A DNA stretch of 64,000 nucleotides from assembly GCA_003971905.1 (NCBI GenBank), contig RSEE01000005.1, positions 372,001 to 436,000 on the forward strand, written 5' to 3'. The notes under the pieces were generated by a model that worked only from the letters and a program-made list of their open reading frames with translations, was not told the origin of the DNA and ran no database searches. Shown piece by piece: positions 1 to 64,000 of this stretch (position 1 is the stretch's first letter; every line of letters starts with the position of its first letter). Both the position numbers and the translations under genes were made by a program. Source of the DNA: Moniliella sp. 'wahieum' (lineage: Eukaryota).

Positions 1-32
1 GCCTGCTGCGCCTCTCGCCCCTTCTCCCCATT

Positions 33-324
33 ATGCATCGTCGATCATTAATCATGCATTAATCATCCGCGGCGATGGGCGCATTGGTCAAGATCGCCCG
101 ACTCGTACCGCGCCGTACCCTGCCCAAATACTTCCGTCGCCCATCCCAGGCCATCCCCCCATCATGCATCAGGCCTCATCGACTATCGACCATCGACCAT
201 CGACCCATTCTACGCCCAAACCTCGTCTCGCGCGGCAAAAGAGCCAGATCGTTGAAGTTGAACGTCAACCTTGAAGAGCTTGAAGCTTGAAGCTTGAAGC
301 TTGAAGCTTGAAGCTTGATTAATG
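33..324. repeat. Cluster of phased 7-bp palindrome-core repeats, including (AAGCTTG)5
   Basis: ATGCATC-GTCGATC-ATTAATC-ATGCATT at 33-60; ATGCATC-AGGCCTC-ATCGACT-(ATCGACC)3 at 164-205; (AAGCTTG)5-ATTAATG at 283-324. Confidence 0.9.
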
Positions 325-999
325 ATTGCCCACAGCATCGCTGACATGCGTCTACTTTTCCTTCCTGTACTGCTGTATACCCAGAGGTCCCACATCCTGC
401 ACCATACACCCACGCATGCCAGATCCCAGTGGGATCTGTCTGAGACGACTTGTTGGTTTTTCGTATTGCGCTCGTGTTCTTCATCCATCTTCGAGCTTCA
501 AGCTTCAAGCTTCACCCGACGGCGAGAATCATGTTAATGATGCATCATGCATCCATCATGCACATGTGGAGTTGCAATGGGCAGACAGTGCAATGAACGT
601 TTGAACCTCCCTTCTCTCTTCGCGGTGAGTTTCTTTTTATCTGAAGCGATGAATACACGCTGCTGGACGCGACCACCATTGACGCGACCGAGACGCGAGG
701 CTGACCTGCGCAGCGGAGTGGCAGGTAGGGAGGCCAAGAGGACCAAGCAACATGCAACCACCAGAGAAAAAAAAGGTGCAACAGGATTGAACGTGTTGGA
801 CCGCCGCACCGCCGCAACGTCGCAAACGCACAATAAGGGGGGGAAATCGGAATGAACGATGTCTTCGCCATTGATTCGCAGTTCTACGCATGGTATCAGA
901 TACGCTCCTATCGTCAATTGTCGGTACAGCAAAAGCAACAGGCTAGGTTCCATCCAGAGGGACCAACTGAATGTTCCAGTGCTTGTAGCGCCATGACTA

Positions 1000-3900
1000 G
1001 CAAGCATGACTAGGGGGGTACACATTGGACCCTAGGCTATTGTACAGAGTAGCAGGAGATGGATGTGTCTCTGCGCATGGTACACGTTGGTACGCGCGGG
1101 TACGTGTCAGGCTCACGACACGGGGAGGTACGGTCAGTTGGGGCAGAAGCGGCAGAAGGGCAAGAAGGAGTGGAAAGCGGGGCATCGACAAAGTGGCAGG
1201 AGCTTGCCGAGAAGAAGCAGGATCCTGGGTCGGATGAAGAGACGGATGCAGCTGCCCAATCCCATGGGAGTGGAGCCGTGCCAGGTAGGCGGATGAAGAT
1301 CCGACAAAGTAATGTTGCTGGCGGGAGAAGCGTTGCGTTCGTCGGGCAAGCGCTGTCCGAGTCCCCCAAAAAAGGCTGTCACCGCAATCAGCTTGTGACG
1401 AAAACTCATGCTCCACCACCACCTGGGAATAGTTCAGCCCTTCCTCTTCCGCATCCGATTGCTCTGCGTCGGCGGGGATGCCTTCCCCCTTTGCGCGAGG
1501 TGCCCCCCGAGGAGGAACGGCCTGGCATGCCGCTCCAACCATGCGACCCAATTCGGCCAAGTCACCCAGATGGGTGTTGCGAGGTATAAAAGGGCAACGT
1601 TGCGTACGCCAAAACAATCAAGAAAGAGTGACAGTTCCTCTCCACCAAGAGGGGCAAGACGGCTGAGACGGTAAAGCCCTTTTTCCTCTTGAACTGTCTT
1701 GGTATCCGAAGATGCAACAGCAGGCGCCGGGGAGGTAGAGACGCCGGGGCCTGGCGGGGGCCAATCGCCCCTCGATTGGCCCAGGCTCGGCGGGCTCTCC
1801 AACTGCGCTTCCTCGATCGGTTCTTTTGGATGATCGGACAAAGGATTGCCACTAGCTCCGGAACTGGCCATGCCTTTCGCTCCTTTGCACGTTGACGCTT
1901 GGCCTTACGCTTCTCGGCAGCAGAAAGGTGGCCGTGATGCTCATTAGGCTGGGGGGGAGACAGTGGCGCTGGCTCCGGCGCATCTTGTACACGAAGTGTG
2001 CGGGGATGGTCGCGGCCAGCGTGTCGGGCGCATCGTCATGAGGTGCAAATTGGTAGTCGACTCCACCCCAAGGAGGTGAGGTGCAGATGATATCAAAGTT
2101 CCACTGGGCATAGGTACGCCACTCCTCGCCCAATTCAGGGTCGGAAGCAACACGGGCAAGAGCAGCTTCCTTACGTCCACGACCGGTCCTCCTTCATCAA
2201 GGGCAGAAAGGTACAATTTGCGCGCCTTAGCATAACGTGGGGCCCAGGTAGTAATGTCGGCACAGACGAGCGTGATGCGGTCCTCAACACCATAGATACT
2301 GGCATTGTGCTTTGCGAGCGCAATCTTGACAGGATCAATGTCCAGGCCAACAACATGAGCCACCTGGCCACGCAGGCGTTTGTGAGCAAATGCGATGACA
2401 TGACCACCAGCTCCGCAAAAGGATCCAGGATCCGCAGGCGCTGGGTTGACTTGTCCCGATTGAGACCGGGGCTACGACCCGTCTGGCGGGCTGGGGGTGG
2501 GGCACGCATGGCGGTAGAAGGTTCGGGCAAGCGCGTAGACTCCAATGGCAACAAAGCCGGCGCTTCTCTCGGGCGATTAGACCAGGAGGGATGGCCAGGC
2601 CAGGGGGAAACCCAGGGGCCGGACCGGGGACATGGTAGATGAAACGGAAGCAGGAATCGGGAGAGGGGGGCGCCTCAACCCGGGAGGGGCCGAGTATGGG
2701 CTGAATTAGATCTGGGGGGGCAGCTGGGGCGCAGCTGGGGGCGTCCTCGTGTCAGGAACCGCGGCTGCGAGGGGCCCAGCTCCATGGGGAACACCGAATC
2801 AGGAGGTGCGATTGGATCGTCGTGCGCTAGCGATTGTGATTGAGCCGGTGCGTGTAGGCGCGACCGGTCGGTTGAACCGGTAACAGGGGCAGGGCTGCGA
2901 GAGAAGGCATCTCGTTGCGAGACTCGGGAGGGGAGGCGAGATACGCATGCATCGCTACACAGCGCCATGCGATATGGGCAGAGACAAATTCGGGGGTGAC
3001 CGAGTACCAGCTCTCCTTGTCAAGGAGGATTCCTTGGTTGAAGCGGGTGAAGAGGTACCAACGACTGCGCCAGTCTGTATGGAGAGGAGAGTTAATGATG
3101 GATAGGCAGACAGTACGGAAGAAGGATGGGTCAGACATACACTTGTGCATGTTGGGCGGCATATCCTCCTGGCGCGTGATGGCATGCCGGAGGAGTTTTG
3201 CCTCTTCAGGATTAACGCGAGCACGCGAGCAATAGCACGGGCGCCTGGATCGTCCTCGGGGTCAGCAGCAACCGCGGAACGAGTAGCATGGTGCCGTGAG
3301 GGGGAACCGGTGAGGACATGCGAGCAGAGGGGCTAGCAGAAATGGAGGGTGGGACGGGTGGCAGGGACCATGGAGTGCTGCCGGCGTTTGTGCCGCTGCC
3401 TCCAGGACCGGAAGATAGGGTGTGGCGGAGAGGTACACGGTGGAGGCGGGTGTGGGAGTGGGCCGAATAAGGGGGATGAGAATCGTCAGCCAGAAATGGC
3501 CTGCGGGTCTTGTGCGGCGGAGACATGGCTGATCCGGGGGGGCGGCGGAAGCGCTCCGGGGAGCGGGTAGGGTCTGCGGGTAGACGTGTCCCAGGGGTGG
3601 TACGGCGCGGCGGGTTTCCAACGCGCGAGCTGGGTGTGATGGGGGAGCGTCCGGGAACGATGCGCGGGGGAGGCGCGACGAGCGGCGGGCGGAGTAGACA
3701 AAGCGGCAGACAAGTGGTAGACGCAGAGGCAGACGCAGAGGCAGACGCAGAGGCAGACGCAGAGGCAGACGCAGACGCAGACGCAGAGGCAGACGCAGAC
3801 GCAGACGCAGCCACAGACGCAGGGCCAGAGGAAACAGGGGACGACACCGATGCTGGACCGCGTGCGGATGCGGACGCGGGGAGGGTGGGGGTGGGGGTGG

Positions 3901-4076
3901 GGGGGAGGTGGAGGCCATGTAGCGCGGGTTGAGCCAGTAGCGGGGCATGTGGCTGAGGGTCAGGTGGTGCAGGTTGGTGTCGGTCGCGTGGGGGCGGGGG
4001 ATGCCGGGGCCAGCGTGTCTGGGGGAAGGCCTGCATGGACGCCATTGCGTCTATCACCAGCCGCTCCGTCGGTCAT
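1000..4076 (-). CDS. TGS1: Trimethylguanosine synthase (RNA cap hypermethylase), spliced and frameshifted; ends approximate
   Basis: Motifs in order: MHKY|WRSRWYLFTRFNQGILLDKESWYSVTPE (intron 3075-3140, GTATGT..CAG), ILDPF, VVGLDIDPVKIALAKHNASIYGVEDRI, DIICTSPPWGGVDY, PRNT, KLIAVTAFFG. Confidence 0.85.
3720..3812. repeat. Hexamer microsatellite (GCAGAC/GCAGAG)n inside the TGS1 N-terminal region
   Basis: Direct reading; encodes (AS)n in one minus-strand frame. Confidence 0.9.
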
Positions 4077-4584
4077 GGTGGAGATGGCCGGGACGGAGAT
4101 GATGTGGTGGGGCGCGGGGGGGAGGCCTAAGGAGGAGGAGGCTATCGTGATCACGCTCTGTCCGATGCGCCGCAGCTACGGTCACGTTGTGTACGTCAGC
4201 CTGTCAGTGCACTCAGTCACTCAGTAACTCGGCTCAGTTCCTTGAAACATTTCTGTCCGGCAATGGTCCATCCCAAGTCTCCCGTCGCTCCCCTCGACCC
4301 GGCATTGTTGGGGAAGCCCATTCCCTCCCTGGGGCCCACGCCACAGCCCAACGGCCGACTCCGGATGAGGCTGGCGAGGCTGCCTTGGCTGTGCGACCAG
4401 CCTCGGCAAGCCCTGCCTCGCCTCCTCCACGCCCTCCCTTCTGCCACACCATTCCGCCCCAGGAGCAGCTACCACAACACGTGCTCTGGCCATGCGCTCT
4501 TTCGCCCAGCGCGCCCATCCGCCCCATCGCCTATGTGGACTGAGATATACATGGCCCGCCAGCTCCTCACAGGCACCGCATTGG

Positions 4585-6410
4585 TTATCGAAGATAGACA
4601 TGGCCGACCGGCAGCCGGCGAGTGAAAAAGCTCCCACTGCACATCACAGGTCCGTCTTGGCCTGCACTGCCCCTGTCAAGTCTTGCACACTTGCTTGCTG
4701 CCAGCTGTGCCGCTTCATACAGCTTGGCCTTGCTCAAGTAGTAGACCTGGATGGCAAACAACGATATCGGGTCCTGCTCATCCATGTAAGAATACCACTG
4801 TCGCCCCATTCGCTCCATGTCAGTACCCCATCCTCTGAACCAAAAAAATGAAAACAGGGCCAGTTCACGCACGATAATCTCCCACACGCCCAACGCGAGC
4901 ACCAGCACAACCATAAAGAAGGCAAAGATAATCGCAACATAAACCAGTACAAGCCGTCGGTTCCTTCGGTCTCCTGTAGTTGCTGAACCCTGCGTGCCTC
5001 CTCTTTTGACATGATCGGGATCGTAGTCAGGGATGTATCCCGGGTACCACCAGCTTGGCTCAGCGCCGCGGCCAACGCTGTGGCACGCCGCTGCTTGCTC
5101 ATCTCCTCAATTGCCTGGCGACGGCCGAGAACACCAGGGGTGCGCCTCCAGCGCCAGCTCGCTCCGGCCCTACACCGCCTTGGGCGAACTGACAAAGGAA
5201 GGGTTGCGATTCGCACCATACCTCGATCCGCGACAACTCTACCCCCCATTCGACAAAGTTCAGGTCGTCCGGGCGGAGGCGAGCATGAATATGCCTCGCA
5301 AAGTCGCGGAACATGTACGCCACATCACGGTTGTTGGTCTCCCGTAAGAAGCAGCTGGACCGCTTGGCCCTTGCGAATCTTGAGGTTGCGCTTGAACACG
5401 GCTGGGTTGTCAAATAGCAGGTCCAGCGTCGCAATCGCCATCACTTGTGGAATAGCGGCAAAGTTGAACACGCTTGTTCTTGCAGCATGGTCAAGTAGTC
5501 CAGCACGTACGTCACATGGCTCATCGCGTCAAGCACATGGTAGACAAGACCCCCATCGTTCGTTGACCCAGTTCCCCGTTGACCGGACGGTAATTGCCCG
5601 GTGCATACTCCTCCACACCCTCAGCAACCTCGGTCTGCGACGCAAACCCACACCCAGGGCGCGACCACGCCTCGGCTGGCCAGAAGAAGCGACCTTGGTC
5701 ACAATCCTCAGCATAGTCGCGGATAATGTTGGTCTTCTGCAGGTAGAGGCCATGTGGTTGGATAACGCCATCTGTTGTCCACCAAGGACGACTCCAATCC
5801 CGAAGCCGAGAAAAGGCGGCTCAAGCCCTCACCGACCAGGCCTGCGACAAAGTGGCAGTACAAATCGTAGTCGGTCCATTTCTCCACTTTGAGGGTACCC
5901 TGGCCCCGGCCAGTTCAATGTACGATGCCATTCCGCCGCCCATTTGGCCGTCATGTCGGCAATGACCACTTGATACTTTTCCTCCAGTAACCCAAACTCG
6001 CCAATGACCTTGTCAAATTCGACCAGCAATTGCCGTCCTTCTCATTGGGGCCCGACTCCGTAAAAGTCCAGCCAGGTGGTAGAGCTTTTTGTGGAAGGAA
6101 GTCAGGAGCGGGATCTTGATCTCGGGCGCAATGGTCATGTCGTCCTCGATAGTGTCGAGACCACGAAGGATGATGTAGTAGAGGCAGATGACGCGCGACA
6201 GATCGCCCTTGAGCTCCTTGATTACCGCAGCAAAGGAGCGGAGGTGAGGTCCAGAAAGCGCCAGCACGCCCGCATCTGCTCTCGGTCCCAACCGCTGGCA
6301 GCGGGGTTGGCCGTGATCGTTGAGCGGGCCATGGCGGAGCTTGTATTGGACAGGGAGCGGAGCTCCTTGGGGTGGGTGAATAGCAGCGTGAGAAGCTCGG
6401 ATTCGCCCAT
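4585..6410 (-). CDS. ERG9: Squalene synthase (farnesyl-diphosphate farnesyltransferase), frameshifted
   Basis: [47 protein letters not shown] region near 5720, RDFARHIH, C-terminal hydrophobic anchor. Confidence 0.93.
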
Positions 6411-7289
6411 TGGGGATGCAGATGGGGTAGCGAAGGAGGCGGTGGGGTTAACAACGGAAGAAGTTCCTCGACTAGATTGAAGTTGAACTTCAACTTGACG
6501 CGACGGTAAAGGATCCACTTGATGTTATTAGCCCAGCAATCCAATACGCCCACTACCCAAATGTGCCCATCTGGCCCACCCTTCCGCGGCTTAGCTAATG
6601 TGTCCCTCTGGCTTGGGGGGGGAGGCGCACGATGATCATCATTCACAATCGAGGATGTCGATCAAGCAATCTTCTCTGACTTGATTGCGTTTTCCAAACG
6701 CCCACGTGCCATATCTCACACAAAACAGTCGTGTCGTGGCAAAAACGCCGCGGTTGCTTGCTGTTCGAATCGTCTCCTCACCTGTTGGTAAAACGCGGTT
6801 CTAAACCGGAGGGAGCGCGAGTGGGTACAAATGAGCGTGATACGCATGTCATCTATGGATGTTTGAACCGTCTACAAGGCTCTTCCGCATAAGATCTAAG
6901 ATTCCTCCAGTGTTCAAGCGTTATGTTGCCTCTGGTCTCATATAGCAGCCGCATGGCGCATGACCACATATATTTAAAGGACTCTTTTGAGTATGTCCAT
7001 GACACTTGGCGTTACATGAAAAAGGGTAGATATAGCGAGTTATGAGCACAAGAGCGATGGCCAACAGATTAGGGATGTCAGCCCCAATTATATCCCATCC
7101 TAATGGACTACTCTGCCGCCGTTTTTTGCGCTATATAGAGTGCGGATCCTATTCTCCCTGTTCAACACTTTAAAGAAGATAATGATGATGTTTTGATATC
7201 TATGATGGAGTGCGTATCCCCCAAGATGCAAGAAAAACTGTATGATGCACTCTCTGTGATAATCTCGCGCATACTCACGAACTTTGTGT

Positions 7290-8670
7290 CAACTATACAC
7301 AGCTTTCTTGTACGGATTCAAATGGTTCGCGAGCGCTGGGTCAAAGACTGTTGCCCTCTCTTCTCCCTTCCCAATGAAGAATGGGGATGGGTATCTTCCA
7401 GTTAAAGGACATGATTGAGGGATGGCCCGGTTAAGGTTTTTTTGCCGTACCACAACAGAGGAACTCATCTTAATCCTTATTCTCAAAGTGGCACTCTGTT
7501 CCTCCCTCACTGCGGCCACCGTTCTTGCCTGCACGAACGCACGGTGAATATGGGTCTGGCGGGCATGGTTCAGGCGGTATAAGCGTGTAAGTCCTGCCAG
7601 ACGCCACCCCACACTCCTGCTTCGTTTTTGATGATGGAAGGTCCAGAGGATGCTTGACATGCTCAACGGCAACACGTTTCTGTTGTTTTGTGGTACGGCG
7701 CCATCCTGCCGAGCGGGGTGAAGGCGCCTTCCAAAGGATGCACGAAAACCAAAGGTGTTGATCGGCATCCGGCGCAGTGCGTGCGGGGGACAAAAAAGAT
7801 GTGTCCCAACGCTCTTGACGATGGGGGACAATACGTTTCTGGCGGAGAAGAACGGCGAGCTGGTGGCCCACGCCAGGCTTCAGAAAAGTGGGAATATATG
7901 TTGTTAGCATCAATAGAACTTGGGTGGCAGGAGTGAAAGAAAAATAATGTGACGCACCTTTCGCGTGCATCCAAGCCCGCCACACCATGTAGATTCCAGG
8001 CAGATTGGGTATGACGGGAACAAAGGTCAAAGGCAGCGTAAATGGCGTAGCCAGCAAGTATTGGTAAAACCGTCGCTGATGGAACTGGCTTGCATGGGTT
8101 CACCAAGTCAACAACGCCCTGTACGATCCGGGTAACAAAGCAGGGGTGGGGCACAAGAGCCGAACCTGCTCAAATAGAGAGGAAGAGGTAAGCATTGGGA
8201 TCCAAGCCCACTTGCCAGAGGTATAAGAGGTACATCTGAGTTTTCTTGAGCACGTTTTGAGGTGGGCCCAATAGAGGAGCAGGTCCATGAGGGTGTGATC
8301 GGAATGCGGAATTGATCTCCTACCATTTTCTTCCGAGCCGGTGTACGCGTGGTTTCCACTCCCCCCATCCCCTCTGACCAGCAGGAGGGTCTTCCATAGC
8401 TACCCACTTGTGCGCTACCCGGCGCGAGATAATGCGTGCCGACGAGCGCACCCACCAAGTCGCGGTCGACACCACCGTTCGTTCCCACGGTCGTGCTGAC
8501 CCTGTGTTGCGCGTGCCCGTTCCACACACTGCTGTGCTATGCGAGGAGCACGGGCCAAGAGGGACAAAGATTGTGTGTCCCCCTGGAAGGGGAATGGCCA
8601 GCAGTCGAAGGCGACGGGCAATGGGCCCAATGATCCGTTGGACTAGTAGTGGACGAGGAGTCATGCGCAT
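7290..8670 (-). CDS. Mitochondrial K+/H+ exchange-related protein (Mit_KHE1 / YDL183C-like); ends approximate
   Basis: N-terminal RLRLLAIPL and PFTLPLTFVPVIPNLPGIYMVWRAWMH resemble the family signature. Confidence 0.65.
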
Positions 8671-9294
8671 CTTGTCTCTCCTTTCACTGCTTTTTCTTCT
8701 CTCAACGAGACCTCGCCAATTCAAGACGAGATGGTGAGAGACGGTGATGTGGTGTGTACTAACAAAGAGCAACCCGTGCGGGTCTGTCAGCCATGCACGC
8801 CATGCCATGGGCAGCCAATTCCACTGTGTTTTGGTCTATCCGGCATCAAAATGTGTGCCATTCGGCGCCATCATCAACAATGCACGTTCACGTGCCCATT
8901 ACATTTTGTTGCATTTTTGGAACCACAATCGCGACTGGTGGTGTGCATGTGGGCTATCTGTACTCTCTAACGGAAAAGGCAGATGGGAACAGCTCTCCAG
9001 AGAGCAGGGGAACTAAAGATACACACGCAACAAAGGTCGCATACTCTCTCTGTTATAGCCACAACGCCTCACATGTCACTATTACACGAGAAGAGACGGA
9101 TCAAAAGCTGATCAAAAAGCTCTGAGTGGCTCAAGTAGGAGCTGAGCCTCTACGGGCTTCCTGGTAGGCGTAGCCCTACGTCGATTAGTGGGAAGCACAT
9201 CTGTATGATTACTCGAATGGCTGAACGCAACTTGGACCAAGACGAGGATACTGCACCCTGGTGCAATACCCACATAGTTCGCTATTGCTATAAT

Positions 9295-9378
9295 AGCTAC
9301 CTAGCTCAGGCGGAAGAGCGGTGGGCTCATATTCTTCTTGTGACCCACAGGTCGTCGGATCAAGACCGACGGTAGCTA
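9295..9378 (+). tRNA. Initiator tRNA-Met(CAT) with an 11-nt intron (9332-9342)
   Basis: Cloverleaf: acceptor AGCTACC/GGTAGCT (A1:T72), D-stem GCTC/GAGC, anticodon stem GTGGG/CCCAC, CAT at 9328-9330, T-arm GTCGG-ATCAAGA-CCGAC (A54, A60). Confidence 0.92.
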
Positions 9379-9379
9379 A

Positions 9380-9387
9380 TTTTTTTT
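9380..9387 (+). terminator. Pol III oligo-T terminator
   Basis: Run of 8 T immediately after the tRNA. Confidence 0.8.
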
Positions 9388-9401
9388 GTCCCAACTCGAG
9401 C

Positions 9402-9481
9402 ATGCATGACGCATGATGCATGAGTATGACGTGTGACGCGTGATGTATGATGCACGATGCGTGATACATGATGCATGATGC
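9402..9481. repeat. Degenerate (ATGCATG)n heptamer array, about 11 units
   Basis: ATGCATG ACGCATG ATGCATG AGTATG ACGTGTG ACGCGTG ATGTATG ATGCACG ATGCGTG ATACATG ATGCATG. Confidence 0.88.
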
Positions 9482-10695
9482 CCCGAAGTTCGACGTTGAG
9501 TTCACCTGCGGTTCAACGTTTTCCGTTCAAATGCCTGTGTGGTATAGCAACCAGCAGGCCCCGCACCAGTGCTCCCGGGATGCGGCGGGTGTATGAATGG
9601 GGGGGAGGCTGGGCGCTCCTGGCTGGACTGGCTGGACGCGCGTTGGACAGACTGGGGCGCGCGCGCGGATGTGTCGCAAAAGAGGAGGCGTGTGCAATGG
9701 GCGTGTGGGAGACAGAATCGGGGATGGATGATGATCGATCTCGATGATCGATGATCGATGAATGATCATACATCATGCATCATGCATCATGCACATCCTG
9801 AGCTGTGCGGAGACGGGGCGGAACAAGGAACGTGGAAGTGTGGTGGAGGGCGCGCGGGCGGGGTGGGCGTGCGCGCGGTGCAAACGCCATGTTGCTCGGG
9901 ATCGGTGAGATTTGATATCTGTATTGGAATGCATGATGGGTGGAAGAAATGGGGCGGCTAGCCCTGGCCAGCCCAACATCTTTTCAAGGGGGAAGCATTC
10001 TTCGTCCGCCGAAGGCGCTGAGGGCTGGGCGCTGGCTGAGCCTCAGCGCCGAGCCGCTGAGCCGCCGAGTGCGACCGGTACTACTGTCTTGCACTGCGCA
10101 CACAGCCAGTGCTCCCGCCGAGCGTGGCTGGCGAAGGGGGCGGCTGCGTTGCTGTGCCAGGCAGCCTGAGAACGCCGTCTGCCTCCCAAAGCCCCCACGG
10201 GGAAAGAGCGGGGCAGCTGAGACACGGGGGACGGAGGTCCGCTGCTCCGCACGGACCACACACTGCCCCCCTGCTCCTCGCTCGCCGGAACGAACGCCGG
10301 AGGGCAGGAGAGCAGCCTCGGTGGCACTTGCCCAGCGTCCATGCTGCTCCGCTGCCCCCGCGCCCAGGAACGCCGCCGGCGTCGTATCCGTGTCCGCCAC
10401 CCACTAGTCACTAGTCTCTGTGACTTGCCGGTGTCTGCCACTCGCTAGTCGCTAGTCACTTGTCACTCACCTCCTTCTCACCCATCCCCATCCCCATCCC
10501 TGGCCCGCGGCACAGCAGACAGAGCAGACCAGCCTGCTGCGGCCTACTGCTGTCCCCCGCCCAACCCATAGTCTACAGCCTTCCACCGCCCGCCACGAGA
10601 CACGTCTTGTGGCGTCTTTCTTCCTTCCCACTCCCGCTTCTTCTTTATCCCTCCCACCACCCCCACCTCTCTCCCGCCGCACTACTCATCTCCCC

Positions 10696-11634
10696 ATGTC
10701 GTCGCCCGCCGTTAACAAGACCCACACTCCCCGTCACCTCCAAGCGTTCAGCATGGTTAGCCCCCCCTCTCCCGCCCCACAGCCGCCCATTCCCTTTGGA
10801 TAGACTGACTGACCTATGACTGTTTTGCGCTGATATTCAGGAGGGCAAGGTGTGCGCCGTGACAGGCGCGGCCCGCGGGCTGGGATACGAATTTGCCAAG
10901 GCCTTTATCGAGGCAGGTGCCAGCCAGGTGGCGATCATTGATTTGCGCGAGGAGGACGCGAAGCGTGCCGCTGAGCAGCTGGTCGCTGAGTTTGTCGCCC
11001 AAGGCCAAGCGCAGCAGGGTGAGCTGGATGTGCAGGGCTACGGCTGCAATGTCGCCGACGAGGTGCAGGTAGGAGCGACGTTTGCTGCGCTGCACAAGCA
11101 TTATGGCCGCCTGGACTCGGTGGTCAACTCGGCCGGGATTGTGGAGAACTATGCGGCCGAGGAGTATCCGGTGGATCGGTACAAGCTGCTGATGTCCATC
11201 AATGTGGAGGCAGCTGGTATGTTGCAACCCACGCGGCCAAGCTGATGATGAAGCAGGGCATCCAAGGCACGATTGTCCTCATTGCTAGCATGTCGGGCAC
11301 CATTGTCAATGCGCCGCAGAAGCAGGCGCCCTACAATTTGTCCAAGGCCGCCGTCAAGCACATGGCCTCCTCGCTCGCAGTCGAATGGGCGCCCAAGGGC
11401 ATCCGCGTCACTTCGCTCAGCCCTGGATACACTCTTACCAAGCTGACCCAGCGCATCTTCGACGAGCACCCGCAGGGCAAGGAAATGCGGGCCGACTGGG
11501 AGGGCAAGACGCCCATGAACCGGATGGGCTTGCCGGAAGATCTCAAGGGAGCTATCATCTACCTTGCCTCGGACGCGAGCAAGTTTACCACCGGCCAGGA
11601 TTTGCTGGTCGATGGAGGATTCACCTGCGTTTAA
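10696..11634 (+). CDS. Short-chain dehydrogenase (D-arabinitol 2-dehydrogenase / sorbose reductase-like)
   Basis: Intron 10756-10840; TGAARGLG Rossmann motif, NSAGI, ASMSG, YNLSK catalytic motif, TGQDLLVDGGFT; one frameshift near 11220. Confidence 0.92.
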
Positions 11635-12283
11635 TGCTGTGTTGGATTGCCTGCCGGTACCCACGTCTTTTGGACTCCAACGGCGTTTCTAATGCATCTT
11701 GACTGTGGTTGTCAAACAGGCCGGGGTGGCGTTCCGGGCGCTGGAATCTGCTGCCGTACGCTATAGCTTGGGAGCAGGTTGATGCCCATGTTTTTGTGGG
11801 TGTCACAAGAGGCAGACACTTTGTAGATAGCTGACTGCTCTTGAGCTGCACTGCTGGCAATGGACCGCATTTGAATAAATTGGCTGCGCCAACTGAGATG
11901 GACTGCAAGCTGTGGGTGTATGGATATGTAGCTGTCGAGAGCGCCATGACAGGTTGCAGCAGCCAACCTTGGCGGTTGGGGCAGCAGTGGGGCTGCGCAG
12001 AGCAAGGATGGGAAACAGGTTCCATGGAAGGATGCTTAAACGTTTGGGAATCGCCGCGGAGCTCAGGCTCTTGTGGGCCCAGGGGGCTCGAGATGAGCTC
12101 TGATAAGCATCTTTGACTCGCTGGCTTCAACAGCTTTACCAGTTGCTCCGCTGCCGGTGATGCCGGTGATGAATACGATGAATTCAGGTCGAGTTCAACG
12201 TTGAAGATGCGTTCAACGTTCAACGTTCAATGTAACACTTTTTGGGCTGAATATTTAGACTGCCCGCACGATCCCCATCCAGC

Positions 12284-15200
12284 ATGCTCTCTCTGCGTCC
12301 ATCTCCACCACCGCCACCGCCACCGCGCCCTCACTCCTTGCTATCCCGTCTCGCCCACCGCCATCCCATTCGGTCGTGCCACCACAGCGCCGTTGGCATG
12401 CCACTCGAACGGATCGGGCCAAGCCTTCCCTTTTCTGATCGCCGCCCCGCCTCTCTCTCCTCCACCTCCCCTCCACCAGCACAACTAGCAGCCCCGTCGC
12501 CTCCCTCAAACACCGGCCTTCCAGCGCTGGTGCCCCCACTGCTGCCCCGCGCCTTCGCAGCCTGGACATTGTCTACTCCGCCCCACCCTCCCTTGGTCCT
12601 TGACCTCTATCCACAAGCCTGAGTCCCAGCCCCCGACCGCGTCCGAGTCCCGCCACCATGTCCACAGCAGCGCTTCGCTCGTACGCTCCAGTAGTAGCAG
12701 CACCGCCTATTCGCTCCGCAGCTTTGGCCGTCCCAGCGACATCGTCCCCGCGACCACTCCCGCATCCCTTCGACAGCCCCTTCCACCCCCCTCAGCCGAA
12801 TGGCGAGCATTGGTACGCCGCGCACCAACAGGGCAATGTCGACATCTCTTCTACACTCCCACGTTGCCTTCTCTTCCAACCCCCCGTACCATCAGTTCTT
12901 CCAGCCTTCCCCTCCGATCGAGTGCTGCCCTTGAAACACCCGCCCTCGCCCCACCTCACCAGCCCCCACTGACCAAGTCAGCCCTCGGCTCGGGCCCAGC
13001 CTTGCCTTGGATGTTGGGCAGCGGACACCCACGTCGAATTTGACCCCCAAATCGATCGCTGTGTCGTCCGGCGTTTCACATTCGGATGTACTTATCACAC
13101 CGGCGCAGAACGCATCTTCTGTACCGGGGCACCCTCACGTGGTGCCTCCATCTCCTCCCTCCGTCGCTCCCCTCGCCTTCTCCCCCACCTTCGTCGCCTC
13201 CCCTACCCCTGCGGCCCCAGCACCTTCACCTGCTTGGGGGCCGCTTCGCGCTGTGGGTCGTGATGCCTCTCTTCAACCATCGGTATCTTGTGGAAGGCGC
13301 GGCCCATCCTCCATCCCTCATCCCGCTTCAACCGGTCTCTCTCCCCCAACGTCTTCTGCGCTCTCCCCTATCCGGCCAACGGCGACAGGATTTGCTGTGC
13401 CCAGCTCCGCAAACCAGTGTCTCCAGGGTGCGTTTTCATTAGAATCCCCTTCGAATTAAAGCGCTAACTTGGCTCTATACCCTGCCCCAGGCGCCACGGA
13501 TTCTACTGCCCCCATCGATCGGACCTCGGGCCTCCCTCGGCGTCGGCCCAGCGCACGCTTTCTAACTCATACTCTCCGGCAGAACTTGGAGAACTCCAAG
13601 CCCGCATCCCAACTTAGCATCCTCCCCAGTCACACGGTCCTTGATTCGACTTCGACTCCTTTGCCTTGCCCCTGGCCCCACGACTCGGACCCAGAGCCCC
13701 CCACTCCGCATCAGCGAGTGATCCAACTTCTCCGTGGACACATGTTGTTCCGATTGTGGGAGGTTCTCTGGCTAATCACCGCCTCTCCTCCCTTTCCACC
13801 CCGGCAGAAGACACACCATCCTCCCACCCCTGCAAGACCCTTGGCGCGACCTGATCCGTTCAGCATTGATCGCCTTTTGTCTCTGTTGCAGCAAGCTGTT
13901 GCGGATGACCCTACCCACACACTGGGCGTCCTTCCTGCCGAATGTGCTGACCCGATCGGTCCCCCCGTCCCATCTCCCCAAGGCGAAGTCAATCGTTGCA
14001 CAGAGGGTGGAATGGTACTACGTACTCCTACGACCAGCGAGCTCACCCACTTTCTCGCCTTGCAGCATCCTTCCAACTCGTGTGCTTTGCCTCGAACCTT
14101 ATCTCCACCTCCGGCAGCCAGACCCTTGCGGGCGAACATGCCCAAATCCTGTGGTTTGTCGAAGGTGAGGGAGGAGGAGGCCTCCACAAAACTAGGCGCC
14201 CTTGCTCCGCCCCTTACCATGGAGACGTCCATCGTCCCCTACATTTCTCTTCCGAATGGGCAAGCACGCCAGATTAACGACTTTGAGGTGCTGCAGGAGA
14301 TTGGTCGTGGTGCGTATGGGGTGGTTCACCTGGCTCGATTGCGGGACCCTTGGGGTGATGGCACTCCTCTCAAGGGAATGGAGGGTGCATTTGCCGTGGG
14401 TGAGACGGTAGTGATCAAGTCCATCGTCAAGAGCCGCATTTTGGCCGACTGTTGGCGCCGGCACCGCGTTTTGGGAACCATCCCGATCGAGATTCATGTG
14501 ATGGAACAGCTGCGTCGGATCGAGTACCACCCCCTACCCATTTGCCTCCTTGGGCTCCCGAGGTCCTCTTGCCTCACCTCCAGCCCCACATGGACAGTCT
14601 GAGACGCCCTCGACTCGCTTGGCTCAGGTACCGGTACAAAGAGGCGGGGAGGACAGGGTGCATCCTCATCCAGGCATTGTGAGCATGCTCGATTTTTTTG
14701 AAGACGCCGAGTTTTACTATTTGGTCATGCACCGTTGTGGCCAAGGTCAGGATGTGTTTGATTTTGTCGAAGCTTCCGCCACGGGGCTGAGCGCGAAGCA
14801 GGTGCGTGGGATTGGGGGTCAAGTGGCCGCCGCTTTAGCCTTTCTCCATGCCCACGGGATCGTCCACCGCGACATTAAAGACGAAAATGTCATTCTCACC
14901 CCGACGGGCCACGTTCAACTGATTGACTTTGGTTCGGCTGCGCACGTTCCCCGTCTGCCGCACAAACGATTTGACACGTTTTCCGGTACCTTGGATTTTG
15001 CCGCGCCCGAAATCTTGCGAGGCGAGCGGTACAAAGGTCCGGCGCAAGATGTGTGGGCGTTCGGGGGGGTGTGTACGTACTCATGTGCGACGAATGTCCC
15101 TTTTGGAATGGCAAGGAGGCACTTCAAGCGCTGGAGGAGGGCTCACGTGCCTCTGCTGTCTTAACTGAACGTGTGGCACGGGGGGACCAAGCAAGTGAGG

Positions 15201-15414
15201 AAGCGGCGTCCGACGGTGGTGGTGTCCTGGCCGATGCGGCCGATCTGATTCACCAGTGTCTTTCGCTCGACGTGGAGTTGCGCCCACTGTCACGTCAAGT
15301 TGCCACCCACCGTTTCTTGTGGGTCGTCGTGGCTGGACAGGCGTGCGGGGCTGGCAAGAGATCGAGTGCCGTGACCCGCAGCTGGTCTGCGACGTGCTGG
15401 GTCCGGATGTGTAA
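12284..15414 (+). CDS. Ser/Thr protein kinase, PAS-kinase (PASK/PSK)-type catalytic domain; start approximate
   Basis: IGRGAYGVV, VVIKSIVKSRILADCWRRHRVLGTIPIEIHVM, HPGIVSMLDFFEDAEFYYLVM, HRDIKDEN, DFGSA, FSGTLDFAAPE. Confidence 0.88.
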
Positions 15415-15452
15415 TCCACTCTCAACAGCCCGCGAGAAAACTGCTGCGTTGC

Positions 15453-15675
15453 GTTGCTTTGCTTTGCTTGCTTTGCTTTGCTTTGCTTGCTTTGCTTTGC
15501 TTTGCTTTGCTTTGCTTGCTTTTGCTTTGCTTGCTTTGCTTTGCTTTGCTTTGCTTTGCTTTGCTTTGCTTTGCTTTGCTTTGCTTTGCTGCTTGCTTGC
15601 TGCTTGCTTTGCTTTGCTTGCTTTGCTTTGCTTTGCTTTGCTTTGCTTTGCTTTGCTTTGTTTGCTTTGCTTTGT
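15453..15675. repeat. (TTTGC)n microsatellite with TTGC variants, about 220 bp
   Basis: Direct reading; lies between the convergent kinase and PP2A-A 3' ends. Confidence 0.97.
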
Positions 15676-15825
15676 CTTCTATTATCTCCCCATTTGCTCT
15701 CTTCGTTTTATCTCATTCCTCGTTCCATCCATTTGCTCCTTCCTCCTTCCCCTGTTCAATCCGCATCATGCATCTAGATCCGCATTTGTACCAGGAAATG
15801 GTAATCTACCTTTGCATTTCTCATC

Positions 15826-17712
15826 TTACCCTTCCAATGCGTTCGCCGGCAAAGCCTCAAGCGCCTTTTGTGCAAAGAAGCGCACGTCGGCATCCTTGTC
15901 GGCCTGGAGTGTGAAAATGGTGGGAACAAGGCTTTTGACCGCTTCTAGTTGCGGCTCGGGCTCCGCAAGAAGAAGTAGGGCGAGCACCTGGAGCGTCTGG
16001 GCGACATTGAAGCGGATGTTGGGAATCGAGTCAGATCCCAGCTCAATCACAGTGGGCAAGACCGTTTCTGCCAGGGTAGTCTTGTCCAGCGCCTCTGCCA
16101 TGGCCGACAGGGCAAAGAGGGTAGTGAGACGATAGAGATAGTTTTGGTGGTGGGCCAACTCAAGGACTTTGGGCAGGATGGTCCGTTGGGCCCAGGCACA
16201 CCAAACACCTCGGTCAGTTTGCGCAGATTGATGGTGGCTGCTTCCCGAATGGAAAAGACAGTATCTCCCAGCCAGGTCATGCATAACACCGCTAGTTGAT
16301 CGTCAAAGAATGCCACACCCAATTGCTTGGCCAGGAGAGGAATGTATTCGATGATCGCCTGACGCACACGCCACTGCTTGTCCTCGGCCAACTCGACAAT
16401 CGCCGGCAACAGGGATTGGGACAACAATTCCACCCAATCACCCCGTTCACCTCCTCCAACTTGGAGATGATGTTGAGTCGAACGTCGGGACAGTCGTCCT
16501 TAAGCAGAGCAAGAAAGATGGGTAAAAGGTGTTCAATCGTCCCTTCCTTCCCCAATCGAGGCGCCAATGCGGCCACCTGGTCGGCCAGCGTGGTACGCAA
16601 AGGTGCAGACGCGTCGCCTGCCAGTTCGCGCACCAAAGGCAAAATCCGATCCAGCACCACACTTGCATCCAACAACTCCACCATACCTGGAATTTGCGCC
16701 GTAGCCGCGTTTCGCACCTCGGCCTCGCTGTCCTGGAGCAAATGCACATATGCTTCCAGCATTTCTGACTGGACCATCTCTGGTACCACCGCTTTGCTCA
16801 GTTTGACCATCTGGTCCGCCGCCATGTAACGAACCCTCCAACTTTTGTCGCTGACAAGGGTACGAAGGGAAGGGAGGAGCTCGGAAGTAGCTTCGTTTTT
16901 CGGCAGAGCCTCGGCCAGGGCAACGAGGATTTCCGGAGTCATTAGCCGGACACTGTCTTGGTCATCAGACAGTAAGCGGCGGTAGAGGGGAAGCACTTCA
17001 TCCAGAACCTCTTGCTTGTTCATTACCTTGGTCAGGGCCTACAGACGCAGCAAGAGTCAGCAGACGCAGGGGTCAGCCCCACCACGGGGTACACTATCGG
17101 CAACCTCAGCCCTCTGTAAATGCGCAAGACCAGGAAGGAGATGCGTACAATCAAGTCGCGCGAGACGGCGCGGCGTACCATAGACGTATCATCGTCACAA
17201 AGCCGCTCAAATATCTTACGCAACTCGTCCTTTCCTCCTGGGCCAACGAGAGCGTAGGCCGGAGGGATGAGGGCAGTGGCCGCGGTGCGAGAGGCAAACC
17301 AGTCGCTCGAAGCAAGCTGGAGAATCAAAGGGAGATAAAAGTGTTCGAGCTGTTCCAAAGTCAGAACACTGGCTAGCTGCGTCATCGACTCGACTGCCTT
17401 TTCGCGCACAGTGACTTCCTCGACGCCTGCCAGATTCTCGAGGATGGGAAAAAGGAGGTGGGCATATTGGGGACCGCCCAAGTAATCGACAAAGGGAACA
17501 CTGAGCTCCTCAGCCAGAACACGGAGCACAGGATCTTCGTCTTCCAGACTCTCTTGAAGGAAAGGAAGCAGCTCGTCGCGCGTGCGCTTAGGGCCGAGGG
17601 CAAGAGCAATGGTGCTGACGCGCTGGATGGCGTTGAGACGCAGCGATACATCCTCGCTCTTGAGCTCGTCGATGAGCACAGCAATGGGATATAACTGCTC
17701 GTTGGCGTCCAT
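15826..17712 (-). CDS. TPD3: Protein phosphatase 2A scaffold (A) subunit, HEAT repeats
   Basis: [77 protein letters not shown]; intron 17039-17148. Confidence 0.96.
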
Positions 17713-18272
17713 GGCGGTGGCGATGGCAGCGTAAGGAGGAGGGACGCGGCAAGGGCCCGGAGGTGATGATGTCCAAGTGGAGCCTGGCAATTGACCAAAC
17801 GCGAGGTAGGTAGTCTTCCGACTAACCCTACCAATGTCCAAACGTGGGACACAGCCCCCATGCGGGTCAGTTGCGCCCCCCCCCCAGCTTCCTGGCCCCT
17901 TACTGGTACCTATCTGTCAACGTGGAGTCAACGTTTAACTGTCAATGCTTCAATCAATATGGAAAGCGACGTCCATCTCGGGTCACGCCAAGTTGATGGG
18001 GACAATTGATCAGGGAGGTGCCGGCGCGAGCGCCGGAGGTACGGGCTCTCCCTCTGTTTGCCTCCGTTTCCAGTGCGTCTTTGCTGTGGTGCTGAAATAA
18101 TTAATTGATTAATTAATTAATTGATTTTGGCACGGGTCTTCTCGCTCATCTCCGCTTCGTTTCACAAAACGCTGCCAAAATGCAGCCGCTCCGATTCGTT
18201 CAGCACATTGGCCGTCGTCACCCTGTTTCCCCACCATTCGCCCCACCCACTTGGACGATTTTTGCAGGCAAA

Positions 18273-19217
18273 ATGGCCGTCCCTGGTCCCTTTGCAGCGA
18301 CCCCCGTATCGGCGTGGAGTGGTACCTCCCTGCCTCACAGCTCCCATCCTCGGACGATGGCCGCGCCATCGTCTTTCTCGACATCGACAACCCCTCTACA
18401 GTCGTGCCACCGATCCCACGATTGCTGGACTGATGAAGGACAAGATCCGTGCCTACTTTGAGTCGATGGGACTCGCTCCTGCAGAGGCGGAGCGCTTGCA
18501 TAAGAATACTACCGCTCCTACGGACTGGCCATTCGCGGCCTAGTTAAGCATCATCAAATCGACCCGCTCGATTACGATGCCCGCTGTGATGCTTCTCTCC
18601 CTCTTGATCAGATCCTCAAGCCCAACCCAGAGTTAATCCAGCTGTTGGCCAACCTGGATCGCACCAAGTGTCGAGTGGTGGGCTTACGAATGCGTACCGC
18701 GTGCATGCCCGACGTGTGTTGGACCTGGTTCAGCTGACTCCGCTTGTTGAGGGGTGTATCTACTGCGACTACACAATGAAGACTTTGCCTGCAAACCCGA
18801 GCCCGAGTTTTACCTGGCGGTTCGTCCCCTTCTTCCCAGACACGTGCCCTTTTGTCGTGGCGCCCTCACTGACAATTGTTACTTCGCTTGGACAGGCCAT
18901 GGACGCGGTGGGTACGCGTGCCTTTGACACTGTTACTTTGTGGACGACTCGCTGGCAATGTGAAAACGGCTAAGGACATTGGATGGTGCTCTTGTGTCTT
19001 TTTGACGAGGCCGTTCCCGCCTCGGGCCCCCCATAAAGCCAAAGGGGTGGACTGGGTCATCACCCAGATCACGCAGTTGGCACAAGTCTGGTCCAACCTT
19101 TGCTACTGCCAACGCACCTCAAGATCACCCAGGTCGTTGGTCGACCGCCTAAGGTCATCAGACAAAGAAAACGATCACTGCCACGAGACAATGAACTCAT
19201 TCTTATTGTCACGCTAA
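18273..19217 (+). CDS. SDT1: HAD-family pyrimidine 5'-nucleotidase (SDT1/PHM8-like); ends approximate
   Basis: VFLDIDN, KIRAYF, YGLAIRGLVKHHQIDPLDYD, LTNAYRVHARRVL, CKP and FVDDS-type motifs. Confidence 0.85.
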
Positions 19218-21647
19218 AGTCCCTCCTTCCGCGCATCATCAACCACCTATAATTTATCGTCTTAAAAACGATACCTTTCGTCGTCTCCACCCTCCTCCAC
19301 CCCGTTTTTTCTTGGACGATTGGACGATGACATTGTGGGGCCAAGGAGAGGTGAAGTATATACCTAGATACAAAGGAAGTGGGGGTGGGTTGCATGGCTT
19401 AGCTGGATACGTTTTGTTAGTGTGAGATGTACTATGAAATTGGCTGAGCGGTGCGCTAAATGGCGAGAGGCCAAACCGTTGACTTTTACACGAGGTTTTA
19501 TCTCTCTGTCGTGACCTCATCACTCAACGGGAAGGTTCTGGGACATTGTGAATCATCGACTTCGTTGACGGAGTCGCGGGAGAGAGGAGGAGTATCGCGA
19601 GGATGTCATCAGGAACGTTGTACAATGCAACAAGCAATAATCGATAACCGCGACAGGAAAAAGGAACAAACGTACGGGTGGGTTGTTGCAATGCAGTGAG
19701 GTTGGAAAATGGGGGGTTGCGGGTAGTGGGACAATACTTGATACAGGACGCTCTCTAGTTGAGCCTGGATGAGGGGAGGTCGTCTTTTACCTATCATTCG
19801 AATGTTAAAGGCAGACTAATATGTTCCACAGTAATGAGATAGATACTACCGCAGGGAAATGGTGGAGACGATGAAGATCTTTGATCGAAGCCACAGGAAA
19901 ATTGTGAGAGCAAAGAGCGGCGAAGCGGCGCTGAGTGCTGAGAGGCGCCACATGAGATCACTTCATTTTAATCATGGAGAGGCGTACGCTGTGCGCGAGA
20001 TTCAGTCTGTAAATGAGACTGAAAACTGAGCCTGTGAGCTCAGGGTCTGAATATTGAGTGCGTTCAACGTTGCGCACGGAGTGGGACGCACAACAAGCAT
20101 ATTTGTGCCGGATATACTGGGGAGAGAGCGCGTTCGCTCCTTGCGGATCGGCAGGACCTCAGCTATAGGATTAGCAATAAATAACTGATAACTGTTGTAG
20201 ACGCAAGCTGACTTGTGGAAATGAGTGGTTCTCTCTTCATCGACATCTGTCACATGTCCTTGTCATCCTATAGTACTACCGGGGAATTCCTAACAAGCTA
20301 ATGTGGTTACGGGTAGTTCAGGTGAATCATGTACCCGATGCGGTGTATAGCAAAAGTGATGAATTCACTGAAAGCGAGAAAACGCAACACTGCTGTGCAA
20401 AATCAATGAACCTCATGCAATGCAATGTGCACGTTGTACGAGCGTGTCGTGCTTGGTGCCCACACAAGCTGTGTACAACATGTTGTCGATTAGCGATTAT
20501 CCCGCAAGTCCCCCATTGTGTGTGAATCACTGCCATGATGCTTGCGGCCAAGAAATGAGATATCTCTTTTTCTGATGTGGCGCTTCTTCTGTGAGAGATG
20601 CCAGTGCCCATCACAAAGAGAGCGCAAAAGGCGATTTCACGAGACCACATCAGGCATCAGGCCTCCTACCATCATCATCAACATCATTCCCGGCGAGCTC
20701 ACGGAAGACGTTGTGGATAAAATTTACTACTGACTTTTAATGGAGGTATCTTGGGGGTATATGTGTGCAGAGTGATGACGAGATGCCCGCAACAACACCC
20801 CTCCGTCTTGTTGAATCAATGAATTTGCATGTCGATGACGTCGCACCAATGGAACGCTCTCTGCCCTGTACGTAGGGTATGTGGCCTAGCGGTGGCAAGA
20901 GCAGATGATCAAGATGATTTCGATGTCGCTGCTCGCTGGTCGCCGGTCGATGATCTCAAGTTGAACGTCGTTGAGTGTGAATCTATCTCCCGCCCTTTCC
21001 CGACAGGGCAACACAGCGGCAGTGCGTCAACGCGTCAACGGCTCCGAACTCAGCACAGCTGCTGCCTGTTCGGCATATAAACAGCGGGGGATCGGGGATC
21101 GATGATCGATCGGCCGCTGAGCGCACTGAGTACTCGACTGAGTACTGATTAACGATGCATGATACTTGATTGCCACCGGTGAGTCCCAGGCGGCCACTCT
21201 CCCTGTCGAACCAACGTTGGCTGGGTGCTGGCCTGTGCGGGCAAGTGCGGCCTGACCCCAGGCTGCGCGCACACTCGGCCAGTGCACCCTCTGCGCCTGG
21301 GGCTGCGTCCTATTTCGGGAGCAGGATCGCTTCGGCGCACCACACTCGCCTGGTGCGGTGCCTCGCACACGCAGCACAGCACCAGTCCGCGGCATGCACA
21401 GCGTCCTGGCTGGGTGCACTGCCCCCCTGCTCCACCCGCCATCCGGCAGCGGGCAGCGGCAGGATCCTCGCGATGCACATGCGCAGGCGCTTCTTTAGTA
21501 CAGGCACATGTAATGCGTACTCTTCCCCACGGCCGTCCAACCCGCTACGCTTCTGCCAATCTCCCGCCCCTCCTGCCTTCCACCGCCATCCCTCCGGACG
21601 AGATTGTCCCCACCACCGCCTCCAACCCTCCTCTTTCAACCCCCCAT

Positions 21648-23447
21648 ATGTCCAGCCGCTTGCAGCCCACCGGCGGCACTGGAGATCGTCCGTCTTGGGC
21701 CCTCTTTCGCCCAGCCTCGCCGTCGTCATCCAACTCCAACGTCTCGTTCGTTGCCACCTCCCCATCTCCAACCGCGTCTCCGACCGCGTCCTCTCGCACC
21801 ACCGTCACCACCCCGCCTGCCACGCGGAGCCTGAGCTCGACTCCATCTCCCACCCCACCCCCATCCACAAGCCCAGCACCCGCGCTCCGGCGCAGGTCCA
21901 AGGAAAACCCACCACAGCCAGCCTGTGGTCGGTGCCAAGCTACGTCTTCTACCGGCATGACCGCCATCCATCTACGCCGTACCCCCTCTCTCGCCAGCAG
22001 TCAACTCTTGCTCCTCTCACTATCCCTGCCTCTCCCTTGCTGCCGTACAGGGCCAACGCCCTTGGAATCACACCTCTGACCCACTCTCACCTACATCACT
22101 GCCTGAACTGGATCAATTTCGAACTACTCTCCCCTCTCTTCGCCCGGCCTCCACTATCCGAGCCAATCATTTCGGAGACCGCGCCGACTGAGAATCTAAT
22201 ATTACCCCAGCCCGCGCCTGTACCCGGGCCCAAGCGGAGGAACTCGCTGCTGCGTTCCTACTCGTTCCTACGTACTCTCGCTCTATCTCCCTCCTCTGTA
22301 GAGAGCGATAAAATGGAAAATACGACGCGGAAGATCACGGCGAACAAGCAATTCCTCTTCCCTTTCCCTTTCCCGCTCGGCATCGACTCGGTGGACTGAA
22401 AATGGGAGCTCGTCAGTTAGCGCGAGCCTTCCGGTGGGGTACGGATCTACTGTGCTGGCCATACCGATCCTCCTCGTCGTTTTTCTCTCCACAACCTTTT
22501 TCGTTCCCAGGACGATTCGAGCGGAAGTGAGGAAGAGCCGCCCCAACTCCCCGTTCTATATGGTCCAGCCCGTCGGATCGACTGGCTCGAGTGCACAGCG
22601 CAATTTTTTCCCTGACGCCTAAAGAGCGTCAACCGATGGACCCCCTCATCCAGGTCTCCGAATATTCCTTACCCCCTCCACCTTCCGATCTTCCCTTTCA
22701 TATTGTTGACGACCTCCAGTTTCTTCGTGCGATCGAAGCCAATGTCGATCTACAACCGTCTCTTACGTCCCGATCGAGCACGTGCTCATTCGATCTCTCT
22801 TTCACCCCTGTTCAAAAAGACGTCGCACGGTTGAGCCGGACTCAAAGCTACTCGGGTATCAATCCGGAAAGGTGTCGACAGCCCGAGCATCTTCAAGCCC
22901 AGCAAGTCAAAGTCCTTTTCTGTACGTCCTCCACGGCACCCTCCTGGGATTGGGTTTGATACATGATGCGCCTGTTCTGACTCCATCGTCCTATTGCCTG
23001 TAGTGATCCGTGAGTTAATCCAGAGCGAACGGAGCTACGCAGCGCACCTTACCACCCTTCTCCGATTGGCCAGCACCTCCGGCCGACTGCGGGGCAGCGA
23101 ACGACTGCGCACATCTTCCGCCCTTGATCACACTGAGCCTTACACTCCTTCATCATCTCGAGTGTACGCCGACCCCGAGCGGGGTGGCACGCGCCTTTTC
23201 CTCGGTTGCGCCTCTGCTCGAGGCAGCGCTGGTCCAATGGACATCCACCGCTCCGTTTTTGCTCCATGCTCTGCGCGGCGTACGGGCCATGCCGAACGAG
23301 AACCCCGATACCGCGAAAGCCGCCTTGGCTCCACTGGATCTGGCCATCATGCCAACCCAGTGTTTGCCACGGTACCTTCTTCTCTTAGGCCAGCTCCAGG
23401 CCCTGGTGCCAAGTACCGTGGAGGAACCGCATGCGCCCCTTGGCTGA
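21648..23447 (+). CDS. DH (RhoGEF) domain-containing protein with a low-complexity N-terminus
   Basis: VIRELIQSERSYAAHLTTL and LAIMPTQCLPRYLLLLGQL match DH conserved regions. Confidence 0.7.
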
Positions 23448-23934
23448 CGCACTCGCCCTTTGCACCCGCGTGGCCACCCTGTGCAATGCAGCAGTGCCCG
23501 TACCTGTACATTCGTAGCCATCCATCAGGCCGCATCCTTGTCATTTCGCACTTAATCTCCCACCGCCCGTCTCGAATTTTTGTTGTTCTCTCTCACCTGT
23601 ACCGATCATCGCCCATCGCCCGCCCCTAGCAGGTGCTTACTCTATTTGATTCCGCATTCTAGCCAGTCCCAACGTGATTTGGCCCCTTCCCGCCCCATGC
23701 AGAGGAAGAGGAAAATCATCGCCCACTTCCTTCCCATTCAGATAGAACCCAGCCTTGTTAGAAGACAGCACCCAAAGGGCACCTTTTTGTATTGCAACCG
23801 ATAAGGAAAGTGTAGCGAGAGCGCCCCACCTCCATCATGCGTGAGGGCAAAGGTACAGATCGAGGCTGCAGCTGGCCGTAGGAAGCCACAGCCCCGTCCG
23901 GTACCCAGGAAGTTGGGCCTTACAGCACCTCCTC

Positions 23935-24432
23935 TTAGGCCTTCAAACATACGTCACCTTACGGTACCCGTGGGCCTTCTTTTGCTCCCGCACAGTCTTA
24001 GCCTTCTTCTCCTCTGGGGCCAGGGCACGGCGGAGCGCGCGCGTCTTCTTGGCCCGGAGGTCGAGGGGCAAGTACTTGGCATTCTTGTAGTACTCACGCA
24101 AGTTGGCACTGCTTAGCGTGCATCACCGTGTGCACACGGGCAATGTCCTTGCGCGTGCTGTTGATCTTAGCAATGCGCGAAGACGAGCCACCGGCGACCT
24201 TGGCCACACGGAGCGAGAGCAGCTCCGCCTTGAGCTCCTCGAGCTGAGTCGTCAGCTCCGCCTTGGACTTGCCTTGAAGCTCCTTTGCAGTGATCTTGGC
24301 CTGCAAGAACAAGGGTGGAACGAGAAAAGGTTAGTCCCGACGAAGTCATGAGCGCAGAAGGGGGGGCACGATGACCATGCACATGCACATCCACATCCAC
24401 ATCCACATCCACAGTACAGGCACACGTACCAT
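23935..24432 (-). CDS. RPL35: 60S ribosomal protein L35 (uL29)
   Basis: ATG|intron 24301-24429 (GTACGT..CTAAC..CAG)|[35 protein letters not shown]...[17 protein letters not shown]. Confidence 0.95.
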
Positions 24433-25225
24433 CTCGATCGTACTTGCCCGTGCTGGTGAAGAGAGAGCAGGCCCCCTCCCGCGCGGTTTGCCACGGCCAT
24501 GTCCAGAGGGAGACAGCCAAGGGGAGGGCGTAGGGTTGGATGCACGCAACCCTAGATAGGGTTATACTGCCGCTGCGCTGGTGCTGCGGCATATATTCTT
24601 CCCCGAGTGCCCCGCGGAGCCGCAAATCAGGACTCAGCGGCAGTCGGCCGGATCGGTGCAATGTTCAAGAGCGGGTATGTACTCGCCAGCGGCCACTGCC
24701 GCTGCCTATTCCTCTCGCCCACAAGTGCGTGGCAGGATTGTATTCGCGACGGTCAATATTCAATCGTCAATGGTCAATCTTCAGTACTCAGTACTCCAAG
24801 CCGGATCCGATGTACATCCTATCCTACTCTCGCGAACCGAGCAGGGCAGACTGGCTGGCCGACACCAGATAATACCCGAGCCGAGGCTTGCTTCAGCATC
24901 TTGCACTTGAAACCCCCATAGTATGTCCTCGACGAACCGATATATTAACGAACGAACTTACAGTAGCCGGACGAGCAACGTCACCACCTAGATCCGGAAC
25001 ATACTAAGGGACTAAAGGCATAGAACAGCGATGGAGATAGACCAAAAGATGCATCACCTGCAGTCCGCTGACCACCCTACAATAAGGACATTCATTTCCT
25101 AAGTCCCGTCCCACAGGCACATGGCCGATAGAAACGAGGCAGGAGACCAAGAGCTGCTCCTTATTGACCAACTGCCCAACAGCCAAAAAAAGACAGATGA
25201 CTGGATCGAATCGAACTGGATCCAA

Positions 25226-26669
25226 CTACGCTTTGGGCGTCTTGGGTTTGGCCGGGGCCATCTCAGGGAGGCTGGGGAGAACAAAGCCGAGATCATTCTG
25301 CTTGTGCACAGTGGACCGGGGCGCCGTAGGGGTTGGATCGATCTTCCTCGTGGCATCCATAAACTGTTTCACAGCTCGTCCGATACGTTCTTTTTGCGGT
25401 CTTGGAATGTGCGCACAACGTGCTGCAAGGTGGCAATGGCCAATTTCTTGAGCTCACCCGTCAACAGTTGTCCTGACCGGTAGTCTGCTGCCAGCTTTTC
25501 CATCGCCGCATCGTCGTCCACAAAGAACAGCATGTACTGGTACGACACATCCACGTCGGGGTTCCCACCCAGCCGACGCTGCTCCTCCAACGTCTCTTGC
25601 CCGCCAGAGAAGCCGTGCTTGTTGATCTTGTTTTTGATCTGATTGGGCGTCTCGTGCATGTAGATCGAGCTCAACTCGTCCGATGCCGACATCTTGGTCT
25701 GGGGGCCTTGAAGCGCTGGGAAGAACTTGGAATGCACCAGGGAGGGTTTGGGATACTTGAGCTTCGTCGCTGCATCCCGGGTTTGACGGAAGTAGGGTCC
25801 TGGTCAATCGCGCAGGGATCAAGCATGGCACCGTGTGGTCTTCCCGTAGATCTGGGGGAAAGAGTTGGAGAAAGAAGGCGCAGCCTGGATGGAGACAAAG
25901 TGGAACTTTCCGATATTGTCAGAGTCGGTAAAGCCAAACGTACCCTTGGCCTGGTTGGCGGTGATGGTGCGAGCGATGCGCACGACATTGTGGTAAAAGG
26001 CGCCGCTGCAGAGGAAGGGAGTGGAAGGGATTAGTGCTCTGCTTAAAACAAAAACAAAAACGAGGGTACCTACCCACGTGGTCAAAGTCGTTGAAAATGA
26101 AGGTCTTGCTCAGGTCGAAACCACAGGCAATAATGTCGCGCGCATTCAAAAGCAAATTGGCGGACCTGCTCAAGCTTGAGCTTGGGCTTGAAGAGGAACT
26201 TTTCGTCGTCGGTCAGCTGGACAACGAGCGGGCAGCCAAACACGTCCTGCAGCCACTTGGTGAACATAAAGGGGATGAGGTGACCGAGGTGCATGGAAGT
26301 GCTGGAAGGGCCGCGGCCCGTGTAGAGGTAGAAGGGCTTGCCCTGCTCGAAGCGGGTCAGGATCTGGTCGAGTCGCGGTGGGAAAAGAACGTTCCGCGAC
26401 GGAGAAGCGGGTGGGGACGCCATCCAGTGATGGTCTCAAAGCGCTGCAGAAGTTCAGGGGAGATGGGGCGGGTGCCAAACTCTTTGATGAGCTTGTCGTA
26501 ATCGACAGCCTGCGGCTTGCCATCGACTACGGCGCCTTCGACTTCCCACGGGGTGACGCGCTGGCATGTGCGGCATCGACATGGACAGCCTCTCCTTCAA
26601 GGCCGGGGTGGCAGTGGGAGCAGAGAGGGAAACGTCAGCGAGCTTGGCAGCAACTTGGTCGGCACTCAT
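25226..26669 (-). CDS. WRS1: Cytosolic tryptophanyl-tRNA synthetase
   Basis: [67 protein letters not shown]; intron 26006-26073. Confidence 0.97.
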
Positions 26670-27430
26670 GGTGGTTTGGGGAGGGTTTGACCCGCTCGCT
26701 CCTCCCCGCCTGGCGCTTTCTCCAGCTGGTGGACTATGTGACTCGACGAGGCACAAGCAAATTCGGAGCGGAACAGGTGCTATATTCCGCGCGGGGCTAG
26801 TTACTAGGGAGGGAGGAAGCACCCCACGAAATGTTTCATTTCGAGTGGATCACATCGGTTGGATACCCCCATCCCGTTATCTCTGCAAGCACCCGCCCCC
26901 TCTGGCCATCATCCATGGCAGCCAACACGATCCTGCCGCTTCCTACGCATAGCATGCGATGTCTTGGGGACACGATTGCCTGTTGCGCTTCGCTTTCTTC
27001 TCGTGCAGCCGCTGCGGACAATGAGGCTGCTGTTGGGGCTTATTACTATACCGCCCCTTGTTCTCCTTTTACAATGCATCCTTCACTACCGTCATACCCC
27101 ATATCCGCGCCTTGGCCGCCATCTTGGCACCACCATCCCCGTCCCCCACCCGCGTGAATCGCATTGGGGTCACTGTTCTTGCGCCTGTTTCCTTCCTTGA
27201 GCTGGAGCGCGCGTTCCTCGCGTTTGCAGGTGATGGCTGCGGTTTTTACAAGAGGCAATCACTTCCATAGCAAAACTGTGGCCTCCTCGTCGCTTCGACC
27301 TGTTTCTCTCCTTTTGGTCTTGTGCCTCTCCAGCAGCAAGCCTGTCTCCTCCCGTTTTCACCACATGTACGCGCAAGCACAGCAGTAACATCTTTCTCAC
27401 TACATTGTAGCCCCTCTCCGGGCCAGGTGT

Positions 27431-27507
27431 GGAGGGTTGAAGTCCGGCGTGAAGGGTTGAAGTCCGGCGTGAAGGGTTGAAGTCCGGCGTGAAGGGTTGA
27501 AGTCCCG
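27431..27507. repeat. 20-bp tandem minisatellite (GAAGGGTTGAAGTCCGGCGT), about 3.8 copies
   Basis: Direct reading. Confidence 0.95.
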
Positions 27508-27635
27508 CATCACCTCCGTCAATCTGCAATCTGTAATGGGATCCACTTATTCCCTGGGTATCTCAATCACTGTCTTTACGCGCACCAGGGCCGAATAGTA
27601 TGCACAGTATAGATGCACGGGTGATTACGGCTGCG

Positions 27636-30111
27636 CTACAACTGCAGCTCCTTGCGAATCTCCTCAATCCGTTCGCGCGACGCCTCGACTCGCGCCAGTC
27701 GCGCCTCGAGCTCCTTCACTTCCTCCGACACCTCTAGTCGTTCCTCCTCGCCTCCCACCGGGGTCAGTTCCCAGCCGTGCGGGTCCTTGCCGCCCAGGCG
27801 GAGCAAGGTGTGGTGGTACTTGGTCAGTCCAGGACGGTGGGAGATGGTGATGAGGGTGATACCCCAGTCCTTGCCGCCGTGTACATCAGTCCCTCCACAT
27901 CTGTCGACACGGCCGATGGGCCTCGTCCAACACACCAAACTTGGGTCGGTGGTAGAGCAGGCGGGCAAAGCTTACCCGTTGCTTCTCGCCCCCGGACAAG
28001 ACATCTTTCCACTCTTTGCGTGTCGTCCATCCCCCTCTCGGCCGGGCAGGTACGCCAAATGGACAAGCTTTAGAACTTCCTCCAGCTCCGCGTCGGTCCG
28101 ACCCATGGCAATGTGCTGCGCATACGTCGAGGGGTAAATCACCTGGTCGCGCAACGAGCCATTCGACAGGTACGGACGCTGGGGCAGGAAGAGGATGCCC
28201 AATCCCTGTGTGTAGGGGCCACCTTCACGCCGTTCTTAATAGTGGGCTGGTTGAGTGGTGCGCGGGCCGTGCCGGCAAACACGGGCCACAGACCGGCCAA
28301 GATACGTGCGATGGCCGTCTTGCCCACCCCATTCGCACCTGTGATCATCAGATGGTCGCCCGGCTTGATGGCCAGGGTCAGCGCCCGAATCAATTCTTCG
28401 CCCCCTGGGCCGAGTTGGGAGCCGGCGCGACAATTGGTACATGGTCCATCTGGATCAGGTCCGGGTCCGGCACAAACTGACCGCCAATCTGGGCCAGGTC
28501 GTACTTGGGCCGCTTGCCATCCGCATCCACCTGCGCCTGGTACACGTTCCGGTTGAGGAGGTGGAGTGTAGCAAGGAGTGTACACCCGAGAAGTGTACCC
28601 AGCCAGTTCGGCCAGCTCCTTGTACGAGTACATCAATCGGCTCCCAGCATCTGCCAGCGAAAGCAACAGTCGGCGATTGGAGATGTAGCTCTCGGTGCCC
28701 TTGGCAATATCGCCTTCGGTGTCCGCGTCCCCTGCATCCCCCTCGGTCGTGGCTGAAGCTTGCCTGCGCGCCTGACGTGCCAACCGACCAAAGAGGAAAG
28801 GCCAGGCAATGATCATGTACCCAGCCGCCGACCAGCCGTACTTGAGGATCATATCCTCGCACATGACGTACGAGATGCGAATCTTCAACAGCCCCTTGAT
28901 GTGCCTCACCAGCTTGGCATAGGTCCCATTGAGAATGCCAAGTTCGCGATGCGCCCCTTCGTAGAAGGCGATTTCCTCGGCCGACGTGATGATGTTGGTA
29001 TGGGCGGCGCGGAAGTCGCCTTCCAGCGCGGCCTCGACCGCGGCGAGTTTGCCAAAGGCAGGAGAGATGCTGCGGAGCAGCCAACCAGTAACTAGGTAGC
29101 TTGCAAACAGCTGCACCACCCCGGTCCCCCCCAGCGCCCGGCCCAACTGCCAATTGAAAATGAGCAGGTCCAAGACAGGCTTGGAAATGTTGCTGTACAA
29201 GCTGGCCAGCGCCTCGCAAAACTTGGCCACATCGTACGTGATGAATTGGTCGGCACGGCCCAGCTGACGGCCATCGAGGTTGAGCAGCTTGTAGTAGTTG
29301 CGCTCGGGGGAAAGGTAGAGATCATGCACATAGCGGGTGAGACGGGTGCGGAAGCCAATGGCCAACTTGGACTGGAGGTACCGAATCATGCTGTTTGTAT
29401 AGGTGGATGGTACAGCAAGCAGGAACCAGAGCCCAAGTCCCTTGATGAAGCCGCGACCATTGGCCGAGACCAAGTCGCCCACAATCTTGCCGTCCAGGCG
29501 GGCAACCAGAACGGAGAGGTACGTTCGCAGCACGAGGAAAAAGGTGTGCAAGAGGAGAACGTAGGTGGCCTTGTTGTGCAACTTGGGCATGAGGATGCGG
29601 AAAATGGCGCCGAGTTGCTTGAAGAAGGCCTTGTTGACGCCCACCTTGGCAACGCCGGCATTGGCCGCGCCGCCCTTTTGCGCAGCACCTGGCTCTCCAG
29701 CTGCGGCATCGGCCTTGGTGGAAGCCTTGGCCTGGGCAGCCGTCTTGGCGTCGAGCACACCGAGGGAGCGGAAGTACTCAGCATTAGTCTCGATGACGCG
29801 GGCCGAGGTGGGGATAATGAGGACCTTGCTGATACGCTCGTGGTAGGGCACGAGGAGGGTGCGGGAGCCGTCGGGGTGGGGGAGATAGAGCTGCTCGAGC
29901 GCCTGGGCCAGCTGGGCATCGTTGGCCTTGGGCGCGCGCAGGGGGGCGCGAGGCGGAGGCGGGCGCGGAGGGTGCGCAGACGGGTGGCCAGCAGCGCAAG
30001 CACCGCCGCCGCGAGCAGGACCACAGCGCGCGGGGTGCCGGGCTGCCGCACACGCGCGGCGAGCAGGGCCAGCGCGGAGGGGCGCGACGCCATCTTGCTC
30101 TGCACCGCCAT
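27636..30111 (-). CDS. PXA1: Peroxisomal ABC half-transporter (ABCD / ALDP family)
   Basis: [49 protein letters not shown] (EAA-like motif), Walker [24 protein letters not shown]. Confidence 0.93.
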
Positions 30112-31029
30112 GGGGAAGGGATGCGCGGCGGAGGCGGGTGTGGTGTGCGGGGGGAGCAGGTGGCGAAGCGCCGCCATGCCCCGCCTGGCGCCGGCAGCGC
30201 CAGCTGGCCACAACAAGCCGCCCAGCGTCCGCCGCCGTCTGCTCCTCATCGACTCATCCATCACCCTCGCCGCGCGCCTCCGGTCCGCCCGGCCCGGCAG
30301 CCCACTGGCCCCTGCCCCGCCGCCCTGCCCGCCTGCCCAGTGCTCCCGGAAATGTGAATCACACCCGCGGAATCACGCTCATTCCGCGCGCCTGCCGCGA
30401 TTCACACGTCCTGCCCCCAGCCTCAACCCTGCGAGCCCTTGTATACATACACGCCGTACGCATTATGCGCTGCGACACATCCTCGATCGACAACTCACGT
30501 GCCCACTCCCAAGTACTACGTCCTCCAGCGCACCAAGCAGGCCTGGACTTTCCAAAACGCAACAGCTTGAACGAACGAGCGGAGTGGTCACGGCTCCACC
30601 GCCGACGCGCAACGCACCCACAGACACAGAACAGAGAAACAGAGGGCAAAAGCCAAGCGCACCAAGGCGAGGGAGGGAAACAGAGGGGAGGCCCGGGATG
30701 GCCACCGTACTACTGTGTTGCTGTGCAGTTTGCGATCGCATGGGAGCGGAGGGGGGACCAGCCGGCGACTCCCACATCCCAGCACACACGATGACAGGAC
30801 AGAGGGATCGAGGGAAACGGATGTAAGGACTTGGACAGATGTGGTTGGGACAAAGGCAGAAGGGGATTGGTAGTGGAAGAAATAGGGGGGGAAGGTATCG
30901 CGTGGATCTCGTGCGCAAAGCAGAAGACCCAAGACCAACCAAGATCTCAGATCCAAGAATCAGGATCCAGACGTTTCCAGACCAAGACATAGAGCAAGGT
31001 CACGTGAAAGGGAGACGAAGGCAAGTTAC

Positions 31030-31768
31030 TAGTTACGAAGCTGCGACTGGAGCCGTTGCCAATTGTGGTGGTCTGCTTGGACCATTGGGCCATCAAGTCG
31101 TCCGTCGAAAGCGGCCGGACCGAGGCAAGGCCGCTAGTTGTGGCGGCGTGCTGGGCCGGAACGCAGTACCGGTCTTGGGGAGAACCAAGCTAGATGCCAA
31201 GCCCTCCGGCGCACCGCCAAACCCAAACTGAAGCAGCTCGTTGGATTCCTGGGCAGCGGTCGGGATGGACCCTTGTGGCGCAGCCGCGTTGGAGGCATCG
31301 TGGGTGCTACGGGTGAGAGAGGGGGAGTGGCCTGTGTCTGTGCCTTGAGAGGTGACTGTGGGCAACGTGGCTGAAACGTCCAGCGTCTTCTGCGTCGCAT
31401 CGCCAGGGGACAAGGAAGTAGGTGGGGCCGGGGTCCCAATTTCATTCGCATTCGCGGGCAGGAGGAGGAGGTTGCTGCGGCTCTGACTACGGCTGCGGAA
31501 GCGAGAGATAAAGGGCGCACGGAACGTGCTCGGGGAGGTGGGCGACGTGGGCAGCGTCGCGTCGGACAAAATGGGGGTGGCAGCAGAAACGGCAGCTGTG
31601 TGGGCTGATGTGGGATCCGGGTTGCTGCGGTAAGCGAGGTAGGAGCAGCAGCTGCTGCTGCGGCCTCGACCGAGGAGGACACCGGTGGAGGGGCGCTGCC
31701 GGTGGGAGTGGGGGTGGCGTCGGGGCTGGGCGCCTTGGGCGCAGCTTGCGTGCAAGCCAATTGGCCAT
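31030..31768 (-). CDS. Hypothetical Ser/Pro/Thr-rich protein
   Basis: ATG at 31768 (MANWLARKL) and a long open frame to about 31093; no recognisable domain. Confidence 0.4.
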
Positions 31769-32425
31769 GGCAGGTGGTGGTGGACAAGGGCGGCAAGGCT
31801 GGATGCCACTAAGGAGGAAGGGCGAGGAAGGCAGGCCACAACTGATGTCGGCAGCGCACTTGGGGCGCTTCGGCTTGGGTGGGGCGTGGCGTGGCGTGGC
31901 TTGTACACAGGGCCAGCGGCAGGAGGCGGCAGGTCCTTTCCTTTTGCCGATCAAGGATCGATCAAGCTTCAAGCTTCAAGTGCCCTCTCCCTTTCCAAAA
32001 AGGAACCAAGAAACAGGGGCAGCTGGGCGCTCACCCGGTCCGCATCGCGCGTCGCTTGTAGCACCAGCAGGTAGTCCATGCGGGGGTGCACTGCCCCTGG
32101 GCCTCCTGGCGTCGGACAATCGATCATGTGCGCGTGCAGCCCAATGCTTTTGGCGGCGGGACCAGAGGAACACTACGGTGATGACAGTAGTTGGCGGCGC
32201 GCTTTTTCGCTATGGGCTTCGCATCCACACTACCTCCCAGAGTCTGTGGGCGCCATCCACCAGAACCCCCTGAGCTGGTCATCGTTCAATTGAACGCTTA
32301 CCGGTTATTACCGTCCCGCGTCAACAAGTACAACCAACCCCATCCTTTTTACCTCGACCGCACCAACGTTTGGACTGCCGGCTACAGCAGCGACCGACCA
32401 CCACACGCGCCGCAAGAAGGCTTGC

Positions 32426-32641
32426 TGTTGGGACCCGTGGTCCCGTACTTAGGCCAAGGCGCCTCATCACCCTTCACCCCTGATTTGTCCTCCGAAGCCT
32501 CCACGTGTATACTCAGGCTTGTCTGAACCCCTGTCTCTAGGTGTGGCACAAGGCTTAGACCTTAACCCACCACCATCGCGATTGCATTGCTCTACATTTC
32601 CAGAGGTTCTTCACCCATCCCTTGGGTTCCTCCGTCTTACA
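32426..32641 (+). repeat. 5' LTR (216 bp)
   Basis: TGTTGGGACC...TCTTACA, repeated at 37761-37977. Confidence 0.96.
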
Positions 32642-32747
32642 GAGTTACAATCCTCTTGACGCTCAGCCCTGAGCCTTCCACTCTTACACTCTTCGGTCCT
32701 CCGCTGCCGGCCCTATCCACAAGCGCTTGCTCGAACTGCGTAAGCTA

Positions 32748-35700
32748 ATGGCAAGCATCATGAGCTCTCAGACTCAGGAGTCTTGGTTCAACTCCTCAAC
32801 CCTACTTCACCAACTGCCGGAGCAGAAGAGAGCACCACTCCCGTCGAGTTGACCACGCCTCCCCCCGCTGACACCATCGCGTGAATCTACCCCTACACCT
32901 CAACCCACCCCGTGGGCCCCGACAACACCGCGAACGACGTCGCCACCCTCGCCGACCGCATTCGCAACATGTTCAAATTGTTTCCCGAACACATCACCCT
33001 CAAACAGCTACAGGACACTGGTATCAAGCTTGGGTACAGCGAAAAGACGACCACAGAAGCCATTGTCATGTTATCATGTGAGAATCCACCCAATGCTAGC
33101 AAGAACGAAGGTGCCTTATCGTCAACTCCGGCCGTCGACGACAACCCGTGGGCTTTGACTCCCGACAAGCTCCTCCGTAGTGCCACTCGCACCAACGTGC
33201 CGTACCACGAGCGTTTCCACAACAACAGCTCGTTTTGGTTATGGACCCGGATCTTCCTCCCTCGTATCCAGATTATCCCTGGAGCGCGTGAGCATCTGGA
33301 ACAGGGCAAGGCCCTGGACGGGTATAACGCAGAACTGGACGCTCACTTGGCCAACATTCTACTCCGTGGATAGACTCCGACGTCGTCCAGCAGATCACCG
33401 GCGATGGCACGCCGGCTCTAGGGTCTGCATACTATCATGCTCTGCGTGATTTGTACGGCACCGTTTCAGACACTGAGATCTGTGATATCCTCATAAAGGT
33501 TCTCACTCTCAAAATGGGCACCAAGTCGGGCCGCCAATACCTGAATGAGTTCACTGTGGCGGTAACCCAGTACGAGATGACGTCCAAGTCCAAGCTGGAC
33601 GAGATTGGTCTAGCACAGATGCTACGGAAAGGCGTTACTGATCAGGGGTGGTTGCACCTCCATCGTAACAGCAGCTACGCCGAATTGCGCCGAGCAGTGA
33701 GCGAACTCAAAGGCTCCAACTACGGCAGTACCCCAGTTCAAGCCCAGCTCCCTCCAGTACGGCCCCTTCGGAAGCCACGTCGCACAGCCAAACAAGCAGT
33801 ACGGTGACAGGCCGCGGACGAGGCCGAGGTGGCAGCGGGTACAGAGGAAGTCACCGTGGTGGCCAACGTGGCGGCCACTTTAGCCGGCCGGCTACGACAG
33901 CCCAGACCACCTCATCTGCCCATGCAGTAACCCCTATGGCAGCCACTACACCACCCAAGCCAGCCAACCTCCCTGCGCAACACGATTCAGGTGCGAGACC
34001 ATCCGTATTCAATGAACGAAGTGCGTTTATCAATCTTCGTCCACACCGCGAGCCCATAGCAGTGGCAAACGGACAGATCGCATACACTGAAGGCATTGGC
34101 ACCATCTCTATGTACATTCAAACCCAGAACGGAGCCCCTATCCGCATCCACCTACCCGGCAGCTTGTACTGCCCCACCTTCCCGACCAACCTGCTCAGCG
34201 CTTACCATCTATCTATCGCAGGCATTGGCAGCTGGATCCCTCCAGGTGGCCATGGTCTCTATCTCGGACGACACGGCGAACCTTTTCGTCTCGCCGCCGA
34301 CTCAAGCTATTCCCTTACTCTGGCGCCCAATACGACAGCCACAGCCAACAGCGCCACTTCGCTACTCAACCTTGATGCAACCCTGGTCAAGGTGAAAAAC
34401 GCCCACATCCGATGGAATCATGCACCTCTAGATCAACTTTCATCCCTCACGTCGGATGACCCAGCATTCGAACGGGTCAACAGTGGCGACATCGCTTTAG
34501 TCCGGTCCTCGTGGCACTGTGCACCATGCGCATTAAGCAGAGCCACTGCCCCACCCCACGCCACGACTGGACGCCCAATCCGAACCATTCGCCCTTTCTC
34601 TCTCCTCCACCTCGACGTCCTTGACATATCCCGCCAAGGCGGCGGAGGTCATACTTACGCCCTTATCATTGTCGACGACTATACGCGGTATACCTGGACG
34701 CTACCCCTGGTGTCCAAGGGTGATGCCACAGCCGAACTTCAAGCCTTCATCCGGCGCGAGCATCGCCAACATCCCGACCGCCCCCTTCAGACGGTCCGCT
34801 CTGACAATGCGCCTGAACTCACCACCGCAATGGACGAGTTTTACTGCGAGCTGGGAGTAGTGAGCGAGCGCACCAATCCTGGCGAAAGTGCGTCCAATGG
34901 GGTCGCCGAACGCGCCATAAGATCGATTACGGATCGCGCTCGACTCATGGTAATCGCCAACAGATTGACTCCCGACGAGTGGTGGGAACACAGCTTGTTG
35001 GCGGCCACATATGCACACAACCAGTCGCCGCCGAAAGCACTGGGTGGGGACAGCCGATTTGTCCGGTACCATGGCTTCAAACCCTCCCTTCGCATGCGCG
35101 GTTTTGGCACTCTTGCCTACCTGCACCTATTGCCCAACCAACGCGAGGGCGGCAAACTTGGTCCGCGGGCCGTCCCAGCAATGTTGGTGGGTTACGGGCA
35201 CGGCCGCGGTTCGAAGGGGTGGCTCTTTGCCATCCACCAGGACGACGGCCAAGTTGGATTCCGTTGGAAAAAGCCGTCCACCTGGACGCATGTCCCGTAC
35301 ACCACCGAATATCCCACGCACTTTCATCTGGACCCCCTTGTCCCTGCTGGTGGCGGAGAGGTGCGGGGGGGCGGAGAAATGGGTGCTGGTGGGAAGTCAG
35401 ACAGCTCCCCACCCCGGCGTGTGCGTTTTGCGATAGATGAACTGACCCGCGATACTAATGGTAAGAAAGACAATGCCCCCCATGGAAAAAGAAAATTAAA
35501 AGAACGAAAAACAGAGGCACATCGCCCGGCTCAAGCCAACGAAAATGAGAATTCAGAGCCTGGCCCCACTCCCACCAACTCCAACCCCCCACATGTATCC
35601 CCCCAACCTGTTGCATCTGACCCCAGGCATGGCACAACGCCAGGCAAAGCAAGCCGAAGAAAATGAAACTATCACAGAAGATGCCGTTGACACTGGCCAC

Positions 35701-37695
35701 CAAGTCCTGCTTTCCCCTCCCTCTTCCACTTCCCCTTCCTCTCCCGCCCTATCCCCCTCCCCTCTCTCCCCCACCGACACGCTCGCCCCCGTGACCGTGC
35801 CCCTGACCGATACAGCCGTCCCCGCACTCGTGCGTCGCAATCCCGTTCGCCAAGCGCGTATCAACGCTCCACCCCTCGACCTGTCCATTCCAGCCAACGA
35901 CAATTTGCGCGATGGCACCTTTTCCCTGCTCGTCAACAAGGCCCCTAGCATCTTTGGCAACCCGGCCGCCCTCTCCGCCCTAGGAATGCAGGCTTTGGTG
36001 AGTATTTTCGGACCAGCGCCGGACACATCCATGCTACCTGCTTCGGAGCCAAGCTCGCCCCCCATTGCACTCGCAATCGAATCCGCGGCAAGTGACACCG
36101 AGGTCATACTGACCACCGATGGGGTCCCGGTGGCCCCCAAGAACATCAAGAAGTTGGTGGGTCACCCTGCCTTTGATGGCGTACTCGAGGCAATGCGCCT
36201 CGAGCTTCGGCGTTTTGACGAGCGTGACGTGAAGGAAGTTGTACCCATCCCCCCAGGGATCAAACCCCTTCCCGGCATGTGGGTCATAGGTACTAAGACG
36301 GATGCGGATGCTAACTTCCTCAAGTACCGTGCCCGCTACGTTGTGGGAGGGCACCGGCAAGTTCCTGGCACATGGGCGAAATCTTTTGCTCCTGCCGTTC
36401 GTACTGCTGCCGTCAACACGCTAATTGCGTTGGCCGAAGCTGATGGCCTCCACTTATTTTCTGCCGATGTGGAAGCTGCCTACCTCTATGCCGATATCAA
36501 CGAGCTCGTCTATGTTCGACCACCCCCCTTCTTCCCAGAAGCGCCCGGTCATTGCTGGAGACTCAAGAAAAGTCTCTATGGCCTGCACCAGAGCGGGGCC
36601 AACTTTGGAGATTGGCTCCGCACTTTCCTTTGCGACCGACTCCACTTCACTAGCCTAAAATCAGAGCCTTGCCTGTTCATACGTCGCACCGAACCTCTTG
36701 GCCTGATCCTAATCGCCGTCCACACTGACGACTTTTTGGTCGCGTGTCGGTCCCAAGAAGCGTATGATGAATTCTTAGTGGAATTAAGGCGCAGCATCCA
36801 AATTAAGTCCAACGGCCCCCTACGTTTCCATCTCGGCTGCCAATACGACCGTATCGATGGACGACTGTACATCAGCCAACCCAAATTCATCGCTGAGACG
36901 CTTGCCGCGCATGACATATCACCTCACCGGCCCCGCTACCTTCCAATCGGCCACCAACTTCCGCCTCCCAAGCGACCCGAACACGAAAAGCGTGCCACTC
37001 GAGACGAGCACCGTGCCTACCGTTCTATTGTCGGATCCAGCTTGTGGGCGGCTCGTATGTCCCGGCCTGATGCCCTCTTTGCGGCTACCTTTTTAGCGCG
37101 GTTTATGGACGACCCGTCCGCCGCCCACCGACGCGCAGCGGAGGACCTATTACGTTTCTTCGCCGGTACGTCTGACTACTCTTTGTGCCTCACACCCAAC
37201 CGATCTCGCCCTCTACTCGAGCTGCACACCGATGCCTCCTTTGCATCAGACAAGAGCAACTCTCACTCCGTTTCGGGCCATGTTGTTTTTGTTTTCGGTG
37301 TGCCTGTATCCTGGGGCTCCAAGTCCCAAAATCAAGGTGTGAGCAACACAGCAGCATCTGAATACCTAGCCATGGGAGATGGCCTTCGAGATGCTCTATT
37401 CATTCGCAACATACTGTTTGAACTTGGTGTCTGCAAGGCTAATCACCCGATTGAGCTCTTTGTTGACAACACCGCTGCCAAAGCGTTGGCCGAAAAGCTC
37501 GGCAGCCTAGGCAAAATACGGGAGATTGACGTCTCGTACCACGAGGTGCGGGAACGCATCCACCGAGGCGAAATTAAAGTCCACTACACTCCAGGTGCAC
37601 ACCATCTCCCTGACTGGTTCACCAAACCTCTTTCTCTTCCCAAGATCATTTCTGCGCGTAACAATTTCGATTTGGCTTCTCTTTCTTCGCGCTGA
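32748..37695 (+). CDS. Copia Gag-Pol polyprotein, apparently frameshifted
   Basis: Protease DSGA; integrase H..H/CAPC, LHLD, VDDYTRY, RSDNAPE, NGVAER, KLGPRA; RT KYRARYVVGG, DVEAAYL, LKKSLYGLHQSG, HTDD; RNase H HTDASF, SEYLAM, DNTAA, PDWFTKPL. Confidence 0.93.
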
Positions 37696-37760
37696 TCCCC
37701 TTTCTACTTTTCTTTTGTTGATGGCCAACGGGCTTCTTTCGTTCCCTTGGCCCGGGGGGG

Positions 37761-37977
37761 TGTTGGGACCCGTGGTCCCGTACTTAGGCCAAGGCGCCTC
37801 ATCACCCTTCACCCCTGATTTGTCCTCCGAAGCCTCCACGTGTATACTCAGGCTTGTCTGAACCCCTGTCTCTAGGTGTGGCACAAGGCTTAGACCTTAA
37901 CCACCACCATCGCGATTGCATTGCTCTACATTTCCAGAGGTTCTTCACCCAATCCCTTGGGTTCCTCCGGTCTTACA
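37761..37977 (+). repeat. 3' LTR (217 bp)
   Basis: Matches the 5' LTR except for three single-base indels in short runs. Confidence 0.96.
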
Positions 37978-38550
37978 CTTGCATTTTCCCCACGCGTTTA
38001 CGACAGACATGTAACGAAGTGTTGAGCCTATAGTTCAGTAGTATATCTGCTGGCCGTCACGTAACTAGAATGATCCCCATATAATGCCAGTTAGAGCAAA
38101 ATTGAAGCACGTTTGGACACCACGCGAGAGACAGGGGCGACGCCTGGTGACGCGCAACGGAAACAAAATCTTCTACGACAGCCACAATCGAAAGTACCAC
38201 TTCTCGATGTAGCCAATGGAAGCGTAAACATAGTAGGAGAGTAAGGATCAAAAGAGAGGGAGATATGGAATGCTGGATAGTATAGGGCGAGGTCACGGAT
38301 TCTTTCTTTTCTGCTGAATCCGCTCCCTCGCTCATCCTTTCCTCTGTTCCAAACGAGACGAACTGGTGAGAGAATGAGAAGAGATAGAGGAAATGCAAAG
38401 AGAGAGACACCAGGGCGCGAAGAATACAAAGCAAAATAACGTGTCTGAGCGGAAACGGACGAAACCAGCGCCCGTTCCAGGAAAACACGGTCAAAAGATC
38501 ACCTACTGCAGTGCACATCGCCACCAAACATGTGTGGGCTCTCCTCTTCA

Positions 38551-39858
38551 TCAACTGTTGTTGATCCAAAAGTTGAACAGATCGGTGGGGCGCCACTGGA
38601 CGTGGAGAGACGGTTAACCGAGTTGATGTTGATCTGCTCCATCACACCATAGAACGCAATGCCCTTGACGTAGCTGGTCGAATGGGCCCAGTTGTTTACC
38701 TCCTTGACGTAATTGTAGGCTTGGCCCAACGAAGGCGCCGCTGTGCCATCGTAATTCATGCACGCCGTCTCGGTGATAAAGATGGGCTTGCCAAAGGTGG
38801 TGTGCCACTTTTCAAAGTATGCAATCGCCTTTTGCGGGTTCGTGCCAAAAGTGGAGGCTGTCCGCGTCGATCTGAGGAACGAAAAAAGGTTAGCCCTGCC
38901 ACATAGAATAGGTGGCAAGAATAGAGGGAGAAAATGGGAGACATGACAAGAGACTTACCTTGTTCCACACATCGCTGCACTGGGACTTAAAACTGTTCAT
39001 CCAGTCCAACCCGTTCGGCGCACCGTTGGTCGAAGCTCCGATGATGGACCAGCCATCCTCGTCTTTCAACGGCACAATGTACTTTCGGAACAGGTCGCAT
39101 GCCTCTCCCGCGCTCATCTCGCCTTGTCCAGCTTGGTTCACTTCGTTGGGACCCATGGCCACCTTGGCACTGTTTTGGGCTGCGTTGCGGTCATTCAGCA
39201 CATACTTTTGCCAGTTGGAAATGCGGGAACCAGCATTGCTCCACAACATGGGGAAAAATTTAATCGAATCGGGCACAAAGGCGGCGGCGGTGGGATTGCC
39301 CGTGGCAGGAAACGCGTCCCACGAGTAGAGCCAGCCCATGGTCTTCTTGAAAGGCTGAATGTTAACCCAGGGACCGTTGGGCCAAGCCAGACCATTCTTC
39401 TGCACATCCAACCCGGCGCCAGAGCCGCCCGACGACGACGAACCCGAGCTGGGCGCGCTAGACGTGGCGGCCTGAGAGCTTTTCGGGGAAGTGGGAGCAC
39501 TGGACGAGCCACTGGGCGTCGGCGTGCCCTTTGCCGCGGAGGACGAAGAACTGTGACGGTACATACTGGCAGGCGACGATTGGGCCGACTTGTGAGGCGG
39601 GGAAGAGGAGCCTGCATCGGGCGAGGAGGCGGAGGAAGAAGTAGGCTGGGCCGAAGCGGAGGTGGGCGGCTTGTGGTGGCACTTGCGTTGATGTTGGCGA
39701 CGGGCCTTGCGACTGAGATCGCCGTGGGCATGGACGTGGCCGCGGCGGGCGTGGAGGTGGGCCGGGTGAGCCACCAGACCATCATGGGAGGGAGAAGCAG
39801 TGGCGACCAGCGCCGAGCCAGCGACGATGGCCATCGTGAGAAGGCGAGTGAGCTGCAT
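38551..39858 (-). CDS. Secreted GH128 (Glyco_hydro_cc / Asl1-like) beta-1,3-glucanase
   Basis: Signal peptide, Ser-rich linker, GLAW, WLYSW, FFPMLW, GPNEVN, KPIFITE; intron 38872-38958. Confidence 0.85.
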
Positions 39859-41049
39859 AATCAAGAGAGATAGAGGGGGAGAGAGAGAGAGGGAGAGTAT
39901 ATAAGCCGTGGGGTGGTGGGTGGGGTGGGTGGGTTGGGACGGAGGGCGAGAGAGGCGTGGGGAGTGCTGGAAAGAACCTGCTTTCAGCGGCGACAGCGTC
40001 GAGCCGTGCGGGGTGGGTGGAGCGGAAAGGGGGAGGGAGAAGCGAGCGAAGGGGTGGGGTGAAGGGGAGGAGGTGGCGCACCGTGGGAGCAGGCAGGGTC
40101 ACTGGTTATATACCTAGGCCCCGCTTCCACCAGCTCTGGCGGGCGCCCCACCACTGTGCAGCGGCTGCGCATAGCGGGGGCACGGCACCAGTGTGGCTGC
40201 GGTCCACGTCAAGCAATGTCGCACCTGGGCGCCCTGCCTGCCCTGCCACGTCGGCGGCTGCCCCGGTGTGGGCTGGTGGCACGGCAGCACAGGGCAGCAG
40301 AGTGTGCAGGATGTGTGATTCTGTCGGTGACCTCACCGGTGAAGGCGGAAGCTTGACAGCCTGCTGCGGCCTGGGGCGGCTGATCGCCCTGCCGCATCCG
40401 GCATCTGCGGCTCCACCCAGGAACTAGGGCAGTGAAGCTTGAAGCTTGAAGCACGACGGAGCACTGCGCGCTAGTGAGCGCACAACTCGGACAGAGGGAG
40501 TGCCGGGAGCCTCCGGAGGATGCTGTCCCAGGTACCAGGTGGAGCAGATCCTGGGCTGGAGCTGTCGCCTGTTCATGGGTTGTGCGCCAAGCCAAGGGGA
40601 GGTGCCACGTTGGCTGCCCCACCATAATGACTACGGTAGTAGCCTCCTCGTCAGGCCAGTCAGGCGGCCTCGGGGCCTCAGGCCTCAGTCTGCACTAAGG
40701 GTACTTGCCCATCTTGCTGTGCCAAGAACAGTTGGCAAAAGGAGAGGGACCTGGAAGGACCGGCAGGCCCGCTGAACGTTGAACGGTTGTCAGCACATCT
40801 TCTCAGCGACCACGATATATGGTACTACTAGATATGAGATTGTTTCGGCTGACCGGCGTGGTTGATGGTGACCTCGGCGACCCCAGCGACCAGCACACCA
40901 CCACAGTAAATAATACTATTCTCACCGTTGCATAGTACACCATTCAATACTCAGTTGCAGGAATCCGGGTTGGAAGCGAATGAAGGATTAATGACGGGAG
41001 GCAGAGAGGTCTCTGTCCTGCGTGAGACTCTACGGAATGGATTCCTATA

Positions 41050-41273
41050 TGTAAGACCGGAGGAACCCAAGGTTTTGGGTGATGAACCTCTGGTGATCAA
41101 GAGCCATGGAATCGCGATGGTGGTGGTTAAGGGTTAAGGTCTAAGCCTTATGCCACACACAGACAGGGGGTTCAAACAAGTCTGAGTATACACGTGGAGC
41201 TTCGGAGGTCAAATAAGGGGCAAAGGGTGATAAGGCGCCTTAGCCTATGTCGGGACCACCGCGGGTTCCAACA
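41050..41273 (-). mobile_element. Diverged solo LTR of the same copia family
   Basis: Reverse complement aligns end to end with the LTR (TGTTGGAACC...CCGGTCTTACA); flanked by TSD CTATA (41045-41049 and 41274-41278). Confidence 0.93.
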
Positions 41274-41885
41274 CTATATACTTCGCTGGCACGAGCAAGT
41301 ATTGCACACACGCCCGATGAGCGAGTCGGTTACCGGCGATTACTGTGGTACTGTGTGATTTTTTTACTTAACCCGCGGCTGCAGCGTGCGTGTGTATACG
41401 CACTCGACGGGGGTGTATGCATGTGTGTGGTTGCTACAGGTTGCTCATTTCAAGGAACTTTTGCAACTCCACCAGGCCGACTGGCGCAGCTACCGTCGAC
41501 CCTCCGGGCTAAGCTGAGGGTCCTCGTACTATTTCTAACCCGCAGCCCCGTAGGAGTGTGCCTTCCGTGACGCATATACAATCCACGGAAGAATAGTTAA
41601 GTATATTTATGCCTGTGGGGGTTCCTACACGTCCCAGGTGCTTTTGTTCCTCCACACCTGACTGGCTGGCGCGGATGCAGTCGACCGTCCGGACCGTGCC
41701 GAGTTCACTCGTAATGTTTCCCGCCAGATACCGGGGGAAACAGTACCCTTGTGCTGAATACGCTGTTCAGAGGATGAAATTGACGCCTGCTGGGTGACAA
41801 AAGTATCCAGTTCTTTCGCACCTGCATCCGATCCGACCGGCTGGGCCCGCCGTCTCCGACGCTCCTGACCAGTAGCCAGTAGCCC

Positions 41886-42701
41886 TCACCGCCTTGGGCC
41901 GACGACGGAGGCAATGTACTGTTTCAGACGAAGCTGTGCTTGTCCTCCCAGACCTTCAATGTCTTCTGGCGCCTCCCCATCTGCGTTGGCCCGTTCCCGG
42001 TCCGCCCCTGCCTGAAGAAGAAGAATGGCGGTGGAGCCGTGGCCCGAGTCGAGGGCAAGGTGAAGCGGGGTATTTCCGAGTCGATCTGCTGGGTTCAGAC
42101 GAGTCTTTTCGTGCTTGCCACCATCCTTGCGATCAGGAGGGGCGAGCAGCAACCGCACAAAGCTATCGTGCCCAGACGAGGCAGCACGATGCATGGGCAC
42201 TTGCTTTGCCCCATCTCGGGCGTTGACCAGGGCCCCCGACTCGAGCAGAACACGCCCCAATTCAGTATGACCTTTGCTCGCGGCATAATGCAAAGGTGTA
42301 ATGTTCTTCAGGTTTCCCGTCGTGGGATTGGCCCCCTGCGCCAACAAAGTTTGTACACCCACCAGGTTCCCAGCTGAGGCAGCAATCAAAAGCGGGGTCC
42401 ATCCACTTTGGTCCTTCGTCTCCAAACTGGCCCCTGCACCAGCACCAAAGAGGGTGTCGAATAGTTCCTGGGTACCCCGAGCTGCAGCCCAGTGCAGTGG
42501 CGTACGGCCATCGCCATCTATCTCGTTGATCCGCTTGGCCACCTCGTCGGCGGGGCCGAAGCGAGATAGGACTGCAGCGCTTGCAGTTGGTCTGCATGGA
42601 AACGATGGTTAGGTGTCGAATAGGTAGATGGCAACCAAATGGGGTACTGCGAACGTACTCTCTTGGGCAGCGTTGTGAATGTTGAATTGAGGCGAGGCCA
42701 T
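41886..42701 (-). CDS. NAS6: Ankyrin-repeat proteasome assembly chaperone (gankyrin/p28)
   Basis: DGDGRTPLHWAA, DQSGWTPLLIAASAG, TPLHYAASKG, PMHRAAS, GNTPLHLA; short 5' intron. Confidence 0.85.
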
Positions 42702-43355
42702 GGCGACTGGATGCCGGCTGGATGTTGGTGGGGCCACGGAAACTCGCTGGCTGGTGGCGGACAAGCATCGGCCTCGTGGGGGACATGGAGGAAGATTGAA
42801 AGGATAAACGCACTGACGCGGCCTGTCGTTTCAAATTTCAACTGCTTCGAGCTACGCGTTTTCAGTAGGTGGTGCGTGCCTGTGGGCACACATGCAAGCA
42901 CGTGAGCGCGTGCGAACGCGACGGGAGCCCTGGAGGTGATGAGCTGCTGAGATCTGGGAGTGCAACGTGTAGCTCGCGAGGGAGGACAACCCATTAGCCC
43001 GCTAGAACGGACGGCATGTGCTCTCACCAATTCTATGTCCATACTGATTGCGGCGAGAAGCGTTCTAGGCCGTCCCAGAAACCACGGTGGTCATCGTAGT
43101 ATATATATCTTCCTTTGGGAATACGTTATAGATATAGATGTTTATCCTGTCTTCGAAAAGCTCGTCCTATGTCCTATCGACCACATCGATCACATACACG
43201 GCGGTGACAAGAAGTTTTGATACAAGTGTGAAGAAACAATCGAGTCGTCGTCGCACAAGCGATTCGACAAAAAAGCTCACCGGAAATAAAATAAGCGAGG
43301 GCATCGTCTTCATCGGCCCTCGCTCCTCACTCTGTCCACAGCCACCTCCATTCCC

Positions 43356-44786
43356 TCATTGGGTTCGGCCCACGTGTACCCCTCTTAACGGGAAGGAGAA
43401 GTGCTTCAGCGACATCCCCTCACGGTGCCCCTCCTCCCTGCTCTCCACCGTGGTGTCGTTTGCCTCACCCCCGCGCTCGGTGGCCTCAATCTCCTCGGCC
43501 AACTCGGGCATGGCAAGAATCTCGGGCCCTGAGGGGCGCTGTGTAGCGTCGATACTCAGCAGTCGGTGCAGAAGGCGGACGAGCCAAGGCGAATACTTGG
43601 CGGGCACAGCGGGAATGGAGATGCGCATGGTCCGCCGGAACAGGATCTCATAGTACTCGCCCCTGGTCAAGGGAGGAGCAAATGACCGGTCCCTGCTCTC
43701 GTCCTCGGATGAGCGTGGGACGGTGTCGAGCAGCTGCTGGAAGGTGCACATCTCGTACAACATGCAACCTACTGACCAGAGGTCCGACTTGGGGCTGGCT
43801 TTCGGACCCCGTGGGTACAAGACCTCTGGGGCGATGTAGGCTGCCGTGCCACACTGCCCATACAGTTGTCGCTTGTATTGCGTCACGCCGGCCAACCCAA
43901 AGTCGGACAGTTTCAAGCACCCGTTCTGGCCCACGAGAATGTTTTCAGGCTTGACGTCACGATGAAGAATGGACTTGTGCGGCTCGATGTCAATGGGGCC
44001 ATAATGATCGTGACAGGCTACCAAGGCACTGATCACTTGGCGAAGGTAGCTGCGGATCGTGCGCTCTGGCAGGCCCACCTCGTCATTCCTCTGGCTCTGG
44101 GAAGCTAGGCCCAAGACGTCGTTCAGGTTCCCCCCCGGTGCATACTCCATCACGATGCAGATCAAATCGAGCGTGCCTGAGGGCCTGTGATGCAGAAGCC
44201 ACACAATGAACACAAATGCCAGGTCAGTAAAAGGTCTCCGGAGTGTTGACGCCTTCTTCGTTGCATACAAGGGAGAGGTTGATACGTACAGGGCTTGGGC
44301 GTTGGTGAAGGTATCGACCAACGCCGTGATGTTGCGGTGAGGAAGCATCTTCATCAGGGCGATCTCACTCAAAATATGCAGAGTGTGGTCGTTTTTGCTG
44401 CGGGGTGAGATAACGGGGATGTTCTTCAGGGCAAGAAGCTTTCCATCGATTGAACGCTTGACAAGGCAAACCGTACCATGTCCGCCACGGCCTAGAATGC
44501 GAAGTGTATCATAGTGGATAACCTTCTTGCTTCTCTTGCTCCCCTTCTCCGTCTCTTTCCCTTCTCCTTCTCCTTCCCTTCCCCTCCCCCTTCTCCTCCT
44601 CTTTCCCCCCCCACTCCTCCTCCTCCTCCTCAGCTTCGACTTCTTGAATCTCGTCAATCACCTCGTTCTTCCCCTCCTCCTTTTCCGTCGCACGTGTACT
44701 AGTAGGAGCGTGAGCAACTGCGGTACGCGCAGCGGTCAAAGCGCTCGAAGAAGCACCATGCTGTTGAGCCAGAAGCGTAGGCATTG
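43356..44786 (-). CDS. Ser/Thr kinase, NEK/NIMA-like; start approximate
   Basis: LGRGGHGTV, LLALK, SEIALM, IVMEYAPGGNL, CHD..ILHRDVKPEN, DFGLA, GTAAYIAPE, KSDLWSVGCMLYEMC; intron 44185-44289. Confidence 0.85.
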
Positions 44787-46175
44787 CTCCAGGGGCTGTG
44801 GTTGGTGGTGGGGGTGGGGGAGGGGACGATGGCGAGGGGCATGGACACGTTATTTATGGAGGCCGACGCTCATGGATACGCATACGCCAGAAAAATAGGT
44901 CCTATAGGATAGTGGTGGTGTTTTACTAGTGTCTCACGGTTTCGACCGCTGCCCTCTTGAGAGCTTCAGAACTCGTCTCAATACTAAGTGTGAGCAAAAT
45001 TAAAATCGCTGGGGCACATGACCTGTGTGCCGCTGGGGGAGACTGGAACATAGCGTCGCCGCACGAAGGGAGACTTGATTTATATAAGCAAGTCTCACAG
45101 AGAGGCCTGTGGCCTTCTGCGCAGGCAATCCATTTTTATTTCCCAACAGCACCCACAGCATCCACTGGGAATACTCAGTTGCATACTCCCTGTATCTAGT
45201 CCCATCCGCTCGCAGTAATACACGCGACAGATGCAATGCCCCATTACTGTCCCGTCTCAATTAAATCACTGAATAACTTAATTTTGGTGGAGCCTCCTAG
45301 GATAATTTCAGTAACGCCTTTCACCAGGAAGCCACAGGTTTCAAGGCTGCATGGTGCTCCTCTCGCTTCTATCTGTGCAGTGTTTTCTTACCCACCCTCT
45401 CTGCGGAGTTGGCGGGACAGCATACATTCGTGCCTACTACACGCTGCGCTTCGTGTCCAGCGGGGGGACGAGCTGCCAGTGCAGACCTCACAGTGACTGA
45501 TGCCTGTTCCGGTAGCGCCTTGAGCGTGCGCGCCCTGCGAGCGGAACTCTTCCGCCGGCTATAAGGGAACGTCACTTATCCACTGAGGAGTCCGTGAAGG
45601 GAACCCCAGCATTACCCTCCAACAGAAGCAAGCGAAGGCTGCGAAGGCACTAAGAATATCATCCGATAGCACTTCCTCGTTTTGGCACATAATACGCTTA
45701 TCGGCACATAATATACCGTCACCATTTTCGCACCTGTGTGGCTGTCTTAGAATTTCTTATATTCCTCTCTGCTGTTCTCCCACATCCATTGTGGCATATG
45801 GGCGAAATGATCTTGATGACCCCGATAACCACATCCCCGGCCTGTGGTGAGAAGAAAGGTGAAGGATGATGCGGTGCCGTGGCGTTAAACCCCTATTATA
45901 CTGCTCCCATTAAGCCATGCATCAACTAACCTTTGCACGTCTAGCACACCGTTTTGTGGGAGGAGGGGGCCCGTTGCTCCTGGCCACTTGCGCGTTGAGC
46001 AGTAGGTGGAGGGTGGCGAATAGGGAAACGCGAAAAAAGCGGATCCGTTGCTCCACTTGGCGTGCTGACATAACCGCGACCGTGCCGGGACGCGGCGGAT
46101 GGAGTGGCGCTGTGCTGCAATCAGTCTATCAATGCGATAGCAATATTCAATCGATAGATAGTCCATCGCCTGCCC

Positions 46176-47754
46176 ATGGCCACGGCAGCCTGCCTGCCTT
46201 TTTTCAGTGGTCCGTGGCTGGCCGCGCTATCTCCCTCTTCCTTTCCATCCTCCTCGCCGCCACCGCCGCGTTGCACGACGATCCCTCGTTCTCTGGCCCA
46301 GCCATCATGCGCTCCGACCTGCCTAGCGAAGCCCCTTCTGCCATCGGCGTCTTACGTCCGTCCGCTCTGCATCTTCCGTCCGTCGCGTCACGCGCCCCTT
46401 CGGATCCTCCGAACGCCCCCGAGTACCCAAGCAACGATGTGACCGATGCTATGTGGGCCGGCGCCCTAACGGGCGTCCGCACACTGGTCCGCGCTTCCCT
46501 TGGCTCCCAGGCTGACTGGGACGCCATTCTGGCTCTCTTTCGCCAGCACGAATGGGCCGACTTGTTCCCCTCGGTTGACGTGGCCCCCGCTCTTCCTCCC
46601 TCCCAGCCATACACCCACCTCAAGCATTTGATCCGCCAGCTCAAGCCAGACCAGATCGTCATACGTCCCATCCCCCTATTGCTCTATCCTCTTCGCAAAA
46701 AGCAGCTTACCAATCGCCATCTTTGTTATACGCCCCCCCCCTCTCCACGCGTCGTGCGCCACAGGAGTTGGTCGAGCGTCTGAAAAATGCTGTCGACCAA
46801 CGCCCAATTCCCTCTCTGGTCCCGGATCCCATGCCTGTGGAATCTAGGACCGACCTTACTCTTCCTTCGTCGGTTGCCTCCCTCGGTTGCCTCCCGCCGT
46901 TTGCCTCCCCTGCGTTTGCCTCCCCTGCGTTTGCCTCCCCTGCGTTTCCCTCTCCGTCGTTTCCCTCCCCTGCGTTTCCTCTCCGTCAGGCCTGACCTCC
47001 TCTCCCTCCCTGGCACCGGTTCGACGACTTGGAGAGGTACCGCTCACCTCGGATCCCTTCCACGAGTTTATTCATACCCCCTTGAACGCCGACCCGGAGC
47101 ACGGCTTCTTACCTCGTCGGGTGCGCAAGACCTCGGTGCCGCTGTATCCCTGTCCTGACCTCGACCTGAATACTCTGATCGATCCCCGTGGAAGTGGTTT
47201 GGCGTCAATACCCACCCCGGGGGGTTCGACTCACTCCCGCGCGACTGGCGTCTGGCGGCCGGTGTGGAACATGGTCTGGGGCCCGGCTCCCCGGCTCTCG
47301 TTCCTCCCAGCGGTCCTCTTGGTGCAGGGGAAGCGAGCGTGCCCGCGGCCGTTCCGGGCAGTAAGGCCTGCAGCCCCAGTTCAACGGCTCTCGTGCTGTC
47401 CGAACTGGCCAAGGATTGTCCCACGACGACCCCGACCCACTTGGCCTTTCCGGACCCAGTGCGCCCGACCGGTCCCGCCCGTACTGTGGACACTGTGGTA
47501 CGACCGAAGCGTCGACCTGGCGCCGAGAGCGGCAGGATGGTAGCCAGCGCTTGCTTTGCAACGCTTGTCATGTCTATCGCAAACGGAATGGGTCCTTTCG
47601 TCCTTCACATCTGCTTCACCGTGGCATTCGTCGTCGCAATCGGAAAAAGCCCGGTCCTACCCCGAAACCCAAAGCCACGACATCTGCTTTGACTTCCCTC
47701 TCCTCCTCTCGAGGCGACGAGCGCGACAAGCAACCTTTGATCCTATGTGTATGA
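46176..47754 (+). CDS. GATA-type zinc-finger transcription factor; start uncertain
   Basis: YCGHCGTTEASTWRRERQDGSQRLLCNACHVYRKRNGSFRP followed by a basic tail IRRRNRKK. Confidence 0.8.
46895..46982. repeat. 15-bp tandem repeat (GTTTGCCTCCCCTGC), about 5-6 degenerate copies, encoding (FASPA)n
   Basis: Direct reading. Confidence 0.85.
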
Positions 47755-47890
47755 CACGAAGAAAAGCACCCCCGGCTCGTGTCAGCTCCTGTTGGAAATG
47801 CATCCGAGGGGTTGGTCAAGTAGCTAGATCGAATAAGCCCCGTGTTTGAATGAAAGAAGGTGATGAACATTGCGATGGCCGATTGGCATA

Positions 47891-50800
47891 TTAGCGCGAA
47901 GATTCGTCCGAGTCCTCCACTTCCGAGTCCTCCTCCGAATCCTCCGACTCTTCCTCGCTCGACTCGTCTTCCTCCGACTCATCGGTCCCCTCGGCCTTGT
48001 CGTCCACAGCCAGCTCACGGCGAGACACTTCGTACCCGCTTTGGTCAGCTGCGCCTCAATCTTCTCCGCCACATCGGGCGCAGCGGCAATGGAAGCCAAG
48101 GACTGGGCCGGGTCAAAGATGGGCACGAGGTACTTGGCAATTGCCTGCTGCACCTCTGCTACCGTCACGCTCTCCATCCGGACCAATTGGCGCCGCCCAT
48201 AGTTCTTGCCGGCACCTTGGAGCACCGTCTCGACGAACGTCTTGTCGGCCGTCGCAGGTCCCGAGGCATGCTCCTCTGCCACGCCACAAACCAAACTGCT
48301 CTTGGCCGATTGCACCATGTTCTCATCAATCTCCAATTGCTCCCCCTCCCGCAAGGCCGACTTGTCGCCACTCAGTGCGCGCAGCAACCGACGCCCTTCC
48401 AAGTACGCATCCGCTGCGTTGGGCGACCGGGAGAGGGTGAACCGCACGTACCCGGAGCTGGGGCCAAAGGAGATGGACGCACCATACGCCAGCCCAGCAC
48501 CACGGATGAAGCGCCACAGGAAGCCCTCGAGCGCGTTCAGTACTCCCACGGCCACCGTCAAGGCGGGCACGTCGGGGTCGTCGAAACTGGTGGGTCCCTT
48601 GGCCACAAAGGTCGCGTACGAACTCTCGATCGACGGGACGGAGCAGACGACCACTTTGGGATGGCGCGTTACCCAATGCGCTCCGCACTGTCTTGACCGA
48701 ATCGACCGGCGCAGTATTCAGGTCGAGCGTGCCAGGAGCGTCCCACCAGGCCGGCAAACCGAACCGTGCCTCGGCCCAGTCCTTCTTGGGCTCTTGCAAG
48801 GCCAAGATGTTGCCCGCCACATGGACACGCAAGTTACGCGGCTGGAGCAAGTGCGAGCGTAGCTGGCTCAGTTGTTCCACCAACTTTTCCGGCTGAGGCT
48901 TGCCCTGCCCTTCCTCGGGAGAGAGAAGGGCAAGCTGCGCAGGTAGGTTGACCATCCGACTAAACAACATGTTCTGCGCCACGGTCGATCGAACCGGATC
49001 TAGCGTCATTTCGTTCAACACGGCTCCTTCGATTCGGTACCCGTCGCGCTTGGCATTGGGAAGGGATTTGATCTGCTTGCGCAACGAGATTTGCAGCTCT
49101 TCTGGCACAAACTTGCCACCGGCCAACAAGTCCCGGAGCCAAGCAATCATAATCCGGTACTTGCTTGCCTCGGCACGCATCTCAATGCCGAGCGTCTCAG
49201 GCGGGAAGCCGTGCGAGCCTGCCATGGCACCATACTCGAGCGTGTCAATGTTGAGCCGTTCAATCACCTCCTCCTTGCTCATCACAATCTCGGTCCCGTC
49301 TGACGTTCCACAGGGAGTGAAAAGAGAGTAGCTTTGAAGAGCCCCAGAACCGGGTAGAGCTCATGGGGTACATCGTGCATGTTAAAGACGAGCGTAATGG
49401 TAAGGAAGGCTGAATTGACATGGTCAAACTGAACAAAGAAGGGCAGGTCGGTCGTGTCCTTGTCAATGTGAGTCTGCACCTCCTTGTCCAGCGACGATAC
49501 GTCCTGCCCAAGGTCCGGAATGGACGCGGTTGGCGTGGGCAGCGAGCGTCCTACGCCGACAGGGATCCAATTGATGTTGAAGGGCTCGGAATCTTAAAGT
49601 CGGTGATGACCTTGTCGGGGATGGGCACGTCGTTGGCCCGGCGGGCAGCGTCAAGTTTTTCCCCCAGATGTTTCAAGCCTTCTTTGCCGTACTTCTCCTT
49701 ACGGCGAGCCAGGGCCGCTTTGCCCTCGGACCGCAGATCTGTCGCCATTTTGCGCTGGGCCGGCCGAGCACGACAAGGCGAGGGTTGTCGATGAGGTAGG
49801 TTTTGATCAAGTCAGCCCACTGCTGCGCGGTCCAGCTGTCCAAGGTGTCCAGCCGAGCCATCACGTTGTTGAGTTCACCCAGGTCCTTGCCCTCTCGGTC
49901 ACCGTACAAAAAGTCAGGCACAATCATGTCGCTCAGATAGTTCTGCGGCCGATTCCAGCTGCTCCAAGGTCCGCAGCTTCTCCCGCTTGATCTCCGTGTG
50001 CATACGCTCCAGGGAAATGTCGGCCTTATCGGCCAAGCCGGATAGGAAACGAATCACCTCCGTGTCGATGGTGGCCAGATCCTTGGTCGCCACCGACTTG
50101 AGTAGCAGGAAAGCGAGGTACGGGACGCATATTCCTCATCGTAAAATGAGACGGAGGAAAACTTGGGATCGGGCCTCTCGACAAACTCCTTGTTGAGAGG
50201 CGCAATGGCCGAATCGCTCAAGTAGGTACCAAGCAGATCCAATGCTTGGTTCGTCAACCAATCCGTCACGGGGGCGTGACCCACGAAATGTCCACTTCGC
50301 CCATCGATTCATCCTCGTCCGGGAACGGCACCTCGACCACCTTACGATTGTCGGCCGTAGGGACAATGACCGGCACCTGGGCCGAGGCCGACTCTACAAA
50401 CGGACGCTTCCATCCCTCAGGCCCCTTGGGACCGAAATGAATGTTGTGTTCGACAAAGCTTTGCTCGACGGTACGCAGTTGGTCAAACAAAGCTTGGCGG
50501 TCCAGTGGGCCGGCGAGGACGATGGCAGCATTGTGCGGGGCATATAGGTGCGGTGGTAGTTGCGGATCGTCTCGACGTCCAGCTTGCGCAGGTTGGTCAT
50601 CAGACCCCCCGTCTCGGATCGGTAGGCCGAGTCGGGCGCAAAGAGAACGCGGTTGCGCTCCAGTTCCATGCGATCCCCCGACGAGTTCTCACGCCCTTGC
50701 ATCTCGGAGAAGACGACGCCGGCCTCCTTGGCACGGCCATCAACGTGGTAGACCTCGGTGGTGAACCCTCGTTGGTGAGGGTGGGGAAAAAGATATGGTC

Positions 50801-51186
50801 ACAGTAGATGGGCAGCATGCGCAGGAAGCCGTCGGAACCGGCGGTGGTGAGGGTGTAGGCGGTGTGGTCGGTCGCGGTCCAGGCGTTGGTGCCATTGGCA
50901 AAGGCGCGGTTGGCGAGCGTGTCGAGGATGCCCTTGTAGGGATACTGCTCACTGCCGAGAAAGACGAGGTGCTCGAGGGTGTGCGGGCAGCCGCTGTCGT
51001 TGAAGATCTCGGTGGCAAGCACGACGTAGCACTCGAGCAGCGGGCTGGGGAAGTCGGCCCAGAAGACGGAGAGGCCGTCTGGCGCGAGACCCACTTCTCG
51101 AGTGTGATGGTCTGGGCGTAGGGGAGCGCGAAGCGGGTGACGAGGTCGAAGCTGCCGAGCTGCGTGGGCGGCGGGGGCGACGGCAT
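47891..51186 (-). CDS. M16-family zinc metallopeptidase (YOL098C / C05D11.1-like)
   Basis: DSGCPHTLEHLVFLGS (HxxEH), ANGTNAWTATDHTAYTL, YRSETGG, IRGAGLAYGA; acidic C-terminal tail. Confidence 0.9.
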
Positions 51187-51472
51187 GGCGGGCGCGGGAG
51201 GGGGGCGAGGGGGGCGAGAGAGGCGAGGCGGCGGCGGAGCGGCGGACGGCGGAGCAGAGGCGACGGGCGGCACAAGCGAGGGCAGCTGCGGAGCAAGACA
51301 GCCGGCTGGGGTTCATTCACGCCTCGGCGCGAGCGTGCTGGTGGTTGCCGTCCGCACCGCCGTCTTCCTTCGCTCCCACGTGCTCGCCGGCCGGCCATGG
51401 GCGGAACGCGCATTCCGCCCTCATTTATGTGTTTCTCGGCACTGCCCGCCCCGCTCCGCCCCCACCGCCATC

Positions 51473-52698
51473 ATGCCGCCCCCGCCAGTGCGCTTCTCGC
51501 CCTCAAGTCCGACCTCGCCGAGCGGCGCGCACGCACCAACGCCTCCGGCGCCTCCTCTTCCGCCCGCGACGTCCCACACACAGCGGGTGCGTCCACGTGT
51601 TCGGCTCTGTTTCCACGCGCACCCGTGCTGACCTATCCCATTCCGCTGCCTCTCCTTCCCAGCCATCGGCCCTGCCGGACCACCTGCGCCATCGCGTCCC
51701 CTCCTCCTATACGCCGCGTAGCCGGCGGCACATATCGTCCCAGAACAAGTCCCCAGGCCTCCTCCCGCCCACCCTGACCGCGGACCCCTGCCTCCCGACC
51801 AAGAAGCTGCGCGGCAAGCCGCACTGAAACGCAAGGTGCGCACCTACGAGGCGCTCAAACGGGGGATGCATGCAGGCGTCGGATGATGCGTTGCAACAGG
51901 GATCGATCGACTGGGAGACCAAGTTACTCACTGGATCCTCCGAGGAGAGCGGGGGGGAAGAAGATGAAACGGAAAATTCCCACTTCAAGCGCGTTCGTGT
52001 CTCCGAAAGCGATGACGACGACAAAGAGGATGAGGATGAGCCAACTATTACTTACACGGACGAGTTTGGTCGGACCCGTACCCAAAAGCAATCCCTCGTT
52101 CCACGTTCCGTTTTAGCCATTGTGGCCCAACGCGCCCCGAGTTGGACGAGGGAAGCAGGCAAGGTGCACTATGGCCCTGCCACCGCCTTCCCTGTATACG
52201 AACCCACACCAGCTGAGGCAGAAGAACGCAAGCGCGCCAAACAGAAGGCTGCCCAGCCGGTACAGCCAGCTCGGTTTGATTCCCTGCTGAAATTCGGAAT
52301 CGTGGCGCGGGCTTTTACCAATTCTCCCACAACGAACCTGAGCGGCAGGCGGAGATGGAAGCATTGGTGGCCGAGCGTGAACGGACGCTCCAGGAACGTA
52401 CACGGCGGGGTTGAGGTATCCCCTCCCATGCCTCAGGAGGCTGAGAGCCGTGATCCAACGAAGACGATGACCCTTTTGCCCGAGTGGAACAACAACGAAG
52501 ACGCGCGCCCCCTCTCCCCTCATACCAGGACCAACGCGCCGCTCGCAGGGCTCGGATCGCGCCCGTCGTGCTGAGCTCGGAAAGAAGGACCTCAGCTCGA
52601 TTACGACCCAGTTGGACGACGACCGGGCGGAATCGGCTCGCCAAGATGCTGAGGTCGACGCCTTCCTCTCTGGGATCCTCGACCGACCACCTCAGTAA
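51473..52698 (+). CDS. CCDC174 / DUF4078-like protein
   Basis: ASALLALKSDL, ITYTDEFGRTRT, RNRGAGFYQFS..ERQAEMEAL across frameshifts. Confidence 0.72.
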
Positions 52699-53374
52699 AG
52701 ACCATATGTACAGAATTTTACCAGCAAAACGGTCATGGGCCCACCGCCCAGTGAAGAAACGGGTTCATACCTCTTAGGCGTAGTGAGCGATCGTCATCTG
52801 GGATAATCCAGATAAATAGGGTGTTCCCGCGGGAAGAGCCTCGAAGGCATATGACACCCTTGCCTGTGACGAGGGCTTCTTTGGCCTGGAGAGGAGACAT
52901 TGCTCTTCTCGAGGCATTGCTACTGCACATATCAGAGGCCACCTGAAGCTCCCGAACGCGATACGGACGGGGGCGAGGTGGTGGTGGGACGAGGTCTACG
53001 CCGACTTGCGTCTGAGAGAGGGAACAGACTGTGATCTGGCTGGTCGAACGCAGTCTTGGGCGCGGGGCCCCGCGCTAGCTTCTACGCTACGTCTGCTACG
53101 TCACGTGTCACACGTCCCGCATCCCGGACGCTCCGACGGCCGGCATTGGCTGGCACTGGCCGGCACTGGCAGGCACTGGCGCCGTGGCAGATCACGCGTC
53201 GCGCTGCGCTGAACCACGTTCACCTTTCAAATTCACACCTGTGCATTCCGCTCGGCGCGTGCGGGGCCCAAATTTTTTCACCAGTGGGGGCTCCTGGGCG
53301 CCGACCGAGCGCACTTCCACCTCGGCCAACTCCCATCTTCTCCGCGCTCAGCGCGCTCCGCTTCTTCCTCGCCC

Positions 53375-54512
53375 ATGTCCCGCAGCCCCAGCCACGACGG
53401 CCCCAACGGCTTCACCCATCTCGCCGCTGCCGCCGCCGCACTGGAAGCCACCAAGAAGCCTCCTGAGCGGCCTTACAAGTGTCCCCTCTGCCCCCGCGCC
53501 TTTTACCGCTACGAGCACCAACGCCGCCACATTCTCACCCACACGGGCGAGAAGCCGTGGATGTGCGAGTTTCTCGGATGCGGCAAACGCTTCAGCCGCC
53601 GCGACGAGCTCGTCCGCCACGCCCGCATCCACGAAAATGGCACCCTGGGCCGCCGCCGCGGTCGCAAACCGGCTGTTGCCTTTGAGCGCACGCTGCCCTA
53701 TCCCATCTCTGTCTCTGTCCCCCCCTCGCGCGCTCCGTCTGCTTCCCCACCGCCCCTGCCTCAATGGAGGGTGTCGGCGCCCACCTCGCTCCGAGGCTCT
53801 CCGCAGCCCACGCCCGCCGAGCCGTTGGGCCCGGAACACGAGCGCGGCCATGGGACGCCTGGGGGCAAGCTGGGGCGTTGGTGAGCAGCCAGCGATTCGG
53901 GTGTCCTCAAGCCGGCTGCACCAAACGCTTCGTTCGAAAGGAAGAGTTGACACAACACTTGCGAGCATGCAATTCGCACCCCCAGCCTATCGTAGCGCCC
54001 GGTCCGGACTTTGCCCCTCCCCCCCAACGGGGGAGAACGGTCGGAAACGCCCGGGCCGGCCTCGGACCGCGTACTATGGCACTTACCCCCCCACTCCAGG
54101 CGCTGCCTTGGCACTCCTGGCGGAACAGGAATTGCAGGCCATGAAGGCCAATGCCACCGGCGACTTTCACACCCGACCTGTCACCTACACCCCTGCTGGC
54201 CCCGAAGGAGCTAGAACTGCATCCACTAACGCCGCTGGGACCAGGGACCCACCTGCCCCTGCTACCCCCGAGGAGGCTCCAGCTCCTGCTCCGGTTCCTG
54301 CTCCGACTCCTGCCCCGGCTCCTGCTCCGGCTCCTGCTCCAGCTTCGGCTCCCTCTCCTTCCCCACTTGCTTCGATACCCGCCTCTGTTGTGACAGAACC
54401 GGGCGCACCGTCTGGGTCCCCTACACTGTCTGCTCCCCCCCCACCCCCACCGGCGCCAACGTTTGCCCCACCCTCTTCTGTACCTTGTGATCCTATCCCC
54501 GTTCGCGATTAA
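53375..54512 (+). CDS. C2H2 zinc-finger transcription factor, CreA/Mig1-like
   Basis: [55 protein letters not shown]; Pro/Ala-rich C-terminus. Confidence 0.85.
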
Positions 54513-55160
54513 GCTTCATGCTGCGTGTGTCCTGTGTCTCCTATGCTATGCAAAGTATGAAGTATGATGCCTCCTCTATCTATCCGTTCCACGTCGATGG
54601 GGGTCTTGTGGGTCCCGTCTGCCTAGCACTAAGCATGCTCACATATCAGAAGGCAAGCAAGGGCTACAATCGTAGAGTCCCTCGGCCTAGTATGGCTTTA
54701 GGCTGGGTGCACAGTGCCTGTGCGGGCGGGTGGGAACGGGATGGTAGCGAATCTAGTAGAGCTGATCAAGAATCAAGCTTCAAGTGTATAACTCTCGTTT
54801 GCGCCTTTTCGGTCGGATTGTTGCATTAGATGGCAATGCGTTGAATGACCAGGAGCCTCCCTCATGGACCGAGTTGTAACAACTGAGAAACGGGGATAGA
54901 GGGCAGGCTGGCAGGACCGCTGGGCGCTCGCTCTGATCAGCTCCCACTTTAGGGGCTGCTTACTCGGCGGCAATGGGTGCACGGCTGAGTGGGCTCTGCC
55001 TCCGTCACCTGCCCAACAAAAGGGGGCACGCGACTTGGGCGTCTGAGTTCCCCCAGTGGTGCTCCCAAACCACAAACGCGAGGAGGAAGAATATTATTAC
55101 GGTGACAGCGCTTCTGTCCCTCTATCCCGGCGTCGCCGTCTCCGCCGTCCCTTGGCGGTC

Positions 55161-55222
55161 CAGCATTGAGCATCGAACATCGAGCATAGAGCATCGAGCA
55201 TCGTGGCTTCGAGCATCGAGCG
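55161..55222. repeat. (AGCATCG)n heptamer array
   Basis: AGCATTG AGCATCG AACATCG AGCATAG AGCATCG AGCATCG. Confidence 0.85.
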
Positions 55223-55999
55223 AGGGCCGTTGAGACACGGAAACCAAGGTGGATCTCAGATTGTGCGTGCTTGTACTCTGTTCGGTTGTTCTTTCGAAAG
55301 ATAGAAGGGAAGAGCAGTGTGGGGCTAGTGTCCACCAGTACCACCAGGCTGGTAGACGGGCGGGCAAGAAGCAAGGAACAAGAAGCAAGGGGCCAAAGAA
55401 GCCCTTGCCACTCGGATTCCAGAAGTGGAATGACGACGTCTCGAGCTTTCCTGCCACCCACCAAGGCTGTTCTTCCCCCGTTCCCCGTTCTCCGCCCTCC
55501 ACTTTCTTTCCCCCTCCCCTCCTGTCTTCAGCACCTTCACCCCCTAAGGCCTAAATTCCTCTGTGCGTAGTTGATTGCCCTCTGCTGCTTCATAGACGGG
55601 CCCTTTTCTGTACGAAGTGTACGGATCAGCTGGGGGGGCGCCCGTTTGTTCCTTATTCTGGGAGACATTGCAATGCATCGCCCTTTTTGGATGCTACGGC
55701 ACACAGGAAAGAGGTATGCGAGGTAGCCAAGTAGAAAAGGGTGGGTAGGTGGAGGTGGTATGGGTGGATCGGACGGATAGATGTTGATGGAGAGTTAAAT
55801 GGGTAGATGAGTGGATGAGACGGGTGGATGGACGGACGCATTAACAAACCCAATAGAAGGGGAAGTGGAAGTGTGTGTGTTGGGGGGCGGGGGGATCTGT
55901 GTGGCGTATAGCTCTGTGGCCCGATTGATTACGGCGCCCAGGCAGAGGGGATTTGGGACAAGGCGGCGGCCCAGCGTTCCAGGCGACCCTGTTCGTCGA

Positions 56000-58208
56000 G
56001 TGCGATGACGGGTAGGAGGATGGGCGCAGCAAGGGGTCAACGGGGGTCAGGCGGTCCAAGGGATCAGTCCTCTGAGCGATATGGCCTCCTCCCCCTCTTC
56101 GCCTGCATCAGGCCCTCCGAGCCCGTCGAGCCCTTCGAGCCCTTCGAACCAGTGGGACGGGGAGGGCGAGCGGGTGGAACGGAACGGATGGGACGCATGG
56201 GACACATGGGGCGAGCGTGGCAGCGCACCGTCCCCATCCCTCTCCGCACCCAGCGGAGGCACCGAGGCAGGAAAGGCATCGGCATCGGTATTGATCATAT
56301 CCTGCATCGTCTCCAGTGCGGTCTCGGCTGGCGGACGCATCTCTCCGCTCATCGCGGCCAAACGCTGTTCCGAGTCGCACCAGAACATGGCCCAGTCCAA
56401 TTGGGGCTCGACCGACTGGGCGGTTTGCGCCGAGTGCGCACAGGCGGCTTTGCGCGCTTCGGGCCGCGTGTCAATTTTGATGAAACCATTGCTGCGCTCA
56501 TAGTACCATCGATTCACTGGGTTGTTGGCTCTGGATTTCCATACCAAGTCGCGTCCGACCCCAAATCCGTTGAGGCCACCATTGTGGTTGAGCGCATCCA
56601 ACAGTCCCGCTCCATGCACCTCGTCCCGCAACGCCCCCCATAAAAAGTCCACCGCACCACTACCCTGCAATCGGGGCAAGACGGCAAACTTGTCCAGGTA
56701 CGCAATCGGCGCTACCGCTGTCTTGTCCTCCCAGGCGCCCATTCGCGCGTCACGATTGCCGCACCTTCATAGTCGCCCGTGACAATGACAAAGTCGAGGC
56801 AGTCGCGCAGTCGGGCGAGATAAGCGTCGCGCAGGAGCGTACGTCCAAACGAGGCCTCGAGCAACGTTTGCATCCGGTCCCAATCGACTTGGTCAAACGC
56901 TTGGATCACACGGATGGCCAAGCCACGACGTATGATCGTTGGTGTATGCGCCACATCTTGGCGCGCCGCCAAGAGACGGTGTGGCAACGAGGGCGAATGG
57001 GCCGCTTTGTTGGTAATCAAATTGGCAATCAAGCTACGGGGCGAACGGTGGGAGACGACAATCGCACTGCTCGAAGGCGGCATGACCGCCAAACAGTCCC
57101 GCGCCATTCGCAGTTCCTCCAGCGACGTCGGGTGGGACTGGCGCCAGACAAAGCTGCGTTGGATCGAGTCGTACTCGGACGCAAGGTTGATGGACAGGTG
57201 CGGACAGCCGCCCCGCGCATGCGAGGGAATGCCGCCTTGCCGATTGATAATCATCACACGCACCGGCGTCATGTCCACGTCGTTTAGCAGCCCCGTCTGA
57301 CTGTCCACCTCGACCCCCTTGCCCGACTGCGCCGAGGGAGCACGTGCGCCAGCCAGGCTCATCTCGCGTGCCAAGTTGGGCAAAAAGTCGTTGGCGGACA
57401 CCGCTACCGTTTGGGTCCCGCCTTCGGCATCCGAGTAGAGCGCCAAGGGCGCCAACACCGGAATCGCATCCCGGAGCAAGGCGTTGCGCAACGCACCCAA
57501 CCCATCGTCCGCGACCAAGGGCGAAGGGTGTACCACGCCGCGTGAAATGGCCGGCACGAGGGTGAGCGCCTGGGCCCAGGGAGCGGTGGCAGCCAAGGCG
57601 GCGCGACTCTGTTGCGCTGCTTGCGGGTTGACGCGCAGGATGGCATAGGGAACGGACGCGCATGCGCACCTTGGTGAGAAAGCATCTGCGCCACACGAAA
57701 TGTCTGCGAGAGCATGCGCCGCCGCAAACTTTCCTGCACGACCACGTCGAGCGGGGGCGCTGCTGGCGCCGCCACGAGCGCCGTGCTGCCACGCGCGAAA
57801 TTCGCGCTCCTCCATACTGGCTGGCGACAGAAGCGGCGTGCCGTCCTGCTGGAAGCGCAGGGGCGGCTGCGCCCACGTCTGGCTATCCACAACAATGATA
57901 CTGATTAACCCGAGGCGCTTGAGGTAGGCCATGCCCTCGGCGATGCTGCTGAGCTGGCGGGTGGTAAAGGGGCCTTGGATCTTGACGAGCGCCACGTGCT
58001 CTTGGACCCCGGCGATGCTCGCGGTATCGGCGACGGGAACTGGCACCGACGCAGCATGCGCCGAGGACGACGCCGGGGGCGGGGGAGAAGCGGCGCCAGC
58101 GGGACGGGGACCAAAGGCGCTGAGGTAGGTCTTGCTGTCGCGCAAGGATGGCTGGGCGCCCAGGACCTCGAGGATGAGCGCCTGGAGGCGCTGGCGGCCG
58201 AGCGACAT
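56000..58208 (-). CDS. ARG2: Mitochondrial N-acetylglutamate synthase; 3' end approximate
   Basis: [88 protein letters not shown]. Confidence 0.9.
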
Positions 58209-58699
58209 GGTGGCCGGGACGATTGACCTCGCTCTGTCCGGCCGAGGGGGAGGCGGAGGGCGGTGAGACAGCGGAGATGAGGGGACTCAGCGAGGTCGAG
58301 TCAGCACGTGAATGTTCCAGTTGAACGTGGACGCCGCGACCTCTCAACGGAGCACGGCGGGCGAGCGGCTGATACTGAGCAAGCTACGGACCGCCGTGGC
58401 TTGCGTCTTGGCGGTTCGCGGCCTGAGCAATGCAATGCAATCCCAGCATCCTACAAGTGGCCATGGACGGATCAGTGAGACTCAGAATGATTGATCCCTG
58501 ATTCATTAATTGATTGGCGAATGGAATGCCGACTGGGGGGCGGAGATGCAATTTTTCGCAGGCAGCCGGATTTGATTTTGCTGGTCAGGATCTGATCTCT
58601 GATCTCTGAGATCTGACGGCTATCGGATGGTTGGGATGCGTCGAACCGACACAATCAGTGCCATTGCCAGTGCTCAGTTGCTGGGCCTCTGGGGCTGCT

Positions 58700-61160
58700 T
58701 ATCTAAGGGCATGCTTGGGTCTCTCTTCTCCTCCGCCCTCGCTTGCAGGCTCAGCAACAGCACCAGCCACAGTACATGACAGGGAGCAGGTGTGCGCACG
58801 ACAGCATGGGACAGCCCCGGTGGTCAGCGAGATGACGGCATCGGGTGCCAGCAACGCCAAACGGAAGCGTAAACCAGGACCGGTGGTGGCAGCCTTGATC
58901 ACTGCCGTAGGAGCCAGCGGAGTGCAATCGGGTCGTCCTTGACAAGAGGCAGGAGTTTGGCCTTGCAAGTCTGGTTGTGCTGCTCGAGCCAAGCAAGCTC
59001 CGAGGGGAGAGCAAGCCAAAATCGACCAATTGCTTGTCGATCGGCACCACCGTCAGCCGCGCAAACTCAAGCCACTTGACCCCGCCAAACTGACGATGCG
59101 TATGCGCCTCCACCACTTCCATGACGCTCTCAATCCGAATCCCAAATTGCCCTTCCTCGTAGAACCCGGGCTAGTACACCCACATCGTCAGCCCGTCGTC
59201 CGCATGCCTCGCTCCCAACCCCGCAGAAGCACAAGCGAGCCCCTGGCACAGGAGAACAACGTACCTCATTACTGACCACATTCCCAATCTTGAATGGCGG
59301 CGTCAGGCCAAACCCATGCGGACCTCATGCACCCCAGGAACGAGCCAATGCCATGCCCAGTGCCATGGGTGTAACTGTATCCGTCTTGGAACAACGGTTG
59401 CCGTGCCAGCGGGTCCAACTGAGCGCCCGATGTGCCCTCAGGAAAGCGGGCCGTGTCCAGGGCAATGTGGCCCTGCAAGACACGCGTAAACGCACGCTTG
59501 TGTTCGGCGGTAGGCCGCGTACCCCGGACAAAGAAGAAGGTGGTACGAGTGGTATCGATAGTTCCGCCATCGGCGTACTGGCCACCGGCATCACACAAGT
59601 AAGGGGTACGCGGATCAATCACCTCATTTTGCTCGGGACTGGACCATAATGGGGCAAGGCAGCGTTGCCTCCCGTAGCACTGATGGGGTCATACGATTCG
59701 CCTCGGTACAGCGGATGGTGACGCGCTTGCATCAGCCGCTCGGCAGCAGTCCACTCGTTTACTTTCACACCGGCCTGCAGGTCCGCCTCGAGGTGGGAGA
59801 TCCAGCGCGTCCATGCAGCCCCATCCCGCAGGTAGGCTCGGCGCATGCCGGCCAGCTCGGCTGCGTTCTTGATGGCTTTGGTTTGGGCAATCCAGTTGCT
59901 GGTGGGCGGAAGAACGAGGAGGTTGGCCTCGTCCCCCGCCAGGCTTGGGCTACCGCAAAGCTGGTCTGCGGCGCGGCAAGGAGCACATGGTGCTTCGCGT
60001 ACGGTTCTTTGAGCACGGTCCAAATCGCTTCGTACTGCGCCACGTGCACGCCCAATTCGTGCAGGTAGTCCAGCGTTGCGCTTGGGGACGGGACGAGGTC
60101 CCAATCGACGTAAAGCGTGACAAGCAACTCGGGTACCAACTGGCCTGGTGCAAGCACATTGGCCATGTCACGTAGGCGGGGAAGACGGGGGTAAAGGGGA
60201 TGCTGTCGCCACGCAAGTTGAGCAGCCAAGCCACCTCGTCCAACGCACTCACAACATAGGTCGAACCGTCGGTACCAAACAGGGGGTCGTTGCGCGTCTT
60301 GCGCTCTTGCTCTATAAGCTCGAGACAAACCGGCTCAGCTGCACGAGCTTGTCCGATGCCGTTTGTCCTGCGTACTCGAGCGGATGCTCGTAAATCGGCG
60401 CCTTGCGCGGAAGAGGTCGGTCGAACCATACCTTATCCACAAGGTTCTTGGCGGGCAGACGCACTTGACCGCCAACCGCTTCAATCTTACGGATCAAGTC
60501 CTGGGCGGCCGCTGCCAGGGGAAGCAAAGGTCAGCTGGTGCAATCAAGTGGGGCGACGGAAAGGACTGGACTTCAGCTTCCAACTTCAAGCTTCCATCCT
60601 CCATAAATCCAAAGACAAGGAAAATAGCGTACAATACCCAATCGTCGTCGCATCAAAGCCAACTCGGTCGGAAGGCTTGATGGTCTGGAGCAGATACTCG
60701 GTCCAGTTGGCAACTCCGGGCGCGCCAACCTTGTGCAACGTCCAATTTTCGTCCAGCTGCTGCGACGCTTGGATCCAATAGCGTCCATCGGTAAAAAGGT
60801 GGGCTGAATGGGCACCCACAAGGGCCGTGCCCGAACTGCCGGTAAAGCCCGAGCAAAATGCCCTGCGACGATCACACGGAGCGGGCGTCTCGCTGCCATG
60901 ACTGTCGTCGGAAAACACAAGGTACCAATCCAACTTGGCCTTGTTGAGCTCCCGGCGGAGCAGACCCACTTGCTCACTCGTCGGGTTGGTCGCCGCCTCA
61001 ATCGGGCGGCGGAGGGAGAGAGGTCCAGGCCAAAGGGGTCCGGACCTTCGCCCTCTTCCTTGCCATCGAGCGTGTCCGGGGGAGAAGAGGAGTGGGAAAG
61101 CGGCTGGTCCGGGCCATCGAGCGTGATGGGCTTGCGCCGCGCAAACGGGTTGCAGAACAT
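58700..61160 (-). CDS. Xaa-Pro aminopeptidase (aminopeptidase P, M24B); 3' end approximate
   Basis: [76 protein letters not shown]-type region. Confidence 0.92.
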
Positions 61161-61599
61161 GGCGGCAGAGGCAGAGGCAGGGGTGCGGGAGGGGACGGGG
61201 GAGGGGTGATGGTGGAGGCGGGGGGGCTTGTCACGCTGACGGGTATCGACCGGCTAGCCAAGGCCTGGGGTTGAGTCAACTCGAAACCACATGGCCGCCT
61301 TCAAACGTTCAACTTACGTTGATGCGCATCCCATCGTTTCAACTTTCAACTGGGCCGTGCACGCTTCAACGTTCAAACGTCAGCCTTCAATTCACTGAAC
61401 GTTCAACCGTCCCTCCCAGGCCGAGCGCCGGGTGGATCCCCTTCGATTCCGCCCGCTGCCTAATGGTGCGGCGTGTCCACGCGCGTCCTCCCATGCGCAG
61501 TGCCGCGGGCCTTAACGTCCTCAACGTTCAACCCCAGAGTGCTACGGCGGTTGAACTAGCAGCCTGCCCCACCCCCGCCCCAGCAGCACAGAGTGGAGG

Positions 61600-63698
61600 C
61601 AGTGACTAGGGAAGACGGGGGGACGATGGCGATGACACCAATGCATTTGGTTTTGTTTTGGGTGGCGCGGTCAGTCGGACGAGTCGCTCTGTAGCTCAAT
61701 CGTCTCGTTCTCCAGGATGGGCGGGATGCGGAAGGTGGTGTCGGTATCCATGTCCTGCAAGCCCACGATCCGGGTCGAGCGTTGCTCCCTCGCTCCGTCT
61801 TGGGTGGATGTCGGGTGCGTGTCGGTTTTGGGTTCGCCCACCTCGACCGCGTGGGGTAGGTAGGCATAGGGGGTGCCCTGCCAGAACGGATCGGTGGCCA
61901 GCGGCGGAGACGGCGGCGCGTGGGGCAAGCGAGACTGAGAAGGATGGGCCAGGGCATGCAGACGATTGGCCGTCTGAACCGCTTGGCCGGGGGGTAAATG
62001 TCGACGAGCGCCACCTCTTCGTCGCGTTGTCTTTGGTTGGCCTCGTCTTCGTCTTCCACATCAAACTCGCCTTCCGTTCTTCGTATTCCATGTTCTCCTC
62101 CAACTCTTCAAACCCAGGCATACGCCGACCAATTTTCTCGCTCGGCACCGACCAAAGATGAATGTCGCCATTCTTGCTGAGACTCGCCATGGCCGCCCGG
62201 GCCGGGTGCCAATCCACATCGACCAACGCGTCCTTCGGACCGTCAATCGTCTTGTTCAGCCGACCTAATACCCGCTCCCACACATACACACTGTGCTTCT
62301 CCCCATTCGCCGCACCGGCATAAATGTACTCCCCGTCCGCACTCAACCCAATCCCGTTCCATTTGGTACGGCCAATCTGGTCTTGAAACGAGTACTTGGC
62401 CTGCACCTCAAATTGTTTCGCCTCGCCTTCCGTCGCCTCGTCCGCAAGGCCAGAAGAAGCAGGGGCCCGATGGAAATCTACCACCTTGATCCGACGGTCG
62501 TTCCCATTGGCGACCAACAAGCTAGAGGGGCAGGCAGGTCGGGGCAGGTCGGGGGCAGGGATGGGGAGGGAGGGCAGGGATGAGTTAGTGGTGGGTTCCG
62601 ATTACAAAGGGTCGAGGATCCTATACGCACCCATATCCTGCATGGTAGACCAATTGGCGCACAGCCGATGTACCAAAAATCGAAGGGTCCGACTGGACCA
62701 GCGAACGGGTTGCCACACTGTACACGTCCATCCCCCCCTTTGTGTCCCCACCACGATGTAGGCCGAACTGGCAGGACCAGAGCTAGAACTAGTGCCAGGG
62801 CCAGGGGTGGCGGCCGAAGGCGACGAGGTCGTGTGCCCGGGCACAACCACAAAACAGGCCGATGCCACCGCGTGGTTCTTGCTCGCGGGGTCACTTGACG
62901 ATTCCCCACCCACTTCCACAGCCTAGGGGGCAGTGGGCGCACGACTGGCTTGGACCAAGGTCCGGGGGGACTCGGGGTTGTTGGTGATTCGGACGGCAAC
63001 GGGGGTAGGATCCGGGTGCGGGTTACTTGGAATCGAGGTTGCACGTCACCAAAACGGCCTCTTGCGAAGCAGAGAGAACAACAAGCAGGATCGAGCTGCG
63101 AAGGTGAGGGCACCCACAAAGTCAGAAACCAACCTAACTAAGCCAAACAAAACAAAACCAAACGCGCGCGTAAGGGAGATAGGACCCTCAAGGACGGTAC
63201 AAGGTACGAGGGAAGGAAACGAACGAGTTAGTAGGGTCAAATTCGACGGACTGGACCGGCCCGTCGAATCGGATGACACGGGAGGTTTCGTCAGCTTGGG
63301 GGTGCAGGTCCCACAGGATGACCGAGTGGTCCGTCGAGGCCGAGGCGAGAAATCGGTTGCAGCGGGACCAAGCGAGGGAAGTGATGGGGCCCGCATGGCC
63401 TTCGAGCCAACGCAAAATTCCCGAAGTAGGCGGGTCCCAAATGGTCACCACCCCGTCCACCCGACCCGCTGCGAGGTAGGACCCAGCAAAGAGAAGCGAC
63501 TCGGACTGATCGCCTGCGCTGGCACTGCGGTTGAAGCGCACACACGTGGCATGCGCGTTGCGTAGCACGCGCTCCACATTGTCGGGGTGTCGTGCGCAAA
63601 GGGGTCTGAGAGGGGCGGTCAGGGCGTGTGCACCGTGTCTCCCGCTACGAGGAGCCATGGGGGGGGGGGGGGGGCGTACTCTGGAGCAGCGCGTTCAT
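61600..63698 (-). CDS. SWD1: COMPASS WD40 subunit Swd1/RbBP5; 3' end approximate
   Basis: MNALLQ, YLAAGRVDGVVTIWD, GHAGPITSLAWS, FQDQIGRTKW, VYVWER..DGPKDALVDVDWHP, MPGFEELEENMEYEER; several introns. Confidence 0.9.
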
Positions 63699-64000
63699 CG
63701 CCCTGCGAGCGGACGGGGCGGAGGCGGCGAGGGAGGAGGAGGGTGGGGCGCGTTCTTCGCTGACGCCTGGGGTCGTGCGTGTGGACGCGCAGGATTGAAA
63801 GTTGAAAAGGAGTCACGAGTACCGCCCTGGTGAACGATTGGCAACCCTACGCGAAGAGCACACGACAGCCCGCCCATCTGATCGACGGCTACGCGCTGTT
63901 GCTGGCCAGCAAGTCCGAGCCAAGCGACCTTCTCGCTCGCTGACTGCGAAGCGGCTGGTTCCCCCTTCTCTCTCTCTCTCTCCCACCCGTTATGTCCACC

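Follow-up and report, generated by a model that had tools for sequence, protein, structure and literature searches.

The window analysed here is a 64-kb stretch of DNA (positions 372,001 to 436,000 of contig RSEE01000005.1) from the Ustilaginomycotina fungus Moniliella sp. 'wahieum', and every count given below for the arrays comes from this one window. Its non-coding DNA carries short tandem repeats of a 7-base unit, consisting of T-C/G-A (T-S-A) and a 4-base palindrome, such that each unit can equally be read as an A....T hexamer palindrome followed by S. A coding-like mask, built by combining a noisy codon-usage gene finder with Pfam-supported ORFs, takes in 52.7% of the window. Of the 29 arrayed units, none falls inside this mask, in agreement with the near-absence from coding sequence reported in the initial annotation, and just 2 of the 42 instances of a palindrome between two T-S-A triplets do so. 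All of the arrays named in that annotation (33-53 to 58609) lie where it placed them. However, although the arrays are indeed non-coding, the description of them as a property of 'most intergenic regions' was overstated: places with at least two perfect units number 13, in only 7 non-coding intervals (five of the places lie within 1-560), and about three more non-coding intervals hold degenerate arrays only. The array-bearing intervals probably all contain promoters. Both orientations of S occur within 560 bp, and across the arrays and genes of the window there is no consistent pattern relative to the neighbouring gene.

At 33-66 lies a mixed-core array (ATGCATC gTCGATC ATTAATC ATGCATt AATCATC), with cores TGCA, TCGA, TTAA and TGCA and with C as S throughout; TRF reports an additional 11-bp period inside it, at 46-66. 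A second mixed-core array at 162-205 reads TCA-TGCA-TCA-GGCC-TCA-TCGA (ATGCATC-AGGCCTC-ATCGAct at 164-184) and then (ATCGACC)x3, which is an exact repeat of a non-palindromic variant. The longest perfect array, with an exact period-7 run of 42 nt, is found at 276-325, where gAGCTTG is followed by (AAGCTTG)x5 and ATTAATG (the last two at 283-324; S is G; also found by TRF). The same AAGCTTG unit occurs in reverse orientation, with C as S, as (AGCTTCA)x3 at 494-514, and the two arrays form an inverted repeat with 157-180 nt between them. Finally, at 538-562, TGA-TGCA-TCA-TGCA-TCc, in which (ATGCATC)x2 makes an exact 14-nt run, leads into ATCATGCA.

The remaining arrays are spread over the rest of the window. 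A degenerate one at 9402-9481, recognised by TRF, has about 11 units of TGA plus a YRYR core (TGCA, CGCA, CGTG, CGCG, TGTA, TGCG and TACA are represented), one unit being 6 nt long. At 9740-9793, the series cTCGATG (ATCGATG)x2 AATGATC ATACATC (ATGCATC)x2 ATGCAca switches S from G to C within a single phased run. Between 10402 and 10470, (ACTAGTC)x2 (10403-10416) is followed 25 nt on by (TCGCTAG)x2 TCACTTG TCACTCA; about 230-290 bp downstream, at 10696, lies the ATG of a short-chain dehydrogenase gene. The array at 12193-12230 begins with a 12-bp palindrome, TTCAACGTTGAA, and continues as (CGTTCAA)x3, that is, the AACGTTC unit (AACGTTC x2 at 12215-12228). Three different perfect cores stand in register at 21087-21175, where (GGGGATC)x2 and ATCGATG ATCGATC precede TGA-GTAC-TGA-TTAA-cGA-TGCA-TGA-tact-TGA (AGTACTG-ATTAAcG-ATGCATG at 21142-21162). 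At 24752-24796, six phased TCA triplets accompany the cores ATAT, atcg, atgg, atct, GTAC and GTAC (AATATTC...AGTACTC x2 at 24755-24796). The array gGA-TCGA-TCA-AGCT-TCA-AGCT-TCA-AGtg (31955-31980, with ATCGATC-AAGCTTC x2 at 31957-31977) adjoins the end of the minus-strand ORF 31096-31950, and (TGAAGCT)x2.9 at 40433-40452 (AAGCTTG x2 at 40435-40448) lies upstream of a glycosyl hydrolase gene, 38502-40098(-). An imperfect AGGCCTC array occupies 40655-40782 (gGGCCTC-AGGCCTC at 40673-40686, GGCCTCA x2 at 40674-40688) and includes TGAAC-GT-TGAAC at 40773. At 55162-55221, about 8 copies of AGCATCG (equivalent to ATCGAgC, one mismatch from ATCGATC; also detected by TRF) represent an expanded non-palindromic variant, and at 58591-58616 (TCTGATC)x2.7 runs into a single AGATCTG at 58609. 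Lastly, a degenerate cluster of the TCA-ACGT type with irregular spacing extends over 61300-61560 (GTTCAAC at 61307, 61401, 61526 and 61550(-), plus TTTCAAC x2). GAAnnTTC-like words are present inside the AACGTTC and AAGCTTC arrays.

The abundance of these units far exceeds that in shuffled DNA. A....T hexamer palindromes number 224, against 165 +/- 13 in 200 dinucleotide shuffles, and 18 pairs of them lie exactly 7 bp apart, against a shuffle mean of 0.4 (maximum 3). In 4 of these 18 pairs the two cores differ, where shuffles predict 0.35. The autocorrelation of T[CG]A at lag 7 is 104 versus 58.4 +/- 7.6 (z 6.0), and lag 14 gives a z of 3.0; the period-7 excess of TCA/TGA over shuffles that had been proposed from inspection is therefore borne out. 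Nearly all of this lag-7 excess (104 versus about 58 pairs) has palindromic cores: the N4 is palindromic in 42 of the 104 TSA-N4-TSA pairs, with 13 different cores, as compared to about 6% by chance, which also upholds the suggested enrichment of palindromic over non-palindromic N4. The excess lies entirely in pairs with the same S on both sides (CC 43 and GG 38, versus CG 16 and GC 7).

The effect is confined to one kind of palindrome. Whereas the A....T+S class has 17 lag-7 pairs, there are only 0-2 in each of its seven sister classes (0, 2, 0, 0, 0, 0 and 0 for A....T+W, then C....G, G....C and T....A, each with S and W). Single-copy C....G and G....C hexamers are commoner than A....T hexamers, yet have no comparable arrays. 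Base composition cannot account for this class specificity. Exact tandem duplications of 7 bp are likewise overrepresented (33 versus 4.2 +/- 1.8 in local shuffles), as are those of 8 bp (7 versus 1.4). The unit is a 6-bp palindrome plus one base in 14 of the 33, for which the calculated chance level is about 11%, and 13 of these 14 are of the A....T+S class. Palindromes in general are not in excess, as those with arms of at least 5 or 7 nt and spacers of 0-5 nt occur at shuffle level in the window. The heptamer pattern is thus real and very specific.

The anatomy of the arrays bears on how they grow and age. Their lengths step by whole 7-bp units in head-to-tail copies, as judged by TRF and by exact-run scans, and the exact period-7 runs comprise five of 14-16 nt, four of 21-23 nt and the one of 42 nt. 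Many consist of perfect copies and so look young. A palindrome is not needed for expansion, since (ATCGACC)x3, (TCGCTAG)x2 and the roughly 8 copies of ATCGAgC have all expanded. The 9 full cores of the array at 9402-9481 are without exception YRYR, and palindromes make up 4 of the 9, as against 25% expected under free transitions; for this one long array, decay of the units without compensating changes is shown. Cores switch in register at about six loci. The earlier argument that slippage cannot explain such switches is valid, though it rests on those few loci, and in-phase fusion of neighbouring arrays, by deletion between their T-S-A microhomologies, could be an alternative source of them. 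Elsewhere, a solo LTR carries one independent 7-bp tandem duplication, CCTTAAC, when compared with two other LTR copies; the copia reverse-transcriptase ORF of the window had no relative in a viral-contig scan.

Overall, the arrays resemble a regulatory code less than they do the trace of some DNA duplication process. The reading that we tentatively favour, while holding it at somewhat less than even confidence, is that they are lineage-specific heptanucleotide tandem repeats of mutational origin and not a sequence code read by a protein. In such a scheme, a unit would be born in a sequence-specific event anchored at T-S-A, which would make T-S-A + x-y-y'-x' and so leave a 4-bp palindrome between two T-S-A triplets with identical S. 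Replication slippage or tandem duplication would then add whole 7-bp units, palindromic or not, as the anatomy of the arrays shows. Decay would be neutral, by point mutations with no compensating changes, as in the array at 9402-9481. Mixing of cores might reflect either new births at the T-S-A triplets of an existing array or deletions between the T-S-A microhomologies of neighbouring ones, and survival would be limited to non-coding DNA, where 7-bp indels are tolerated. No enzyme or process known to us produces units of T-S-A plus a 4-bp palindrome. Nor, to our knowledge, do standard microsatellite biases, transposon footprints or repair scars predict this grammar, and our searches found none that does. 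A more specific version, which we regard as speculative and on balance doubtful, is an undescribed DNA transaction, specific to this lineage, that would target T-C/G-A sites of open non-coding DNA and there insert or duplicate precisely 7 bp. Every new unit would then consist of a 3-bp target duplication enclosing a 4-bp palindrome made de novo. A nuclease, transposase-like or repair activity might be responsible, one whose stagger is 3 bp and whose 2-nt additions are symmetric.

In several respects the arrays behave as eukaryotic heptanucleotide microsatellites do. Both are non-coding and comprise head-to-tail exact copies, commonly 2-6 and up to about 11, and both have partial end units, variant units that expand, and decay by point mutation. 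However, ordinary slippage is indifferent to unit sequence, whereas here one grammar accounts for 13 of the 33 exact 7-bp duplications and for all of the phased palindrome pairs. Indeed, far from being arbitrary in sequence, the units are concentrated such that a single one of eight palindrome classes holds 17 lag-7 pairs. Moreover, unlike in microsatellites, different cores share one register.

A second resemblance is to the bacterial STRR-like heptamer repeats of cyanobacteria, which share the 7-bp period and the intergenic location and are in many cases self-complementary; these have a bacterial host and degenerate units in which the 3' part stays constant, whereas the arrays described here belong to an Ustilaginomycotina fungus. 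Runs of (AAGCTTG)3 or longer occur in at least 121 metagenome contigs. Around 121 such (AAGCTTG)3 loci, in 622 kb of DNA, palindromes make up only 6.6% of the other TSA-N4-TSA cores, and this 622 kb of metagenome control DNA has no other A....T+S arrays. The neighbours of the metagenome AAGCTTG arrays vary as NNGCTTG, without keeping the palindrome, in contrast to the present arrays, in which T-S-A is constant and the palindrome varies. The palindromic-core grammar is therefore not a general property of AAGCTTG-type repeats.

Of the two readings put forward in the initial annotation, one is the footprint of hairpin or template-switch synthesis and the other a code for a factor recognising TCA-N4-TCA. 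The latter corresponds to cis-regulatory arrays that tune their promoters, in which a multimerising or tandem-domain factor would read the T-S-A triplets at 7-bp intervals, with three units to two helical turns, or else different dimers would read the hexamer palindromes. In keeping with this, the arrays all lie outside coding-like DNA, most of them in an interval that has one or more genes downstream of it, and T-S-A is the invariant part of their units; furthermore, single TCATGCA (20 versus 6.3 expected, at 16 loci) and single GTTCAAC (22 versus 7.4, at 19 loci) are about 3-fold overrepresented and dispersed in a scattered, binding-site-like manner, and the GTTCAAC motifs at 61300-61560 are irregularly spaced. 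Clusters of transcription-factor sites in promoters, such as heat-shock elements and bZIP sites with a central C/G, are similarly short, phased and partly dyad-symmetric, and lie in promoter-containing intervals. Yet such clusters have a fixed word, and here there is none: T-S-A alone is constant across 13 cores, which excludes a fixed protein-binding word. The only thing common to the cores is their palindromy, which a reader of T-S-A would not need, whereas a dimer binding the hexamer would not tolerate the variety. The same S along one strand makes these direct repeats at 7-bp spacing, whereas dimers use inverted half-sites, and array orientation is mixed inside a single interval. Perfect young-looking copies stand beside older arrays that decay freely, in a manner that sets them apart from transcription-factor clusters, and variants that are non-palindromic or lack T-S-A expand as well. 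A factor-read TCA-N4-TCA code is thus hard to reconcile with the 13 palindromic cores, and we consider regulatory arrays unlikely. Because of the palindromic excess over 13 cores, the uncompensated decay at 9402-9481 and the expansion of broken variants, the evidence leans towards the footprint of some DNA transaction and away from a factor-read code.

The plainest form of the footprint reading, in which hairpins alone drive the arrays, is not supported. Here, palindrome+1 units would fold into slipped hairpins and expand faster, with T-S-A as an exceptionally favourable context for a three-base loop or a mismatch. The overrepresentation of palindrome+1 units among exact 7-bp duplications is as this would predict, and five-unit single-core arrays are predicted to fold into 6-bp stem blocks with single S-S mismatches at -4 to -11 kcal/mol. 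However, with a nearest-neighbour model that has no special terms for the T-S-A loop, five units of A....T+S have a mean free energy of -8.0 kcal/mol, against -8.2, -8.4 and -8.25 kcal/mol for the A....T+W and T....A classes, which have no arrays. The classes closed by G/C reach -12 to -14 kcal/mol, yet have only 0-2 lag-7 pairs. Array-forming propensity across the eight classes therefore does not follow predicted hairpin stability, and self-pairing alone does not give the class specificity. In addition, units with different cores stand in register although they are unable to pair with each other, palindromes with 0-5 nt spacers are in no general excess in the window, and broken palindromes expand too. 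We regard pure hairpin-driven expansion as improbable.

Excision of cut-and-paste transposons is a further candidate, which we likewise judge improbable. If a 3-bp T-S-A target were duplicated and 2 nt of each inverted terminus left behind, the footprint would read T-S-A + xy + y'x' + T-S-A; each repeat visit to T-S-A would add one 7-bp unit, and slippage would then amplify it. Canonical Tc1/mariner footprints follow the same logic of target duplication plus terminal remnants, and they too have a short direct duplication around a small perfect palindrome that no binding protein dictates. On this model T-S-A, as the target, is invariant; its duplication would carry the same S through an array; inverted termini would make the 4-bp core necessarily palindromic; and the strict register of different cores would be covered too. 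Promoter-proximal open DNA, moreover, is a usual target of DNA transposons, which would suit the placement of the arrays. Against this, the model would need 13 or more different terminal dinucleotides together with a 3-bp TCA/TGA duplication, whereas families of one transposon superfamily usually share termini, and no superfamily with a TCA/TGA duplication is known to us. P-nucleotide palindromes arise at hairpin-opened ends in hAT, Transib and MULE elements and in V(D)J recombination. However, in contrast to such footprints and P-nucleotides, the window yielded neither a donor element nor a transposase nor matching termini: it contains no T-S-A-flanked inverted-repeat element, and its 263 ORFs of at least 110 aa include no DNA-transposase Pfam domain. 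The arrays also usually end with two or more extra unit-like bases and have lengths of 7n rather than 3+7n, which fits whole-unit duplication better. A Transib-like '5-bp duplication + 2 P-nucleotides' was considered because a 5+2+5 structure is exact in four single units, and dropped as the main route since array lengths follow 7n and not 5+7n.

In the literature searched, at the level of titles and abstract openings, no description of palindromic heptamer arrays in fungal intergenic DNA was found, nor anything relevant to the TCACGAT-type repeats that the initial annotation mentioned for U. maydis. Its comparison with an Ustilago-like genome does fit the Ustilaginomycotina origin of the DNA. 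Four 14-mers taken from the arrays appeared in no relevant paper in a full-text literature search.

If a protein does read these arrays, they would be an unusual regulatory element, one that specifies symmetry only and not sequence. Should the 7-bp transaction prove true, the arrays would record, across the whole genome, the sites at which its agent has cut. If the grammar holds genome-wide, it would provide a clean natural signature, in a eukaryote, of a process that makes small sequence-specific duplications. It could lead to a nuclease, transposase or repair activity new to the Ustilaginomycotina, and would supply highly variable markers placed at promoters, and a test case for promoter sequence that is reshaped by mutation rather than by selection.

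The initial annotation described intergenic arrays with a strict 7-bp phase, in which each unit is a palindrome A-x-y-y'-x'-T followed by C or G or, read in another phase, a T-S-A triplet (S, C or G; W, A or T) followed by a 4-bp palindromic core. Every array it named was found in place, and the units lay where described, a few of them being imperfect (e.g. gTCGATC, ATTAAcG and gGGCCTC). The window contains 224 A-x-y-y'-x'-T hexamers, as against 165 ± 13 in 200 dinucleotide shuffles. Pairs of such hexamers exactly 7 bp apart numbered 18 (shuffle mean 0.4, maximum 3), and those with unlike cores 4, versus 0.35 in shuffles. The proposed periodicity was also recovered: T[CG]A autocorrelation in the window gave z = 6.0 at lag 7 and 3.0 at lag 14, with nothing comparable at the remaining lags. 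Exact 7-bp tandem duplications numbered 33 (4.2 ± 1.8 in block-wise shuffles), exact 8-bp duplications 7 (versus 1.4), and those of 10 and 11 bp one each. Fourteen of the 33 7-bp units are rotations of a 6-bp palindrome plus one base (calculated chance level about 11%), and 13 of these 14 belong to the A....T plus C/G class. The array observation is confirmed and highly specific, with one window as evidence; all array results come from these 64 kb and from control DNA.

Hexamer palindromes with a spacer base fall into eight classes, by outer base pair and by spacer (S or W). The A....T+S class forms 17 lag-7 pairs (two units exactly 7 bp apart), and the other seven classes 0, 2, 0, 0, 0, 0 and 0. 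As single copies, C....G and G....C hexamers are commoner, yet give only 0-2 such pairs per class, and palindromes with 0-5-nt spacers show no general excess in the window. As proposed, palindromic cores are enriched, enclosed by 42 of the 104 T-S-A pairs at 7 bp where about 6% is expected; chance would supply about 58 of the 104, so that the surplus consists almost entirely of palindromic pairs. It is made up of pairs that share S (CC 43 and GG 38, versus CG 16 and GC 7). The cores use 13 of the 16 possible tetramer palindromes, the commonest by places being AGCT (6), TGCA (4) and ACGT (4); CTAG occurs in the ACTAGTC array, where the outer T-S-A triplets are imperfect. Unlike cores in register within one array, a further claim, were indeed seen at five example sites: TGCA-TCGA-TTAA-TGCA (33-60), TGCA-GGCC-TCGA (162-184), AGCT x5-TTAA (281-325), GTAC-TTAA-TGCA (21139-21162) and TCGA-AGCT (31957-31977). 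TCA or TGA joins 12 of 203 pairs of unlike palindromic tetramers 7 bp apart (about 5.3 expected, calculated from triplet frequency) and 22 of 50 same-core pairs.

Two other palindromic structures were seen. A perfect 9+1+9 interrupted palindrome, CAGATCCCA-G-TGGGATCTG, lies at 420-438 between two opposed AAGCTT arrays, and two overlapping 8+1+8 palindromes (TTGAAGTTGAACTTCAACTT) at 6477-6496 consist of TTGAA/TTCAA words, which are the junction words of AAGCTT and AACGTT arrays.

The reported near-absence from coding sequence was upheld. A coding-like mask (Pfam-supported ORFs plus a codon-usage model; 52.7% of the window) includes none of the 29 arrayed units and 2 of 42 TSA-palindrome-TSA instances, compared with 43 of the 119 units that stand singly and 16 of the 62 pairs with non-palindromic cores. 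That most intergenic regions hold arrays was too strong a statement: the 13 places with at least two perfect units, five of which lie within 1-560, are confined to seven non-coding intervals. Both orientations of S are found, even inside 560 bp. Nearly all array intervals include a probable promoter, the gene models being rough; probable promoters are found between divergent genes at 9.1-10.7 kb and upstream of gene starts near 12.28, 21.2-21.5, 31.95 (-) and 39.86 (-) kb.

The DNA is eukaryotic, with a G+C content of 52-64%. A peroxisomal half ABC transporter, encoded by the 704-aa ORF 28139-30253 (-), has all its closest database relatives in Ustilaginomycotina (Tilletiaria anomala, 59% identity; Ustilago, Moesziomyces and Tilletia, 53-58%), and the window therefore derives from a smut-related basidiomycete. 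A partial gene map, from Pfam on 263 ORFs of at least 110 aa, comprises a cap-methyltransferase-like gene (about 1.0-4.1 kb, -), Mit_KHE1 (7.3-8.8 kb, -), a short-chain dehydrogenase (10.7-11.6 kb, +), a kinase (12.3-15.2 kb, +), a PP2A-A subunit (15.8-17.9 kb, -), a class I tRNA synthetase (25.4-26.4 kb, -), a copia-type retrotransposon (33.7-37.7 kb, +), a glycosyl hydrolase (38.5-40.1 kb, -), ankyrin and kinase ORFs, GATA and C2H2 factors, N-acetylglutamate synthase, an M24 peptidase and a WD40 protein. At 3705-3829, (AGACGC) x17 with a 24-bp super-period (x5) lies within the long ORF 3215-4072 (-) and probably represents a low-complexity coding repeat. The stretch 15445-15674, directly after a kinase-domain ORF, is a long microsatellite of pentanucleotide units, (TGCTT) x46, and a 20-bp tandem repeat, GTGAAGGGTTGAAGTCCGGC x3.8 (98% matches), at 27429-27505 directly follows the ABC transporter gene.

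The apparently intact copia-type LTR element spans 32426-38000, and its ORFs for integrase and RVT_2 occupy 33669-37692 (+). Two 1-nt indels distinguish its LTRs, each about 225 bp long (TGTTGGG...TCTTACA), and the 5-bp target CTTGC is duplicated. At 40900-41260 lies a solo LTR from this family, inverted and about 10% diverged. It carries a fresh 7-bp tandem duplication, CCTTAAC x2, absent from both full-element LTRs (three copies compared); 7-bp events therefore do occur here, this one not being of the T-S-A type.

Exact period-7 runs measure 14-16 nt (n = 5), 19-20 nt (n = 2), 21-23 nt (n = 4) and 42 nt, and four single units have a 12-13-nt structure; arrays grow by whole units. Expanded variants one mismatch off the grammar ((ATCGACC)x3, (TCGCTAG)x2, (TCTGATC)x2.7 and about eight copies of ATCGAgC) show that growth does not need the T-S-A-plus-palindrome form. 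Old arrays decay without compensating changes: at 9402-9481 all nine full cores are YRYR and four of the nine are palindromic, where free transitions predict 25%.

Palindromy of arbitrary cores points to strand copying or pairing, or to joining of two inverted ends, rather than to protein recognition, and the unvarying T-S-A suggests a sequence-specific step. Because of these two features, together with whole-unit growth, grammar-free growth and uncompensated decay, we read the arrays as mutational products, and place slightly less than even confidence in a mutational trace with a putative sequence-specific first step. Birth would turn T-S-A into T-S-A + xy.y'x' + T-S-A, giving perfect units that slippage would amplify and that would then decay; mixed-core arrays may come about through deletions, between T-S-A microhomologies, that join neighbouring arrays, which would retain phase and S. 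The initial annotation had offered a footprint of hairpin or template-switch synthesis, or a protein-read code; we lean towards a footprint, left by some kind of DNA transaction. A regulatory function would fit the location in promoter-containing DNA, the roughly three-fold over-representation, as single copies, of the words TCATGCA (16 places) and GTTCAAC (19 places) and an irregular cluster of this type at 61.3-61.56 kb, but seems unlikely, one reader of 13 interchangeable palindromes being hard to imagine.

Cut-and-paste transposons leave footprints in which a target duplication flanks inverted end remnants, and birth by duplication of a 3-bp target on either side of two inverted ends of 2 nt would account for the constant S and the in-register mixing of cores. 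We consider this quite improbable: excision footprints and P-nucleotide palindromes have the same shape, but no donor, that is, no inverted-repeat element flanked by T-S-A, was seen in the window and no DNA transposase domain among its 263 ORFs (Pfam); moreover, 13 different termini would be required, and array lengths match 7n. Hairpin pairing is very doubtful, as units of unlike cores cannot pair together, yet stand in register. Mean folding energies of five units (DNA) were -8.0 (A....T+S), -8.2 (A....T+W), -8.4 (T....A+S) and -8.25 kcal/mol (T....A+W), and -12 to -14 kcal/mol for G/C-closed classes. Hairpin stability as the source of the class bias was rejected on these energies, predicted by a model without special T-S-A loop terms; a peculiar stability of that loop may underlie the bias. 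The arrays resemble microsatellites in growth and decay, but violate the rule that slippage ignores the sequence of the unit.

As a control, a metagenome collection was scanned for (AAGCTTG)3, which gave at least 121 loci (622 kb in the matches listed); AAGCTTG itself is therefore common outside this genome, where it probably belongs to bacterial heptamer repeats. Among the matches listed, A....T+S lag-7 pairs outside the seed arrays total 6, in-phase neighbours vary as NNGCTTG (cagcttg, gagcttg, cggcttg and others), only 7 of about 480 flanking units examined are perfect, and non-AGCT cores of T-S-A pairs are palindromic in 46 of 699 cases (6.6%), versus 29 of 91 (32%) in the window. About 20 low-GC marine contigs among these matches (seed-matched loci L001, L002, L012, L023, L028, L031, L036, L047, L048, L058-L060 and others) share the context ctaaatt-catccta-tactatc-...-cattgtc before (AAGCTTG)3 or longer, which looks like one conserved element of a marine microbe or phage, a promoter-like part followed by a heptamer array. 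Full-text searching of the literature, in the portions retrieved, yielded no account of such arrays in fungi. Bacterial heptamer repeats share the period and even a unit with the arrays described here, but differ in variation pattern and host, and the multi-core grammar is, as far as can be seen, particular to this genome.
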